This document shows positions 1 to 64,000 of a stretch of 64,000 nt of DNA, in pieces. The first letter of the stretch is position 1. Each line of letters begins with the position of its first letter. The notes beneath the pieces were generated by a model. It had not been told where the DNA came from and searched no databases. It saw only the letters and a program-made list of their open reading frames with translations. The position numbers were made by a program, and so were the translations under genes. Origin of the DNA: a virus; IMG/VR virus record IMGVR_UViG_3300037200_000067, positions 1 through 64,000 of that record. The stretch is one strand, 5' to 3'.

Positions 1-1
1 C

Positions 2-400
2 GGCCATTCCGATCCTGCCGTCTGGCTCGAAGTGCGGATGAAAGACGGCAAGGAATATCAGTCTGAGCCGGACAGCGATGCATTTGAGATCAAGCGCGAT
101 ATCGAGGCGCTGCGCACGCATCTTGCGGTTCAGCCGGCGGCCAGTGGCCCGAAGGCACCACTCCTTCGGTTGAACCCGACCGTCTCAATCGACGTGACGC
201 AAATATCGTCGCTCCTGCTGCATGACGAGCCTTGGAACGGGGGGAAACCGCCTGGCTGGCGACAGCGGGAGGGCCGGATCGCGTGGCTCGAAGTCTTTAT
301 GAAAGACGGGACCAAATACGAGACGGACTTCGCCGACGATCCGTTCGCCATCCGATCAGAGATCGAAGCCCTCCGTCTCCACCTTTCCGTCCAGCCGTGA
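2..400 (+). CDS. Hypothetical protein with internal tandem domain duplication (5' end probably outside window)
   Basis: Frame is open from base 2 (GHSDPAVWLEVRMKDG...). Two copies of WLEVxMKDGxxY...D.FxI...IEALR.HL.VQP. Confidence 0.7.
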   Translation, partial: GHSDPAVWLEVRMKDGKEYQSEPDSDAFEIKRDIEALRTHLAVQPAASGPKAPLLRLNPTVSIDVTQISSLLLHDEPWNGGKPPGWRQREGRIAWLEVFMKDGTKYETDFADDPFAIRSEIEALRLHLSVQP

Positions 401-410
401 GGCCGCGCCC

Positions 411-3400
411 GTGAGCAACATCTATCGCCTTAACGACAGCGGCGAACCGGGCGGACTCCGTGCCCGCGTAAAAATGGTCACGGACAACCTGATCAATTTC
501 ATCAGCGGCCTCGGCACCGGCAAAGACCCAACGACAGCGTCCCGCTTTCATTTCCACGAAATCAACCGCAACGCCCTCGAAGCCGCCTATCGGTCAGACT
601 GGATAGCACGCAGGATCATCGACGCTCCCGCCGAAGATCAGACCCGCGAATGGCGCTCGTGGCAGGCGACAAACCCCCAGATCGAGGCCATCGAAGACCT
701 CGAAAAGCATCTCGATATCCAGCAGAAAACCAAGCTGGCGATCATCCGCGCGCGTCTGTATGGCGGCGCGGCGCTGGTGCTCGGCGTCGATCAAGGCGAA
801 ACGTGGGAGCCGATCGACTATGACAAGGTCGGCAAGGGCGACCTGAAATTCGTGGTGGTGATGAACCGCTACGAACTTGCTGCGGGGCCGCGCATCTATA
901 ACGTGATGAGTCCCTGGTACACGCGTCCGGAATTCTACACGGTCCAGACCCCGCTTTTTGGATTCGGCGGCGAGAACGGCACGCAATATCCCGGCATCAA
1001 CCGAACAGCTGAGGCGTTGATCGTCCCGCCTCGCGTGCAGGGCCAAGCGCCCTATCCGAGCGACAAATTCTTTCAGGTCAGCCCAAACCAGGGAATGGTG
1101 CTGATCCATCCGTCGCGGGTGATCGAACTGGCGGGAAACGAATTGCCCGACTGGCGCCTAGCGCCGATGGGCGGCGGCTGGGGCGATTCGGTCCTCCAGA
1201 CCGTTGACGAGGTGCTGAAAGACTTCGGCCTCACGGTCGGCGGCATCGCCAACATGATCAACGACGCCAAGATGGACGTCGTGAAGGTGCCGGACTTCTC
1301 AAAAAATATATCGACACAGGAATACGCGACGAAACTCGCGACCCGGTTTCAGACCGCGAACCTCCAGAAATCGGTGCTGAACGCCCTCGTTCTCGACAAG
1401 GAGGAAGAGTGGTCGCGCATCCAGACGTCGTTTGCGGCGCTGCCCGATATCATGCGGGAATACATGACGCTCGCGGCGGGCGCCGGCGGGATTCCCGTAA
1501 GCCGGCTGATGGGCCAAAGCCCCGGCCGTGGACTGAATACGACCTCTGGCGGCGACACGGATATCAAGAATTACTACGACTCGATGGCCTCGGCTCAGAA
1601 AACCACGCTCACGCCAGCGATGGAGCCGCTCGACCAGTGCCTGATCCGATCGGCAACCGGGAAATACGATAAAAATATCTGGTACGAATGGAATCCGCTT
1701 TACACGCAAGACCCGAAAGACGTGGCGGCGATCCAACTGACGAAAGCCCAAACCACCTCGCAATACGTCACGATGGGCCTGATCAACGAGGACGCGCTGC
1801 GGCAGGGCGTCGTCAATCAGTTGCTTGAGGATGGCCCTTACGCCGGTCTTGAGGACGCGATCGAGGAATATGGCTCCAAGCCCGACGTCCCCGAGTCGCG
1901 CGTCTGGTCGCCCGGCTATGATCCTGTCACCGGCAAGCCATTGCAGGGCGGCGCGGGCGGCGGCGGTGGGCCGGGCGAGCCAGGATCGCCAGCGGGCGGC
2001 TCTGGCGGCGGTGGAGGATCGAAGGGCGGCGGTGGCGCGGGAGGGCCGACGACGGCCACAGCGCCGGGCGGCAATCGCGGCGCGGGGGGAACGGGCGGCG
2101 AGACGTCGCAGGGAAACCAGGGCGGCAACGTCTTTCACATTCACCTCGCCGGCAAAGACGCGGCTGACTTTGTGCGCGACTTTGATCCAGACCAGCCGCG
2201 TGATCCTGCCGGCAAGTGGACGAGTGGCGGCGGCGCATCTGGGCTCCAGACCAAGAGCGCTAAAAGCGCAGCCTTCTTCGCCGCACTCGAGGAAAAATTC
2301 CGGGCCAGTGCGCAGGCGCGCCTTAACCCGCAGCCGCAGCGCGTCTCGACGTCGCAGGGTGAGGGCGCGCTGGCGATGTTTCACGGGACCGTCGATCAGG
2401 TCCGCGACAAAATTCTGAAGGAGGGTCTCATTCCGCATGCGAGCGGGGGCGGGGACGCTTACGCTGCAAAGCACGGAATGGGCGTCGCGAAGCATGCATT
2501 CGAGGGTGATCGGGCGAATTCCGTCTATATGTCGCCAGACCCCGATTACGCGCGTTCATTCGCGCAGATTGTCGCCAAGGATCATCCGGGCGCCAAGCCG
2601 ATTTTGTTCGAGGCTGACATTCCCGACAGCGCGACCAAAAATCTGAAACGCGACGAGCATGCGGACGGTGCGCCAGCCTATCGTTACATCGGCAAAATAC
2701 CCCCTGCGTGGCTGAAGGTGGTCCCGCTTGACACGCCAGGCTTCGGCAACATCACGACAGACGAGGATAGCGGCGTGAAGCTCTATATCCTCGTGTTCGC
2801 TGACGGGACGACGAGCGCGCTCGACTTCAACCCCAACCACGATCCGAAGACCGGGCAGTTCACGAGCGGTCAGACGGGCGCGGGCGGCGGGCAGAAATCG
2901 GCCAGAACGGCCCGATCTGGTGGCAAGACTTCCCGGAAATCCGGCGCAAAGTCGGCGGGCGCGGGCGCGGCGACAGAGGCCGCGCCAGAACCGACCGAAG
3001 GCGAGGAAGATTTCAATCGCCTGAAGGGCCATCTTCTCGCCGCAGCCGGCGCGATCAAAGACCCGGCCTCGACGATCAAAAACGCCGCGAACTGGACATC
3101 ATGGCATCAGCGCGCTGGATCACAGGCGGCATGGACGCGATCGGGGCTTAAAGCCGCTGCGGCGAGTGGCGCGAAAACGGTCGCCGGCGGCATCCACCAG
3201 GCCGCTGCCGACAAGCTATCCGACACGCTAAAGGGTCTCTTCGACACAATTTGCGAAGGCGTTGGCGGCATCGTCGGAACTGAGGTCGGCGGCATAACGG
3301 GCGGCATTGTCGGCGCGGTCTTCGGCGGAATCATCGGCTATGGCGTCGACAAGCTGATGGACCACCTTGGCGTCACGCCGGAAATGGGCGCGCACGTCCT

Positions 3401-3656
3401 GTCGGTCGCCGGCCACTCGGCGATCGCGTATGCGCACCTTCACGCGCCAAAGATCGCGCAGCGCCTCGCTACGAGCGCGCCAGAGGGCAATTGGAGCGCG
3501 GTGATGCATCCGGGCGCCTATGGCGACGCGGGCGACGGTGGCGACTTCCTCGCGCGCCTTGAGGCGTTCGTCCGCGAACTTGATGCAATGACGCCAGAGC
3601 AGATCACAGAAGCCGCCGCGCAGGCGCGGCAGGCACGCATGGGAGCGCAGATATGA
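411..3656 (+). CDS. Portal protein (DUF1073/HI1409-type) with a long C-terminal extension carrying an ART/Tpt1-like domain and a glycine zipper
   Basis: The N-terminal ~500 aa has DUF1073-type motifs (AYRSDWIARRIIDAPAEDQTREW, ARLYGGAA, GIPVSRLMGQSP.GLN, D..NYYD, WNPL). First gene of the head block. Confidence 0.9.
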   Translation: MSNIYRLNDSGEPGGLRARVKMVTDNLINFISGLGTGKDPTTASRFHFHEINRNALEAAYRSDWIARRIIDAPAEDQTREWRSWQATNPQIEAIEDLEKHLDIQQKTKLAIIRARLYGGAALVLGVDQGETWEPIDYDKVGKGDLKFVVVMNRYELAAGPRIYNVMSPWYTRPEFYTVQTPLFGFGGENGTQYPGINRTAEALIVPPRVQGQAPYPSDKFFQVSPNQGMVLIHPSRVIELAGNELPDWRLAPMGGGWGDSVLQTVDEVLKDFGLTVGGIANMINDAKMDVVKVPDFSKNISTQEYATKLATRFQTANLQKSVLNALVLDKEEEWSRIQTSFAALPDIMREYMTLAAGAGGIPVSRLMGQSPGRGLNTTSGGDTDIKNYYDSMASAQKTTLTPAMEPLDQCLIRSATGKYDKNIWYEWNPLYTQDPKDVAAIQLTKAQTTSQYVTMGLINEDALRQGVVNQLLEDGPYAGLEDAIEEYGSKPDVPESRVWSPGYDPVTGKPLQGGAGGGGGPGEPGSPAGGSGGGGGSKGGGGAGGPTTATAPGGNRGAGGTGGETSQGNQGGNVFHIHLAGKDAADFVRDFDPDQPRDPAGKWTSGGGASGLQTKSAKSAAFFAALEEKFRASAQARLNPQPQRVSTSQGEGALAMFHGTVDQVRDKILKEGLIPHASGGGDAYAAKHGMGVAKHAFEGDRANSVYMSPDPDYARSFAQIVAKDHPGAKPILFEADIPDSATKNLKRDEHADGAPAYRYIGKIPPAWLKVVPLDTPGFGNITTDEDSGVKLYILVFADGTTSALDFNPNHDPKTGQFTSGQTGAGGGQKSARTARSGGKTSRKSGAKSAGAGAATEAAPEPTEGEEDFNRLKGHLLAAAGAIKDPASTIKNAANWTSWHQRAGSQAAWTRSGLKAAAASGAKTVAGGIHQAAADKLSDTLKGLFDTICEGVGGIVGTEVGGITGGIVGAVFGGIIGYGVDKLMDHLGVTPEMGAHVLSVAGHSAIAYAHLHAPKIAQRLATSAPEGNWSAVMHPGAYGDAGDGGDFLARLEAFVRELDAMTPEQITEAAAQARQARMGAQI

Positions 3657-3871
3657 CCCTTCACGTCGTCAAGCAAAAGCCGACTGGCGGAGGCGTCCGA
3701 TCGATCGGCAATCTTTGGTTCGCGGATAAGAAGCCGGCAGACGGTCCATACGAGAGGGCGGGGCGCGTGCTCAAAGGATTGGATGTAGCCCACGCGCTCC
3801 GATTTGGCTCTGACGGCGGGCGCAGCCTCATTGTGACGGTGCGCATGCTGGAATTCGAGGGTCGCCAATGA
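3653..3871 (+). CDS. Small hypothetical protein
   Basis: ATGA overlap with the portal stop; part of a coupled run of four small ORFs. Confidence 0.55.
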   Translation: MTLHVVKQKPTGGGVRSIGNLWFADKKPADGPYERAGRVLKGLDVAHALRFGSDGGRSLIVTVRMLEFEGRQ

Positions 3872-4050
3872 AACTCACTGTCGATCCCGTCCGAAAGGTC
3901 GTCGTTATCGAAATCCGCATGGCGGAGTTACCCGACGGGGATGACGACAAGCCGCCCCAGTTTGAAGCGAGGGTCGAGGGCGTTGACCCGGATACCGGCG
4001 CGCGCCTTTTTGCCGCACTGACAATCGGCATCGTGGCGCCCACTGACTGA
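3868..4050 (+). CDS. Small hypothetical protein
   Basis: ATGA overlap with the previous ORF. Confidence 0.55.
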   Translation: MKLTVDPVRKVVVIEIRMAELPDGDDDKPPQFEARVEGVDPDTGARLFAALTIGIVAPTD

Positions 4051-4298
4051 TGCGCAACGAGGACAAAATACTGATCTTTGAACTCGCGCGCTGCCCCCTC
4101 GAATGCGCAAATGAGAAGCGTTTTTCAAAATTGATGGTCCGCGCAGCCTATGACGGCGACAGTATTTCTGGAGACGAGCGCAAGGCTCTCTATTTCTTGA
4201 TCCACAGATACGAAGAGACCGTACACACCGATATGTTGGAACTCGCGCTCGACGAAGCCGAGGCATCAGGACTCTACGATCCAATGGTGAAAATATGA
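4050..4298 (+). CDS. Small hypothetical protein
   Basis: TGATG overlap with the previous ORF. Confidence 0.6.
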   Translation: MRNEDKILIFELARCPLECANEKRFSKLMVRAAYDGDSISGDERKALYFLIHRYEETVHTDMLELALDEAEASGLYDPMVKI

Positions 4299-4552
4299 CC
4301 GAGGACGGAAGCATGAGAAATTACTTCAAGCCAAGCGCCGTCCTGGCGGTCAAGGTTGAGGCCACGCCTTTAGCAGGCGGCGCGACGATGACAAAGGAAC
4401 GCCCGCAAATGCTCTTGTCCGTCTCAATCGGCGACGTCCTACGCAGACTGGCGGATGACGTCGATAGCCGCGCCAACTGTTCGGTGCGTTGGAATACAGA
4501 CCCCGATGACGGCACGATCACGATGATGGTGGACTTCAAACCGTGGGTCTGA
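4295..4552 (+). CDS. Small hypothetical protein
   Basis: ATGA overlap upstream; TGATG overlap with the MuF start. Confidence 0.55.
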   Translation: MTEDGSMRNYFKPSAVLAVKVEATPLAGGATMTKERPQMLLSVSIGDVLRRLADDVDSRANCSVRWNTDPDDGTITMMVDFKPWV

Positions 4553-6141
4553 TGCTCGACCGCGCGCAAGGAGATCGCCGCAGGCGCATGTTGCGCGACG
4601 CGGCGAAGGGGGAAGGCCGTAGCGGGTTAGCGATAGGTCACGGCCACCTGCATGTCGCTGATCAAACGCCGGGGCGTGGAGGCAACGGGGCCTGCCTCCA
4701 CGACTCTGCCCCGGCCGCGAATGATCCAACAGGCACGACGCCGCTCCGACGGGCATTCCTGGAGGAAGCCCGTAAGCGATGGGCGGCGCTCGATGCGCTC
4801 ACAACTGACGCGATCATCAAGCACAACATGCTCGGAACCGTGAGTGTCGCCAGCATCGGGCAGGCGGCGGCGAGCGCGGTCGGCGGAAACCAGATCGACA
4901 ATTTCGCGCTCTGGTTTGGCGAGGCGGTGCGCCAGGTCGTCATGAACGGCGATGGGCAATGGGTTGCGCCATATATCCGGCAGGCCGCTGGCATGGCCGA
5001 GGAGCGCGCGCGCGGGCTGCTGAGGCTGGACGAAAACGTCGTCGAAGGCATGCCGACGCCTGACGGAAAACCATCCTCGCTCTACATCAGCCGTCCCGTC
5101 GTCAACGCCGCCGATATTGTCGCGTGGGCGAAAGACGCCGGCTTTCCGACCACGCTGCCCGCTGACGATATGCACGTCACGGTCGTCTTCTCGCGCGCGC
5201 AGGTCGATTGGGCGAATGTGCCAGATCACGGCTCTGACCATGTTACGATCGAAGGGTCTGTTGGTCGGTCCCTTGATCAGTTCGGCGACGCCGTCGTCCT
5301 TCGCTTCCCGTGCGAATATCTCGCGCGCCGCCACCATGAAATATCCGCCCTTGGCGCATCATGGGACCATCCGCAATACCAGCCGCACGTCACGATCACG
5401 TGGAACGTCGGCGACTTCGACTGGCGCAACGTGCCCCCATATGCCGGCCCGATTGTGCTCGGCCCGGAAATCTTCAAGCCAGTCAAGGAAGACTGGAAGG
5501 CGTCGATCGTCGAGGACTCCTCGCCCGCGATCAACACTCTGATCGCCGTCACGATCGCCGAACTGCGCGGGATATGCGACGCGACCATCCAGCAGGTGAC
5601 GCGCGCGATCGGCAACGCCGTCCTGGCGCATCAGCGCGCGCCGCAACTCGCCACGGCAGCGGCTGGCGTCATGCGCACAGTCGGTCTCGCCCGCACCAAC
5701 GCCATGATCAATTACATGGTCGTCAAAGCGTTCGCCGTGATCACGCTGGAGGTTTTCCGAACTGGCGGCGTCGAGCAAGTCGGAACGGTCGCCGAAAGCA
5801 TCCCGGCACCGCGCGCGCTCGACGCGCTGTTCGACGCCGCGCGCGTCACGCCGCAGGTGCGCCACGCGCGCACGGGCCAGTTCGTCAAGTTCAAAAAGCC
5901 GCCGTCGCGCAAGAGGCGCGCGGAGATTGAGAAGATCGAGGCTGGGCTCGCGGGGCTTGGCGAGGTCGACGTCGTTACGGCGGACGACGACCTGGTTTGT
6001 CAGCGCTGCCAGGACATCAGCGACAACGGGCCATACGATATAAATGAGGCGCTAGGACTTGTGCCCGTCCATATTTCCTGCCGATGCGTATTTTCACCGA
6101 CTCGCGATGAAGGAGGGCGATTTACCAAAAGGATAAAATGA
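4552..6141 (+). CDS. MuF / SPP1 gp7-family minor head protein with an inserted Acb1-like 2H phosphoesterase domain
   Basis: N-terminal DPTGTTPLRRAF and C-terminal MuF Cys/His motif (TADDDLVCQRC...PVHISCRC). The central domain has two HVT (HxT) motifs at 5173 and 5386. Confidence 0.85.
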   Translation: MLDRAQGDRRRRMLRDAAKGEGRSGLAIGHGHLHVADQTPGRGGNGACLHDSAPAANDPTGTTPLRRAFLEEARKRWAALDALTTDAIIKHNMLGTVSVASIGQAAASAVGGNQIDNFALWFGEAVRQVVMNGDGQWVAPYIRQAAGMAEERARGLLRLDENVVEGMPTPDGKPSSLYISRPVVNAADIVAWAKDAGFPTTLPADDMHVTVVFSRAQVDWANVPDHGSDHVTIEGSVGRSLDQFGDAVVLRFPCEYLARRHHEISALGASWDHPQYQPHVTITWNVGDFDWRNVPPYAGPIVLGPEIFKPVKEDWKASIVEDSSPAINTLIAVTIAELRGICDATIQQVTRAIGNAVLAHQRAPQLATAAAGVMRTVGLARTNAMINYMVVKAFAVITLEVFRTGGVEQVGTVAESIPAPRALDALFDAARVTPQVRHARTGQFVKFKKPPSRKRRAEIEKIEAGLAGLGEVDVVTADDDLVCQRCQDISDNGPYDINEALGLVPVHISCRCVFSPTRDEGGRFTKRIK

Positions 6142-6142
6142 G

Positions 6143-6577
6143 TTGGGGCTGGTGGCAACCGAATATACACGAAACGTTAATCAGTCGTCCCTATCGCTCG
6201 AAGCAAGGCTCCGGGCTGAGAACGCATCTTTGCGCGATCAGCTTGAGGAGTTGAGAGAGCGGTTTGAGATTTATAAACGGGAAACGCTGACCTCGTCATG
6301 GTCGCCCCCGATCGCATTAAGGCTTAGCAAAAGCGAGCGCGTCGTGCTCGAAGCCTTATATCGGCGGGATTTCGTGGCGAAAGAAGCAATGGTGATGGTG
6401 CTTTACGACGATAAAATAGACGACTCGCCCTACTCAAATACAGTGGCCGCGTTCGTCTCCAAAATTCGTCGTAAACTGAGGCCGTACCAAATCCCAATCC
6501 TGAACCGCTGGGGCGTCGGATATTTCATCACCAGCGCTGACAAGCGCCGCCTCGATGAGATCGCCGAATCCCTCTGA
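6143..6577 (+). CDS. Winged-helix transcription factor (OmpR/PhoB-type DNA-binding domain, CtrA-like) with an N-terminal coiled coil and no receiver domain
   Basis: LSKSERVVLEAL...KEAMVMVLY...NTVAAFVSKIRRKL...ILNRWGVGY matches the Trans_reg_C pattern. Confidence 0.75.
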   Translation: MGLVATEYTRNVNQSSLSLEARLRAENASLRDQLEELRERFEIYKRETLTSSWSPPIALRLSKSERVVLEALYRRDFVAKEAMVMVLYDDKIDDSPYSNTVAAFVSKIRRKLRPYQIPILNRWGVGYFITSADKRRLDEIAESL

Positions 6578-6592
6578 GGCGGCGGGGACAGG

Positions 6593-8413
6593 ATGGGATT
6601 GCGATACCCGAAAGCGCCCCGCCAGATTGCGGACGGGATCACCCGCGTCAACCTCCTTGATCCCTTCATACTCGACGGCCTCGTTAAGACCAGCGACGGC
6701 ACAATGCGCCGCACGGCGGACGGCTATCTCACCGCCTTCGCCAATGTCGCGCGAACGGGCATCCAGCAGTACAAGGGCAAAGAGCTTGGCCGGCCCGATC
6801 TGGACGTCGTGAACGTCTATCGGCCCGCTGACGAGGTATTCTCGCGCGACGCCATGCATTCGATGGCGCACAAGCCCGTCACGCTCTACCACCCGACCGA
6901 AGCCGTCACCTCGAAGAACTGGAAAGACCACGCGGGCGGATCGACCGGCGATGAGGTTGTCCGCGACGGCGATCATGTCCGCGTCCCGCTGGTCATGATG
7001 GACCAAGGCCTGATCGACGCCGTCGAAAAGGGCGGCATCAAAGAACTGTCGATGGGCTACTCGACGGACCTGAAATGGGGCCGTGGGACGACGCCAGAGG
7101 GCCTGTCCTACGACGCCACGCAGACCAATATCCGCGCCAATCACCTGGCGGTGGTGCCCGTCGCGCGCGGCGGCAACACGCTGCGGCTGGACGCGACGAT
7201 GGCCCAGCCGAATGTCTGCCCGAACTGCGGCGCGGACATTCCGCCGAACGCAGACGAATGCCCGGCCTGCGAATTCGATCTCACCAACGACATGGCGCTT
7301 GACCGCGTGCCCATGAAATATTGCACCGACTGCGGCACGTCGATGATGGCCGATGCAAAGTTCTGTCCCGGCTGCTCGAAGGCGACCAAAGACGGCATGC
7401 CGCCCAAGACCTGCGCTCAATGTGGAGCACAGATGAAATTCTATGCGCTGGCGTGCCCGGTCTGCCAGACGCCCGCGCCGATGCGCGACGCAGCGAACCT
7501 GACCGCGCGCATGGTCGACGCGAATTTTTACTGGATCGTCGACAAGGTGTTCACCGAACAGAAGCGCGCGCAGATGGCGAAGTCCGGCGCCGCGATGCCC
7601 GGAGGGCGCTATCCGATCGCGACCGCTGCGGACGTCGAGAATGCGGTCAGAGACTACAACCGCACCGGCCAGCCGGCCGACGTCAAAGCCCACATCATCG
7701 CCCGCGCGAAAGCGATCGGGGCCACCAGTTCGCTGCCCGATGGATGGGCGTCGAAAACCAACGACAGCAAAGGAAATCCCATGAGCGCGACCATCACGAT
7801 TGACGGCGCCACGATCGCGGTGGCCGACGAACTCTCCGCTGCGGTCATCACCAAGAAGGTGACCGATCTCTCGCGCCAGCTTCGCGACGCCGAGAAGACG
7901 GCAGCCTCGGCCAAGGCCGACAAGGAAGAGGCCGAGGAAGAGAAGATGAAGCAGGAAGACGGCTTCAAGAAGCAGATCGCGGCCAAGGACGGCGAAATCG
8001 TCGCGCTGAAGTCGCAGTTGAAAGACGCCGTGATGAGCCCCGAGAAGCTCGACGCGCTGGTCAAGGACCGCGCCGAGGTTGTCGGCAAGTCCAAGTCGTT
8101 CCTCGGCGACGGCTTCACCTTCGACGGCAAGACTCTCGACGACATCAAGCGCGCGGTGGTCGCCAGCAAGATCGGCGATGCGGAAGCGAAGACGATGGAC
8201 GCTATTGGCGTCGCTGCGGCGTTCAAGGTGCTGACGGCCGGCACGGACACCCGCGACGGCTTTGGCCGCAGCGGCGGCGCCCGCGATATTGGCTTTGCGC
8301 TGCATCACCAGCAGTCGAACGGCCAGCGTCCCGGCGTCCGCGTTCAGGACGCTGCGCTCAGCGATTACGAAAAGAACCTCAACTCGGCATGGCAGACGAA
8401 GCGCGCCTCGTAA
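6593..8413 (+). CDS. Prohead protease/scaffold (DUF2213-type) with inserted zinc ribbons
   Basis: RTADGYL...ARTGIQQY, VYRPADEVF, PVTLYHP, ELSMGYS and NHLAVVPVARGG motifs. C-terminal coiled-coil scaffold region. Confidence 0.88.
   Translation: MGLRYPKAPRQIADGITRVNLLDPFILDGLVKTSDGTMRRTADGYLTAFANVARTGIQQYKGKELGRPDLDVVNVYRPADEVFSRDAMHSMAHKPVTLYHPTEAVTSKNWKDHAGGSTGDEVVRDGDHVRVPLVMMDQGLIDAVEKGGIKELSMGYSTDLKWGRGTTPEGLSYDATQTNIRANHLAVVPVARGGNTLRLDATMAQPNVCPNCGADIPPNADECPACEFDLTNDMALDRVPMKYCTDCGTSMMADAKFCPGCSKATKDGMPPKTCAQCGAQMKFYALACPVCQTPAPMRDAANLTARMVDANFYWIVDKVFTEQKRAQMAKSGAAMPGGRYPIATAADVENAVRDYNRTGQPADVKAHIIARAKAIGATSSLPDGWASKTNDSKGNPMSATITIDGATIAVADELSAAVITKKVTDLSRQLRDAEKTAASAKADKEEAEEEKMKQEDGFKKQIAAKDGEIVALKSQLKDAVMSPEKLDALVKDRAEVVGKSKSFLGDGFTFDGKTLDDIKRAVVASKIGDAEAKTMDAIGVAAAFKVLTAGTDTRDGFGRSGGARDIGFALHHQQSNGQRPGVRVQDAALSDYEKNLNSAWQTKRAS
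7781..8413 (+). CDS. Probable nested scaffolding protein translated from an internal start
   Basis: In-frame ATG at 7781 preceded by AAAGGAAATCCC (strong RBS). Product MSATITIDG... is a charged coiled coil. Confidence 0.6.
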   Translation: MSATITIDGATIAVADELSAAVITKKVTDLSRQLRDAEKTAASAKADKEEAEEEKMKQEDGFKKQIAAKDGEIVALKSQLKDAVMSPEKLDALVKDRAEVVGKSKSFLGDGFTFDGKTLDDIKRAVVASKIGDAEAKTMDAIGVAAAFKVLTAGTDTRDGFGRSGGARDIGFALHHQQSNGQRPGVRVQDAALSDYEKNLNSAWQTKRAS

Positions 8414-8461
8414 GGCGCGCGACATCCTGCGTCGAAACCTTCGCTTTATGGAGCATGACCA

Positions 8462-8983
8462 ATGATTACTCCCGGCCCCGTCCAGACCAGCTATAACCAG
8501 TATGTCACGCCGGGCCAGGTCGGCACGCGTGCGTCTACCTATGGCTGGGACGTCGACAGCCGCATTTGCAGCGACCTTTCGGGGGACGGCATTGGCCTCG
8601 GTCTGGTCGTCTCGCAGAGCGCGGTGAGCGACGCGGCCGTTGTCATCGGCCATCTTTCAGGCGGCGTGGTGATCGGCATTTCGGTCGCCGATCCGACCTT
8701 GCCGAACGTCGGCGTGGTCCCGGTCGACACCTATGCGAACGGCGACAACATGGGCGTCGCTACGCGCGGCGACTGGTGGGTTGAGGTCGTGGGCGACGTC
8801 GCGGCGGGGGGCGAGGTTTATTACGACACCGTGACCGGCCAGCTTGGGCCGTCCGGCATCAGCAACGCGGCGCAGCTTCACGGCGCGACCTTCATGACCA
8901 GCGTCCCGTACACCGACGTTCCTTCGGTCACGATGGGCCAGCTTGCGGTCGTTCGCCTGAGCGGCATTTCCGAGCGCCAGTAA
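8462..8983 (+). CDS. Head decoration / cement protein
   Basis: Lies between protease and major capsid genes; beta-rich with a GVATRGDWWVEV motif typical of this slot. Confidence 0.75.
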   Translation: MITPGPVQTSYNQYVTPGQVGTRASTYGWDVDSRICSDLSGDGIGLGLVVSQSAVSDAAVVIGHLSGGVVIGISVADPTLPNVGVVPVDTYANGDNMGVATRGDWWVEVVGDVAAGGEVYYDTVTGQLGPSGISNAAQLHGATFMTSVPYTDVPSVTMGQLAVVRLSGISERQ

Positions 8984-9036
8984 CCCGCTGACTGAACAGA
9001 ATTCCTAGACGCCTCGCGCGAGAAAAGGACACTACA

Positions 9037-9981
9037 ATGCGTCACTTCATGTTGGACTCGCAGCAGGCCCTGGGCTTTCTGATCGAGCAGACGACTTCGA
9101 TCGAAAGCGAAGTCTATCGCATCCAGTACCCGGATATCCTCTACCCGCAGCTTGTGCCGGTCGATACGAGCGCATCGGAGTGGGCGAAGTCAGTCACGTA
9201 CTTCTCGCTCGATAAGGTTGGCGAGGCGCAGTGGTTCGACGGCATGGCGACCAACATGCCGCTAGCCGACATCAACCGCGCCAAGTACGAGCAGGGCATC
9301 GAAATGGCCGGCATCGGCTATCGCTACACGCTCGAGGAACTCGGGCAGGCGATGATGATCCCCGGCCTGAACCTGTCGAGCGAAAGGGCGGAAGCCGCGC
9401 GTCGGTCCTACGAGGAATTCATGGACCGGCTGGCGCGTATCGGCGATGCGCGCAAGCAGGTGACGGGCCTGCTCAACAACGCGACGGTCACGCAGGTCGA
9501 TGCGATTGCGGACGGCACCGGCTCCAGTGCGTTGTGGTCGAATAAAACTGCGGATCAGATGATCCGCGACGTCCAGAACGCTCTCACGGCGGTTTACGAG
9601 GGTTCAAACACGGTCGAAATGGCCGACACGGTTCTGCTGCCGATCAGCAATATGGAACTGCTCGCCAACACCCGCGTCCCGAACACCTTCGGCAACGCGC
9701 TCGACTATCTGATGAAGTACAACCTGTATACGCATACGACCGGCGCGCCGCTGACGATTCGCGGCATTCTGAACCTGAACAATCTTGGCGTGGGCGGAAC
9801 GGGTCGCATGGTCGCCTATCGCCGCGACCCGCGTGTCGTGAAGCTGCATGTCCCGATGGTCCACCGCTTCCTGCCCGTCTGGCAGACCGGCCCGATCACC
9901 TATGACATTCCCGGAATTTTCCGCGTCGGTTCGGTCGAAATCCGGCGCCCCGGCGCATTCACTTACGTAGATGGGATTTGA
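9037..9981 (+). CDS. Major capsid protein (DUF2184 / encapsulin-like HK97 fold)
   Basis: 314 aa, strong RBS (AAAAGGAC). Motifs IGYRYTLEEL, GLLNN, GRMVAY and GSVEIRRPGAFTYVDGI. Confidence 0.92.
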   Translation: MRHFMLDSQQALGFLIEQTTSIESEVYRIQYPDILYPQLVPVDTSASEWAKSVTYFSLDKVGEAQWFDGMATNMPLADINRAKYEQGIEMAGIGYRYTLEELGQAMMIPGLNLSSERAEAARRSYEEFMDRLARIGDARKQVTGLLNNATVTQVDAIADGTGSSALWSNKTADQMIRDVQNALTAVYEGSNTVEMADTVLLPISNMELLANTRVPNTFGNALDYLMKYNLYTHTTGAPLTIRGILNLNNLGVGGTGRMVAYRRDPRVVKLHVPMVHRFLPVWQTGPITYDIPGIFRVGSVEIRRPGAFTYVDGI

Positions 9982-10024
9982 GATCGGCAAATAAGCCGAC
10001 GCAACGCCAACTGGAGAACGATCT

Positions 10025-10339
10025 ATGGCAAAAGCAACCGACCCGGCCCCGATTGATCAGCCGGCAGAAATCGCGGCGGCGCCGCTGGCCCCCAAGGACT
10101 CAGGAGCGCTTTATGACGTGTACAATCCGACGCCCCGGCGCCGGGTGATCTTTGACGGGATCGAGAACAAGGCCCCGATCGCGATCGTGTCGAAAGAGAC
10201 CAAAAAGGACGTGCTGCTGAGCGCGATGACGGTGAGGCGCCTGCGCGAGCGCGCCGCGCTGATCGGCGATGCCAACGAACTTGAGGTGCTTGATCCGGAG
10301 AGTGCCAAGCCGGCGCCGAAGGCCAAAGTCGCTGCGTGA
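10025..10339 (+). CDS. Small head-associated protein; paralogue of the glycosyltransferase N-terminal domain
   Basis: GGAGA RBS, directly after the major capsid gene. NPT...RVIFDGI motif shared with 28719..31832. Confidence 0.75.
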   Translation: MAKATDPAPIDQPAEIAAAPLAPKDSGALYDVYNPTPRRRVIFDGIENKAPIAIVSKETKKDVLLSAMTVRRLRERAALIGDANELEVLDPESAKPAPKAKVAA

Positions 10340-10680
10340 TGGGCGAAGCATCCGCTCCCGAACTTGAGAAGATCGCAGAGCGCGATCAGATCAAGCTCAA
10401 CGTGAGCCTGACGGGAAAGCTGCCAAAGCTTCCGCCGTGGGTTCGGGAACGGAAATTCAGATCGATGGGCGACGTGCTGCGGATCAGCGATTTAGTTGAC
10501 CTGACAAAGGCGCATCCGTTCGTCGACCACGAGTACGTCAAGACGCGGATGGCCCAAGGCGCGAAGCTGATCTGGTTTGAGATTCAGTGCTCGTGGGAAG
10601 ATGCGGAAGCGCAGTTCGGGCGCGACCCGACAGAGTTTCTTCGCCACACGACGATGCGTGAGATCAAGCAGCTATGGTGA
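10336..10680 (+). CDS. Hypothetical protein
   Basis: Overlaps the previous stop; same-strand operon member. Confidence 0.6.
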   Translation: MMGEASAPELEKIAERDQIKLNVSLTGKLPKLPPWVRERKFRSMGDVLRISDLVDLTKAHPFVDHEYVKTRMAQGAKLIWFEIQCSWEDAEAQFGRDPTEFLRHTTMREIKQLW

Positions 10681-10690
10681 GGGGTTCCGG

Positions 10691-11053
10691 GTGCCGACGC
10701 AGCAGAACTTCTCAGTCCCCTCTGGCGATGATCGGCAGGTCGAATTCACGATAGCTGCGGCTGACATGCCATCTGGAGATATCGTCGACGTCTACTGGCA
10801 AGCGTTTGATCAGGCCTACGGCGTTCCGACGTCCACCGTTCCCGTTGTCCAGAAGACGAGTGAAGGAAGCCCCGGCGACATCGACTATCCTGCGAGTCCT
10901 GGCGACGTCTTCACCGTCGATTTCATCCCGGCAGACACGAGCACGCTTCTCGGAAACTACTATCACGAAGCGCGTGTGGTCGACGGGAGCGGGAATATCT
11001 CGACGGTGATCTATGGCGTCATGACCGTGACGCAAACGGAGGTGGTCACATGA
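10691..11053 (+). CDS. Putative structural beta-sandwich protein (BppU N-terminal-like)
   Basis: GTG start after GAGGGG. F..ADT..L.G.YYHE..V.D..G...TV..G...V pattern. Confidence 0.6.
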   Translation: MPTQQNFSVPSGDDRQVEFTIAAADMPSGDIVDVYWQAFDQAYGVPTSTVPVVQKTSEGSPGDIDYPASPGDVFTVDFIPADTSTLLGNYYHEARVVDGSGNISTVIYGVMTVTQTEVVT

Positions 11054-11301
11054 GCACGCACAATCACATTTTCACGCCGTTCTCGATCTTGGACCCGGCC
11101 CTGATGCGCAAGCAGATCGAAACCGCTCTGGACGAGCACAGTCTGTTCACGCCGGTCATGGCCCTGAGCGACACGCTGATGCAGACCGCCATTCAGACCG
11201 CGACGGGCCGCGATACGATCTTCGCAATTCGAGGCCTGACCGACCCGCAATGGACGCCTGACGCTCTCGCTGCGGCGATGGGCCTCGATACGAGCCCGTA
11301 A
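11050..11301 (+). CDS. Small putative virion protein
   Basis: ATGA overlap; N-terminus resembles that of the next fibre gene. Confidence 0.6.
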   Translation: MSTHNHIFTPFSILDPALMRKQIETALDEHSLFTPVMALSDTLMQTAIQTATGRDTIFAIRGLTDPQWTPDALAAAMGLDTSP

Positions 11302-11312
11302 GGAGATAGCCG

Positions 11313-13049
11313 ATGACGACCGTCGTTCTCACGCCGCAAGACTTTCTCGACCCTGTCGCGCTCGCGAATAAACTCGCGGCTGCGATCAATGAAGGCGACG
11401 GCGCAGGGCTGGAAGGCTTCACCGCAACCTATGTCGCGGAGCCGTATGATGGCGCGACGAATCCAGCCGGCGTCCTTCAAGCGTATGACGGCACGGACGC
11501 GACAGACCCGGTTGACGTCGTGCTCATGCCGGGCGGTCAGCGCGAAGGTGAGCCTGACGGCAACATCACCTACGGCGCGATCCAGGCGACGCTTTCCGAT
11601 GGCACGCCAATTGGCGGCAATCAGCGTGGGACTGGCGCGGTCGATTTTCAGATGTTCCGCACTGATCCGTCGCAAGTCGCGTCGGGCATTTCGGCTTTCG
11701 CAGCGGGATCGGCGAACGTCGCGTCGGGCTGGATTTCGACGGCTTTTGGCGACGCCAATGAGATCACGGGGTTTATCTCTTACGGCGAGGGTTCGGGCAA
11801 CGTCGAGGCAGGGTCGATCAATCACGTCGAAGGGGCCGACAATACCGCTGACGGAACCTACGTCCACGTCGAAGGTGAGGGCAACAACGTCGGTGGCGTG
11901 TCTATGCACGTCGAGGGCTCAGGCAACACGGCAGAAGGCGAGCTTCAGTACGTCCACGTCGAAGGCTACCAGAACACCGTCAACAACAGCTATTCCCATG
12001 CTGAGGGCAGTGGCAACACGATCAACGCTGGGGGCGCGTATTCGCACGTCGAGGGGAATGGCAACTCGACGTCGGGGAACGCAGCGCACGCTGAAGGCTC
12101 TGGAACGCAAGCCAACGGCGCGCAATCGCACGCCGAAGGTTCTGGTACGCTGGCGGAGAGTATTGGCGATCACGCGGAGGGGGTGAACACCGCCGCAAAT
12201 AGCGCGGGAGGCGGCGGTGCGCACGCGGAGGGACTCAGCACGGCGGCAAGTGGACCACAATCCCATGCCGAAGGGAATACGACGCAAGCGCTGAGTAATG
12301 GTGATCACGCCGAGGGTTACAACACGACCGCCAATAGCGGAGGCGACGGAAATTATGGTGCGCATGCCGAAGGCGATTCGACACAAGCGCTAAACGACGG
12401 GGCGCATTCTGAGGGCGGCTACACGGTTGCGTCTGGCTACAATTCCCACGCCGAAGGACAAAGTACGGTTGCCGCAGGAGACTCATCGCGCGCCGAAGGC
12501 ATAAATACGGCGGCATATGGCTACGCGTCAAGGGTTGAGGGCAACTTCGCGACAGATTATGGGGTTTCAGGCGTAAGCGTTCGGGGCGCTTATGGCAGCA
12601 GCATCTTAGGTCACGCGCAGTCTACTATCGCCCTGTTCGTCACCGAGACCGAAGACGCCACTCCGACCGTGATGACGATCGACAACCAAGACCCTTCGAC
12701 GATCAATCAGGTCATTCTCGGCCAAGACAACGCGCTGTACTTCGCTGACGTGTACCTGACGGGCAAAGTCACAGGCGCAAGCGATTGGGTATCAATTTGG
12801 GCGCAGGTCACGGCGCAACGCGGAACAGGGGCCGCGTCCGTCACAATTCCCACCTCAGTCGGAGGCACAAATCCGGCGCTCGCGTTGACCAGCTACGGAA
12901 GCGTCACTGGCTTGACGTGGGGTTCCGGAAGCCCTCTCGCGCTCGTTGCTGACACCGACAACGGCGCGCTTCAGATTCAAATCACAGGCGCAGCCGATAC
13001 AAACATCCAGTGGTATGCCGAAGTCCGCACCCGCGAACAAGTATTCTGA
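11313..13049 (+). CDS. Fibre/adhesin with YadA-head-like beta-roll repeats (probable head fibre)
   Basis: About 17 tandem ~14-aa repeats of (S)H(A/V)EG. AAGGAG RBS. Lies before the head-tail adaptor gene. Confidence 0.75.
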   Translation: MTTVVLTPQDFLDPVALANKLAAAINEGDGAGLEGFTATYVAEPYDGATNPAGVLQAYDGTDATDPVDVVLMPGGQREGEPDGNITYGAIQATLSDGTPIGGNQRGTGAVDFQMFRTDPSQVASGISAFAAGSANVASGWISTAFGDANEITGFISYGEGSGNVEAGSINHVEGADNTADGTYVHVEGEGNNVGGVSMHVEGSGNTAEGELQYVHVEGYQNTVNNSYSHAEGSGNTINAGGAYSHVEGNGNSTSGNAAHAEGSGTQANGAQSHAEGSGTLAESIGDHAEGVNTAANSAGGGGAHAEGLSTAASGPQSHAEGNTTQALSNGDHAEGYNTTANSGGDGNYGAHAEGDSTQALNDGAHSEGGYTVASGYNSHAEGQSTVAAGDSSRAEGINTAAYGYASRVEGNFATDYGVSGVSVRGAYGSSILGHAQSTIALFVTETEDATPTVMTIDNQDPSTINQVILGQDNALYFADVYLTGKVTGASDWVSIWAQVTAQRGTGAASVTIPTSVGGTNPALALTSYGSVTGLTWGSGSPLALVADTDNGALQIQITGAADTNIQWYAEVRTREQVF

Positions 13050-13064
13050 GACAGGAGAAACCCG

Positions 13065-13598
13065 ATGGCTTGGTCCGTCCTCATCAATAATAAGGCCGTC
13101 GAAATGGCCCCGCCCGACGCCGCCGCGATTACCGCCGCGCAGGCGAAGATTACAGCACAGAACACGGTCGCGCCCGTCGCGCCGACAATCCCGCAGACCG
13201 TCTCCTATCGTACGTTCATGTCGCGGATCACGCCTGCGGAGAGCGCCGCGATTACGACCGAAGCGGCCAAGCAACTCGCGGCCTCCGCGCAGGCGACGCA
13301 ACTCACGCGCTGGTGGTCGCGCGTCCAGAAACAGCGCGGGATTATGATGCTCAACCGACCGGACGTGCAGGCGGTCGAGCAGAACCTCGTGGACAACGGC
13401 GTGCTGACGATCGCGCGCGCGGCAGTCTTGTTCGCGGTCGGGACGGGCATGGGCGCTGGCGTCGGCCCGAAGGCCAAGCACTACGGGGCCACGGGAGCCA
13501 CAGGGGCGACCGGAACGCACGCAGGCCACACCGGCGCGCGCGGCGGCGCGACGGGCGCCACAGGCGCCACAGGCGCGACTGGCGCGGCTGGCGCGTAA
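13065..13598 (+). CDS. Putative fibre-associated protein with a short collagen-like (G-A-T)n tail
   Basis: C-terminus GATGATGATG...GATGATGATGATGAAGA; ACAGGAG RBS. Confidence 0.65.
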   Translation: MAWSVLINNKAVEMAPPDAAAITAAQAKITAQNTVAPVAPTIPQTVSYRTFMSRITPAESAAITTEAAKQLAASAQATQLTRWWSRVQKQRGIMMLNRPDVQAVEQNLVDNGVLTIARAAVLFAVGTGMGAGVGPKAKHYGATGATGATGTHAGHTGARGGATGATGATGATGAAGA

Positions 13599-13613
13599 CA
13601 AGAGGCCGCTCCC

Positions 13614-13985
13614 ATGCCGTCAACGACCGTCACGGCCCAAAACGTTCGCCTGCGCTTTCCGGAATTCGGAACGCAAACCGACGCCGCGATCGAATTCGCC
13701 ATCGAGGATGCTTTGCGCGTCGGCGACGCAGCGACGCTCGGCCTCGATTACACGCGCTTCATCATGTACATGGCCGGGCATATCCTGATGGTCGGGATTT
13801 CCCGCGCGGAAAGCGCCAGCGGGCTTCAGATCGCCTCCGAAAGCATGGATGGCATCGGCGACATTACCTACCAGACCAACAGGCAGCCGACGATGGCTGA
13901 TCTCAACGACTGGACCACCACACCCTACGGGACAATGTGTCTCGACATCGTCAAACGTCAAATCCCGGCCGTGATGGTGATCTGA
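13614..13985 (+). CDS. Head-tail adaptor (DUF4054-like)
   Basis: RLRFPEF near the N-terminus and TTTPYG near the C-terminus. Confidence 0.8.
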   Translation: MPSTTVTAQNVRLRFPEFGTQTDAAIEFAIEDALRVGDAATLGLDYTRFIMYMAGHILMVGISRAESASGLQIASESMDGIGDITYQTNRQPTMADLNDWTTTPYGTMCLDIVKRQIPAVMVI

Positions 13986-13986
13986 C

Positions 13987-14358
13987 GTGAGCAGCATCGT
14001 TCCCCCGCGCAACTGGCAGCAGACGGCCACCGTCTTCTCAAACCTGATTCAGCGCTGGGGCATGCAGGCTCAACTCGTTCGCGCGGCCGGCGCGCGCTGG
14101 GTGACGATCGCCCAAGCAAGGTTCACCTCGACCGAAAAGTCCGGCAAGCTCTATCAGCCCACTGATCGCAAATTCGCGATGGCCTCTGCTGGGCAGACGA
14201 TCGCGCCCGACATGCAGGAAGACCACCTGCTGACGTTCACGCAGACCGGCGACCCGAATGCTCTCATTCCCGACGAAAACCTGAAGCTGGTCATCCCGCC
14301 AGAGCGTATCGCGCCGGGCGGGATTCTGATCGGCTGGACTCTCTGGGTGAGAAAATGA
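13987..14358 (+). CDS. Head closure / head-tail joining protein
   Basis: Position and size; C-terminal IAPGG.L.GWTLWVR. Confidence 0.6.
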   Translation: MSSIVPPRNWQQTATVFSNLIQRWGMQAQLVRAAGARWVTIAQARFTSTEKSGKLYQPTDRKFAMASAGQTIAPDMQEDHLLTFTQTGDPNALIPDENLKLVIPPERIAPGGILIGWTLWVRK

Positions 14359-14846
14359 TCGACGCGCGCGAGCAGATCATCCTTCGCCTGGTTGAACTGC
14401 TGGGCAGCGTCAGCGGCATCACCGCCGTTTATCGCGATCGTGGTCAGACGACGGAAGACAGCCTGCCCGCCGCTTACGTGCTCGACGGTGAGGAAACGAT
14501 TCCGCAAGAAGCGCGCGACGGGATATTTCGCAGCAAGAGCGTCAAAATGCGCCCGACGCCGATGACGCTGAGGCCGCAGATTTTCATCCTGCTGAAGCCG
14601 CGCGACACGGTTCTCAACCTGACCTTGGACAACGTATCGGCCCCAATCGGCCCGGAACTGAGCGCCTATCGTTTTCAAGTCCTGTCAGCAATTGTTAACG
14701 ATCCTACGCTCTTAGGTTTGCTGACGACCAACGGGCAGATGATTTATCTCGGGTGCGACACGGATATGCAGACCATGAGCGCGATGAACGGCTCTCTTCA
14801 GATGCACTTCGAGTTCACATACTTTCTTGACATGCCGCGAGGCTAA
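14355..14846 (+). CDS. Tail terminator / completion protein
   Basis: Position before the tail tube gene; D.REQII.RL...L, ND.TL..L and F.FTY patterns. Confidence 0.6.
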   Translation: MIDAREQIILRLVELLGSVSGITAVYRDRGQTTEDSLPAAYVLDGEETIPQEARDGIFRSKSVKMRPTPMTLRPQIFILLKPRDTVLNLTLDNVSAPIGPELSAYRFQVLSAIVNDPTLLGLLTTNGQMIYLGCDTDMQTMSAMNGSLQMHFEFTYFLDMPRG

Positions 14847-14857
14847 AGGAGAACACC

Positions 14858-15394
14858 ATGGCTGTTGTACCCACCTATGCCTCGCCGAATATCGGCAACT
14901 ATTATATCGGGCGTGGCATCGTTTCGATCAAAGTGCAGGGCGAAAGCGAGTTTTCGGACGCCGGCAACTGCACGCAATGCGAGGTCACCGTCAAGCCGAC
15001 GATCCTGCCGCATTTCTCCTCGCGCGTCGGGACGCGCTTCAAGGACTTCACCGCCGTCACCGAAATCGAAGCGACGATGATGTGCTCGCTCGAAGAGTTC
15101 ACGGCGCGCAACCTCGCCTTCGCCCTCCTCGGCATTCCGCAGGAATCGGGTGTCGTCTCGATCGATATGTTCGCGCAGCCGCAGTATTACGCGGCGATGC
15201 AGTTCGTCGGCACGAATACGGTCGGCCCGCAGTGGTCGCTCGAAATGCCGCTGGTCCAGTTATCGCCGCAGAAGGCGATCTCGCTCATCGCGCAGGGTTC
15301 GGGAACCTGGGGCACGATCGACCTCCAGTGCGACGTGCTGAAAGACCCGGTCACCGGCCAGTTCTGCATCGCCACCGCGAGCGACTTCACCTGA
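14858..15394 (+). CDS. Tail tube (major tail) protein
   Basis: SPN..NYYIGRG, HFSSR.G.R.KD and LEE.TARNL motifs; AAGGAG RBS. Confidence 0.8.
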   Translation: MAVVPTYASPNIGNYYIGRGIVSIKVQGESEFSDAGNCTQCEVTVKPTILPHFSSRVGTRFKDFTAVTEIEATMMCSLEEFTARNLAFALLGIPQESGVVSIDMFAQPQYYAAMQFVGTNTVGPQWSLEMPLVQLSPQKAISLIAQGSGTWGTIDLQCDVLKDPVTGQFCIATASDFT

Positions 15395-15441
15395 TCTGAC
15401 GACCCGTAGGCCAAAAAACAAAAAATACTCTGGAGAACGCA

Positions 15442-15906
15442 ATGCCGGGACCGATCGGTATTATGGACCTCGTAAGGCAGACCAAACAAGTCGACATCGG
15501 CGGGGGCAACCTCCTCGAAGTCGGCGGCATCAACGCCGAAGACGTGGTGGGGCTGATGAAGCGCTTTCCCGATCTTCAAGCGCTCATTCGCGGGATGGAG
15601 ACTTCATTCGAGGCGATCCGCGACGCGGTTCCGGGCGCCATCAACGCGATCATTGCGGCCGGGTGCGGTCTTCTCGGCAATCCGGAAGCGGAAGCGAAAG
15701 CGGGCCTCATTCCGATCGAGGCGCAACTCTCGGTCTTGGGCGCCATTGAAAAACTGACATTCAGCGAGGGCTTTGGCCCTTTCGTCCTGAAGCTGCGGGC
15801 TCGGGCAGCCGCTTCCGCCCAAGCCACAAGGCCGCCGGCTATGAGATCGCCGAAAGCGTCGTCAAACTCATCCGCGATATCGGAGCAGCCGACGCTTACG
15901 CATTAG
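15442..15906 (+). CDS. Tail assembly chaperone (gpG-like)
   Basis: Between tail tube and tape measure; contains the slippery heptamer C CCT TTC at 15777-15783. Confidence 0.8.
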   Translation: MPGPIGIMDLVRQTKQVDIGGGNLLEVGGINAEDVVGLMKRFPDLQALIRGMETSFEAIRDAVPGAINAIIAAGCGLLGNPEAEAKAGLIPIEAQLSVLGAIEKLTFSEGFGPFVLKLRARAAASAQATRPPAMRSPKASSNSSAISEQPTLTH

Positions 15907-16067
15907 TCTGGTCGATGACGCCGCGACGCATTGCGGCGTGGCTGTACTTTCTGGGCCGGATTGAACTGAGGGAACAGCGCCGGCATGTGGTCGGCGTCGC
16001 TCTCGCGTCCCGGAGCGACAGCAAGGACATCAAAAACCAGATCGAGGCTTGGGACCGCGAGCTTTAA
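15442..16067 (+). CDS. Frameshifted tail assembly chaperone (gpGT-like), -1 programmed frameshift at 15777-15783
   Basis: The -1 frame from 15777 is open to TAA at 16065-16067 and reads ...YEIAESVVKLIRDIG...VWSMTPRRIAAWL...WDREL. Confidence 0.8.
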
Positions 16068-16130
16068 GACTTCAACGTGGAAACCGCCCGGTTCCGCGTT
16101 GGAGACCCGAAAGGGCGTTCTCCAGAACTT

Positions 16131-16159
16131 GCCGGGGGCTGTAAGGCTCCCGGCCTTTT
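16131..16159 (+). terminator. Rho-independent terminator-like hairpin
   Basis: GCCGGGGGC-TGTAAG-GCTCCCGGC followed by CTTTT. Confidence 0.65.
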
Positions 16160-16170
16160 GAGGACAAGCG

Positions 16171-16740
16171 ATGCCGACCGTCAGAATGTATCTCGGTGGT
16201 GATCGCATCGGGCCAAAGTTTCAGCGCTCAGTGTTTCGTCAAGGCGAACTGGTCCGCGACGCCGCGCGCGCCGCCGCCGTGGATGCGGCGTTTGAAATCC
16301 AGCAACGCGGCGCGGCCGACATCGCAGGGTCTGGCAAGTTCGGATCACGCTGGACCGAGGGGCTGCACGAGACGGTCACGGAAGGCGGCGGCAATATCCG
16401 CATCGCCGTCACGCACGATATTGCTTTCTGGCCGGTCTTTGAGTTCGGCGCCACGATCAAGGGCAAGCCTCTTCTCTGGATTCCTATGTCGTTTGCCGAT
16501 GATGCGCAAGGCGTCAGCGCGAAAGACTATCCCGGCGTCCTGTTCCGCGTCGATCGGAAGTCGGACGGTCTACCGTTGCTCTTGGCCGCAAGCGGCGTGA
16601 AGGGCGAGCCAGCGCAGGTCAAGTATTTCGCGAAATCGCAGGTGGTGATTCCACGCAAATGGCATCTGCGTGATATCGTTCGCGACGTAGCGCGGCACAT
16701 GGGGCAACTCTACAGGGCGAGGTTTACGAACCGTGGCTGA
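16171..16740 (+). CDS. Tail completion / neck protein (HK97 gp10-like)
   Basis: VFEFGATIKGKPLLWIP motif; basic protein just upstream of the tape measure. Confidence 0.6.
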   Translation: MPTVRMYLGGDRIGPKFQRSVFRQGELVRDAARAAAVDAAFEIQQRGAADIAGSGKFGSRWTEGLHETVTEGGGNIRIAVTHDIAFWPVFEFGATIKGKPLLWIPMSFADDAQGVSAKDYPGVLFRVDRKSDGLPLLLAASGVKGEPAQVKYFAKSQVVIPRKWHLRDIVRDVARHMGQLYRARFTNRG

Positions 16741-19700
16741 CGCAGACAATATCGTCGTCGCGCTCGTCCTCGATGGCGTCGACAAGATCAAGTCTGACCT
16801 TCAGGCGGTCGCATCCGCTGTCAGCACGACTTTCAGCAACGTCCATGAGAGCCTAGCCGGCGTTTCCGAGCAACTTACGGCTGTCTCGACGAATATTCAG
16901 TCGACGGCCCAGACGACTGACGAGGTTTCCAAGCACGTCGAAAGTTCTGGCGATAAAGCCGAGGGCTTCGGCGCGAAGCTGAGCGAGGCCGGCCACAAGG
17001 GCGAGGAGGCGTTCAAAGGCGTCAATGCTGCTGTTCAATCGACGGTCGGCGCACTGAATACCTTGTCTGCGGAAGGGACGCTCAGCGCTCTTGAAGGGCT
17101 CGGCGAAGGCGTCGAAGCGGTCACGAGTCAATTCGGTACGTTCGGGCGCATCCTTGGTCTGACGGCGATCGGAGCCACAACCGTTGGCGTTGCGTTCGGC
17201 GCCGCGACTTACGGGCTTCTGGAATTCGGACGCGCTGGCGGCGAAGCGGCGCAAGAAATCGTCCAACTCGCGCATATGACGGGTTCAAGCGTCGAGCAAA
17301 TCCTCGCGCTTCAGGACACCATGACGAAGGCGGGTATTTCCGCCGGCAACATGGCGCAGATGTTTCGGATCATGTCGATCCGCATTCAGGCGGTGTGGCC
17401 CGACATCGTTCGCGATGCGAGGGACGCGGCTGACAATCTGGCGAAGAACGATCTCGCGATTGCCGCAGCGAGCCAGGGCGTCGTCACGGCGAAGATCAAG
17501 GAAGCCGAATCCGTCGTCAGCGCGGCCGAAGCGTCGCGCAGCGTCCTATCGGCGCAGGACGCTGTCACGGAGGCGACGATCAAGGCGCGTGAAGCGGCGA
17601 TCGATTACGCCGGTTCACAAGACAAATTGGCGCAGGCCGCGATCACGGTGCGGCAGGCGCAATTCGGCGTCATCGACGCCTATCGCGACGTCGAGCACCA
17701 GCAGCAGGACGCCCATTCGGCCGCTACAAGCGTGGCAGAGGCTGAGTACAATCTCTCGCTCGCGCAGGGCGGACGCAAGGACGCGCAACTCGAGAAGACG
17801 TTCAAAATCCAGCATGCCGAGGAGGCGCTCGCGCAGGCGCGCCAGCGCCAGGCTGAGGTGCAAGAGAACGCGCAAAAAAAACAGGCCGCATTCGAGGAAG
17901 CGCAAATCCATCTGCGCGACGCTGAGCGCGCGCGGGACAAGGCGACGCTCGACCAGAAAACCTCACAGCTTCAATATCAGGCCGCCCAACGCGCGCCCGC
18001 GACGGCAGAGGCCAATTATGCGAAGGCGATCCTCGCTGAGGCGACCGCCAATCTCGAGAAGACGGCTGCGATCGATGGCGTCCGCAAGGCGACGATCGAT
18101 CTCACCGACGCGCAGAACAAAGAGCACGACGACTTTGAGCACAGTTCGACGGCCGTCGCCGACCAACTGAACGGCTTCCGCAAAAACATCAACCTCACAC
18201 AGGTCAATTCCGAGACGCTGTTCAAGGCCATGCTCAAAGGCTGGCATGACCAAGCGGGGGCTGCGGCGGATGCGGTGCCGACCGCCATTCAGGGCATCGA
18301 TGCTCTGGCGAAATACTACAAAAAGCTCAGCGCTGAGCAGCGACAGTCTGTCGAGCGCCTAGCGTTTGGGCGCAATGCGACGCCGGAGGAAGACGAGTTT
18401 ATCGCTGAACTGAATAGGCGTGGAGAGTCGCTTGATCAGGCGCTGAAAGACGCGTCACCAGATTTTGCGAAGCAGGCGAGGGACGTCAAGAAAGCCGCTG
18501 ACGCCTACAAAGAACTGAACGCAGCGAGTGGGACGTTCCAATCCGACTTGAATGCCATGCTCCGGCCGATCCAGACCGATTTCATGAAGGGCTTCACGGG
18601 GAGCTTCAAGGAATTCGGCGAGACGCTCAAACTCAATGGTCCAGACATTGAGAAGTTCGGCCACGAGATCGCGGTCAATATTGTTCCCGTTATTCAGAGC
18701 GTGCTCGCACTCCTGACGGGCAACACGCCGAGGATGCCGTTCTTCAAGCACCTGGCGGACGACGTTCAACTCGTCACGGGCCATATCAAGGAGCTTGCCG
18801 AGGTTCTAGCCGCGCTGTTCGCGATCGACCTTGGCGCTGGCCTACTCAAGAAGATCGGGACCATAGGCACTGCGGTATCGGACGCGGCCAAATTGGCCAG
18901 AGAGGCGAATGTCGCTAGGCCCGGAAGTATCCCCGGCCTTCCCGAGGGTCGCATTCCGCCGGTGGTTCCCGTTCCTCCCGTGCCCGCTACAGGCATCGGG
19001 GCGCTTTTGGCGGAGCTTACCGCAGGATTCGTTCGGCTATTGCCGGCCATTTCCCGGTTCGGAATCGCGCTCACGCTTTTGGACCTTGGGATTCGCGGTG
19101 CAGTAACCGCTGACAAAAACACCGGCGCGCTCGCTGAGGAAAACCGCGCGCGCCAGCGCATTGACACTGAGGCGGCAAGCGCGGGCCAAGAACTTGCGGC
19201 CGCGAAGTCTGGATATGACCCGAAAGAGATTGCCAAACGTGAGGCATTGATCGCCGCTCATCCGGAACGGGCTCACGATCAGACCGACCGCGAGAATTTC
19301 CCAGACGTCGTGCGCGCGGAGGAACGCCTCGCGGAAGTCGCGCGCGCGCGGGCTGCGTCGGAAGCGCGCGTCAAAGCGATCAACGATCGCATCACAGGCC
19401 CCGCCCGCGTTGCTGAAGCCGTCGCCAAGCGAGCCGACGAAGAGAAAACGGGCGCTGCGTTGCTCAAAGGCGCGATGACGCCGCGTGAGGAAACGCCTGC
19501 CGAGGCTCCTGGGCCAGACAAAACCTATGGTGCGCTGACGGAAGGACTCGCATCGACACATGGCAGCGCGCCCGGCGCGCCACCGCCTACGGTCGTTCAG
19601 CCAAAGCCGGAAGACGTCACGGCGGGCCATCGCCAGTTCCAGATCATGCGCGGCGGCCAGATCACAACCTATGACGCCGTCACAGGCAAAGAAGTTAGCC

Positions 19701-22246
19701 ACGCAGGGACCGCGTCGACGGCGCCAGAAAGCCCACAGGCCCTTCTCGACGAAGCAAAGCACGCGCCAACGGCGACAGAGATCAGCCGCCAGCACGAAGC
19801 CGCGCCGGCGCCGCCCGGCACGCATCAGGTCCAGATCGTCCGTAACGGCCAACTGGAGACGATCAACGTCGAGGGACCGACGCCTCCCGCGCCAGCCGCG
19901 CGCGCGCCACAGGCCAGCGTCGGCGATCAGGGCGACGTTGGACCCGCTGGTCCGCCCGGCGCGGTGACGCCAGCCAGCGCCCCGCCGCCGCCGTCCCATC
20001 GCGTCATTGAGGTCAACCGTGGCGGCAAGATTGTCGCGGTAGACGCCGATACGGGCGCGCCAGTCAGCGCCGCCCCCGCACAATCCATCATCCCGGCAGC
20101 AATCACCGCGCCAGCATCCGTCTCCCCACCAGGACGACCCGAACAACTGGAAAAATCGGCGACGGCTCAACGCCAGGCGACGGCCTCATCCGAAGCCTCT
20201 GTGTCGTCGTCGTCAGCGGTCGAGCGCAGCACCGATCGCATCGCGACGAACACCGATCGCGTCGTCACGGCGGTTGAGCGCGCCACGGTCGAGAAGATCG
20301 CGCCGGCGCCCGGAACCGCGCCCCTCGGCAGCAGGCTGGAAACCGGCCAAGGCGCTGCGCCTGCCGGGCTGATCGAAGGGCGCATATCCGCCGCCGAGGC
20401 TTCGCTCCCCGCGCCGAAGGCAGCGGACGCGCTCGCGCAGATCGCGACCATCGCCGCCGAGCGGCAACCCGCCGCGCCGATCGTCCAGCCGAGCGCGGCC
20501 GTTGCGTCGCCCGCCGCAGCATCGGCCCGCATCGAACATATCGTCGTCGCGGCTGATCGGCTTGGCATCGCGTCGACTTCACTGACGACGGCATCCACGG
20601 CGATCACGAGCGCGGAGACGAAGGAAAGCGACGCGGCGACGGGCCTCAAGTCCACGGTCGGTAATTTCGCCGCCTCCATCAGTGCATTCAGCACCGCGGT
20701 CGTCGCGCTGCGAACTGCGGCCGACAAGCTCGCTGGCGGAAAGAAGGGCGACGAAGGCGCTCCCAAGGACGACGGGACGGCGGCGGCGTCCGGCGGCGGC
20801 GGGAGCGGAGGATCAGGTGGCGCGGGCGGCGGTGGCGCCGCTCCTAGCGGCGGTGGCGAAGGCGTCGACACGGGCGTTCCAGTTTCCAATGTCGTCCCTG
20901 CCGTCGCGAGGCCGACGACCGCGCCTCCGTCAGTTGCGACGCCCACGGCGGCGCCGGCTACTGCCGCCGCGCAGGACGGCGGGGCGCTCCAGCCGCGCGT
21001 GACGCTTGAGGGCCGCGCGGCGCCCACGAGCGCATCAGGCGCGCCAGCGGCGAGCGGCGGGACGCCCGCTACTGTGAGCCAGCCGGGAGCATCTGCGGCT
21101 CAAACGGGAGCCTTTGCGCCTTCACTTGGAGCTTCTGGCGGCGAAAGTGGGGCTGGCGGCGAGGCGAGCGCGATCGCGGTCGGCGGAGCAGGGCTCGGCG
21201 GCGTCTCCACAATGGCGACGCCGGGGTCCGGGGTTCTGCCACCGGCTGGTGCGCCTATTCCAGATTTCCTGAAGCAACTCTCACCAGAGGACTATGAGCG
21301 CGATCCGACAGGCCGCACCGTGCCAAGCTATCCGTTCCGAGAGGGTCAAACGCCCTATCAGATCAACACCGTGCTTGGGGGCGCGCCAATGTCGTATCTT
21401 GGCGAAAATATGGACGCGGCGATCGACAAGGGCGAAGCGATCGCGGAAAAGAAATTGCAGCAGGAATACAAGCGCGACCCGTTCAAGTTTCAACAGGACT
21501 CCGAAAAGCCGCCAAAGCCTAATCCCATCTTCCCGTCGCCTTTCGCGGATCAGACCTACGCCCAACGCGTCAAGGGGACGATGCACGACGAAGACGGAAA
21601 CCAGATTGCGGTCGACAGGGAGCTTCCGCCCGACTATTCGATCAACACGCAACCCGGCGCGCAGCCGGTCGGCTTCACGCCAAGCGAAGGTTACGGCTAC
21701 GCCGGCAACAGCGGCGACACTGTCGACCCTGGCTTTGCGACTGGCGGCCACATTCAGGGTCCGGGTTCGACGACGTCCGACAGCATCCCGATCATGGCGT
21801 CGCACAATGAATTCGTCATGCAGTCGAAGGCGACCGAACATTGGGGCGTCGACTTCATGCACGCGATCAACGAAGGCCGCATTCCGGCGATGTTCAATGG
21901 CGGCATTCTCGGTGATCGCGATGCTGGCGCGGCGGCGCTTCCGTTCAGCAGCATGTTCGCACCACCGCGCGAGGAAGGCGCGTCCTTCAAGGGGTTCGCT
22001 ATGGGCGGCGTGATCGACGGCTTCGCGGCGGCGTTCTCGCATCCTCTCATTCCCGATGCGCCAAAATTCGCGGGCGGCGGATCGGTCCCGAGCGGTTCGT
22101 CCATGCGGCCCTTGACGCTGGTCATTGGCGATCAGAAATTCGGTGGCCTGATGGCGCCCGAAAAAACGGCTGGAGACATGACCAAATTCGCGATCAACCA
22201 GCAATTGACCTCGACCAGCCGCAACTCGCCAAGTTGGAGGCGCTGA
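16733..22246 (+). CDS. Tape measure protein with a long Pro/Ala/Gly-rich insert
   Basis: 1837 aa with an Ala-rich helical N-terminal half. C-terminal FATGGHIQGPGSTTSDSIPIMASHNEFVM motif typical of siphovirus tape measures. Confidence 0.88.
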   Translation: MADADNIVVALVLDGVDKIKSDLQAVASAVSTTFSNVHESLAGVSEQLTAVSTNIQSTAQTTDEVSKHVESSGDKAEGFGAKLSEAGHKGEEAFKGVNAAVQSTVGALNTLSAEGTLSALEGLGEGVEAVTSQFGTFGRILGLTAIGATTVGVAFGAATYGLLEFGRAGGEAAQEIVQLAHMTGSSVEQILALQDTMTKAGISAGNMAQMFRIMSIRIQAVWPDIVRDARDAADNLAKNDLAIAAASQGVVTAKIKEAESVVSAAEASRSVLSAQDAVTEATIKAREAAIDYAGSQDKLAQAAITVRQAQFGVIDAYRDVEHQQQDAHSAATSVAEAEYNLSLAQGGRKDAQLEKTFKIQHAEEALAQARQRQAEVQENAQKKQAAFEEAQIHLRDAERARDKATLDQKTSQLQYQAAQRAPATAEANYAKAILAEATANLEKTAAIDGVRKATIDLTDAQNKEHDDFEHSSTAVADQLNGFRKNINLTQVNSETLFKAMLKGWHDQAGAAADAVPTAIQGIDALAKYYKKLSAEQRQSVERLAFGRNATPEEDEFIAELNRRGESLDQALKDASPDFAKQARDVKKAADAYKELNAASGTFQSDLNAMLRPIQTDFMKGFTGSFKEFGETLKLNGPDIEKFGHEIAVNIVPVIQSVLALLTGNTPRMPFFKHLADDVQLVTGHIKELAEVLAALFAIDLGAGLLKKIGTIGTAVSDAAKLAREANVARPGSIPGLPEGRIPPVVPVPPVPATGIGALLAELTAGFVRLLPAISRFGIALTLLDLGIRGAVTADKNTGALAEENRARQRIDTEAASAGQELAAAKSGYDPKEIAKREALIAAHPERAHDQTDRENFPDVVRAEERLAEVARARAASEARVKAINDRITGPARVAEAVAKRADEEKTGAALLKGAMTPREETPAEAPGPDKTYGALTEGLASTHGSAPGAPPPTVVQPKPEDVTAGHRQFQIMRGGQITTYDAVTGKEVSHAGTASTAPESPQALLDEAKHAPTATEISRQHEAAPAPPGTHQVQIVRNGQLETINVEGPTPPAPAARAPQASVGDQGDVGPAGPPGAVTPASAPPPPSHRVIEVNRGGKIVAVDADTGAPVSAAPAQSIIPAAITAPASVSPPGRPEQLEKSATAQRQATASSEASVSSSSAVERSTDRIATNTDRVVTAVERATVEKIAPAPGTAPLGSRLETGQGAAPAGLIEGRISAAEASLPAPKAADALAQIATIAAERQPAAPIVQPSAAVASPAAASARIEHIVVAADRLGIASTSLTTASTAITSAETKESDAATGLKSTVGNFAASISAFSTAVVALRTAADKLAGGKKGDEGAPKDDGTAAASGGGGSGGSGGAGGGGAAPSGGGEGVDTGVPVSNVVPAVARPTTAPPSVATPTAAPATAAAQDGGALQPRVTLEGRAAPTSASGAPAASGGTPATVSQPGASAAQTGAFAPSLGASGGESGAGGEASAIAVGGAGLGGVSTMATPGSGVLPPAGAPIPDFLKQLSPEDYERDPTGRTVPSYPFREGQTPYQINTVLGGAPMSYLGENMDAAIDKGEAIAEKKLQQEYKRDPFKFQQDSEKPPKPNPIFPSPFADQTYAQRVKGTMHDEDGNQIAVDRELPPDYSINTQPGAQPVGFTPSEGYGYAGNSGDTVDPGFATGGHIQGPGSTTSDSIPIMASHNEFVMQSKATEHWGVDFMHAINEGRIPAMFNGGILGDRDAGAAALPFSSMFAPPREEGASFKGFAMGGVIDGFAAAFSHPLIPDAPKFAGGGSVPSGSSMRPLTLVIGDQKFGGLMAPEKTAGDMTKFAINQQLTSTSRNSPSWRR

Positions 22247-22250
22247 TCTA

Positions 22251-22724
22251 ATGGCAGGCCCGACGCTTCTCACGATCACGCCGCTATCCGGATCGTCGGC
22301 ATTCACGCTGACGCCCTATTCGGCGCGCGGGCTGACACAAACTCTGGAGCCGATCAGCAGCACGGGCGCATCGGGCGGCAATGCCATGGGGACGTGGCTG
22401 AAGCGCGACATCAACGGCAACCTCGTCAATCTTGCCTATCCGCAGTTCCAGAAATACGCCTCGACGATCACTTGCCGGGACACGGAGACGCCATCTTTTG
22501 ATGACGCATGGATTGGAGCGACGGTCCAGGTCGATTGCGCGTGCGAACTCAACTATCTGACGGGCGGTTCGCCAGCGCGGCCGCCCGTATCGGGTTCGGA
22601 GAGGACGGAGGGCGATTATACTTTCTATCGTCCATCATTGACTATGATGGTCGCCGAGATCAAAAATTCGTTCGCGGAATGGGAAGCCGAGTATGCTTGG
22701 CAGCTTTCACTTTTTGAAGTCTGA
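22251..22724 (+). CDS. Distal tail protein (Dit-like)
   Basis: Directly after the tape measure; PYSARGLTQTLEPI...RD.NG.L..L..PQF.KY.S.I.C.D. Confidence 0.65.
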   Translation: MAGPTLLTITPLSGSSAFTLTPYSARGLTQTLEPISSTGASGGNAMGTWLKRDINGNLVNLAYPQFQKYASTITCRDTETPSFDDAWIGATVQVDCACELNYLTGGSPARPPVSGSERTEGDYTFYRPSLTMMVAEIKNSFAEWEAEYAWQLSLFEV

Positions 22725-22730
22725 GGCGAC

Positions 22731-25538
22731 GTGAGCAACCCGGTCAATCAGTGGTATTGGGCATGGGTAGACCCGACTGACACGACGTTCAGCAGCGCGT
22801 TCTATCGCTACGATGAGCAAGTCCTATCTTTCACGCGAGATCACCAAGAGGGCGCAAAGCCCGAACTATCGGTGGTCATCAAAAATCCTGGGATTGGCCT
22901 TCTATCTCCGACGCGCAAGCAATGGGCGTGGCTTTCGTGGAACAATAACGGCACGGTGACGCCGCTGTTTTTCGGCCAATTGGTGGGAATTCCGGACAAC
23001 CTTTTCCAGAAGATGCTCACGCTGAAATTGATCGCTAGATCCCTGACGTACATCGCTGACAAACAGCTTGCGGCCGAGCCGCTGAAGGTCTCGCCCTATT
23101 ATGACGAGGTGTTCATCGACCTGACCAAAAGGGACGATCCCGATACTGTCCTCGAAGGCTATTCCGCACTGTACCACGTCGATCCCGTCACGCTTCAAAC
23201 GACGGTTTCCGATGTCTTGATCGGTGAGGACGGCACGGCCGTCTTTCAGCAGTCAGACGCCTTTTTCGACAGCGTCCAAATGAAAATCGGCTCCCAGCCG
23301 CTTACCGCGGTCGCCGTCGATGCGACTGTGACGTGGACGCAGGAGTCTATCGGATACGTCGATTTTGGGCAGAACGTATTTTACAGCTATTCCGGTGATG
23401 GCTTCATTTCTGACTGGCCCAAGCCAGGCGCTGGCCTTGGCGCGGGATGGTCATGCTTCACGAGCCTTGCCACCGATACGTGGGGCGTCAGCAAGGTCAT
23501 GACGGCGTCCTATTCCTACAGCTTTCAGAACCAGAACAAGCATCCGCAGGACGGCGACACGATGAGCGTGTCGACCAGCGTCACGCAGCCGATCTTCAAC
23601 AATCCAGGCGTGTCTGACTTTTCGGTTGCGACCGGCTATCCGAACCTCGCGCCCTATCAATCTGGCGTGATCCGAAGCCTGATCACCATCGGCCTGCAAG
23701 ACCCGTTCGCGATCGACCCTGACACCCAGCAGCCGGCGCCCGTCAATATTCCGGCCTCCGCATTCGTCACGACGAACTATGTGCCGATGTGGCAGATCAA
23801 CGCATCGCTGGTCATGCGCTATGACGCCAAGCGGCCTCGATCTGAGCGTCTGACGTTCCTTTTGCAGGCCGAGACGCAGCCAGTTCTCGTCAACCCGACC
23901 GTCGCGCAGGACAGCGAACTGATCAAAAAGACTGGCGACGTCGGCGCGCCGATCTACAACCTGCTGAACTGGACGTCGCTCGCCAACTCGGCGGTGTCGG
24001 TCGGGCAGCTTTGCTTTCCGAATAATCCGAACTTTCCCGGCCAGCAGTCGACGCAGATTTGCATCACGGCCGGTATCGCCGGTTCGACAGAGCCGGCGTT
24101 TTCAGCGGTCGCCGGCATTGAGACGGTCGACAACACCGTCGTCTGGGAAAGCCTCGGCGATACGCCGCCGCCGACCACCGCGCCCGATTGGGCCAAGGAA
24201 ACCAATACGCCGCCCGGCGATCTACTGATTCCACGGCCGCCGCTCTATACCGAGTACGCCGACCTGCTGATCCCCGGCCAGTCGCAGCTCGTGCCGGTCG
24301 CGACTTCGATTTCTTACGGCCAGGTCATTCAGACGCCGGACGGCGGCTTTCAGATTTGCAACCTGTCTGGCCTCACGGCGGTCTGGCCGATCGGCTCCTA
24401 TCCCGCTTTCAGCGACGTGTGGGGAACCGCAACTGAAGACGGGACCGTTCAGTGGATCAGCCTCGGCGATACGCTACCGAGCGGCGCCATCAGCTACATC
24501 GCAATCTCAGGCGGGGAGACGGGCCTCTACCTGCCATCGTTCGACCCGACGACTGGCGCTCAAACCTCGGACGGTTCCGTCGTCTGGCAGAGCTTGGGGC
24601 CGGTCGACATCCCGGCTGGCGGCTATCCTGGCAACATCACGGCACGGAGCTATTTTCCGACCGAGCGCGGCCTCCAAAGCGTCGAATATTTGCTTGCGCT
24701 GGCAAGAGCGCGGCTGCGCTATCGATCGCGTGCGATCACCGTCTCCTGGGACTGCCGCTTTGAACTGGCGATGTCGCTCACCTGCCGATGGAACGCGCTG
24801 CTCTACGATTTCCGCCTTCCGGGCGGGCAGGCGGCAGGCAAAATAACGCGGGTCACTATCAAATGCGATGGCGACGGCGAATTGCTCGGATCAGTCACCA
24901 TCGGAGCCAGCGTCGGCTATGGCGACGTGATCACCACGAGTCCCGGCGAGCCTACTTATGTGGACGAAGACTACGTCGGCGCCGACTATCAGATATTCAC
25001 AGGCGTCACCGTCAGCATCGACGCGCACGAAAATGACGTCGGCTACACGCCTCCGAATGCCGATCCTGATCTTTGGGATGATGGTCTCCAGTTCCCGCTC
25101 AGTGTTCAGCAAGTCTGCACCTTCGCCGCCGTGCATGGCTCGGGCCTCGTCGTGCCGCTCGGCTATAGCGCGGCATTCCCCTCACAGAACACGATATCGG
25201 ATGGACAGTGGAGCGATCTCTTGGCCGACCAGGTCGGGACGGCTTCGACGGGCGGCATCCGAAGATCATTCGCCGCCGCCGCCGCGATCTACAGCACGCC
25301 GCTGACAGGCCAGTACAACTATAACCTCGCGCCAGCCGATGTCGCGCAGTCCTTGCAGCTTCAAGAGCGCCAGCTTAACGCCCAGGCGTATTCAGCCTCG
25401 ATCGAGTTGCAGGCGAACCCGGTGTGGTATGATCTCCAGATCAAGCCTGTCACGAATGGTCCTTTCGCGGCGGAGTACGGCCTGACGGTGACTGAGCTTA
25501 CGGTTCCGAAGACGATTGACCTGGAGGCGCATGCATGA
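22731..25538 (+). CDS. Tail tip / baseplate hub protein with three internal DG(T/S)VxW repeats
   Basis: 935 aa, in the hub position after Dit; repeats DNTVVWESLG, DGTVQWISLG, DGSVVWQSLG. Confidence 0.7.
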   Translation: MSNPVNQWYWAWVDPTDTTFSSAFYRYDEQVLSFTRDHQEGAKPELSVVIKNPGIGLLSPTRKQWAWLSWNNNGTVTPLFFGQLVGIPDNLFQKMLTLKLIARSLTYIADKQLAAEPLKVSPYYDEVFIDLTKRDDPDTVLEGYSALYHVDPVTLQTTVSDVLIGEDGTAVFQQSDAFFDSVQMKIGSQPLTAVAVDATVTWTQESIGYVDFGQNVFYSYSGDGFISDWPKPGAGLGAGWSCFTSLATDTWGVSKVMTASYSYSFQNQNKHPQDGDTMSVSTSVTQPIFNNPGVSDFSVATGYPNLAPYQSGVIRSLITIGLQDPFAIDPDTQQPAPVNIPASAFVTTNYVPMWQINASLVMRYDAKRPRSERLTFLLQAETQPVLVNPTVAQDSELIKKTGDVGAPIYNLLNWTSLANSAVSVGQLCFPNNPNFPGQQSTQICITAGIAGSTEPAFSAVAGIETVDNTVVWESLGDTPPPTTAPDWAKETNTPPGDLLIPRPPLYTEYADLLIPGQSQLVPVATSISYGQVIQTPDGGFQICNLSGLTAVWPIGSYPAFSDVWGTATEDGTVQWISLGDTLPSGAISYIAISGGETGLYLPSFDPTTGAQTSDGSVVWQSLGPVDIPAGGYPGNITARSYFPTERGLQSVEYLLALARARLRYRSRAITVSWDCRFELAMSLTCRWNALLYDFRLPGGQAAGKITRVTIKCDGDGELLGSVTIGASVGYGDVITTSPGEPTYVDEDYVGADYQIFTGVTVSIDAHENDVGYTPPNADPDLWDDGLQFPLSVQQVCTFAAVHGSGLVVPLGYSAAFPSQNTISDGQWSDLLADQVGTASTGGIRRSFAAAAAIYSTPLTGQYNYNLAPADVAQSLQLQERQLNAQAYSASIELQANPVWYDLQIKPVTNGPFAAEYGLTVTELTVPKTIDLEAHA

Positions 25539-25813
25539 GCGCGGTTGAGAGCATTGTCCGTCCGTTCCAGACGACGACGGACCCGACGAGCGTCGTGGCG
25601 GCGAATCAGGTCGGCGTGCCCATCCTGCTACTCACCTTCGGCCGCTCTGGCAGCGGCGTCTCATTCACAGGGACGTTCAATCAGACGGTGACGTACTATC
25701 AGGACAAGGTCACGGTCGAGCAGTCGAACCTCGACTTCAGCCCGGAAATGCAAATGTGGGCTGAGATCGCGGCGAGCCTGAATAATCTCAGCGGCAACCC
25801 GAACCCGGACTAG
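25535..25813 (+). CDS. Minor tail protein
   Basis: ATGA overlap; ESIVRPFQT N-terminus. Confidence 0.55.
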   Translation: MSAVESIVRPFQTTTDPTSVVAANQVGVPILLLTFGRSGSGVSFTGTFNQTVTYYQDKVTVEQSNLDFSPEMQMWAEIAASLNNLSGNPNPD

Positions 25814-25816
25814 CGC

Positions 25817-26461
25817 ATGCCATCCATCGATCCGAACTCGATCCGGTCGCACGTCAAGCGGATCATCAACGGCGCGAACAATGATCCTGTCACGGGACTT
25901 CCGCTCTGCTACGTCGACGTCGAGCGGATTGATTATTTCGTCGTCATCGACAATGGGCAGCGCACAGGCGTCGTCCTCCAATGGGGCGACGACGGCAACA
26001 CGACGGGAGCGTCGAGCAACCAGAGCCGGAAAATGGTCAACCTGCGCACGAACTCCAATCTGGACAATGGCGGTGATGCAGATCAGGTGGTCTTTGTCGA
26101 CATTCCAGTGATTGCGTCGTGGACGTATGCTCCTGAGGGGGGGCCGCAAAGGATCACCGAGGTGTTCCAGAACGGCCCGCACAACGACAATAGGGTCGAC
26201 AATCTCGTCATCATGAACCCCTGGGTTATGCGGCCAGATGTCGAGGCGGCGCTGAATGCCGGGAAAAATGTGGATGGTCGTGTCTACGGGCCGTTCACAC
26301 CTGAAAATTTCGATACTGGTCCACGCGAAATATTTTCTAATGGCGTCCCCTCGTGGCTTTGGCCCGTGTTTTATGTTACGCACGACGACAACCAGATGCT
26401 GGGGCACCTGATTCCGCAGACGTACCTACAGAGCATCCGGCCGCTCGGAACCGGCGATTAA
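25817..26461 (+). CDS. Putative minor tail protein
   Basis: Operon position. Confidence 0.55.
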   Translation: MPSIDPNSIRSHVKRIINGANNDPVTGLPLCYVDVERIDYFVVIDNGQRTGVVLQWGDDGNTTGASSNQSRKMVNLRTNSNLDNGGDADQVVFVDIPVIASWTYAPEGGPQRITEVFQNGPHNDNRVDNLVIMNPWVMRPDVEAALNAGKNVDGRVYGPFTPENFDTGPREIFSNGVPSWLWPVFYVTHDDNQMLGHLIPQTYLQSIRPLGTGD

Positions 26462-26472
26462 CAGGAGAAGAA

Positions 26473-26733
26473 ATGGCGACTAGACCGACGCCGGTGCCCC
26501 ATGCCAAGCCCGCGCCGAAGGCGACCAAGTCCACGACGCCTGAAACCGATTCGATCATGGCCTCTCAGAAGGCCGCGCTGACCGCCATCCTCGCCAAGAC
26601 CGCGCCGCAGACCGACCCGCTGCGCGCGCAGATCACGGCTTTGCAGGCCCAGATCGACACGATCGAGGGGCCGGACGTGAAGTCCGCGCGCAAACATCTC
26701 GCGATCCTGAATAACCTCTCCGCGTCGAACTGA
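26473..26733 (+). CDS. Small coiled-coil protein
   Basis: ATG after ACAGGAG; LRAQITALQAQIDTI heptads. Confidence 0.6.
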   Translation: MATRPTPVPHAKPAPKATKSTTPETDSIMASQKAALTAILAKTAPQTDPLRAQITALQAQIDTIEGPDVKSARKHLAILNNLSASN

Positions 26734-26745
26734 GGCCCTGATCGC

Positions 26746-27942
26746 ATGGTCGACATCACATACGTTACGGCTGGCGAGTGGGGGCCGGGCCAAGGCACAA
26801 AATTGAGCGCGCCTCAGGCAGACGACAATATGTGGGCGCTCGCCTCGGCGGTTGTCGCGCTTCAGGACCATGCCGGCGTCGGCGTCGGCATTGCCAGTAT
26901 CGAGCAGATCAACGCCACGCAGTTCATGATCTATCTGACCAACGGGAACGGCGAAGGGCCGTTCACGTTGCCGACCAACCCCTGGAATTTCACGGGGCCA
27001 TGGCTGCCGGACACGCCGTATCTGCCCAACGACGTCGTCACGGCAAACGGCGCGGTCTATCTGATCACCTTGTCGTTTACCAGCGCGTCGGCGTTCAGCC
27101 CGAGCGCGACGGACGGCGACGGGCATCTTCTTTATAATCTCCTGCTGAGCAACCCTGACACAGTATTGCCCGCCGGGGGCCTGACCGGCTACACGCTGGT
27201 CAAGCGCAGCAACGCCAACTATGACGTCGCATGGGGCACGAACGCGATCGAAACCCTGACCGACGTCTCGATCAGCGAGTCTCCCCCGCCAAGCCTCTAT
27301 GACATCCTCGTTTACGACGCCGGCATCTGGACCAATGTCAGCATCGACACGATCGCCAGTTTGCTGCTCAATGTGGAGAACCTCGCGAATGTCGAATCAT
27401 ATGCCGAGAGTTCTGCTGGGTACTATGTGCTTTATGGCTATAGTGACGGTGTTGGCGACGTTTACTGGACTTCCACGCCCGTCGACACGTTCAACAACGA
27501 CCTGCTCCTCGGATACCTCGCTGACGCGGAATATCTGAATTATTCGATTACGCCAGCGACAGGCCAGTTTCTGCGCTATGGCAGCAGCTTCTGGGAACCC
27601 GAGAATATTCAAACGACGGATATCAACGATACGTTGACGGACCTCGGCTCTATCAGCGGAACGGCGACGGTTGATCCTTCTGTCGGATCATTATTCATGG
27701 CCGAGCCGTCTGGCGATTGCACCATCGGATTGGCTTCGCTCACAGGAACCACGGGCCGAGAAATCAAAATCCAGATCGAGACGTCGGGCAGCGTCCCTTA
27801 CAACATCACGTTCGATGACGTGAGCGGATTTATTTCGCAAGGCGTCCTGTCGACCGGGGTTCTCGACAGCAAGCGTTTCGTGGTATCCTTCGTCAGCGAC
27901 GGAACCTACATGAGCGAAACCAGCCGCACGTCGGCGATGTGA
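26746..27942 (+). CDS. Putative tail fibre / receptor-binding protein
   Basis: W.PDTPY..NDVV..NG..Y (CBM5/12-like), LPAGG.TG..L.K.S..NYD..W and L.DV spacer motifs common in fibres. Confidence 0.65.
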   Translation: MVDITYVTAGEWGPGQGTKLSAPQADDNMWALASAVVALQDHAGVGVGIASIEQINATQFMIYLTNGNGEGPFTLPTNPWNFTGPWLPDTPYLPNDVVTANGAVYLITLSFTSASAFSPSATDGDGHLLYNLLLSNPDTVLPAGGLTGYTLVKRSNANYDVAWGTNAIETLTDVSISESPPPSLYDILVYDAGIWTNVSIDTIASLLLNVENLANVESYAESSAGYYVLYGYSDGVGDVYWTSTPVDTFNNDLLLGYLADAEYLNYSITPATGQFLRYGSSFWEPENIQTTDINDTLTDLGSISGTATVDPSVGSLFMAEPSGDCTIGLASLTGTTGREIKIQIETSGSVPYNITFDDVSGFISQGVLSTGVLDSKRFVVSFVSDGTYMSETSRTSAM

Positions 27943-27945
27943 TCG

Positions 27946-28719
27946 ATGCCTGGGACTCCGAACGTCGACAAGCCGGGCGGACCCTATCGGCTCGATCCGT
28001 TCCAGCGGGTGGTAAATTACCAATATGGATGGCCGCAGTACATAGCTCCCGGCTGGTTTCTGTACTTCCTGTCGGTAACGTACGACTCGGCGACAGAGGG
28101 CGCGGCGGCGAGTGCGGAGGCCTACGTCAAAGCGAACCTCACGCTGATGCCAAGTTCGATCGCCGCATGGGCGACGCTGATCCTGGCGTGGCCCGGTCCT
28201 CCCACGCCGTTCCCTGTCCCTCCACTACCTGGGCCTGGGCCGGCAGTCCCGACGGCCGATCTGACGTTTGCGGACATCTATGGTGAGCCAAACACGGACC
28301 TCTTCCCGTACCTGACGCCGCAAGTGAACATACCAACGAACACGTTCACAAGCCTCGTGTCGTCAACCACGGAACAGACGGGATTTTCCACGTCCGGAGC
28401 GATGCTCAACACCGGCATTCACGGCGTCGGATTTATCGCGAGAACGTTCATCGGCTGCGCGACCTATCTGAGCAGCCCAGATCAAGTCATCACGGGAGCC
28501 GGCGCAGGGGGACTTGGGCTGTTTGACCCGGCTGATTTTGGCGCTGGAGGCGAGAGCTTTTCCGTCGATCAGTGGAATAATCAGTACACGAACGGCTTCG
28601 CCCATCGGTGGGGCTGGGCGGGAGGAGAACCGACGTTCACAGGCGAGTTAGCGACGGTGATTGCCACGCCTCCTGGCGTTGAAATGAATGCGACATGGTA
28701 TATTAGGGAGGGGTATTAG
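27946..28719 (+). CDS. Putative tail-associated protein
   Basis: PYRLDPFQRVVN N-terminus; operon position. Confidence 0.55.
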   Translation: MPGTPNVDKPGGPYRLDPFQRVVNYQYGWPQYIAPGWFLYFLSVTYDSATEGAAASAEAYVKANLTLMPSSIAAWATLILAWPGPPTPFPVPPLPGPGPAVPTADLTFADIYGEPNTDLFPYLTPQVNIPTNTFTSLVSSTTEQTGFSTSGAMLNTGIHGVGFIARTFIGCATYLSSPDQVITGAGAGGLGLFDPADFGAGGESFSVDQWNNQYTNGFAHRWGWAGGEPTFTGELATVIATPPGVEMNATWYIREGY

Positions 28720-31700
28720 TGGTCTATTGCACGCTGCACAATCCGACGAAAACGCCGCGCGTCATCCATGACGGCATCCCAGGATCGCAGAAGAAAATTC
28801 CGATCGGGCCAAACGAAACGACAGAGCCTGTCGAAATCGCCTTGCATATCGTCGAGACGCTGAGGGCGCGCCGCAATACGCTGATCGTCAACCAGCTTCG
28901 TCGACCCGACGCGCCCGCGCCCGTCGAGATTGGCGAATTGATCGCGCCAGAACCCGCCCCGGCGCCCGGCCGAAAGCCGCCGATCGTCATCCAGGGCATG
29001 TGGGGCATCGGCGATAATCTCCATCAGCGCGCCTTCCTGCGCGAACTGATGAAGACCAAGGATGTGTGGCTGGAGACCTGCTTTTTCCACCTCTACCACG
29101 ACATGATTCCGCAAGGTCTTCATATCATCCCAAGGCGCACGCGGCTGCGGGCGCAGGCCAAGATCATTGCCCAAGAAGAATCGCTGCATGGTCCTCTTGT
29201 TCCGCTCCCCGCCAACGCGCCGGCGCCGATAAAAATCTGGTACTACAAGACCGAGATTGATCGACAGGGATCAATCCTCGCGGAAATGATGCACCGCGTC
29301 GGCGTGAAGGTTCCGAGACCCGATTTCAGCATGCCGGTCCCTGACGAATGGAGGGCCACGGCAAGAGCGCTGATCAGCGGATGGAAGACCAGCGGCAAGC
29401 CGATCCTGCTCTACCGGCCGATCGTTCTCAGAAAAGAATGGGACGGAGCGGCCAGAAATCCCGATCCTCTGGTCTATCAGGCTCTGTTCCGATCCATCCG
29501 AGACAGGTTTTTCGTCGTGTCGCTCGCTGATCTTGAACCGGGGGTGGAATGGATCGTCGGCCCTGATCAGGCGGCAGACGTGAAATTGCATCACGCCGAG
29601 CTGGATTTTCGGGGCATGGCTGGATTGTTTGCCGAGGTCGACATGGCGTTTTGCTGCGCGGGCATGGGGCCGGTGCTCGCTCAGGCCGTCGGAACTCCGG
29701 TGGTGATCGTCTATGGCGGCAGGGAGAGTTTCAAGACGACGGAATCAGCCGGCGCACACCTCGCGCCGACGCTGGGGCTTGATCCAAACCATCCTTGCGA
29801 CTGCCACAGCCATCGGCATGCCTGCGATAAACGGATGACCCTGGCGCCCGCCCTAGGGCGTCTGAGGGCCTTCGTTGACGAACACACGACCAGGCGCCGG
29901 ACGTTGATCTTCGCCACGACCTATGTCGACTGTCGAGAGCGGGCGATGCTGACGGACCAATGGATTACTTTGGTCAAGGAAAAGAACCCCTGGTGCGATA
30001 TTCTGATCGTCGACGCGAAAAGCCCATGGTCGCCGCTGATTGATGAAAAGTCTCACGGCAGATTCATCAAGTACACGCCCGGCCGGCAAAGCCGCCAGAT
30101 GCTGCATGTGTTTGACGAGAACGTCGGCCACCTTTCACGAGGAGGCAAAGACGGCTGGGGGCGCGCCTTCACCTTCGGGCTTCAGGCGGCGATCGACTGC
30201 GGCTATGACTTCGTGGCCCATATCGAGGGCGACAGTCTTTTCAGGCTTCCTGTCGGGCCGATCATTGATCAGATGGCGCATGAGAACGTGAAGGCCATGT
30301 CGATCCCGGTTGTCGGGATGACGGTGACGCTGAGGGATTGGGTTGAGACCGGCCTGATGTTTTTCGAGACCGCCTATCTGCGCGAAAGCAAATTCGTCGA
30401 GAAATACGACTGGAAGGCTCGCACGCCGGCGCCGACGCCCGAAAAGGTGGTGAGGGCTCTGCTGGGCGACAGTCTCGTCATGGCGTCGTGGAAGGGCATG
30501 AGAGGCGACAAGGGCCAGATCACGCACAAAAACGTCGACAAACTCGACCTCGACTGGATCACGCATTGCCACACCGACGTCTGGGCTTATGATCGCTTTC
30601 TCGCCCTCGCGTTGGGCCGAAAGGAGGTGGTGCCAAGTGTACGAGGAAATGCCGTGGAGCCCTTACCGGCCCCCGATGTCGCCTCTCAGAGGCCCATTGT
30701 AGCGACGCCAGCCGAGAAGCTGAATTTCGGGTGCGGGACGAACAAGCTTCCCGGCTGGCGCAACATGGACATCGAGGTCGACATCGAAAAGCCGCTGCCC
30801 TTCGCGGATCATTCAGCTTCAATCGTTTTCTCAGAGCATTGCGTCGAGCACGTCGACTATTATGCGGCTATCCGGTTTTTTCAGGAAGCGTGGCGCGTGC
30901 TAAAGCCTGGCGGCGTGATCCGGATCGCGGTTCCATCCATCGAAAAGATCATGGAGAGCGATGACGCCGAATATTGGAAATTCTCGACCAAATTTCAGAC
31001 CAAGGGTCCGACCAAACGCGGCGCGATGCACGGCATCCTGTTCTCCCACGGCCACAAGACCGGCTGGACATCGAACCTTCTCAGAGCCACGCTCTATTAC
31101 GCGGGCTTTGAAGACCTGACGATCCATATGCCGGGCGAGTCCTTTAGAGACGAAACCAAAAACCTCGAAGGGCATGACAAGGTCATAGGAAAACGGTTCA
31201 ATGATCTCGAAACGATCGCCGTCGAAGGCGTGAAGCCCGATCCAGAAGCGATGGCGAGGATGGCTGCGACGGTTCAACCGATTGCTCTTCCATCCCCTGA
31301 TCCGATCAAGCTCGCGATCGTGGTCGGCGGCGGCAATGATCCGATCGAGGAAGCGCAGCAAGCCGCCCTTTACGCTCACAAAGCGGGCCTTGAACCGACT
31401 TATTTCATCGTAAACGACATGATCGCCCACTTTCCGCATGAGGCCGTTGCGGTCACATTGCATCGTGAGAAGCTTGAGGGCTGGATGCAGACGCGCGTGC
31501 GCGAGGGACTGCCGCTGATCAGTCAAGTCTGGGGCCACCGCAAATATGACCGCATCACCAATGTCACCGAGGACTGGTCAGGCTCATCCGGCCTGTTTGC
31601 GGTCAAGATCGCCCGGATGCTCGGGTTCACGCGGATCATCTTGGCTGGCGTCCCGATGACGGCGGACGGCAATCATTTTGTGCGCAAAGTGAGGTGGAAC

Positions 31701-31832
31701 GCCGTGCAGGGCTTCCGCCGAGGCTGGGAGCGCCATAAGGACGAGATCGCGCCTTACGTGCGCTCAGTGTCGGGCTGGACCGCCGAGCAGTTCGGCAAGC
31801 CGACAGAGGACTTTCTGAGGGGCAAGCCGTGA
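28719..31832 (+). CDS. Multidomain enzyme: head-protein-like N-terminus + GT9-like (GT-B) + GT-A-like + class I SAM methyltransferase + Maf/MptE(DUF115)-like domain
   Basis: QGMWGIGDNL and GPVLAQAVGTPVVIVYGG (GT9); ILIVD...VAHIEGDS (GT-A); KLNFGCG...EHCVEH...RVLKPGGVIRIAVP (MTase); AIVVGGG...SGSSGLFAVKIA...IILAGVPM. Confidence 0.8.
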   Translation: MVYCTLHNPTKTPRVIHDGIPGSQKKIPIGPNETTEPVEIALHIVETLRARRNTLIVNQLRRPDAPAPVEIGELIAPEPAPAPGRKPPIVIQGMWGIGDNLHQRAFLRELMKTKDVWLETCFFHLYHDMIPQGLHIIPRRTRLRAQAKIIAQEESLHGPLVPLPANAPAPIKIWYYKTEIDRQGSILAEMMHRVGVKVPRPDFSMPVPDEWRATARALISGWKTSGKPILLYRPIVLRKEWDGAARNPDPLVYQALFRSIRDRFFVVSLADLEPGVEWIVGPDQAADVKLHHAELDFRGMAGLFAEVDMAFCCAGMGPVLAQAVGTPVVIVYGGRESFKTTESAGAHLAPTLGLDPNHPCDCHSHRHACDKRMTLAPALGRLRAFVDEHTTRRRTLIFATTYVDCRERAMLTDQWITLVKEKNPWCDILIVDAKSPWSPLIDEKSHGRFIKYTPGRQSRQMLHVFDENVGHLSRGGKDGWGRAFTFGLQAAIDCGYDFVAHIEGDSLFRLPVGPIIDQMAHENVKAMSIPVVGMTVTLRDWVETGLMFFETAYLRESKFVEKYDWKARTPAPTPEKVVRALLGDSLVMASWKGMRGDKGQITHKNVDKLDLDWITHCHTDVWAYDRFLALALGRKEVVPSVRGNAVEPLPAPDVASQRPIVATPAEKLNFGCGTNKLPGWRNMDIEVDIEKPLPFADHSASIVFSEHCVEHVDYYAAIRFFQEAWRVLKPGGVIRIAVPSIEKIMESDDAEYWKFSTKFQTKGPTKRGAMHGILFSHGHKTGWTSNLLRATLYYAGFEDLTIHMPGESFRDETKNLEGHDKVIGKRFNDLETIAVEGVKPDPEAMARMAATVQPIALPSPDPIKLAIVVGGGNDPIEEAQQAALYAHKAGLEPTYFIVNDMIAHFPHEAVAVTLHREKLEGWMQTRVREGLPLISQVWGHRKYDRITNVTEDWSGSSGLFAVKIARMLGFTRIILAGVPMTADGNHFVRKVRWNAVQGFRRGWERHKDEIAPYVRSVSGWTAEQFGKPTEDFLRGKP

Positions 31833-32407
31833 GCAACATCGCAGCCGATTACGACGACAAGTTTTTCCAGATGCATGTCGGCTGGCGCGCCGAATACAAC
31901 GCCATGGCCGAGATTCTGATCAAGCACTTGCTTGGTGGAAAATCGACCGTCATCGATATCGGCTGCGGCAACGGCTATATCGCACAGAAGCTGATCTCGC
32001 GCGGGTTCCGCGTGGTCGGCGTCGATGGATCGCCCGTCGCCCGCAAGTATTTCCCGCAAGTGCTGATCCGCGACCTGCGCACGCCTTACGCGCATCCCCA
32101 AAGGCACGACCTCGTAATCTGCACGGAAGTCGCCGAACATCTTGAGGAGAAGTTCGCCGATACGCTGGTCCAGTCGATCATCGCCTGCGCCAAGGACACG
32201 ATCTGGTTTTCAGCGGCGGTCGCCGGCAACGGCGGCCACCTCCACCTCAACGAGCAGCCGCACGAATACTGGCACGAGAAATTCGCCGCTAAAGGCTGGA
32301 TCGTCGATGAGGAGAAAACCGAGGCGATCCGCGCCGATCTCCACGAGCGGGTGATCAATATCTGGTGGTTCGAGGCCAACAGCTACGTGCTGCGAAGGGC
32401 GCAATAG
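31829..32407 (+). CDS. Class I SAM-dependent methyltransferase
   Basis: VIDIGCGNG, GVDGS, DLVICTEVAEHL and HLNEQPHEYW motifs. Confidence 0.85.
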   Translation: MSNIAADYDDKFFQMHVGWRAEYNAMAEILIKHLLGGKSTVIDIGCGNGYIAQKLISRGFRVVGVDGSPVARKYFPQVLIRDLRTPYAHPQRHDLVICTEVAEHLEEKFADTLVQSIIACAKDTIWFSAAVAGNGGHLHLNEQPHEYWHEKFAAKGWIVDEEKTEAIRADLHERVINIWWFEANSYVLRRAQ

Positions 32408-32430
32408 GCGCCCTCCCCGAAAGAATGGAA

Positions 32431-33408
32431 TCAAGTCCTAAAAACCTCGCGCCGGTGGCAGCGCGTTACAAAGTCGTCGATCCAGTCATAATCCGGCTCG
32501 GCTTGAAGTGTGGAGACGGCAGACGCGGCTTCGACGTCGGCGAGCCCTTGCTCAATCTCGGCGGCGACATCCTGATAGGCGCACCGCCCGAGTTTGATCG
32601 CGAGGATGTGCGCGGCGTCAGGAATTGGAAAAGTCACGCGCCCCGTCGTCAGCATTTCGATCGCTTGCCGCGCCACGCGAACAGCATGGGATAGCGCCTT
32701 CCAGTCAACGCCGTTCTGACTTTCCGCCTGAAGCGCGCGGGCGCCGTAGTCTTTGACGAGGGCGTGCATTATATCGCGCGCGTTTTTGATTGATGCAGAG
32801 TAGGACAACTTTCGCCCGCAGACTTCCCAGTGGTCCATCATCACGCCAGATGCGTGCTCAATCGGCACGATGGCCATATGTTCGTCGCTGGCGACGGCAT
32901 GATCAATGAAAGGCGCGATCTCTCGCAACTTCGCGGTCGTTCCAAGCCCCTCTACGGCGTCGTCGAGAATCGCTAGCGCCTTGCGCGCTGCGGCGACGCG
33001 CGAACCCTTGATGCCATACTTGTTGGCCTGCTGACGGCAATAACCGACGAAGGCGGCGGACTTGCTTGTGATCAGGCGATGGCGATTGGCGACCACCTCG
33101 CGCCACTCTGGCGACGGCGGTTCGGTCATACTCCATTCGGGTGCGAACAGCACGTCGGTGGCGACTGTCTGCCCCTCAGACATCAGGGACAGATAGCGTT
33201 GCAGGCTGAAGGACTCCTCATCGACTTCTCCAGCGAAGTTCTTTTCGCCTTCGCTCTTTGCGCGCTTAGTCGAGATTGATCCGCGAACGCGCTGCAACAG
33301 GATTGAGCGCGCGTCGGGCATGTAGACGCTTTTGAAATCGAGGTCAGACTGCGGCGTTGATGTCCCGTAAAGGTGCGAACCGAATTTGATGCGGACCAGC
33401 GTTCTCAT
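32431..33408 (-). CDS. Nucleotidyltransferase, Pol-beta superfamily (RlaP/YcgL-like phage family)
   Basis: FGSHLYGT..P.SD.D motif, GYC..QA.KY and DWKALSHAVR. Confidence 0.82.
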   Translation of the reverse strand: MRTLVRIKFGSHLYGTSTPQSDLDFKSVYMPDARSILLQRVRGSISTKRAKSEGEKNFAGEVDEESFSLQRYLSLMSEGQTVATDVLFAPEWSMTEPPSPEWREVVANRHRLITSKSAAFVGYCRQQANKYGIKGSRVAAARKALAILDDAVEGLGTTAKLREIAPFIDHAVASDEHMAIVPIEHASGVMMDHWEVCGRKLSYSASIKNARDIMHALVKDYGARALQAESQNGVDWKALSHAVRVARQAIEMLTTGRVTFPIPDAAHILAIKLGRCAYQDVAAEIEQGLADVEAASAVSTLQAEPDYDWIDDFVTRCHRREVFRT

Positions 33409-33626
33409 TTGTCCACCAAGAGGAATTTTTCGTCGAGGTCGTGAAAGGTGAACCGCGCTGTGGGCTGCGTCCAGTCGCCGTTCGCGAAGATCACGATGTC
33501 ATCCGGCCCAATATCACGGCGCGCGCGAGTGTCCCACCCCCGATGGATGAATCTTGGACCACCCCATATCCGGTAGGCGCTCCAGTAGCGATCGTCCCGG
33601 AATCCCACGTAATGAACCGCGCGCAT
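33405..33626 (-). CDS. Small hypothetical protein coupled to the nucleotidyltransferase
   Basis: Stop overlaps the NTase start; VHYVGFRDDRY...FIHRGWD.RA. Confidence 0.6.
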   Translation of the reverse strand: MRAVHYVGFRDDRYWSAYRIWGGPRFIHRGWDTRARRDIGPDDIVIFANGDWTQPTARFTFHDLDEKFLLVDK

Positions 33627-33734
33627 CAGCCAAGCCCATTTTCTCTCCCGCCTCCACTCTAAATCGCGGTTGGGGGCCGCAATAGGCGCTAGCGCTCCAA
33701 ATCGCACACAAAATCAACGCGGGGTCTTCACGGA

Positions 33735-33752
33735 GCCTTCATAATTGAAGGC
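33735..33752. promoter_or_regulatory. Inverted repeat (operator-like) in a divergent intergenic region
   Basis: GCCTTCA-TAAT-TGAAGGC. Confidence 0.4.
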
Positions 33753-33768
33753 GAAACCATGGCGATAG

Positions 33769-33782
33769 GTTTCACGTGAAAC
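33769..33782. promoter_or_regulatory. parS: parS-type palindrome (ParB binding site)
   Basis: Perfect GTTTCACGTGAAAC, the 14-bp core of the widespread bacterial chromosomal parS consensus. Confidence 0.7.
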
Positions 33783-33797
33783 GAGGGGCGATTGGGC

Positions 33798-34589
33798 ATG
33801 GTCGACGTCAATTTCGCCGGCTGCTACGCCGACACGCTCGTATTCGAGGGTGGCTACTCGGACAACCCGAATGATCCAGGCGGTTCAACAGATCGTGGAA
33901 TCACCCAGACAACCTACGACGCTTATCGGCGGACCATAGGCGCGTTCACGCGCGATGTCCGCGACATGACGGATACGGAGTGCCGGGCGATCTACCGCAC
34001 GTATTGGGATGCGGTGCGTGGTGACGAGCTATGGGATGGACTCGACCTTCTCCAATATGACGAGTGTGTCAACAGCGGGTCTGCCGAGGCGGTCCGCCTC
34101 ATGCAGCAGACACTGGGCATTGAAGCCGACGGCTTCTTTGGCCTAGAGACGCTCGCCGCCGTCAATGCGGTCGTCGACAAGCCAGCCTTCATCAAAGACC
34201 TCTGTGCCCGGCGCCTCTCATTTTGGAGGTCGCTTTCGACGTGGCAGTTCTTCAAGGGGGGCTGGACGACACGCGACTACGGTATGGAAGCCAAGGCGCT
34301 CGCGCTTTGCGCCACATCGAAAGGCGCTGGGTCGCTTTCTGCTGCACCCGTTCCAGCGCCGGCCCAGCCGCCGAATCCCAGCTATGCTGATGGCTCCACA
34401 GAGTGGCTACAGGCGTCGCTGAATGCCCTCGGGGCTGCGCCGCCGCTGTCCGTCGACGGCGACTATGGCGCGGCCACCACGCGGGCCGTTGTGGCATTCC
34501 AACAGGCGACGAAGGGGCTATGGATTGACGGCGCCGCCGGGCCTAAAACGAAGGCTGCGATCAAAGCAGCACTGGCGGCAAAGTCATGA
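33798..34589 (+). CDS. Endolysin, glycoside hydrolase family 108 with C-terminal peptidoglycan-binding domain
   Basis: EGGYSDNPNDPGG.T..GIT catalytic motif; C-terminal LQ..LN...VDGDYG..T..AV.AFQ...DG..GP.T. Confidence 0.9.
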   Translation: MVDVNFAGCYADTLVFEGGYSDNPNDPGGSTDRGITQTTYDAYRRTIGAFTRDVRDMTDTECRAIYRTYWDAVRGDELWDGLDLLQYDECVNSGSAEAVRLMQQTLGIEADGFFGLETLAAVNAVVDKPAFIKDLCARRLSFWRSLSTWQFFKGGWTTRDYGMEAKALALCATSKGAGSLSAAPVPAPAQPPNPSYADGSTEWLQASLNALGAAPPLSVDGDYGAATTRAVVAFQQATKGLWIDGAAGPKTKAAIKAALAAKS

Positions 34590-35308
34590 ACGATTTCTAC
34601 GTTTACATCGGCGTCCACCCAGACACCGAGGAATCCTGTTATATCGGGAAGGGGCGCGGTCAAAGAATTGGCGATCACTCGCCGCTGCTGAAGAAGGGGA
34701 CGCACCCAAACGTCAGGTTGCAGAGCATCTTCGATAGGCACGGCCCTATCCTATGGGCAAAGCTCCACGAAGGCCTCTCGGAGCGCGAGGCATTCGAGAT
34801 AGAAAAGGCACTTGTCGCGCTTTTGGGCAGGGGGCGCGGCAAGCCGCTTTGCAACAAGACGGATGGTGGTGACGGAACGAGTGGCCATAAGCACACCGAA
34901 GAAGCGCGCGCCAGAATGAGCCGTGCCCAGAAAGGGCACTATGTATCGCCAGAAGCGAGAGCAAAAATAGGCGCGGCGCACCGTGGCAAGAAACTGTCGC
35001 CAGAGCACCGTGCTAAGTTTATTGCCCATAACCACGAGCCAAAGTCGCCAGAACACCTAGCAAAAATTCAGGCGGCAAAGATCGGCAGGCCACGGTCTGC
35101 AGAGACGAAGCAAAAACTTAGTGAGGCGCTGAAGGGACGGAAGCAGCCGGCACGGTCGCCTGAGTACCGCAAAAACATCAGTGAGCACAAAAAGCGATGG
35201 TGGGCCGAGCAAAGGGTAGCCATGGTCGCGCTCGGAATGGAACCTACTTTCGCGGGAATAATCAGAAATGCGCAGGCAAAGCGCGCCGCTTTAAAGGGGG
35301 CGGCATGA
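34586..35308 (+). mobile_element. Free-standing GIY-YIG homing endonuclease with NUMOD3 repeats
   Basis: FYVY...CYIGKG.G.R, N.TDGGDG.SG and repeated HTEEARARMS / S.E.RAKI..A..G units. Confidence 0.82.
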
Positions 35309-35643
35309 AGCTCGCGAGCGCAGCGGCCATCGCGGCAGGCGCCATCGGGTTCGCGCGGCCAGTGTTTGCCCATGATACCTGGGCGAGCGGCGAGCCGGTC
35401 CCCGCGTGGGTAAAACGCGCCTGCTGCGGGCCAGACGACGTTCACCACCTGCGCAAAGAACAGGTGCGCCTTGAAGTGGACGGGTGGCACGTCGACGGCT
35501 ATCCAGATGTCATCCCGGCCGGAACCGAGCAGCCATCGCCAGACGGCGAATACTGGATTTTCTATCGGACGAATACGCGGGCAGACGGGTCGACATATCA
35601 AACACGTGTCTATTGCTTTTTCGTCCCGCCCACGAGTTTCTGA
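35305..35643 (+). CDS. Secreted Cys-containing hypothetical protein
   Basis: Signal peptide ending AHD; CCGPDD, SPDGEYW and YCFFVP motifs. Confidence 0.65.
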   Translation: MKLASAAAIAAGAIGFARPVFAHDTWASGEPVPAWVKRACCGPDDVHHLRKEQVRLEVDGWHVDGYPDVIPAGTEQPSPDGEYWIFYRTNTRADGSTYQTRVYCFFVPPTSF

Positions 35644-35655
35644 CAGGAGCCTCCC

Positions 35656-35979
35656 ATGTCCATTGATCCACGCGTCGCGCTCATCATCAAGATCGTCCTC
35701 GCGCTCGCCACGGCGATTGCTGGCGGGGGCCTGCCGCTGGCCGGCATCGTCTCCCCGCAGACGGCTGCGCTGATCGTCGCCATCGCGTCCTCGCTGACGG
35801 TGGTCCTCGGCATCATTCTGACGGCGTATAGCTCCTCGACTCCGGGCCCGCTTGCCCCGCAGGACGCGCCCGTCGTCGCCGCGGCAACCGCTCTGTCGGA
35901 ACTGCCGCCAAGCGCCGCCGCTTCTGTCGTTGCGTCAGCAAAGAGCGCGGTGGTCGCGGCTGCCGCAGCGCACGTCTGA
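35656..35979 (+). CDS. Putative holin
   Basis: Two hydrophobic helices, downstream of the endolysin; ACAGGAG RBS. Confidence 0.55.
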   Translation: MSIDPRVALIIKIVLALATAIAGGGLPLAGIVSPQTAALIVAIASSLTVVLGIILTAYSSSTPGPLAPQDAPVVAAATALSELPPSAAASVVASAKSAVVAAAAAHV

Positions 35980-35992
35980 AAAGGAACGTCCC

Positions 35993-36238
35993 ATGTGCTT
36001 CTCCCTGAGCTTTATTGAGAGCCTGCTCATCGACCTTGTGGTGATCGCCGTCGTCGTCGCCATTCTGCGGCTCCTCGTGCCGTGGATTCTCGGACAGATT
36101 GGCTTCAACGCCCCGCCGATCATGCGGGTGATCGACATCATCGTGTGGGCGATCGTGATCATCTTCGTGATCGTGGTTGTCTTTGATTTGCTTCGCTGCG
36201 TGGTCGGCGGCGGCGGCTTTCCGCTCCTGCCTCACTGA
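35993..36238 (+). CDS. Small membrane protein (lysis cassette)
   Basis: Two TM segments; AAGGA RBS. Confidence 0.6.
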   Translation: MCFSLSFIESLLIDLVVIAVVVAILRLLVPWILGQIGFNAPPIMRVIDIIVWAIVIIFVIVVVFDLLRCVVGGGGFPLLPH

Positions 36239-36249
36239 AAGGAAACACC

Positions 36250-36627
36250 ATGAAAATCTTTGCATTCATAGTCGCCGCAGTCGCGATGACATTCGCCGGC
36301 TGCGCGCAGCTTCAGACCCTCTCCACCATCGCGGGCGCAGCAAGTGCAGCCAATTCTGATTTGCTCGCAGCCAACACCGCCATTGCGAAGGCGTCGCCCA
36401 CGGTGGGCGCGTTCATCACCAAGCACCTCGCGCAAGCGGACGGGTATTTCCAGGACGTTGCGGCGACCGGCGTCCTCTCCGCCGCTGCGATCGCGCAGGA
36501 ACAAGCCGCAGTGGCGAAGGTCCAGAGCTACGCGACGAACATGCCAACGAGCGTTGCGGGCGTCGCGGCTGATCTGGCGCAGGCGTTTACGACCGTCCAA
36601 ACGATGACTCACGTTCCCGGCACCTGA
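36250..36627 (+). CDS. Lipoprotein (possible spanin component)
   Basis: Signal peptide with lipobox FAGC. Confidence 0.6.
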   Translation: MKIFAFIVAAVAMTFAGCAQLQTLSTIAGAASAANSDLLAANTAIAKASPTVGAFITKHLAQADGYFQDVAATGVLSAAAIAQEQAAVAKVQSYATNMPTSVAGVAADLAQAFTTVQTMTHVPGT

Positions 36628-37439
36628 TGGCGAACGGCGGCGGTCCATCCTCGCGGTCATCCAGCACGCCCAACTATGGCGTGCTGGAGCAGCGCGTCTA
36701 CGGGACCGAACGCAAGGTCGACGAACTCAGCGTCAAATTCGGCGAACTATCGTCGCAGGTCAGTCAGCAGTTCGGAGCCATGCGCTCCGAAGTCTCGCGC
36801 GATATTGAGATCATCGGCGGCAAGATCGACCGCCAACTCACGGCCGGCCGCGCGAACTGGACGGCGATCATAGCATCAGCGGTCGGGATTGGCGGGCTGC
36901 TCGTCAGCGTATTCGTCGTCGTCGGATCAATGTCGCTAAGCCCGATCCGGGAAAACCAGAGCGACTTCAAACAAGCCGTGCAGCGGCTCTATGACGAAAC
37001 CCTGAACAAGGCCGACTTCCGGGATTACGTCGCGGGAACGGATCGATGGCTCGGGAGCCTTCGGGACCGGCTCCAGACGCTTCCGCAAGAGTACGTGTCA
37101 CAACGCCAGTTGACCGAACTGAAAGAGCGCTTTGACGAACGCTATCAGATCACCACCAAATTTCATGACCAGCGCCTTGACCACGAGGACGCCAGAATCG
37201 GCGACTTGAGCGCCAATACGCCACGTCGCGCCGAAATGACGACCGCCGTGGATACGCTGAGCGCGCGCGAGACATCAATCATCGCCAGCCTGAATGAACT
37301 GCGGCACGACCTCGGGTCCGACTTCACGCTTGGCGACGCGGTGAAGGAATTGCAGAGGCGGATTTCCGAACTGCAAGCGCAGGGCAACGGGACGGCGATA
37401 TCCGCCGCAAGGTCTAGGGTAACGCCCGGCGGCGAATGA
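36627..37439 (+). CDS. Single-TM coiled-coil membrane protein
   Basis: TM segment WTAIIASAVGIGGLLVSVFVVVG flanked by coiled coils. Confidence 0.6.
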   Translation: MANGGGPSSRSSSTPNYGVLEQRVYGTERKVDELSVKFGELSSQVSQQFGAMRSEVSRDIEIIGGKIDRQLTAGRANWTAIIASAVGIGGLLVSVFVVVGSMSLSPIRENQSDFKQAVQRLYDETLNKADFRDYVAGTDRWLGSLRDRLQTLPQEYVSQRQLTELKERFDERYQITTKFHDQRLDHEDARIGDLSANTPRRAEMTTAVDTLSARETSIIASLNELRHDLGSDFTLGDAVKELQRRISELQAQGNGTAISAARSRVTPGGE

Positions 37440-37575
37440 TCTTCCGATCGGGGGCGGTGCCCTCTCGCTGCCTGACGTCACCTGTCGAAATTATCGAGAT
37501 ACCAGAAAAATGCGATCCAGACAGCCGCGACGCAGATAGCGACGATCGAATCGGCGAATGCTGTGGGCCAGTCCA

Positions 37576-38004
37576 TTATGTCGGCTCCTGCTCTGCGAGG
37601 GCGATTTTGGCGCGGAGAATACATGCGAGCATCGCGAGCGATGCGGTGTTAGCGGACGCCAGTTCCTTGATCTCGCGCTCTTCCGGCATGACTGCCGTGA
37701 ACATGCGCGCCATGAAAAACCCTCTACGCGGATGCGCGCCGCCGAAGCGTTCGATTGACCACCACCAGCCCGGCAGCACGCGATCGGCAAGCGCTATGCA
37801 CGCGTCGACCGACGCTGTGTACCGCCAGAGAATGAACTCAGGGGCACGTACTTCGCGACCAGTTAGATAGAGATTGATCGTTATGGGTGGGTCGACCAAG
37901 TCCGGAACCAAAGCCCGCGCAACATCAAGGTCTATCTTCCGATCCGGCCCGGTCGCCGCCTCTACGCGGGAGAGGAGAGATTGGAGGGTGGCAATATTGC
38001 TCAT
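37576..38004 (-). CDS. Hypothetical protein
   Basis: ATGPDR..D..., YTASVDA...L....LPGW and ..LA...CILRA pattern of a common alphaproteobacterial phage family. Confidence 0.65.
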   Translation of the reverse strand: MSNIATLQSLLSRVEAATGPDRKIDLDVARALVPDLVDPPITINLYLTGREVRAPEFILWRYTASVDACIALADRVLPGWWWSIERFGGAHPRRGFFMARMFTAVMPEEREIKELASANTASLAMLACILRAKIALAEQEPT

Positions 38005-38543
38005 GCGACAATCCTATCGAACAGAGGCGCGCCCATCATCGTTCTGGGGCGAGCTGCCATCGGCGCCGGCATATCGGAAGGATCAAGTCTCAGCGCCAGC
38101 AATCCGCCCTTGGTTTCGCCGGCCTCGGCAAAGCCGGCCTTTCGGTAGGTCCATCCCCAAGTCGGGACGCCGCGCACGAGTGTCGGGCGAACCTTCGACC
38201 GATCAACAAATGTGATCATGCCGAGCGCGGGCGACGGCCCGTAGTGCGCCAGTGTCGCCGCCACGGCCGCGCGGATCAACTCGGAGGCTTTGGCGTTGCC
38301 CTCAGAGCGGAATGCGGAGCAAACCCACGCGCCCGCCCATGCGTGCTTCACGAATTGAGCGAATGGCGCCGACGTGATCCAGAACGCGTCTGCTTCGGCC
38401 GTCAGAAGTACGAGGCACGAGCCCGGCGGCGCGAATTGCGGCGAATCCGGCGTCTGGCGATTGTAGTGGCGATCGGCCACCCGCTTGGCGGCCGGATCAG
38501 CGCGGTGCGACAAGCACCAAGGTTGCGGGGTCATTTCAGCCAT
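38001..38543 (-). CDS. Putative GNAT-fold / Mom-like DNA modification protein
   Basis: ADRHY.R, W.CSAFR.EG...ASELI..A, MITFVD and G.TYRKAGF resemble Mom/XF1762-type acyltransferases. Confidence 0.45.
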   Translation of the reverse strand: MAEMTPQPWCLSHRADPAAKRVADRHYNRQTPDSPQFAPPGSCLVLLTAEADAFWITSAPFAQFVKHAWAGAWVCSAFRSEGNAKASELIRAAVAATLAHYGPSPALGMITFVDRSKVRPTLVRGVPTWGWTYRKAGFAEAGETKGGLLALRLDPSDMPAPMAARPRTMMGAPLFDRIVA

Positions 38544-38615
38544 AGCAGGCCATCCAGAAGTTTTCTCGCGCTCATAAGCCGAAGCGCGCAAAGGTAGGTC
38601 ATCACCAAGTCAATT

Positions 38616-38846
38616 TCAGATTGTGTGAGATGATGCTTTTCCACTAGCTTTCCGAACGTCATCATTTTGTCCCTTCGGCGCGGTAAAAAGCCAAATCATG
38701 ATCTTGGCAAGCGTTGTGGAATCGCAGGCGTTTTCATTCTCAACCCGGTTCAATGTTGCCGCCGAAATGCCGATGATTTTCGCCAACGCGCGGACACCGT
38801 AGCGATGCTGTTCGCGATAGGCGGCGATGACGGGACCAAGCATCAT
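38616..38846 (-). CDS. XRE-family HTH regulator
   Basis: GVRALAKIIGISAATLNRVEN. Confidence 0.8.
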   Translation of the reverse strand: MMLGPVIAAYREQHRYGVRALAKIIGISAATLNRVENENACDSTTLAKIMIWLFTAPKGQNDDVRKASGKASSHTI

Positions 38847-38888
38847 GGCTTCTTCTCATTCCACGTGATCATCGCGGCGCGGCAAGTT

Positions 38889-39089
38889 TCAGTCATTGTA
38901 ATAGTCCTCGATCGAGTCATAGACCTTAACCCCGTCGATCCATTTGTACTTCGCCTGCGGCCATCCCATTTCGCCGCGAACCCACGACTGCCTTTGCGCT
39001 TCGCGATGTTCTGCTTGCTGTTCCGGCGTCATTGCGTCAAATCGCGCTTGGGCTTCGGCGACGAGTTTCTTGAGTTCGTCTTCGGTCAT
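38889..39089 (-). CDS. Hypothetical protein
   Basis: MTPEQ..E...QR.SWVRGE motif; operon position. Confidence 0.6.
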   Translation of the reverse strand: MTEDELKKLVAEAQARFDAMTPEQQAEHREAQRQSWVRGEMGWPQAKYKWIDGVKVYDSIEDYYND

Positions 39090-39819
39090 GGCTTCGGCTC
39101 GTTGTACGCGATCATCGCGGCGCGGGCGGCTTTGGCCTCGTTACGATATTCATTTATCACGTCGGTCCGCGGCATAGTCGTCGGGGTCTAAACCGCGCCG
39201 CGCGCATTCTTCGCGGGCCTCAATCTCGCGTTCTTGTTCCGGCGTAATGTCGTAGTAGCCTGAGTCGATTAGATAGTCCCCGAACGTGATGGCCATGGTT
39301 CAACTCTCCTTTGCGCTGTGGCCCGCGAGATAGGCTTCAATGTCGTCGGCGATCATGTCGGGGGTGACGCTGGACATTGAGACGAGGTGCCTGACACGCT
39401 GGGCCCCGGCAAAAATGCGCCTGCGATCCACCCCCGGCGCGGAGAGTATCATTGTCAGTGCAGCCTTACCCCAAATTTTCTCCGCTAACGCAATGGCGCA
39501 TGTGGAGCAACTGCCGTATCCCCATTTGAACCCTTCGGGCCAAAGCTTCGGCCTGCGAAGCCGCCATGCCAGCCCCCGCAACGACGGCTTGTCGAGATCG
39601 ACAAACAGATCGGTGGTTTCGTCAATGGTGATCGGGGTGTGCTTCATGGTTGAGGTTCCTTCCATCCAAGGCTTTTCAGAAATAGAAACAACGCGGCGAT
39701 AACTTCGGGTTCCAGACAAACGGCTTCAGACGCGTCGATAGAGTTTACACGCAACCAGATGTTCCATCCGTCAAAAGTCGCGTACACGCCGTCGCCAAGG
39801 TATATTTTTTTCTCGTCGC

Positions 39820-40215
39820 TCACGTCGCCCCTCCCTGCGGCTTCGCCGCCTCGGCCTGATTGAGTTTCGCGAGGACGGCGCGGGCACGGCGAAAGTCGCC
39901 AAGTTTGGTTCCTAAGCCTACAGTCGTGCCATCCGGTTGCAATTCCGTGCCGGGGCGTTGATATGCAAGCCATCGTTTGTCGGCTTCACTAGCCGCCCCC
40001 GCGAACGGCTCCAACGCCCCTGCCGCCTCCGCCAGCAGCCGGTCCTTCTCCGCGAGCGCGGCGCGGAGGGCGTCGCGTTCGGCGGCGAGTGCGACTATCA
40101 TCGAAGCTGCATTTTGACTTCCGTTGCCGCTGCGCAGGCGCAGCCAACTTGCCAGTGTGAACGCTGCTTCAGATGAAGTATCGCCATTCTTGTCGAGTTC
40201 CATAACGATTGTCAT
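39820..40215 (-). CDS. Hypothetical protein
   Basis: GGAGG RBS; ALEPFA...GDFRRARA pattern. Confidence 0.55.
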   Translation of the reverse strand: MTIVMELDKNGDTSSEAAFTLASWLRLRSGNGSQNAASMIVALAAERDALRAALAEKDRLLAEAAGALEPFAGAASEADKRWLAYQRPGTELQPDGTTVGLGTKLGDFRRARAVLAKLNQAEAAKPQGGAT

Positions 40216-40217
40216 GT

Positions 40218-40967
40218 TTAGCCTCCTGGTACATCTGGTGAGGGAAGGACGTCGGGAGAGGCGGGAGGCAGAGGAAGTGCTCGGATCGCAGCGGCGATTT
40301 CAGCGCAAAGCTTCTCGCGTTTGACGTTGTGATAGCCGGTCGATGATGATTGCGCTTCTGCGCATGTCGCCGCCGCTTCGCGCATCAGTTCGACGGCGAC
40401 ATTCGGCAAAAGCGGAAACGGCAACAACGGCTTCCCATCTTCGGTCTTGCCATAAGCAAGCATGTCCAGAAGGCGAATAAAATCTTCGTTGTTCTCCAGT
40501 CGGAAGGATTCTCCGATCATACCAACGGCTTGATAGCATTCGGCAATGACGGTCGCCATCGGGGCGGCTGCGGTTATCGCATCCCGCACCGCCGCAATCC
40601 CTGCGACGTTCGGCCATTTCATCGGATCGCCCGCGAACGGATCGCGCGGCCCGGCTTCGGTTTCCGCCACACTGAATATCCCGCACAGGACGTTGAGCGG
40701 GAGAGCTTCGCCCGCGCTCTCGGAAGCGCGGAGAGCGGAGAGGAATACGTCGCGGTGGCGGAAAGCGAATGCGCCAAGTTCATCAAAATCAGGCGCCGAG
40801 TCGATTGAGGGAACGCTTTCGACGTAGGCGGCAAATTGGTTGCTCAACTTGTGCATTTCGGCAAGCCCCTCGTAATACGTCTCAAGGTCGCGCTCTTGCT
40901 CGGGGCTTAAAGGCCCAAGCCGACCTAAAATCTGGTCTTCAAAGCTGCGCATCACGTCTTCCTCCAC
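40218..40967 (-). CDS. Hypothetical protein
   Basis: Long ORF in the minus-strand operon; REAAA..AE...EIAAAIRAL motif. Confidence 0.55.
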   Translation of the reverse strand: MEEDVMRSFEDQILGRLGPLSPEQERDLETYYEGLAEMHKLSNQFAAYVESVPSIDSAPDFDELGAFAFRHRDVFLSALRASESAGEALPLNVLCGIFSVAETEAGPRDPFAGDPMKWPNVAGIAAVRDAITAAAPMATVIAECYQAVGMIGESFRLENNEDFIRLLDMLAYGKTEDGKPLLPFPLLPNVAVELMREAAATCAEAQSSSTGYHNVKREKLCAEIAAAIRALPLPPASPDVLPSPDVPGG

Positions 40968-41432
40968 ATAGGATCGCGCGGAACGGCGCTATTCAGCGCG
41001 TCGCGCAGCGAGCGGTTCTCGCGCAAGGTGCTGGCGAAGCGCTGGACAAGCGCATCCCGATCCGTGCGCACGGTCGCAAGGTCATCTTGTAGGCGCTCAT
41101 GCGCGCCGACCAGATAGCCGCACGCGAGGCTCAGCGCCGCCCAATCGGCGTCGGCGCCATGCGAGTGCGCGGCATCAATCAGCGCGGCAACGGTGGCTTT
41201 TGAGACGTCAATCATGATGCTGCCCAAAGATAGAATGCATAAAGGCCGAACATGACGACGCCTGCTACGCCTGCAATAGCGGCGGAAACAGGAAGAGCAG
41301 CCACCCACGACAGCCACCAGAACAAGACCGGGTATTCGTCATCAAGCACCTCGACCATGATGCTGTAGACGACTTTCCTGACGCCGACGTACAGGAGCAG
41401 AGAAACCACAAACAGAACGATTGTCGATGCCA

Positions 41433-41630
41433 TCAGGCGACCCTCTTTTTCGCGCTGCGGCGTCTGTCGTCCAGCATCCACAAGAGGATGCGGGCAAGCG
41501 TCCGGCTGTCGCACGCATGGCCATTTTCGACGCGGCTGAGCGTTGACACCGGAACGCCGATCTCTTTCGCCAGTTCGCGGACGTTGCAGCGGTCGTAGCG
41601 ATAGGCGCGGAGGACGTCGCCGAGTTTCAT
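41433..41630 (-). CDS. XRE-family HTH regulator (paralogue of 38616..38846)
   Basis: NVRELAKEIGVPVSTLSRVENGHACDSRTLARILLW. Confidence 0.8.
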   Translation of the reverse strand: MKLGDVLRAYRYDRCNVRELAKEIGVPVSTLSRVENGHACDSRTLARILLWMLDDRRRSAKKRVA

Positions 41631-41799
41631 TTCTTGACGTCCTTTTCTTTTGTCGGAGCGACATTGGCGCGCGGCGATACGATGGCTGCGAGCAGAACGA
41701 TGGCGATCTTCGTAAGGGCGCTCAGCGCCGCTCCGACCATAAGGAGAATGAACACGGCAAACCAGAAGCCCCAATGGCGGTCGATGAATTCGAGAAACG

Positions 41800-42204
41800 T
41801 CATGGCTGCTCCCGATCCAAGCCCCAAACTCTCACCGAAAGCTGATGGAACCGCCTGCTGTAGCCGGTGTCTTTCGCGAGAAACCGCAAGCGGAACTCTT
41901 CGTCGACTGTCTCGCCGTACATCTGACCATCGCAGCCGTTCCCTGCGCCGAGGACCGCTTTGGCGGCTTCTCGCATCCTCTCGGCGCCATGGATGCGCGT
42001 GCGCACCGGCGCCCAGAGCGCGGGCGACTCAATGACGCCGCATGTTCCGCGCCCGTCTTCATGCTCGTGCAGCGCCGGGCACGGCAGCGCGTGATCCTCG
42101 CCAAACAACTCGGCGCCGATCGGGCAAAGAGCCTCGCGGCAGCACATACCGCACGCGTTGCAGGCCGATCCGTAGGGCACTTTCTGTATGGCTGGCGCGG
42201 TCAT
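41800..42204 (-). CDS. CxxCxxCC cysteine-cluster protein
   Basis: ACNACGMCC...C...CPAL...CG. Confidence 0.65.
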   Translation of the reverse strand: MTAPAIQKVPYGSACNACGMCCREALCPIGAELFGEDHALPCPALHEHEDGRGTCGVIESPALWAPVRTRIHGAERMREAAKAVLGAGNGCDGQMYGETVDEEFRLRFLAKDTGYSRRFHQLSVRVWGLDREQP

Positions 42205-42587
42205 GCGGACTCCTGCTCTGCGCCAAAGATCGCTTCATCCTCTTGCGCGGCGATAGCGCGGCCTGTGGACCCAGGGTCGATCGGGAACTGGCCCGGTTGC
42301 AACGGATCGGGCGAACGCTTCTGGACGCCTTCCTCAATGTGGCCATTGCGCACGCGCCGGAAACTCCCTTGCGACCGCCGCAGCGCCGCGATCCGGCTCC
42401 CGACGATTTCAAAGACGTCCGCCAGTTCGACGTCTTCACGCGTCATGGCCGCTTCGACTTGTTCACGCGTCAAACCGACCAGGCGCGCATGGGAGAGCTT
42501 GCGCTCGTGCGCGCGGCATTCGTCTTCCGATGCGAATTCGACGCCGTCGAACGCTTCGTATTTTGTGATTGTCTTCATGGTCCCCAT
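42201..42587 (-). CDS. Hypothetical protein
   Basis: YEAFDGVEF.SEDECRAHE motif. Confidence 0.6.
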   Translation of the reverse strand: MGTMKTITKYEAFDGVEFASEDECRAHERKLSHARLVGLTREQVEAAMTREDVELADVFEIVGSRIAALRRSQGSFRRVRNGHIEEGVQKRSPDPLQPGQFPIDPGSTGRAIAAQEDEAIFGAEQESA

Positions 42588-42937
42588 CCGAGTGGCGCAA
42601 AAAATCCGCCGTAGTAAAGAACGACGCCTGTAATGAATTCGACAATGAAACGCGCGAGCGGGTTGAAGTTACCACCAAGGGGCTCGCCAGACTTGGCGAT
42701 ATGGACGCCAATGGCGATGCAGGTCACGCCAAGGTAGATGTACTGAGGCCAATGCGCGATCATGCTGGCGCTCCTGCCCTGGCGAGGATGGCGTTGCGCA
42801 TCGCCTGGATTTCAAGCATCCTGTCGTAAAGCCCTTGTGTCAGGCGAGGCATTTCGTTGCGCCAGTCGCCAGTCAAAACTAGGGCCGCTTCCCATTGTTC
42901 GTAGGCGCGAAGCACGGCGATCATTTCATCCCGCTCT

Positions 42938-43348
42938 TTATCGGCCATTTCCAGTCCCCTTCACTTTCCCGATATCCCTGAATAACTGGCGCGGCGGCAG
43001 GGACGGCTTTGTGACCGGCCGCTCTGGTTTCTCCCGCGATGGAATCGACGCCTTGTTCGGCTTCTCCGCGCCAAGGTGACGCGCTTCGGTGTTGACGGCT
43101 TTGGCGATGACCTTGCGGTCGATCTTGGTTTTGGCCTTGTGGCAGGGGATGCAGAGCAGCTTGCCGTCAGCGGCCTTCAGCGCGCGCTTCTGGACCACGA
43201 GGGCGTCGGCGACGGTGTGATCGATCTCGAATTTCGTGCATGGCCGCTCGCACGACGCTTCCTCGCAATAGATCACGTTATGACGCGTGGCTCTCTTGAT
43301 GATCTCGACCTGGACGCGCTGCGTGAAATTGAGCCGCTTCATGGGCAA
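42938..43348 (-). CDS. HNH endonuclease
   Basis: YCE...C...FEIDH...LLCIPCH..KT. Confidence 0.75.
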   Translation of the reverse strand: MPMKRLNFTQRVQVEIIKRATRHNVIYCEEASCERPCTKFEIDHTVADALVVQKRALKAADGKLLCIPCHKAKTKIDRKVIAKAVNTEARHLGAEKPNKASIPSREKPERPVTKPSLPPRQLFRDIGKVKGTGNGR

Positions 43349-43713
43349 CCTCGCTCAATCCATACCCGCTTGCCGGATGCGATCACGGCGCGCGCGTTCG
43401 GGTCAGGATTCCGCCGCCACATGGCGCGCATGGCCCGCGTCATTTCGCGATACTGCTCGCCACAATCATAGCCCGTGCAAAGAACTGGCGCGCTCCCATG
43501 AATCGTGCATCCGTTCGGCCCAAGATAGAAACAGTCGCCGTTTTCCTTGTGCGCGAGCATCTTCGCCGGCTGATGCGTGATCGGGTTGACGGTGTCGACG
43601 GTCTGGTAGCGCTCGACGACGTAGCCGTCCTCCGGACGCAGGATGATCATAATGCCGCCTTTGCAGCAGGCAGTGCAGCCGTTGCAGTTGACGGTCGCGG
43701 GGAGCTTGGTCAT
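43339..43713 (-). CDS. YkgJ-family (CxxCxxCC) cysteine-cluster protein
   Basis: CNGCTACC...GDCFYL...GCTIH...P.LC..YDC. Confidence 0.8.
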   Translation of the reverse strand: MTKLPATVNCNGCTACCKGGIMIILRPEDGYVVERYQTVDTVNPITHQPAKMLAHKENGDCFYLGPNGCTIHGSAPVLCTGYDCGEQYREMTRAMRAMWRRNPDPNARAVIASGKRVWIERGCP

Positions 43714-44297
43714 GCGCGGATGATCTCTTTCAGCGCCTTGTCGCGCGCAGCGTTTAGTTCGGCCATCGCCGCCTGGGAACCGCCGCGATCAGGATGACGG
43801 TCCTTGGCGAGACGCCGGTAAGCGGCCTCGATCGCTTCTCGCGATGCGTCCTTTCGGCACTCGAGAATGTCCCACCACTCGCGCGGCGCCGGCAACTGGA
43901 CAAAGCCGCGAAACATTTCCGCGACTGTCGCGACGCCATGGCGCTCGATCGCGCGCGTCGCTTCAATGTGAGCCGCGATGGCGGCAAGGTTCTGAGCGAC
44001 CTTTTTATAGGTCTGGCACGGCAGACACGTTGATTTGCCGTCGAGTTGGAAATAGACGGCGACGGCAGGATCGCCCGGTTCTCCTTGACCCGATCGTGGC
44101 AGGCCGTCCGCACGCAAGGGAATGTTGGTGCTGACCACGACGTTCTTGGCTCCGAGGAGGAACAGTTGGCGATGGAGACGGTCAAGCGCGACGCTGACGG
44201 TCAGTGTCGATCCGCCTTTTGAGAACGAGCCGAATCGCTTGGGGAGTTCGCGCGCCCGGCCAGCGGGCCACTGGAGCGGATAGGCGGAAATGCTCAC
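43710..44297 (-). CDS. J-domain (DnaJ-like) protein
   Basis: C-terminal WWDIL...IEAAYRRLAKDRHPDRGGS...MAELN.A; N-terminal YPLQWP.G domain. Confidence 0.85.
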   Translation of the reverse strand: MSISAYPLQWPAGRARELPKRFGSFSKGGSTLTVSVALDRLHRQLFLLGAKNVVVSTNIPLRADGLPRSGQGEPGDPAVAVYFQLDGKSTCLPCQTYKKVAQNLAAIAAHIEATRAIERHGVATVAEMFRGFVQLPAPREWWDILECRKDASREAIEAAYRRLAKDRHPDRGGSQAAMAELNAARDKALKEIIRA

Positions 44298-44558
44298 TCG
44301 GATTTCTCCGCGCGCGCGCCGCCCTCGACGGCGTCCGCTGGCGGCTTGATGCCGTCCAACGTCCGCCTCAGATGGCCCACGATGGCGAAGTGCTGCCCCG
44401 TCGCGACCATCATGGCTACAATGCCGTCGATCGCGCCCAGCGACCGCCCAGCCGCTTCCATTGGCCCTCCCGCGAGAAGCCCGTCGCTGAAAATCTCTGC
44501 GCCCAGCTTCCTGCCCGCGCGAATGTGCGCCGCAGCGACGCCGAGCGCCCCAAGCCCG

Positions 44559-45092
44559 TCAGCTTTCTGATTCTGGTCCACCGATCCTCCTCTCGACGCC
44601 GACCAGCGCCTCCAGATAATTCAGCACGTCCTCTTTGGAGCGCTGGAATTCGTCTTTCGTCATGCGGTGCTGCTTTTGCGAGCGCGGCGTCAGTTCAGTA
44701 ACGACGTCGCCGTGGATTGTGACGATGGAATATTGCTGGTCTTCGTCGTCGTCGTCGGGGCGCGAGCGCACGAAAGCGGCGAAGCGCCGCGCCTCACGCG
44801 GGTCCGACGCGATGAATTGCCGGGAATTTGCCCAGCCCGTGGCGACGAGGGCGTGCTTGCGGAGCGCGGTTTCGGACTTGTATTGCGCGGACAGGTGATC
44901 GGGCAGGGACATCCAAATGTCGCGGATGCGGGCAAAGTAATGCGCTCTAGATCGAGCGCTCGTTCCCTCCGAAATTTCCAGACGATAGAATTGACCGACG
45001 ACGAGTTTAGCGTCGCATTCTTTCATGAAGCGGCGCGCGGGCTCGAAAGCGGTCCCGCTCCATTGGGCCATTATCGGCGCAGGCGTGCTCAC
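44559..45092 (-). CDS. Putative recombination accessory protein (NinB-like)
   Basis: S.RS..HYFA.I..IW...E.LRK..L and S......M.K.EF pattern; located in the recombination module. Confidence 0.45.
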   Translation of the reverse strand: MSTPAPIMAQWSGTAFEPARRFMKECDAKLVVGQFYRLEISEGTSARSRAHYFARIRDIWMSLPDHLSAQYKSETALRKHALVATGWANSRQFIASDPREARRFAAFVRSRPDDDDEDQQYSIVTIHGDVVTELTPRSQKQHRMTKDEFQRSKEDVLNYLEALVGVERRIGGPESES

Positions 45093-45105
45093 GTTCGGCA
45101 ATCCA

Positions 45106-45723
45106 TCAGTCAATGTAAAGCACGCCAAGGCGCGCCATGTTCTCGGGGGACTCGGCGGTCTGGCGCAGGAGCGCGGTGATCGCGCCGGGACAAACATAGA
45201 AGCCTTGGTTCCCGTACTTCATCATGCGGCGCACGGACGCGACCGGGTACGTGATCTTGTGAACGGCGAGGCGCTTGCGGCCCAAGTCCCAAAGGGAGTG
45301 GTCGCCCGTCACAAGGCTTTCGCCGTCAAACGCGAACTGGCAGATGGTGAAGTCGAAACTGTCGATGACGGCTTCGGCGCTGTTGTAATATTGGAATTTG
45401 ATGCACTGAATATCACGCTCAGCCGTCTCGTCAGGCAATTTTCCCTTGTAGTGGATATGGTGCTCGCTCTCGCGGAGCTTCGTCAGCCCCATCGCGTCAA
45501 TAGACGACGTGAATGAAGCGAGTTGCGACTCGTCCCGAAAGAAGAAATCAAAGTCGCTCTTAACGTCCTCGTTGAGCAGCGTTCGGCGCACGGCGCCGCC
45601 AGCAAGCCACGGCCCTTGCGGCGAGATAGGAAAGCCCTTGCGGAGTACCTTCGCCATGTCTGTTTCCTCGAGTCCTCTGTCGGAGGATCGCGCGACGAAT
45701 TGCGCCATATCGTGCTTGCTCAT
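45106..45723 (-). CDS. Nucleotidyltransferase, CCA-adding / poly(A) polymerase head-like
   Basis: WLAGGAVRR...SDFDFFF and IDSFDFTICQFA motifs. Confidence 0.75.
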   Translation of the reverse strand: MSKHDMAQFVARSSDRGLEETDMAKVLRKGFPISPQGPWLAGGAVRRTLLNEDVKSDFDFFFRDESQLASFTSSIDAMGLTKLRESEHHIHYKGKLPDETAERDIQCIKFQYYNSAEAVIDSFDFTICQFAFDGESLVTGDHSLWDLGRKRLAVHKITYPVASVRRMMKYGNQGFYVCPGAITALLRQTAESPENMARLGVLYID

Positions 45724-45727
45724 GATC

Positions 45728-46336
45728 TCACCCGTAAGCCTTGATCTTCGCCACCATGGCGTCGAGATCGCGATTGAAGTCGATCACGGCCGATCGCAAA
45801 TTCGCGATATAGGCCGGGTCGCGATATGCCCGCTTGATGAACAGCGGCATTTTGGGCCAATAACAAACAAGGTCGCACCACGCGCGCTCTGTGATCCACA
45901 TTTGGCCTTGAACCTGCGCCACATGCTGCGGAGGAAAGTCGCCTTTCTCTAAAATCTCGATCAGCACGGATGGCTTGCAATTCTTGACTTCGAGCAGGCC
46001 ATCTGCGCTCAACAGCGCGTCCGGCGACGCGCCGGCAAGCTCATTTCGAGCGAATGAAATCCGCTTCGGTTCGGCGCCGGCGACCAGCGCATAGGCGAGT
46101 CTGGCCTGCTCTTCCATCTGGCGCCCGCGTTCCATCGCGGCGTTGGTAAACGTCTCCTCGGGTTCGCCGGTGATCCGCTCGCCGGCCAGCCGCAAGAGCA
46201 GCGCGCGCCGCATCTTGCCTTCGCCTTTGGCGAGCATGGCGCCGAATTCTGAGGCGGTGACAATGCCGGCGCGAAGGGCTTTCCATTTGGGAGAGCCTTG
46301 GGGAAAATCTTCGTGGCTGAAATATTCAGTGGGCAT
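45728..46336 (-). CDS. YqaJ / lambda-type exonuclease
   Basis: QGS..W..LR.G..TAS, AM.RG..ME, GASPD.L, LEVK and H.AQVQGQMW motifs. Confidence 0.9.
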   Translation of the reverse strand: MPTEYFSHEDFPQGSPKWKALRAGIVTASEFGAMLAKGEGKMRRALLLRLAGERITGEPEETFTNAAMERGRQMEEQARLAYALVAGAEPKRISFARNELAGASPDALLSADGLLEVKNCKPSVLIEILEKGDFPPQHVAQVQGQMWITERAWCDLVCYWPKMPLFIKRAYRDPAYIANLRSAVIDFNRDLDAMVAKIKAYG

Positions 46337-46598
46337 CGTCAGCGTCCTCGTCTTGGGGAACGCCCGGAACGCGAATCCATTTGATCTCCAGGAAACTGCC
46401 ACTGGCCTGAGGAGCCACCCAAAGGCTTCCATCATCGCAAAGGGCGAGAATTCGAGGATAGTATTGATCCGTTTCGGGGACGTCTGTGACCTGAATTATC
46501 TTCCGCTTCACGGGCCACTCCTTTTTCGACCGGCTCCAGGCGCCCCAAAAGGCGGACGCCATGAGAAAACCTATGACAAACTGCAACGGCTCGACCAC
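46326..46598 (-). CDS. Hypothetical protein
   Basis: ALCDDGSLW motif. Confidence 0.55.
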   Translation of the reverse strand: MVEPLQFVIGFLMASAFWGAWSRSKKEWPVKRKIIQVTDVPETDQYYPRILALCDDGSLWVAPQASGSFLEIKWIRVPGVPQDEDADDAH

Positions 46599-46601
46599 GG
46601 C

Positions 46602-47651
46602 TCAATACGCGATCGAAACGCTGGGAACATTCCCCGTCGCGATAGCCCGCACGATCGCCTTCGCGCCATCGGTCGCAGCCTCAGCGGAAATCTTGTCGCC
46701 GGCCAGCAGCAGCGCGATCGTGCTCGCGGCGCGTCCGTTGACCTTGCGGCGGTGCTCGTGATCGGCCTCGCGGGCTGCAATAGCGTCCGCGTCGCGCTTG
46801 CGCTGCGCCTCGGCGGCGTCAGCCTCGGATTTGAGCCGCGCGTTCTCCGCGCGCTCATGGGCTAAGGCCGCGTCAGAAACACGCCGCGCCTCGGCTTCCT
46901 GCGCGAGCCGATCGGCATGTTCCTTGCTCGCCGCTTCCAGTTCGCGGTTGCGGGCCTCATTCTCGCGGTTGCGCGCTTCCTGCAACGCGAGCGCGGCGCG
47001 GCGATCGGCTTCCTCGCGCTCGGCTTGCGCGGCCCGCAGGCTGGCAAGTTCGACTTGTTCGGCCTCATAGCGCACCCGCGCGGCAAAGGCCGTCTGCGCC
47101 TTGTCGCGGGCCTGCTGGACGGTCAATCGATATTCGTCGAAGAAATCCTCGTCCGCAGGCGGGATGAACGCCATCAGCGCCGCGATGTTCGCCTTGATCT
47201 GGTCGGCAGTCAGCGGGTTGCCCATGGAATCGACCGCGCTTCCGAGCAGCGCCAGTTCGTTGATGCGCTGGACGTGCTTGTCTTTGCGCGCAGTCTCAAC
47301 GGCTTCCCATGCAGCGACGGGCGCGCGCACCTGCTCGGCGAGCGCATCAAGCGCGTCACGCATCCGCTTGCGGTTTGCGTCGATGGTCTTCGGCAGTTCT
47401 TTCAGCTTCGCGACCAGCGTCTTGCCAGCGTCGTCGAGGATAGTCTTCGACCGGACGATCTTGTACGCGAACGCCTTCGCAGCCTTGCGGCCTTCCTCAG
47501 TCGTCGCATCGGCGCTGAAATCAGCGACCAGCGCGCGAACCTTCGCGACGTGAACGTCGAGGCCCTTTCCTTCTGGCGCCGTGAAGACGTCCATCGCGGA
47601 ATCAGGGTCGATCGGCGGGGAGACGAAATTGTCGGTCGGTTCGGCGGTCAT
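46602..47651 (-). CDS. Coiled-coil hypothetical protein
   Basis: D..T..GR.....AYK..RSKT..D..GK.LV..LK..PK.IDA.RK pattern common in phage recombination modules. Confidence 0.7.
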   Translation of the reverse strand: MTAEPTDNFVSPPIDPDSAMDVFTAPEGKGLDVHVAKVRALVADFSADATTEEGRKAAKAFAYKIVRSKTILDDAGKTLVAKLKELPKTIDANRKRMRDALDALAEQVRAPVAAWEAVETARKDKHVQRINELALLGSAVDSMGNPLTADQIKANIAALMAFIPPADEDFFDEYRLTVQQARDKAQTAFAARVRYEAEQVELASLRAAQAEREEADRRAALALQEARNRENEARNRELEAASKEHADRLAQEAEARRVSDAALAHERAENARLKSEADAAEAQRKRDADAIAAREADHEHRRKVNGRAASTIALLLAGDKISAEAATDGAKAIVRAIATGNVPSVSIAY

Positions 47652-47710
47652 GAAGGGTGCTCCGTGCCGCCTCCCCGCAATGCGCGAGGAGGCGTCGTAT
47701 TTTCGACAGA

Positions 47711-48466
47711 TCAGGAAGCGCCAAGCATTTTGTCGAGGCCGAATCCGGGTTCATCCCAAAAATCGACGATGAACCGGCCGTTGCCCTTCGCGAGGCTTGG
47801 ATTGTTGATGCAGACCATCAGGAACGGGTCAGGGTATTCGATCGCGGGCGCGGGCGCGTAGTCACAAACGAAAAATGAGACAGGCGCTTTCTTGAACCCA
47901 CGTTCAATGGCAGCGACCTTCCTCAGCGCGTGCAGCGGAATGGTCTTGTCGTAGACTTTGACAGGCGACGGAACCGTGAAGGCCTGAGAAACGCCGCCGT
48001 TTCCAAGGGAAACGTAATCAGACGGCAGCCCCAAAGCAGATCGCGCCCTCAGATCATTCGCTTCGGACGGACTCATTTTTCGCGGCCCGACGTAATAGTC
48101 GGAAGCCGGGCTTGATTCTGTGACCCCAAGAGACGCGTGCCAGCGACGCGGGGGTGTTCCGAAAGATACGCCCTCCATGTGGTCCTTTTCGCGCAGCGGC
48201 CGCCATTCCCAGCCTGATTTATCGCGGCTCTCTTCATGCGCCTTTTTGTCCATGTACGCGATGACGTCGGCGAGAGAGAAAAGACCCCAATCCTGCGCGA
48301 TGATGAAATCCTTCAACGCGCCAATGGCGCTGTCGGGAACAGGCACGCCGACAGATTGAGCGAGGCTGGCGTACTCTGCCATGAACGCATCGCGCGATGG
48401 CGCAGCGGGTTCGCGTGACAAGGGCGCGGACGGGATCGGCGGCTTCGGAAGCGTGACGGCCTCCAT
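47711..48466 (-). CDS. Hypothetical protein
   Basis: WEWRPLR, YDK.IP.HAL, PDPFL and WDEPGF motifs. Confidence 0.65.
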   Translation of the reverse strand: MEAVTLPKPPIPSAPLSREPAAPSRDAFMAEYASLAQSVGVPVPDSAIGALKDFIIAQDWGLFSLADVIAYMDKKAHEESRDKSGWEWRPLREKDHMEGVSFGTPPRRWHASLGVTESSPASDYYVGPRKMSPSEANDLRARSALGLPSDYVSLGNGGVSQAFTVPSPVKVYDKTIPLHALRKVAAIERGFKKAPVSFFVCDYAPAPAIEYPDPFLMVCINNPSLAKGNGRFIVDFWDEPGFGLDKMLGAS

Positions 48467-48706
48467 GACGTCGCCGCCGCCTGAAATACGCCTATTCGGC
48501 CTGAAAAAAGGAACCATGATTCCACTCCTATGGTTTGAAGACGCACCATTGAACCCACGTCATTTCGACGTTAATGCCCGCGCAGAATGCGTCAATAACT
48601 GCGAGGTAGGGACGATCGTAGTGAAGCGCGATGGCGCAAGCCAGAGCGCAAAAGACCGCGTTGGCTGGGCACGCGATGCGCATGAATTTGACTGTCGGTT
48701 TGGCAG

Positions 48707-49306
48707 TCATACGGCATCCTTTGATGGACGGTGCTTTGACGGGCGGTGCTCGCCAAACTTGGAAGGCTTCCTCGGCCCTGGAGCGCCCTCGCTTTCTGCC
48801 ACTCGGCGCCCTAAGGTTCGACGGGCGAAACCAAATTCCTTGGCGACTTGGCCGGCCGGGATGAGTTTGATTTCTGACGTTCGCTCCTCGGGAGGCAATC
48901 CAAAAGCAGCACGCTTGAAGTTTTCGATTGCGTGGCGATCGAAGAATAGGCGCCCGTTTAGCCTCAGTGGTGCCGGAAACTCCGGTGTGGACGTTTTGGC
49001 TTGCTCCGTCGCGACGGGCGGCGCGGGCCGTTCCTTGATCTGCGACGGCTCAGGATTTGTTCCGCCCTTTCGCGGCCCTATCGGCGCCGTTCCGATCGGC
49101 ACCGACTCCAGTTGGTCGATGTAGACGCGGTTCGCTTCGATCAATGTACGCTGGGTGGCGATGAGAGTGTTCAGCGCCGCGACCTCAGTCGCACGCGCTT
49201 CGATGAGCCGCTTACAACTCGCCTGCAAGCGCAGACTGGAGTACCAGGATGCGACCAGCATCACGGATAGAACGACGTCGCATATAAACAGAATGCTAGC
49301 GTTCAC
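48707..49306 (-). CDS. Protein with N-terminal TM/coiled coil and C-terminal AlpA/Xis-like DNA-binding elements
   Basis: FPAPLRLNGRLFF.R..IE.F followed by PAGQVAKEFGFARRTLGRR. Confidence 0.45.
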   Translation of the reverse strand: MNASILFICDVVLSVMLVASWYSSLRLQASCKRLIEARATEVAALNTLIATQRTLIEANRVYIDQLESVPIGTAPIGPRKGGTNPEPSQIKERPAPPVATEQAKTSTPEFPAPLRLNGRLFFDRHAIENFKRAAFGLPPEERTSEIKLIPAGQVAKEFGFARRTLGRRVAESEGAPGPRKPSKFGEHRPSKHRPSKDAV

Positions 49307-49680
49307 GCTTGCATCCCTCCGCTCTGCGCGCGCCTAAGCGCCGCATCGCCAGCTTCCGTGATGACATACACCGTAAAGCCATCGCCGACTGCCGCGCGCA
49401 CGAGGCCGCGCTTGGCAAGCCACGCCAGTTGCGACGGCGCGCGCTCTTTGTCGACGCCTTCCGGCGAAGCAGATGCAGCAAGCCATCGCATCGCGCGGAC
49501 CATCTTCGGCGGTCGGACGCGGCGCTCGGGAACGTGGAATGACGTCATGTCAGCGCCACGATCCTTGGCGCACTGCGGCGAGCAGTAGCGCGGGATTCCG
49601 CCGCCCTCGTCATCAATGTACGTTCCGCAGCACTCGCAAAGCGTGCCGTCGAGAAGCATGTCAGCCACGTCGCCCATCAC
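49303..49680 (-). CDS. Zn-finger / winged-helix hypothetical protein
   Basis: MGDVADM.LDG.LCECCG...G.PRYC..C; C-terminal LAKRGLV...ITEAG. Confidence 0.55.
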   Translation of the reverse strand: MMGDVADMLLDGTLCECCGTYIDDEGGGIPRYCSPQCAKDRGADMTSFHVPERRVRPPKMVRAMRWLAASASPEGVDKERAPSQLAWLAKRGLVRAAVGDGFTVYVITEAGDAALRRAQSGGMQA

Positions 49681-50555
49681 TTGCCTCCTTGCGCGCGCTT
49701 CATCTTCTGATTGAGAAGCGCAATCGCCCGATCGTACGACTCCTTCGGGAGCGCGGAAATCTGCGGGATTTCAAACGCCGCACAGAACGCCGCGCGATCG
49801 GATTTGGTCGCTTCCAGAAGATCGGCAAGCGTCTGCAACTGAGCCGCATCAATGAGATATTCCTCGATTGAGCCAGCCTCCGATCCAGCCGCCCTTCCGT
49901 CATCGTCGCCATCGGTCGGCGCGCGCGACGTAATGTTCAGCAAGAGCGACGCGGTGTACCGTTTGCCATAAGTGATCGACGAGCCCATGGCTTGGACCGG
50001 GTTCTTTGAGCCTGTACTATCGTGCATCAGAACCATTGTCGTCTGTTCCTCGTGGCCTTCACGATGCCCAAGGATGCCCGTGACGGTGATCCGGCCATCG
50101 GGCGCAATGCCAGTCTTGAACGACAGCGCGAACCCGAATTTGGCGAGCGGCCCTTTGATGGCCTCGTTGATATCGGCCAACGACGAATAGGGCGTCTCTT
50201 GAATCGGTTTGGCGTTCGGATTCGGCGGCTGCCTCTCCCGATCGGCCTTGGAATAGACGATAATCCTGCCCGTCTGCGCGACGCCCGGAAGCTCGGGCTG
50301 CATAGCGCTGAAATCAGCGAAGAACGCGGCCTTGGCGCGCCTGGCTTGAACCCTGTCGTGCAGGTCCATCAGCTTTTCGAGCCGCGCGAGATCAACGCTC
50401 GGATCGACTAGCACGCGCTCGATCATCGCGGTGAAGTGGTCCTGCGCGACGGGCGCGGCATGGCGTCCGTGCTGGGCGTGGACGACGCTTCCGCCGTCGT
50501 GAACGCCTTCGCCGACGACGATCGTCTCGACCGCCGCGTCCGTCGTTTCCGCCAT
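49677..50555 (-). CDS. erf: ERF-family ssDNA annealing protein
   Basis: YSSL.DI...I...L...G.AL.F, L.H..GH.E, QA.GS.ITYG.RY and D.DDDG motifs. Confidence 0.85.
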   Translation of the reverse strand: MAETTDAAVETIVVGEGVHDGGSVVHAQHGRHAAPVAQDHFTAMIERVLVDPSVDLARLEKLMDLHDRVQARRAKAAFFADFSAMQPELPGVAQTGRIIVYSKADRERQPPNPNAKPIQETPYSSLADINEAIKGPLAKFGFALSFKTGIAPDGRITVTGILGHREGHEEQTTMVLMHDSTGSKNPVQAMGSSITYGKRYTASLLLNITSRAPTDGDDDGRAAGSEAGSIEEYLIDAAQLQTLADLLEATKSDRAAFCAAFEIPQISALPKESYDRAIALLNQKMKRAQGGK

Positions 50556-50634
50556 GCTGATTCTCCGTGCGTGAGAACCAGATATATTTTACGCGGCGGG
50601 AAATAACAACGGACGGAACGATCCTCTCACGTAT

Positions 50635-51018
50635 TTATTTTGTCGCACATTCGGGACAGAATACCGGAGGCGTCCAGTTCGCGTGAATGTGGCCGCGCAG
50701 CGGGACGATCACTTTGCGCTCTGTCCCGCATTCGGCACACAGATACGGCGTCTGGATCGGCGTGTTCAAGTCGATCGGAAGCGCTTTGCCGTGCTGCGCG
50801 GCGCAAACCAGCGCCTCGATCTCTTCCTCGAACGGGTCATCGGGTTTGATTAGCCGCTCTTTCCAGCCCTTGATCGGAGGCCACGAGACGCCCCAGCGCG
50901 CCAGTTGCGCGGCGGTGTAGCCGCCGTTGCGCGACCGTCCGGCCCGAAATTCAGCGATGGTGATCCGGCGCTTGATATTCTCGACGGGCAGACCGGGAGC
51001 AGCTTTGCGACGGGACAC
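50635..51018 (-). CDS. Hypothetical protein
   Basis: GGYT.AQLA.WGV.WPP..GW...L motif plus C-terminal CxxC pairs. Confidence 0.55.
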   Translation of the reverse strand: MSRRKAAPGLPVENIKRRITIAEFRAGRSRNGGYTAAQLARWGVSWPPIKGWKERLIKPDDPFEEEIEALVCAAQHGKALPIDLNTPIQTPYLCAECGTERKVIVPLRGHIHANWTPPVFCPECATK

Positions 51019-51022
51019 GCGA

Positions 51023-51068
51023 TATCCCCAGCGACAACTTGACGTTTTTTACTCCCTGGGGATAGAGA
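51023..51068 (+). promoter_or_regulatory. Putative sigma70 promoter for cro, flanked by an inverted repeat
   Basis: TTGACG at 51039-51044 lies between TATCCCCAG (51023-51031) and CTGGGGATA (51056-51064). Confidence 0.55.
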
Positions 51069-51073
51069 TAGCA

Positions 51074-51319
51074 ATGGACCTGATGGCCTACATGCAGCGA
51101 TTCGAGCTTGATAATGCGGCCATGGCGCTGAAAATCGGCTGCTCGCAGGGCGCCGTGAACAAGTGGAAATACGGCCACGTCATGCCGACGCCAGTGTCCT
51201 TGCGTAAAATATTGCAGGCGACAAGCGGCCTCGTGACGGCCGATGATATGCTTCAGGCTTTCGAGCGCCAAGTCGCGCGGCAGGCCGCACGCAAAGCGAG
51301 AAACGAGGATGGACAATGA
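51074..51319 (+). CDS. Cro-like HTH regulator
   Basis: MA.KIGCSQGAVNKW.YG...P......I..ATSG.VTA.D. Confidence 0.8.
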   Translation: MDLMAYMQRFELDNAAMALKIGCSQGAVNKWKYGHVMPTPVSLRKILQATSGLVTADDMLQAFERQVARQAARKARNEDGQ

Positions 51320-52578
51320 GCGCCGACCTCGAATTTCATCCTCTCGCTGAAATATTCCCAACCATCTACGGCGCGGAATTTGATGCACTTGCGTCTGACA
51401 TTGCCGCGCATGGTTTGCGCGAGCCGATCGTGCTTTTCGAGGGCGCTATCCTGGACGGGCGCAACCGATACCGCGCTTGCGCGGAGGCCGGCGTGCCCGC
51501 TCGATTTGAGACGTATACCGGCTCCGATCCGGTTAGCTACGTCGTCAGCCTGAATCTTCGCCGCCGGCATCTGGATGAGAGCCAGCGGGCCATGGTCGCG
51601 GCGCGGCTAGCGAACCTTCGCGACGGACAACGGAAGACAGCTTCGCCAATTGGCGAACGTGCCGTGTCTCAAGCCGACGCCGCCAAGATGCTGAACGTCG
51701 GCAAGCGTTCCGTCGAACGCGCCGTCGAAGTCCGCGACCAAGGCGCGCCAGATCTTATCGCCGCCGTTGATCGCGGCAAGGTCAGCGTGTCTGCTGCCGC
51801 CGATGTGGCGACGCTTCCGAAGGCGCGGCAGGCGGAGGTCGTCAAGTGGTCGCCTGACGATATCGTCAAGGAAGCGAATCGGATCAAGCGCCACCGCAAG
51901 GAGACGAAGCGCGAGGAACGGAAAGCCGAAATTGCCGATCTTGCCGCCGTTGCCGCGCCCGCAGGCGCTCGACACGATCTTCGGCGCGCGCCGTGTTCCT
52001 CAATTCTCGCGTTGGCGCCGAATAGCGCCGAATGGTTCATCACGGACCCTCCGTATCCGAAAGAATTCCTGCCGGTCTATGACGAATTGGGCGCAGCGGC
52101 CGCGCACGCTTTGAGGCCGGGCGGCTCGCTGCTCTGCATGGTCGGTCAGTCTTACCTTCCTGACGTCATTGCGATGCTCGGAAAGCACCTGACCTATCAC
52201 TGGACGCTGGCTTATCTCACGCCCGGCGGCCAAGCCGTCCAGGTGTTCCCACGCCGCGTCAACACCTTCTGGAAGCCGGTTCTTTGGTTCGTCAAGGCGG
52301 AGTTCGATGGTTCGTGGATTGGCGATTCCGTCGCGTCCAAAACAAACGACAATGACAAGCGCTTCCACGAATGGGGCCAGTCCGAGAGCGGCATGCTCGA
52401 TCTTATGGCGCGCTTTGTGCGGCCCGGCGAAACCGTTGTTGATCCATTCATGGGAGCGGGCACTACGGGCGTCGTGGCGCTAGCACTCGGCGCCAAATTC
52501 ATCGGCCTCGATATCAACGAGGACGCGTTCAACGAAGCAACCGTGAGGATGGACCGTGCCGCAAAACTGGTCGCCTGA
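51316..52578 (+). CDS. ParB-like N-terminal domain fused to an N6A/N4C DNA methyltransferase (beta class)
   Basis: DI..HGL.EPI...ILDGRNR (ParB-like); ITDPPY followed by VDPFMGAGTT. Confidence 0.85.
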   Translation: MSADLEFHPLAEIFPTIYGAEFDALASDIAAHGLREPIVLFEGAILDGRNRYRACAEAGVPARFETYTGSDPVSYVVSLNLRRRHLDESQRAMVAARLANLRDGQRKTASPIGERAVSQADAAKMLNVGKRSVERAVEVRDQGAPDLIAAVDRGKVSVSAAADVATLPKARQAEVVKWSPDDIVKEANRIKRHRKETKREERKAEIADLAAVAAPAGARHDLRRAPCSSILALAPNSAEWFITDPPYPKEFLPVYDELGAAAAHALRPGGSLLCMVGQSYLPDVIAMLGKHLTYHWTLAYLTPGGQAVQVFPRRVNTFWKPVLWFVKAEFDGSWIGDSVASKTNDNDKRFHEWGQSESGMLDLMARFVRPGETVVDPFMGAGTTGVVALALGAKFIGLDINEDAFNEATVRMDRAAKLVA

Positions 52579-53029
52579 CGGCACGCGCCAAGAGCGCACG
52601 GGCTGGCGAGATGCGGAAGTCAGTGCGCGCCATCGGCATTGGGGGATGAACTGCCCTGCCGTCGATCTCGATTTTCTGATGGTCGAATACAACCTCGGAA
52701 AGCCTGTCGCGCTTGTGGAGTATAAACATCACTACGCGCGAACGCCGAACCTCCTGCATCCAACGTACCGCGCCATTCGTATGCTAGCGGACGGCTATCG
52801 GGACGACCCGCTGCCCTTTATCGTCGCCTTCTATTGGTCGGACATATGGGCATTCCGAATCGTTCCTGTTAACGAAGTCGCTGAGCGACATTTCAAATTT
52901 AATGAGCACGTCAGCGAACGAGAATTTGTATCGCGCCTCTACCGGATGCGCCGACTCGTGTTGGCTGCGCACTTGAAGGATTCCCTTCATACCGAACTTC
53001 CTGCGGAAGCCGCAGAAAGCCACACCTAA
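52556..53029 (+). CDS. Putative PD-(D/E)XK nuclease
   Basis: DLDFL...ALVEYK motif; overlaps the MTase end. Confidence 0.5.
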   Translation: MPQNWSPDGTRQERTGWRDAEVSARHRHWGMNCPAVDLDFLMVEYNLGKPVALVEYKHHYARTPNLLHPTYRAIRMLADGYRDDPLPFIVAFYWSDIWAFRIVPVNEVAERHFKFNEHVSEREFVSRLYRMRRLVLAAHLKDSLHTELPAEAAESHT

Positions 53030-53050
53030 CGAACTACTGGAGAAGCGATC

Positions 53051-53623
53051 ATGGGGCGCCCAAAGGGATCAAAGAATCGTCAGGCTGGAGCAGCGAAAGC
53101 CGCCAAATCAGCGCCGCGCAGCGACGGCGTGACCACCACGAAGCACAATATCGCGGCGGCGGCGGCTTCGCTCACCGATGACGAGCGCCAGGCTCTGACG
53201 CGCCATCACGTCGGGCAATACAAGCGCGATCTAGAGGCCAAAAAGGCGGCGGACGCGACGTTCAAAAACACCTGCAAAAAGGCCAAGTCGGACGGCGTCG
53301 CGCTGTCGGAAATCAAGACTTTCATCGAAATGGAAACGCCAGAGGGCGAAAAGCGCGTCGCCGAAAACCTCGAACAGTCGCTCCGGATCGCGCGCTGGCT
53401 CGGGTCGAACATCGGCGACCAGCTCGGCCTCTTTGCCAATGGCGAAGCGGACGGCGACCCTGCGGGCGCGGCCTATCGGGCCGGCAAGCGGGCGGCGATG
53501 GAGAACAAGAAGGGCATTCCGCCAAGCCATTACGATCGTGACGAATGGCTGCGGGGCTACCAGGACGCGCAAGCGGCCTTGATCGAAAGCATGGGCACGA
53601 AGGAAGGCGCGGCGGCGCACTGA
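53051..53623 (+). CDS. Putative GapR/DUF2312-like DNA-binding protein with an RMF-like C-terminal motif
   Basis: K.AKSDG......K..I pattern; C-terminal AY.AG..A......PP.......WL.GY. Confidence 0.4.
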   Translation: MGRPKGSKNRQAGAAKAAKSAPRSDGVTTTKHNIAAAAASLTDDERQALTRHHVGQYKRDLEAKKAADATFKNTCKKAKSDGVALSEIKTFIEMETPEGEKRVAENLEQSLRIARWLGSNIGDQLGLFANGEADGDPAGAAYRAGKRAAMENKKGIPPSHYDRDEWLRGYQDAQAALIESMGTKEGAAAH

Positions 53624-53629
53624 GGATCG

Positions 53630-54151
53630 ATGCGCCTGCTGTTTCTCGATCTCGCCCGGCGCACCGGCTACGCCTACGGTCGCGCCGGGCAGATTCCGAC
53701 GTCCGGCTCGCTGACGCTGCGCGACGTCGACGACAGCAAAGGCCTCGCGATCGGCGCGCTCGGAAGGTGGCTTAGCGACCTGATCATCGCGGAAGGACCG
53801 CCCGATCTGATCGGCATCGAGCGCTGGCTCCCGCCGAAAATCAGCCGTAACGCCGTCTCGACTGAGGACGCGCTGCGCATGAACGGATGCATCCACGGAA
53901 TTGCGGGAATCTATGGGATTAATATCGTCGAGCCTTATCCGGCCACAATCAGATCAGCGGTCTGCGGGCGCTCGCACGCGGCAGGCGAAAACGATATCGG
54001 GACAAAACGGATGGTCATTGATACGATGATCTTGCGAAAATACATCCCGAAGGGCTGCGAGGACCATGACCGTGCCGACGCTTGCGCCGGATTCGCGTGG
54101 ATGGAAGCCTATTGCGTGCCGGTCGGGCAGTCGAAATTCAAGCTGATGTAG
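53630..54151 (+). CDS. RuvC-like Holliday junction resolvase
   Basis: LFLDLARRTGYA, IGIE and HDRADA acidic motifs. Confidence 0.8.
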   Translation: MRLLFLDLARRTGYAYGRAGQIPTSGSLTLRDVDDSKGLAIGALGRWLSDLIIAEGPPDLIGIERWLPPKISRNAVSTEDALRMNGCIHGIAGIYGINIVEPYPATIRSAVCGRSHAAGENDIGTKRMVIDTMILRKYIPKGCEDHDRADACAGFAWMEAYCVPVGQSKFKLM

Positions 54152-54159
54152 GGGCGTTC

Positions 54160-55419
54160 ATGGACCTCGAATTTCACCCGCTCGCCGCCATTTTCCCATT
54201 GATGCAGCCGGCTGAATTTGCGGAGCTTGTCGCCGACATCAAGGCCAACGGAATCCGCGACGAAATCGTGGTGCTCGACGGCAAGATTCTCGACGGACGA
54301 AACCGGCATCTGGCCTGCCAAGAGGCTGGCGTGAAGGGCGTCTATGCGACGTTCGACCCGGAGGTCGACGGTCCCGATCCACTTGCTTTCGTGATCAGCC
54401 ACAACATCAAGCGCCGGCATTTGAGCGAAACGCAGCGCGGCATGGTCGCCGCCAATCTCTGCACCATGCCACTCGGAGGCGCGTTTTATCGGACGGCACG
54501 GTTGCCGACCGATCGGCCGCTCATATCGCAGGCCCAAGCCGCGCAAATGGTAGGGGTGTCCGAGCGCACGGTTCGAGACTGCGTAAGGATCAAAAACGAG
54601 GGTTCTCCGGAACTGTCGGACGCGGCGCGCGGCGGTCAAATTCCCGCCAGCGTCGCCGCCAAGGCCACACAACTGCCCCCAGATCAGCAAGTCGCGATTG
54701 CCAAGGCTGCTGAGGCCGGGAACACGCGCGCCGCCTCCACGGTCGTTAAAAAGGCCGCGCGCGCCAAGCGCGAAACCGACCTTGCCGCCGCGCAACTGGC
54801 GCTGCCGGCGAAGCGCTACGGCGTGATCCTCGCCGACCCGCCGTGGTCGTTCGAGGTCTGGGCTGCGGAAACCGGCATGGACCGTGCGGCAGATAACCAC
54901 TATCCGACAAGCACGATCGAAGACATCAAAGCGACGGATATCGGCTCGATCGCCGCTGACGATTGCGTGCTGTTCCTGTGGGCGACGTCGCCGATGCTGC
55001 CGCACGCGCTGATGGTGATGGCGGCGTGGGGCTTTGAATATAAATCGAGCGCGGTGTGGATAAAAACCAAAGACGGCACCGGATATTGGTTTCGCAACCG
55101 GCACGAGCTTCTTCTGGTCGGCACGAAGGGCAATATTCCGGCGCCAGCCATGGGCACGCAAGACTCGTCCGTCATCGAAGCGCCAGCCCGCACGCATTCC
55201 GAAAAGCCGGACGAGGCCTACGAACTCATCGAAAAATATTTTCCCACAGTCCCCAGAATCGAACTGAATGCGCGCCGAAAACGAGCCGGATGGGACGCTC
55301 ACGGAACGCTGGAGCGCGAGATTCGCCTAGAGAATCCTATTGTCAATTCCCGCCCTGTAAACAAACGCAAAACGCCGCCTCCGGGGGGCGGAAGCGGCGC
55401 CTTGACGTCTTCACGATGA
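54160..55419 (+). CDS. ParB-like N-terminal domain fused to an MT-A70 adenine methyltransferase
   Basis: ILDGRNR (ParB-like); VILADPPW, HYPT, LFLWAT, AWGF.YK, E.LL.G.KG, HS.KP and IEL.AR (MT-A70). Confidence 0.88.
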   Translation: MDLEFHPLAAIFPLMQPAEFAELVADIKANGIRDEIVVLDGKILDGRNRHLACQEAGVKGVYATFDPEVDGPDPLAFVISHNIKRRHLSETQRGMVAANLCTMPLGGAFYRTARLPTDRPLISQAQAAQMVGVSERTVRDCVRIKNEGSPELSDAARGGQIPASVAAKATQLPPDQQVAIAKAAEAGNTRAASTVVKKAARAKRETDLAAAQLALPAKRYGVILADPPWSFEVWAAETGMDRAADNHYPTSTIEDIKATDIGSIAADDCVLFLWATSPMLPHALMVMAAWGFEYKSSAVWIKTKDGTGYWFRNRHELLLVGTKGNIPAPAMGTQDSSVIEAPARTHSEKPDEAYELIEKYFPTVPRIELNARRKRAGWDAHGTLEREIRLENPIVNSRPVNKRKTPPPGGGSGALTSSR

Positions 55420-55558
55420 CGAGGCACAAAAGGTGCGTCTTGGGCCGGCCAGCCCGTTGACGCGGAGCCAACGATAAGAGGGTATCGGTGACTGAATATT
55501 TCTTTACAGCATTTATTATCACGTTGCAACCGTGCGGCGCTAGCGCTGGCGGTCAACG

Positions 55559-56323
55559 ATGATTCCGGCGCCAGTCCTAGTTCAACTCGGGACGATCGGC
55601 CTCTCGCCGGACCAACTTGCGGCCGTCGCTGAAATGCTTCGCACGGTTGAAGAAGCCACGATCACGGACCTCAGCGGCCGGATCGAAGTCGCCGAGGAGG
55701 AGGCGCTTCGCCTCGCGCGGGCGAAAAATGCCGATCGGCAGGCGCGCTTTCGAGAGCGCCAAGCGGCAAATAGTAACGTTACTTCTGACAATTTAACGTT
55801 ACGTAACGTTACGAAACGTTACGCGACTCGCGCGCCCACGCGTGCGCCCGGTCTTCTTTTCGAAGAAAGAGTAGAAGAGTCCCCCGTTGACGCTAAGAAG
55901 CGTCAACAGCCCCCAAGGGGGCGCGACGACGAAAACAGCCGGGCTCGTCGATTGCCAAAAGATTGGCTCCCATCGGAAGCCCATCGCTCCCAAGCCGCAG
56001 CGCTTGGCCTTACGCCGCTGGAGCACGAGGAGATCGCAACCGAATTTCAGAATTATTGGTGGTCGGAAGGCGGGCAGAAAGCCCGCAAAATCGATTGGGA
56101 ACGGACCTACACGAATCGCCTGAATGAACAGGCAAAACGGGTTTTGAAAGGAAAGCAAAATGGGCGACGAAGAACTGTTCACGACGCAGCCCGCGACCTC
56201 TGCGATTACGTCGATGCCGGCGGCAAGCTCAACATCCCTCCCATCCCTCCAGTCCCATCGTTGTTCGAACTCCGTAGCGTCCCAACGAGCCCGTCTTTTG
56301 CTCGGCTGCTACCGGAAAGGTGA
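55559..56323 (+). CDS. Replication initiator protein (DnaT-like C-terminus)
   Basis: NADRQARFRER, LP.DW.PS and F.NYW.....K..K.DW motifs; contains an internal iteron cluster. Confidence 0.7.
   Translation: MIPAPVLVQLGTIGLSPDQLAAVAEMLRTVEEATITDLSGRIEVAEEEALRLARAKNADRQARFRERQAANSNVTSDNLTLRNVTKRYATRAPTRAPGLLFEERVEESPVDAKKRQQPPRGRDDENSRARRLPKDWLPSEAHRSQAAALGLTPLEHEEIATEFQNYWWSEGGQKARKIDWERTYTNRLNEQAKRVLKGKQNGRRRTVHDAARDLCDYVDAGGKLNIPPIPPVPSLFELRSVPTSPSFARLLPER
55773..55822. repeat. Iteron cluster / probable replication origin
   Basis: Four AACGTTAC copies (55775, 55795, 55805, 55815) at 10-bp phasing in an AT-rich patch inside the initiator gene. Confidence 0.7.
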
Positions 56324-56789
56324 GGCCGAGGACCCGGATACCTTCCTGACAGCCCTTGTTTCGATCTTGATGGGCTATCCCGAATCGGTCGTGATCCGCG
56401 TGACCGACCCGCGCACGGGCATTCCTGGATCATCGAAATTCCTGCCAACGATCGCCGACGTGCGCCACGAGTGCGAAGTCGCCATGGCGCCGATCTATCG
56501 GGAACGCGAGAGAGTCGCCAAGGCGGCGCAGGCCGAGGAGCGGGAGCGCAAAGAGGCGCAGGGCGACCCTCAGAAGCGGGCAGAAACGCTTGCGCGTCTC
56601 AAGGCGGCATATCCGGGCATGTTCAACGAGACGGGCCGTGGGGCAGGCTCCCTGAAGCCGATCGCGGACATAATCGAGGAGCGCAAGACGGATTGGTCCA
56701 AGCCGTGCGGGCCGCTCTCGCCAGCCGTCCTGAAAACGCTCGGCCTGCTACAGGAGGAACCCGAACCGGACCCACGCGATTACGAATGA
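56160..56789 (+). CDS. Putative helicase loader / replication partner
   Basis: Follows and overlaps the initiator; DP..F......L..YP..V.....DP..G......FLPT.A. Confidence 0.5.
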   Translation: MGDEELFTTQPATSAITSMPAASSTSLPSLQSHRCSNSVASQRARLLLGCYRKGEAEDPDTFLTALVSILMGYPESVVIRVTDPRTGIPGSSKFLPTIADVRHECEVAMAPIYRERERVAKAAQAEERERKEAQGDPQKRAETLARLKAAYPGMFNETGRGAGSLKPIADIIEERKTDWSKPCGPLSPAVLKTLGLLQEEPEPDPRDYE

Positions 56790-56925
56790 TCACTATCATT
56801 GAGGTTGATCGGCGGGGCTGCAACCCCCGCCTAGATCAGTCGTGACAACGCGCGCCGTCGCCTAAAGCTATTTAGACGAAACGGGAGCGCTTGTCATCAT
56901 GACAACTATAGATTCTGGCGAAAAC

Positions 56926-57159
56926 TCACGATCCGGTGAGCAAGCTCCACGGGTCGAGATGGAACACCAACCCGAGCGTACAGGAAAGCAAAACGCACAC
57001 GCCGCAAATCAAATATAGGCCACCGACGATTTGCCGACCGTCATAAATAAAGTATTGCCACCCTTTGACTTGAAGATAAATGGAAGGGAGGCTGAACAGA
57101 AGACAACTGACAAGGGAGAAGAGGGAAGTGAATTCTGGACTCCGGTTAAAGGGGGTCAT
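56926..57159 (-). CDS. Small membrane protein
   Basis: Two TM helices; locally lower GC. Confidence 0.5.
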   Translation of the reverse strand: MTPFNRSPEFTSLFSLVSCLLFSLPSIYLQVKGWQYFIYDGRQIVGGLYLICGVCVLLSCTLGLVFHLDPWSLLTGS

Positions 57160-57304
57160 AGTATCCACCGCGCGAAGACGTAGCAGATGGCGACGGACCC
57201 TGCCAAATGGATAAGACCAAACACCATGTCGGGTTCCCGCATATGAGTAACCTCGCCGAGGATTGAGAGGATCAGCATGAAGGCGAACTTCTGCCGGAAC
57301 TCGC

Positions 57305-57601
57305 TCATACCGCCCTCGCAAAGCGCAGCTTGGCGTGCCTCGACAGCCACGCCTGAAAGCGCTCAGGAGACCCGTGGCAGGCCGCTGGCGCATGACGGCG
57401 CAGGAAGCCCATGATGGCCTTCAATGCCGCCGTGGACTGGTCGTCGCCGTGCCGGCAGGCTCCATCCAGGTCGTTGCGCAGGACCGCGCAGAGGAAGTGG
57501 CCCGGAACCACGCCGAACTTGATCCAGCGGCGCAAGCCGGCGCGCAGGTGCTCGGGCACGTATTCGAGGCCCTTTTCGAGATCGTCATCGTCAATCATCA
57601 C
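57305..57601 (-). CDS. Hypothetical protein
   Basis: G..PG.FL.AVL.NDL..A...D...P..C.GS motif. Confidence 0.65.
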   Translation of the reverse strand: MMIDDDDLEKGLEYVPEHLRAGLRRWIKFGVVPGHFLCAVLRNDLDGACRHGDDQSTAALKAIMGFLRRHAPAACHGSPERFQAWLSRHAKLRFARAV

Positions 57602-57882
57602 GCGTTCCCTATGGTTGAGGGCATGACCTCGTCAAGGTCGACCCGGCTGTCAAAACGGACGATCCGAAAGCGGATTCCTTGCTGGACGGGACCGTCTGGC
57701 GCGTCCAGCATTTTCGTCGCCATCGCCGTAATGCGCGGGACGTTTGCGGGCTCCGAGCACATGAGCGGATACCACGCGCCGTTCATTTGATAGGAGACGA
57801 GTCCCTCGTGGCCTTCTGGCGTGAGGGACAGGACAAACCAGATAAATTCCATCCGGTTGTGGGCGTGCGGGGCTTCGGTCAT
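57598..57882 (-). CDS. Hypothetical protein
   Basis: Coupled overlaps with both neighbours. Confidence 0.55.
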   Translation of the reverse strand: MTEAPHAHNRMEFIWFVLSLTPEGHEGLVSYQMNGAWYPLMCSEPANVPRITAMATKMLDAPDGPVQQGIRFRIVRFDSRVDLDEVMPSTIGNA

Positions 57883-58193
57883 TTGAACCCCGTGATTCTG
57901 ATGCCAGCGTTTGGCCCGCGATAGTCGCGAATGAAATCAGCGAAGGGTTTTCCTTCCGGACAGCGAGCCTTGATGAAGGACTCCTCGTTGTACTTTCGGA
58001 TCGTCGCGAGAAAGCGCGGCGCGCATGCCGGGCAGACGCCCTTCGACTCGAAAATGAAGCCGCCAGAGACGGCGCTATCCGTGCAATCAGCGTCGCAAAG
58101 ATCGCAGACCACCGTGCGCCCCACGGGGACAATCGTTCCTTGGTTTGCGGCGGCTTCGTCCCATTTGTTTTGCAGTTCTTTCGGTAATGTCAC
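57879..58193 (-). CDS. Zn-finger hypothetical protein
   Basis: CDLC...CPAC. Confidence 0.6.
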   Translation of the reverse strand: MTLPKELQNKWDEAAANQGTIVPVGRTVVCDLCDADCTDSAVSGGFIFESKGVCPACAPRFLATIRKYNEESFIKARCPEGKPFADFIRDYRGPNAGIRITGFK

Positions 58194-58744
58194 GGTCTGT
58201 CCTCCTCCAGATGAATTACGACGCCGCCGATCGCTGCGGCGACCTCCTCGGCGCTATGCTCTTTGTCCCGCATGGCGGAATGAAGTTCCAGCCAGTCCGC
58301 GTTGTCGCCGAAGTGCGGCGCCACCAGCAGAAAAGCGTCCGTCGAACTATGCCTGATCAGCGCGGCGACGCCCTCCTTTGCGCGGCGCTGGACATAAGCC
58401 CGGAGTGCCGGATCACGATGCGCGTCGCGAAAACGCGGGTCGCACCAAACCTGGATCACAGGGATTGCAGTCTCGACGCCATCGTCGGTCTTGTGCCGGA
58501 CAAAATCAGGAACCACGTCGATCACGTAGCGCGAGCGGTCGGGCCGCGAAAGATCAGCCGTGTCATCGTTCGTCAGCCATCGGCATGTCCAGACCTTGCA
58601 CGACCACGGCATTTCGCGAGAGCCGTAGATCACGCAGCCTTTGCCGTACCTTTGATGCTGGCACTTGTGGTTGCCGGGCTTGGATATTTCCTTCACCGGC
58701 AACAAGGAACAGCACAAAGTACAGTCGCCGCATTCGCGTCTCAT
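58190..58744 (-). CDS. YkgJ-like CxxCxxCC cysteine-cluster protein
   Basis: RECGDCTLCC...C.H....GC.IY....P.SC..W.C.WL. Confidence 0.75.
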   Translation of the reverse strand: MRRECGDCTLCCSLLPVKEISKPGNHKCQHQRYGKGCVIYGSREMPWSCKVWTCRWLTNDDTADLSRPDRSRYVIDVVPDFVRHKTDDGVETAIPVIQVWCDPRFRDAHRDPALRAYVQRRAKEGVAALIRHSSTDAFLLVAPHFGDNADWLELHSAMRDKEHSAEEVAAAIGGVVIHLEEDRP

Positions 58745-58757
58745 GGCGTTTCGCTCC

Positions 58758-59522
58758 TCAAATATGGCAGTCGATCACGGTGATCCATTGGTCGGGCCGG
58801 ATGGCCGCAAGGATGGCGTCAGCCTCCTGCTGCCAGTCCGGATTGTCGTCGCTTGAAATGTCCCACCAGCCCATCGGACCGCGCTCTCGCCACTCGCCGT
58901 CGACGACGAATCCCCAACTGGAAAGCGCTGGCGCCGAGGCGATCCAGTCGTCCAGCGTTTGGCCCTCGGGAACGTTGAAGTCTCCCCATGTGTCGTCCCG
59001 CGCAAGACAAAGACCCCTCTCGCTCTGGCTAGCGAGCCACTCGTAGATGCCGTCGACAGTGCGCTGCCGATCGCGCACGCGCATCCGTTTCATGAATGCC
59101 ATGGCGACGTCGCCAAAGCGCGCACTGTCGACCTCGACGGCGTTCGCAAGAGCGATCTTGCCCTTGTAGCGACCGCCGATCTGCCACCAGTCCCATTTGC
59201 GGTTCGGGTTCGTGCGGTCGATCACCCTCAGCAGGTTGCCGCCAGCGTCAACTTCAATGCTGCCGTACTTGGCGTCGACGTGCGTGCCGGGGTGCTTGAT
59301 GGGCACGCCATAATACTCAGCGGCCCACTCGGCCGGCGACTGTTCTCGCTCGTCATCGCCACGCTTGGCATAGGCCGCGAGCGCCTCCGTCGTCTTGTCG
59401 ACGTCGACGACGTACTCCTCAAAACCCGTGCTTTCGTATTCATGCCACGGCAGCAAGATCGCATGGAGCGCCGCTTCGGTTGGTTTTTCGTCTGTCACGA
59501 CGATCATTGAAAAATGGCTCAT
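58758..59522 (-). CDS. Hypothetical protein
   Basis: MSHF...V, NPN.KWDWWQIGGR, DGEW.E.G.MGWW and VIDCHI motifs of a common phage family. Confidence 0.75.
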   Translation of the reverse strand: MSHFSMIVVTDEKPTEAALHAILLPWHEYESTGFEEYVVDVDKTTEALAAYAKRGDDEREQSPAEWAAEYYGVPIKHPGTHVDAKYGSIEVDAGGNLLRVIDRTNPNRKWDWWQIGGRYKGKIALANAVEVDSARFGDVAMAFMKRMRVRDRQRTVDGIYEWLASQSERGLCLARDDTWGDFNVPEGQTLDDWIASAPALSSWGFVVDGEWRERGPMGWWDISSDDNPDWQQEADAILAAIRPDQWITVIDCHI

Positions 59523-59959
59523 GATTTTACCTCCTCTTTCGTCGCCAAAAAATCTCGCCACTGGCGCACGGTGTAATTGATCCAAGCGTCGAAGCTGTCG
59601 CGTCCGGTTCGTTGCGCCTCCAGACGCGCGATTGCGCGCGCAGCGAAAGCCCGTGAGGCCGGGTCGTGCGAAAGCAGCGGGGATGGTCGCGTGTCGGTCA
59701 TTTCGGCCTCTGTGGCGCGCTCAACGCTTTCCAGTCGACTATTCCTCGCGATTCCCATCCATCCGCCTTGCACCGATCGCAAAACATCTGGACGTGGCCG
59801 CTCTTGTGCTTGCCGGCCCATGACGCGGGTCTGCCGCATTCGTGGTTGAAAGTGCCGGGTTCGCAATTCGTACAGCGTTCAGCCATGAAATTCCCCCTCT
59901 CGTCGCCCTCGTTGGCGCATCGCATGGCCGGCGTCTCTGCCCGCCGGCCAGTCATCGCG

Positions 59960-60388
59960 TCAGTCAGATTGACTAGCCCTCCGCGCTTCTCTTTTCGCGT
60001 TTTTGCGCAACTGGCGCCGAGTTGGCGGGGGCGCGAGAGCAGCGAAGCCTTCACGCCTCCAGTATGTACGCGCCTCCTCCACAAACAAGAGAAAGACATT
60101 CGCCGGTAGACGAGCCTGCGCGACCCGTACAAAAATCGTCTCGAATGAGAACCTAGCGCCCTCCTCAAGGATCAATCGCATGTCCCCGATCTGGCGGATT
60201 AGGTTAGAGCGCTCCGCATTGTCCGTCTCCGCACGCAACCTCACCTTGAGCGCGTCGTATTGTTCCTTAAGGGACGTAAGGACTTCCATTGTATCGCTCG
60301 ACTCTCCGTATCCGCGCGCTGAAATTCGCGTCGAAAAGTCGCCCGTCTTTCCCATGAATTGCTCTGACGTCGAGGTCTTCTTAAACAT
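59960..60388 (-). CDS. Hypothetical protein
   Basis: ATG after GGAGGAG RBS. Confidence 0.55.
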   Translation of the reverse strand: MFKKTSTSEQFMGKTGDFSTRISARGYGESSDTMEVLTSLKEQYDALKVRLRAETDNAERSNLIRQIGDMRLILEEGARFSFETIFVRVAQARLPANVFLLFVEEARTYWRREGFAALAPPPTRRQLRKNAKREARRASQSD

Positions 60389-60420
60389 TGTCGCTCCTCC
60401 CGTTGCCAGTGATCGTCGCG

Positions 60421-60675
60421 TCAGTGCAATTCGTCGTCGTCCACAAGCTCCACAAAGCCAAGCCGCTGCGCAATCTGGCCCATGGGAAACTCGTCTTTGT
60501 GCGCGTTCCAAAAGCCTCGGCAGCACGCGTCTTTCGAGTAGTGACAGACCCGATGGCCTTTGAAGCCCATGTGTTTGTCGCGCACCTGATCTTCGAGGTG
60601 CGCGAGGTTCAGCGGCGAGTCCTTCCGGTAGATGCATGTGGCGCAAGGCTCGCGCTGAACACGAAACATCAGCAC
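60421..60675 (-). CDS. Cys-rich hypothetical protein
   Basis: CATC.YR..SP...CH.....CCRGF. Confidence 0.6.
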   Translation of the reverse strand: MLMFRVQREPCATCIYRKDSPLNLAHLEDQVRDKHMGFKGHRVCHYSKDACCRGFWNAHKDEFPMGQIAQRLGFVELVDDDELH

Positions 60676-61528
60676 TCCACTCCCGTTTGCGCCAGCGCGC
60701 GATTGCGCCGGTTCATGCGCTGGACGCGGCGATGATCCGTCGCGAGACGTCGCGCCAGTTCTTCAACGGCCTCATCGTCAAGGAAATGCAAAAGTCCCTT
60801 GCGGCGCACCATGTCGTCGAATGCGCTAGCGACGCGCGATTCGCTGAAATCCTTGATCAGCCGCTCATGTCTTTGCCGTCGCGGTATCATGGCATTCACT
60901 CCTCTCGGATCACGATGTTTTCGTTGCCCCACGGATATTTGCCGTCAGGCTCCCGATCAAAATCGCCGTGCAGGAGATAGTCCTCTACGGCGTTTGCGAC
61001 GACATCGAACTCTGTGCTGGTGGGCGCTTCCCAGATGGCTTCCGGCGAGCGCTTGCTGTCGCTGATCGCGTGGATTGCGACCGCAACCGCGTGATGCGTA
61101 TTGCGACTGGCGCTCCATTCACGATCGACATTCGGGGTCTGATACATGCGATTTTTCATGGCCCTTCCCTCCTCTTGATAACCTTGTGCAGGGCGCTCAC
61201 GATGTCGGGGATCGACCAGCGCCCTAAGTCGACCAGGTAGTGCATGACCGCCGTCTGGTTGTTGGCGACGTCCGATGGCGTCGCCGCGACCATTTCGGCG
61301 ATGATCTGCTGATAGTCCCACGCGTCGAGGCTCGCCCCGCGCGCAACGTCCATGGGATCGCGGTTCACGGTCAGCACCAAACGACTTCTGAATAGGCCAT
61401 GAACCTTTCATCGCCATATTCGTCGTCGCCCTCGAAATGGCCCCTGTCGTTGAACAGTGTGTGGCAGGCATACCAGTGTGTCAGGCCGCGCATCTTCACG
61501 CGGCCTGACAAAACTTGCGCCATGGTGC

Positions 61529-61843
61529 TCATGCGACCTCCCTCAGCATTTCCGCATGGCGATACTCGACGCGCACCTTGCGGTCGGTGCGCGTGCCCGT
61601 GCATTCCGAAAGCTGGCGAGCCGTCAAAAACGTCTTGCCTTTCTTCGCATCGAACGTGCCCACGGTGACATCGTCGATATGGATGGTGGCCGAAGCGCCA
61701 TCGATCTCAGGCAAGCCCCGCGCCAGCACTTCGGCCTTCAGCGGCTCCAGCGCCTTTTCTGCCGCCTTGGCTTGGGCGTGCGCCCTCGCATAGGCGTCGG
61801 CCAGAGCCCTGCGGCTCAAGCCCTTGATTTCAGCGTTCGTCAT
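61529..61843 (-). CDS. Hypothetical protein
   Basis: First gene of the leftward unit; GGAGA RBS. Confidence 0.55.
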   Translation of the reverse strand: MTNAEIKGLSRRALADAYARAHAQAKAAEKALEPLKAEVLARGLPEIDGASATIHIDDVTVGTFDAKKGKTFLTARQLSECTGTRTDRKVRVEYRHAEMLREVA

Positions 61844-61909
61844 CGCGTTCTCCAGTCGTCGCCGGAATATCTCCCGCGTTATGAAAAAATATATACGAGC
61901 GATCGACTG

Positions 61910-61938
61910 TTTACAACAGAAACCGGACACGCTATAGA
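61910..61938 (+). promoter_or_regulatory. Putative sigma70 promoter
   Basis: TTTACA-17 bp-TATAGA in an AT-rich divergent gap, 4 bp before ATG 61943. Confidence 0.55.
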
Positions 61939-61942
61939 AAAT

Positions 61943-62170
61943 ATGTTGGACGCGAAAAGGGAGCCTGGAGCCGTGGCGGCACAACCCGTAAAAGCCGATG
62001 AAAAGCCGAAGCCGGAACGCCTGTTTCTGGGCGAGTTTGCGATTGAGCTTCGCGACGTGATCGAGGACGAGCGCGCGCACGAGCGACCAATCCCAGCCTT
62101 CAAGGCGATGGTCGAGACCCTGATCCGCGAAGCCGCTGCCGCGCGCCGCGCCAAACGCGAGAAGCCCTGA
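61943..62170 (+). CDS. Small putative ribbon-helix-helix DNA-binding protein
   Basis: LRDVIEDERA.ERPIP....MVETLIREA. Confidence 0.5.
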   Translation: MLDAKREPGAVAAQPVKADEKPKPERLFLGEFAIELRDVIEDERAHERPIPAFKAMVETLIREAAAARRAKREKP

Positions 62171-62637
62171 TGGCCTTCAAGTCACCATTCTGGACCGAGG
62201 AACGCGCGAAACAGCTTCTCGCGCTCGACGCCGAAGGAAAAACCTCAGTCGTCATCGCGCAGGAAATAGGCTCGACCAAAGGCGCGGTCATCAGCAAGCT
62301 CGCGAGCCTGCGCGGCCGGCGCCCGAAGGCCGCGCCGAAGCCCAGCGTCGAAAAACGCCAGAGGCCTGTCAGCGACGCTCCCAAGCCGTTTGGAAAGGCT
62401 CGACCCACGCCAGTTACGGATGCTGGCGCGCCGGCGCCGGCCAGCCGATTTGTCTGTTGGGATGCGCTCGACCTCGGGACCGACTGCAAATTTCCGATCG
62501 GCGATCCCAAAGAGGATTTTGAAGGACTTCGATATTGCGGCGCGCCGCAAGCGCCAGAATCGCGCTCGTGGTGCGCATGGCATTTCGATCTGTGCTTCCC
62601 GACGCGCGGGCAGCGTTACCAGAGGAGGGTTGCGTGA
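62170..62637 (+). CDS. gcrA: GcrA-family cell cycle regulator
   Basis: WTEER...L..L..EG.....IA..IG.TK.AVI.K and L.L....CKFPIGDP.....YCG........WC.WH. Confidence 0.85.
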   Translation: MAFKSPFWTEERAKQLLALDAEGKTSVVIAQEIGSTKGAVISKLASLRGRRPKAAPKPSVEKRQRPVSDAPKPFGKARPTPVTDAGAPAPASRFVCWDALDLGTDCKFPIGDPKEDFEGLRYCGAPQAPESRSWCAWHFDLCFPTRGQRYQRRVA

Positions 62638-62975
62638 AGCGTTGCACCATATTGATATTCGCCTTGTGGCTGTCCGGGTGCGGCTATTCGTCCGTAGAAA
62701 ACGAGGCCGTGGGACAGGCCAAGAAGATTGCCAACGCCACCCCGTTGCTTTGCTATGATCATATCGACTTCGATATGAGTCTCGGCGTCATGCGAAACGG
62801 CACCGGCTCAATGTCAACAGAGGACATGTGGTTCACGCTTCAGAACCCTGCTGATGCCGAGGTGCTTAAAGCCGCAGTCGCGAAGGGCGCGGTCGTCCGC
62901 CTTCAATACAAGGTGGCGCGCGTCACGTTGTGCATCGAAAACTATATCATCACCAAGGTCATATCGGTGGAGTAG
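62634..62975 (+). CDS. Lipoprotein
   Basis: Lipobox LSGC after a hydrophobic stretch; GGAGG RBS. Confidence 0.65.
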   Translation: MKRCTILIFALWLSGCGYSSVENEAVGQAKKIANATPLLCYDHIDFDMSLGVMRNGTGSMSTEDMWFTLQNPADAEVLKAAVAKGAVVRLQYKVARVTLCIENYIITKVISVE

Positions 62976-62980
62976 CTTTT

Positions 62981-63190
62981 GTGGATCAGCCGGACTTCAT
63001 CTACTTCGAGTGCCCAGAATGCGGCTTTAGCAGCGTTCAAAAATCGACGTTTGATGGTTCGGACGATTGTCCGCTTTGTGCGGGCGACAGCGGGCATGTG
63101 GTGAGGATGCGCGAGCGCGTTTGTCGCTCGACCGACAGGCCGGAGGGCCGCGATGCGCGGGTGGTCGCAGATTTGGGACCGATAACGTGA
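62981..63190 (+). CDS. Small zinc-ribbon protein
   Basis: CPECG...CPLC. Confidence 0.55.
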   Translation: MDQPDFIYFECPECGFSSVQKSTFDGSDDCPLCAGDSGHVVRMRERVCRSTDRPEGRDARVVADLGPIT

Positions 63191-63803
63191 CCAATCGCCC
63201 GCATGGTTCGAGGGCCGCAGAGAAGCGGCCGCTCTCTCAAACCCCGTCAGCGATAGCGGCGCGCGAACGTCGCCTGACAGCCGCCATAAACAAATTCGAC
63301 GCCGAGTGGCATGCCGAAATCGGGGCGAAGATGAAAGCGGAGAACATGACTTACGATGAGGCGTTCGTTGCCTGCGGAGGAACGATCCTGCCGCTCTGTT
63401 TATGGCGGCTGTTTCCCTTGAAACCAGACGAGGAGTCGTGACGATGACCGCCCAGTCCGAAGCCCACGAGAAGCTCGTGGCTGAGATCGCGCAGCTTTTG
63501 GCCGGCCGCGATTGCGCCGTCCATGCCGAGGAACGGCAGGACGCCCGCGCCGTCCTCTCTCTTATCGCAGAGCGCCTGTCCGACGTGACGCCGGAAATGG
63601 TGGAAGCGTGGGGTGCCGCTTATCCGTCTAGGACGCCAGACCCGACGTGGACGGACGAAAACTGCGCGCGCTGCGATTTTGTCGCTATGATCGCCGCCTC
63701 TCCTCTCATGCCCGGCACTGACGCCACGCTCGACACCGCGCGCCGCTAAGCTACAGTCTACTTTCCGTGAGGGGACGCGGAATCAGGGGGAAAGGGGAAA
63801 TCT

Positions 63804-64000
63804 ATGGGGGAAGACCAGCCGCGACGTCTCAGCCGCAACGAGACGCACGACCTTGGGATGATCATCAAGGAGCGCGCGAAGGTACTGAAATCCTACGCGA
63901 GTGAGCAGGCGGCGAAATGCATGGCCGATTTTGAGGCCAAACTCGCGGCCGAATATCATTGGGACCAGGACGCGGCGTGGAAGGCCGCGACCAAAGAGGC
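63804..64000 (+). CDS. Hypothetical protein, truncated by the window end
   Basis: ATG after AGGGG; frame open to the end (MGEDQPRRLSRNETHDL...). Confidence 0.6.
   Translation, partial: MGEDQPRRLSRNETHDLGMIIKERAKVLKSYASEQAAKCMADFEAKLAAEYHWDQDAAWKAATKE

Follow-up and report, generated by a model that had tools for sequence, protein, structure and literature searches.

How does a virus-encoded enzyme that builds glycans find the virion proteins it is to modify? To our knowledge, only a few actinophages and the giant algal viruses are documented to glycosylate their virions with enzymes of their own, and little has been learned about how these enzymes recognize their substrates. The question is raised by an uncultured phage of 74 kb, of which 64,000 nucleotides (positions 1 to 64,000 of the IMG/VR record IMGVR_UViG_3300037200_000067; hereafter, the window) were analyzed. 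A preliminary description of this DNA had noticed that the N terminus of a 1037-aa enzyme resembles a small protein encoded after the major capsid gene, and it had proposed that a copied head-binding domain docks a one-polypeptide glycan assembly line on the capsid to build a methylated oligosaccharide coat. As a whole, this interpretation is partly supported by the results described here. We infer that the system is a variant of virus-encoded virion glycosylation in which an undescribed tag would be the new element, and that the most likely role of the tag is to bring the enzyme to the virion.

Relationship between the free and fused tags

The small protein (free tag, 104 aa) is encoded on the plus strand at positions 10025..10339, starting 44 nt past the stop codon of the major capsid protein gene (9037..9981, plus strand, 314 aa; Pfam PF09950, 262.8 bits, E = 3.5e-78). 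A GGAG sequence is located 9 nt upstream of its ATG, and the GC3 of the ORF (0.78) is typical for genes of the same genome. In the translation, the folded module covers approximately residues 27–89 (nt 10103–10291; module profile E = 9.6e-21). AF2 predicted residues 30–90 with pLDDT >90, and both ends of the protein are disordered and rich in Pro, Ala, and Lys. The fused tag comprises residues 1–60 of the enzyme (28719..28898, plus strand; module profile E = 2.4e-27) and is followed by a disordered Pro/Ala linker at residues 61–86 (28899–28976, plus strand), in which the AF2 pLDDT is <50 for residues 66–83. Its strands were predicted at residues 2–7, 14–17, 26–29, and 34–40, followed by a helix at residues 42–50 and a strand at residues 56–60. 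Both copies have the order strand-strand-strand-strand-helix-strand, with pLDDT >90.

The coordinates and reading frames of the two ORFs (10025–10339, 104 aa, and 28719–31832, 1037 aa) had been given correctly. Their previous manual alignment (18 identities in 44 columns) was confirmed by BLASTP, which aligned residues 6–51 of the enzyme with residues 32–76 of the small protein (19/48 identities) at E = 3e-4, a value that refers to a single pairwise comparison. The enzyme N terminus also hits the small proteins encoded after the capsid gene in four related phages. When a profile of 8 small proteins was compared with a profile of 4 enzyme N termini using hhalign, the similarity was significant (probability 99.1%, E = 8.3e-19, 55 columns). 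A chance or compositional similarity, with the small ORF being no gene at all, would fit the modest pairwise E-value, but it is virtually excluded. The hits in the four relatives, the hhalign E-value, and the common AF2 topology indicate that the similarity is not accidental; the hhalign E-value and the 183 family members described below both already refute chance, and conserved synteny, the GC3 value, and the confident fold also speak against it.

All 122 free and 47 fused tag copies share one invariant Asn, and the identity among copies is approximately 25–45%. In a tree of 30 tags, the free and fused copies of one genome were never sister sequences, and their similarity within a genome is no higher than across genomes. 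A single origin of the fused copies was neither supported nor rejected (p-AU = 0.15), and the tree itself was unresolved. Judging from their sequences, the free and fused tags are anciently diverged paralogues. The domain that had been called copied is duplicated, real, and autonomous, but recent copying did not hold, since the copies appear to be old paralogues.

Domain architecture of the enzyme

The enzyme ORF, which lies on the plus strand, encodes the tag and four catalytic-type domains. As had been expected from the sequence, the enzyme model is a one-polypeptide chain of tethered GT-B (GT9), GT-A, methyltransferase, and Maf-like domains, and its gene is located at the end of the structural operon, past the tail genes and ahead of the endolysin. 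It overlaps the stop codon of the preceding tail-region gene, and a lysis gene is located downstream. Glycosyltransferase genes thus lie inside the late structural operon, as in virus-encoded virion glycosylation systems.

The first catalytic-type domain (residues 87–391; 28977..29891, plus strand) has a GT-B fold of the GT9 (heptosyltransferase) type according to VIA-align, Foldseek, and phrog_6804 (E = 1.3e-34). VIA-align gave Z scores of 19.9 to 3tov, 19.6 to TibC (4rap), 18.5 to WaaF, and 17.2 to WaaC. Residues 85–391 of the model were superimposed on residues 95–391 of 4rap_A with an rmsd of 2.7 Å for 255 aligned residues, and superposition on 2h1f, 1psw, and 3tov gave Z scores of 17.2–19.9 over approximately 255–266 residues. 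The Foldseek match to 1psw had an E-value of 8.5e-8. At the sequence level, PF01075 gave no hit above the gathering score in the 1037-aa enzyme and was found weakly in 15 of the 47 relatives (best E = 0.0034). A search of PDB sequences with the enzyme profile found no GT9 enzyme, and PDB-sequence searches found no sequence-level match of the enzyme to TibC. The domain has an invariant G-I-G-D motif, and G96, G98, and D99, which are invariant in 47 relatives, are located in the region corresponding to TibC D110 and WaaC D13. In a Cys/His cluster at approximately residues 360–369, C360 and C369 are invariant, and C362 and H363 are nearly invariant.

The second domain (residues 392–635; 29892..30623, plus strand) is a GT-A fold glycosyltransferase-like domain, assigned at the fold level by VIA-align with Z scores of 13–16 to hyaluronan synthases, SpsA, TarP, and PBCV-1 A64R (2p6w, Z = 13.3). 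It gave no Pfam hit. In its H-I-E-G-D stretch, H501, E503, and G504 are invariant and D505 is nearly so, and this stretch is a candidate counterpart of the DxD motif. The GT9-like and GT-A-like domains proposed previously were therefore borne out at the fold level by VIA-align and Foldseek.

The third domain (residues 664–848; 30708..31262, plus strand) is a class I SAM-dependent methyltransferase domain, which is present in all 47 relatives. It matched PF08241 at residues 686–734 (35.9 bits against a cut-off of 21.2) and PDB 8k76 (E = 0.0011). A second, free-standing class I SAM methyltransferase (192 aa; 31829..32407, plus strand), the gene start of which overlaps the stop of the enzyme gene, matched PF13489 (36.4 bits, cut-off 27), PF13649 (32.9 bits), and PF08241 (31.8 bits). 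Both methyltransferases, which the preliminary description had named, pass the Pfam thresholds.

The C-terminal domain (residues 862–1037 and the stop codon; 31302..31832, plus strand) is Rossmann-like with a weak resemblance to MptE/Maf (DUF115). Over approximately 100 residues, BLASTP aligned it at E = 6e-4 with the stand-alone protein of a relative that matches PF01973 (51.5 bits), and it shares 45% identity with the catalytic part of P0159, which consists of the tag and a Maf-like domain only. PF01973 gave no hit above the gathering score in the 1037-aa enzyme and was detected in 3 of the 47 relatives (best E = 0.0021), and the fold-search list for the enzyme model was filled by the other domains. 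The proposed Maf/MptE-like nature of this domain is weakly supported.

Distribution of the tag

The tag is a module of approximately 55–60 aa with a confident AF2 fold of four strands, a helix, and a strand. A profile search of 1.84 billion proteins yielded 183 tag-family representatives at E ≤ 1e-3, most of which are proteins of 70–140 aa. Recurrence on glycosyltransferase-type enzymes across phages had been set as a test beforehand, and it was found by this search. The tag is located ahead of a GT9-like domain alone in P0209, P0244, and P0238 and ahead of a Maf-like domain alone in P0159 (45% identity to enzyme residues 854–1033). In P0165/P0193/P0252 and P0125/P0219, it precedes two further domains without assignment, which matched no Pfam or NCBIfam family and aligned with no domain of the 1037-aa enzyme. 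The tag is internal to the chain in P0152, and tandem tags are present in P0125, P0232, and P0269. The tails of the free tag proteins are long, disordered, and mostly not conserved, and those in the analyzed phage are almost devoid of Ser and Thr. Some free tag proteins have HeH-like extensions and Lys/Arg-rich ends, and a subset shares a conserved C-terminal peptide, K-P-T-L-G-L-P..K-K.

The tag matched no Pfam or PHROG family. With the tag model as the query, Foldseek gave no match in the PDB at E ≤ 0.001, and the wide VIA-align search reached a best Z score of 4.1 among solved structures, with no match to a solved decoration or cement protein. The matches to the prophage protein YqbF (2hjq, Z = 3.8) and to HeH/LEM are leads only. 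The BFVD matches were weak and uncharacterized (best E = 0.057), and those in the ESM Atlas were solely to unnamed viral clusters. Pam3 gp8, whose gene is located directly after the Pam3 capsid gene, was considered as a relative of the tag and rejected (hhalign probability 0.1%). No match was obtained among 50,697 cultured phage records when two family members were used as tblastn queries, or among cultured phage records by megablast of the structural region. Related-locus searches with the enzyme alone or P0159 found nothing, sequence variation among the aligned tags was too high for pattern scans, and a degenerate DNA pattern search for the tag found one short contig. On the basis of the predicted models, the tag represents an undescribed phage domain family that is autonomous and confidently folding.

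All 10 complete relatives with the tagged enzyme have exactly two tag copies, one in the post-capsid gene and one in the enzyme, and the four complete phages or proviruses with a tag-less enzyme have none. This co-occurrence is confounded by descent because it comes mostly from one phage clade, whose members have genomes of about 72–78 kb. The hosts of the present phages are probably Alphaproteobacteria, with Rhizobiales such as Mesorhizobium as likely candidates. Phages encoding the tagged form have terminal repeats and carry its gene in the late structural operon, and the tag-less versions occur in proviruses and Mesorhizobium genomes. Lysogenic conversion would make sense in the latter setting, and the classical substrates of GT9 and Maf enzymes are the LPS core and flagellin, respectively. 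The enzymes might accordingly modify a non-virion target, such as LPS core, flagellin, pilin, or an envelope protein, and thereby, for instance, prevent superinfection; in that case, the tag would recognize a host target or membrane site, and the post-capsid gene position would be historical. We consider this explanation quite unlikely, because the tagged form belongs to the late structural operon of phages with terminal repeats, a host target would hardly explain why it is always paired with a gene of the head module, and the best GT9-fold match by rmsd is the protein-modifying TibC.

Head module and proposed function of the tag

In every relative examined, the free tag gene is located directly downstream of the capsid gene. 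The major capsid protein shows 63–84% identity across the related phages compared, and its gene has >2,500 relatives in metagenomes. The head module of the analyzed phage also contains a capsid cement protein gene (8462..8983, plus strand, 173 aa), which matches PF22758 Phage_cement (E217 gp24/Pam3 gp6; 77.5 bits) and phrog_563 (virion structural protein); its product is a candidate surface partner on the head. The head genes at 6593–9981 code for a DUF2213 protein, the cement protein, and the major capsid protein. In the relatives G001/G002, a methyltransferase gene follows the free tag gene within the head module, and one contig of this group has an MptE-like gene there, too.

Extra enzyme domains are found in head proteins of this genome: a 532-aa head protein encoded at 4543–6141 contains an Acb1 domain, and the portal family match of the 1081-aa portal is confined to residues 56–449. 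T4 Alt is an enzyme that is packaged in the head and injected. By this precedent, the tag may cause the enzyme and the small protein to be packaged inside the capsid for delivery to the next host, where the enzyme would alter the host surface or other molecules early, and the Lys/Arg-rich ends and HeH-like extensions of some free tags would suit contact with DNA. Such packaging is very unlikely, however, since a 1037-aa chain with four folded domains would be bulky to package, the cargo domains seen otherwise in this genome are covalently joined to the portal or MuF instead of being tagged, and glycan assembly with two methyltransferases suits late decoration better than an early strike.

We give an even chance to the explanation that the α/β module of approximately 55–60 aa is a portable address tag bringing a glycan enzyme to the particle. 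The tag would recognize a site that recurs on the particle during assembly, most probably on the head lattice (capsid or cement protein), and this binding would concentrate the enzymes at the particle late in infection. Like TibC on autotransporters, the GT9-fold domain may initiate or elongate a glycan on a structural protein; more sugars would come from the GT-A and Maf-like domains, and the two methyltransferases would cap them. The binding sites of the fused tag would also be taken by the free tag, acting either as a small decoration protein or as a competitor by which the enzyme is released. Tandem tags would be expected for avidity on a lattice. The homologous copies, autonomous fold, disordered linker, fusions, co-occurrence, and post-capsid position support this model, as do the modification genes after the free tag in G001/G002 and the presence of protein-modifying TibC among the best fold matches. 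Several observations stand against it. No solved decoration or cement protein matches the tag in fold, a cement protein is already present in the head, and the enzyme gene adjoins tail genes, not head genes. The tag is less conserved than the capsid protein and thus looser than expected for a tight capsid ligand. In addition, the co-occurrence comes largely from one clade, and the tag is absent from the cultured phage records. A co-fold of the tag with the capsid and cement proteins reached a score of 0.00, which is under the threshold, and was counted neither way.

Alternatively, the tag may pair with the tag itself, and the free protein would be an adaptor or glycan acceptor that needs no head contact. 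The free and fused copies always co-occur and vanish together, and the modification genes in G001/G002 come directly after the free tag gene. The invariant Asn could be an acceptor or interface residue, and the long disordered tails, including the subset with the conserved C-terminal peptide, could carry glycans or bind elsewhere. We regard such pairing as unlikely. The AF2 fold is compact and monomeric and needs no partner strand, the tails are not conserved and nearly lack Ser and Thr in the analyzed phage, tandem tags suit lattice avidity better, and copies within a genome are no more alike than those between genomes.

Extended to the whole family, the address-tag model would describe a general capsid-address domain that docks interchangeable enzymes on the head lattice, singly or in tandem for avidity. 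The cargo would be glycosyltransferases of at least three folds and unassigned domains, with the free paralogue filling or regulating these docking sites. This generalization is tentative, and we lean somewhat against it. If it is true, phage capsids would have a natural system for display and recruitment, by which phages of Gram-negative soil bacteria could produce heavily glycosylated virions. Throughout a clade of phages of about 72–78 kb, a five-domain glycan assembly line is coupled to a tag that is also encoded beside the capsid gene, and other enzymes carry this tag as well. Binding of the tag to the particle would imply a testable rule for how viral protein glycosylation is directed to its substrates, add a domain family to annotation, and offer a compact handle for attaching proteins to capsids; it would also explain how soil phages might mask or stabilize the head. 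A tag directed to the capsid interior or the host would still be an undescribed addressing device.

Comparison with known systems

Mycobacteriophages and chloroviruses are described as glycosylating capsid proteins with their own enzymes (PMC11256854; PMC7826918, PMC9614988), and in FlmG a substrate-binding domain is fused to a protein glycosyltransferase (PMC7591256). PBCV-1 A064R and A111/114R are, like the present enzyme, single polypeptides with several GT domains that build a capsid glycan, and A064R includes a methyltransferase, the glycan on the major capsid protein being methylated (PMC7826918, PMC9614988). The GT-A domains of the two systems are also similar, as noted above. In contrast, PBCV-1 is a eukaryotic giant virus, and its enzymes have no GT9 fold, no Maf-like domain, and no tethered targeting domain common to a capsid-adjacent gene; glycosylation by the present phage is predicted from its genes. 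In Che8-type mycobacteriophages, GT genes located in or beside the structural operon are described as modifying capsid and tail proteins (PMC11256854, PMC12363180). These actinophage enzymes are separate and single-domain, act on extensions of structural proteins, and have no described address tag, whereas the present phages, which are probably alphaproteobacterial, encode a five-domain fusion.

TibC/Aah of the BAHT family (4rap/4rb4; PMC4358343) share with the first catalytic-type domain the GT9-type GT-B fold and glycosylate protein, not LPS. TibC requires a β-rich N-terminal domain for activity and has a metal-binding Cys cluster late in the C-lobe (PMC4358343); the present domain has the Cys/His cluster at approximately residues 360–369. 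However, the N-terminal domain of TibC is a packed β-barrel, whereas that of the present enzyme is a linker-tethered α/β module. The four-Cys iron finger of TibC (Cys339/342/358/370) has a spacing unlike that of the Cys/His cluster, and TibC, which also has a β-hairpin thumb, acts as a dodecamer on a β-helix substrate (PMC4358343). FlmG and Maf systems are comparable as cytoplasmic protein O-glycosylation in which a TPR domain (FlmG) or an adaptor provides substrate recognition (PMC7591256; bioRxiv 10.1101/2023.12.03.569772), and a Maf/MptE-like domain may be present here, too. Their recognition parts are unrelated to the tag in sequence and fold, their target is flagellin, and no free paralogue is described.

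Counterparts of the GT9-fold domain are encoded by the cultured Pseudomonas phages D3 (orf12), PAJU2 (ORF011), and PMG1 (phrog_6804) and are homologous to it with 28–30% identity (E = 1e-16 to 4e-18). Their genes sit among the head-tail and tail genes of structural operons, but the proteins, whose function is putative, stand alone without a tag or further enzyme domains. As to the donor sugar, no sugar-nucleotide supply gene was found among the approximately 60 ORFs scanned in the window. In some relatives, a GHMP kinase gene adjoins the enzyme gene, which hints at heptose as the donor sugar.

Genome organization around the two module copies

The IMG/VR virus record from which the window takes the first 64 kb is 74,259 bp long, has direct terminal repeats, and carries a completeness rating of 100%. 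No close cultured phage was found; the best cultured capsid-protein matches, from Acinetobacter, Rhizobium, and Aminobacter phages and cyanophage Pam3, share at most 48% identity. The plus-strand head genes encode a 1081-aa portal (411–3656; PF06381) in which the family match is limited to residues 56–449, a 532-aa protein with an Acb1 anti-CBASS domain (4543–6141; PF23474, E 2.7e-42), a DUF2213 protein also with a double zinc ribbon (6593–8413), a capsid cement protein (8462–8983; PF22758), and the major capsid protein (9037–9981; PF09950, E 3.5e-78). The Acb1 domain, the oversized portal, and the zinc ribbon are extra parts on head proteins. The next plus-strand ORF (10025–10339), of 104 aa, is the free copy of the module. 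Downstream on the same strand are the head–tail and tail genes, including the tape measure (1837 aa; 16733–22246) and further large tail-region ORFs. The fused copy, or tag, is the N terminus of a 1037-aa enzyme (28719–31832, plus strand), whose GTG start overlaps the stop of the preceding gene; the start of a 192-aa methyltransferase gene (31829–32407, plus strand) likewise overlaps the enzyme stop.

No sugar-nucleotide supply gene was found among the window ORFs scanned. A 398-aa tail-region protein just 5' of the enzyme (26746–27942, plus strand) gave a weak, below-threshold CBM_5_12 match (E 0.0022). An RlaP-like nucleotidyltransferase (PF10127; 32431–33408, minus strand) is oriented opposite to the late operon. 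A GH108 endolysin gene (33792–34589) lies downstream of the 192-aa methyltransferase, directly followed by a homing-endonuclease-like gene with NUMOD3 (34586–35308, plus strand). The early region has two DNA methyltransferases (N6_N4_Mtase and MT-A70; 51316–52578 and 54082–55419, plus strand), both near the recombination genes ERF (49677–50555) and YqaJ (45728–46435).

Homology and fold of the module

The preliminary description had aligned the enzyme N terminus with the small protein by hand (18 identities in 44 columns). BLASTP agrees, with 19/48 identities (E 3e-4) between small-protein residues 32–76 and enzyme residues 6–51. The small protein directly follows the capsid gene in all nine related phage contigs located via the capsid protein, with a common motif of N-P-x(3-4)-R-V-I-x-D-G, P-G-E-T-K, a helix, and D-L-x-V, in that order. 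As the sole query, the enzyme N terminus matches the post-capsid small proteins of four relatives, and the same module opens the enzyme homologues of three. Profile comparison of eight free with four fused copies gave an hhalign probability of 99.1% (E 8.3e-19, 55 columns). Judged from these sequence comparisons, the similarity is homology, not chance.

The AlphaFold2 model of the small protein, built on an alignment of 122 family members, is compact at residues 27–89 (four strands followed by a helix and a fifth strand; pLDDT >90), and both ends are predicted to be disordered. Residues 1–60 of the enzyme model have the identical order of secondary structures, and the following Pro/Ala linker is predicted to be unstructured (pLDDT under 50 at residues 66–83). 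No family in Pfam, PHROG, or NCBIfam matched the module, and its model found no convincing match among solved or predicted viral structures. When 1.84 billion representative proteins were searched with the module profile, 183 members passed E<=0.001, of which 72 passed E<=1e-10; three listed matches were repetitive false positives. Small proteins of 70–140 aa predominate: among the 148 newly listed, 132 do not exceed 200 aa. Across 122/122 free and 47/47 fused copies, one Asn never varies, and one Arg almost never does. Some free proteins end in a conserved K-P-T-L-G-L-P..K-K peptide (P0131, P0148, P0156, P0161, P0169, and P0222) and others in a helical extension resembling HeH/Rho_N-type DNA-binding motifs (P0137, P0181, P0182, P0258, P0264, and P0270); these subsets suggest a second binding function for the C-terminal tail.

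Domain architecture of the enzyme

The AlphaFold2 model of the enzyme (mean pLDDT 88.6) has five domains with three disordered linkers between them. Structure comparison supports the GT9-like domain proposed from the sequence: residues 87–391 are predicted to adopt a GT9-type GT-B fold, with Z scores of 19.9 to 3tov, 19.6 to TibC (rmsd 2.7 Å), 18.5 to WaaF, and 17.2 to WaaC; Foldseek likewise matched 1psw (E 8.5e-8). In sequence, the resemblance to GT9 is weak: phrog_6804 matches (E 1e-34), but PF01075 was found in only 15/47 relatives (E 0.0034 or weaker). A G-I-G-D motif is invariant in the region of the GT9 catalytic Asp, and a conserved Cys/His cluster (residues 360–369) falls in the region that holds the four-Cys iron finger in TibC, with different spacing. 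The expected GT-A-like and SAM-methyltransferase domains were also recovered, as a predicted GT-A fold (residues 392–635, Z 13–16) whose matches include the PBCV-1 capsid glycosyltransferase A64R, and as a class I methyltransferase (residues 664–848). The assignment of a Maf/MptE-like domain held in weaker form, residues 862–1037 resembling MptE/Maf only weakly.

Reuse of the tag and its possible function

The preliminary description had asked whether the module recurs on glycosyltransferases, and it does, on domains of this and other kinds. It precedes a GT9-like domain alone in three proteins (P0209, P0244, and P0238) and a Maf-like domain alone in P0159, whose tag and catalytic part are 42% and 45% identical to those of this enzyme. 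Two further kinds of domain follow it in P0165/P0193/P0252 and in P0125/P0219; these matched no family and did not align to this enzyme. In P0152, the tag is located between domains, and P0125, P0232, and P0269 have tandem tags. Being small, autonomous, flexibly tethered, shared by unrelated catalytic domains, and in some proteins duplicated, the tag has the character of a targeting or docking domain, which would bring the enzyme to the phage head. The head is suggested as the address because the free paralogue is locked after the capsid gene and modification genes of relatives join it there: within the head module of two related genomes (G001/G002), a methyltransferase gene directly follows the free tag gene, as does an MptE-like gene in one contig. 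Head targeting is the best-supported reading, and we infer it with about an even chance of being right; that the tag targets a host structure seems quite unlikely. Loading of proteins into the capsid for delivery would fit the enzyme fusions to head proteins in this genome (the Acb1 domain and the oversized portal), and we consider it improbable.

In all 10 complete genomes with a tagged enzyme (the phage of the window, G001, G002, G004, G007, G009, G013, G029, G032, and G033), the tag occurs exactly twice, once as a small ORF and once at the enzyme N terminus. In every case checked, the small ORF is downstream of the capsid gene and within about 250 nt of it. Four complete phages or proviruses with an untagged enzyme start (G020, G025, G046, and G049) have no tag anywhere. 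This co-occurrence supports a functional link, short of proof because the association is largely the history of one clade. It might also reflect pairing between the tag and the free protein, with the latter serving as adaptor or acceptor, an unlikely arrangement in our estimate. Among more than 120 enzyme homologues (40–59% identity), the tag opens most of the roughly 1000-aa forms; Mesorhizobium and provirus forms start with the Maf-like domain or straight with the GT9-like domain. Within a genome, the free and fused copies are not each other's nearest relatives, and their duplication is old. A tree of 30 tag sequences had poor resolution and did not reject a single origin for the fused copies (p-AU 0.15).

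Comparison with known systems and relatives

The closest known systems include the multidomain capsid-glycan enzymes of chloroviruses (PMC7826918, PMC9614988), the protein heptosyltransferase TibC (PMC4358343), and FlmG-type modular flagellin glycosyltransferases (PMC7591256); mycobacteriophage virion glycosylation is also close. Unlike the present system, all four lack this tag, and none has a free paralogue of it next to the capsid gene; a full-text literature search found no description of the tag. In relatives, the enzyme's parts are split over two or three genes. Beside the split genes (L012, L013, L017, and L019 of G001/G002; L003–L005) are added a radical-SAM/SPASM protein, methyltransferases of the TylF and FkbM types, a GHMP kinase, and a class 3 lipase. 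D3-like cultured Pseudomonas siphophages, which would offer a tractable system for studying whether the GT9-like enzyme family glycosylates virions, encode the GT9-fold domain as a separate homologous protein, with its gene located between the head–tail adaptor and tail genes, as in PAJU2 (L098; 5001–5828), D3 (orf12), PMG1, and about 20 other records.
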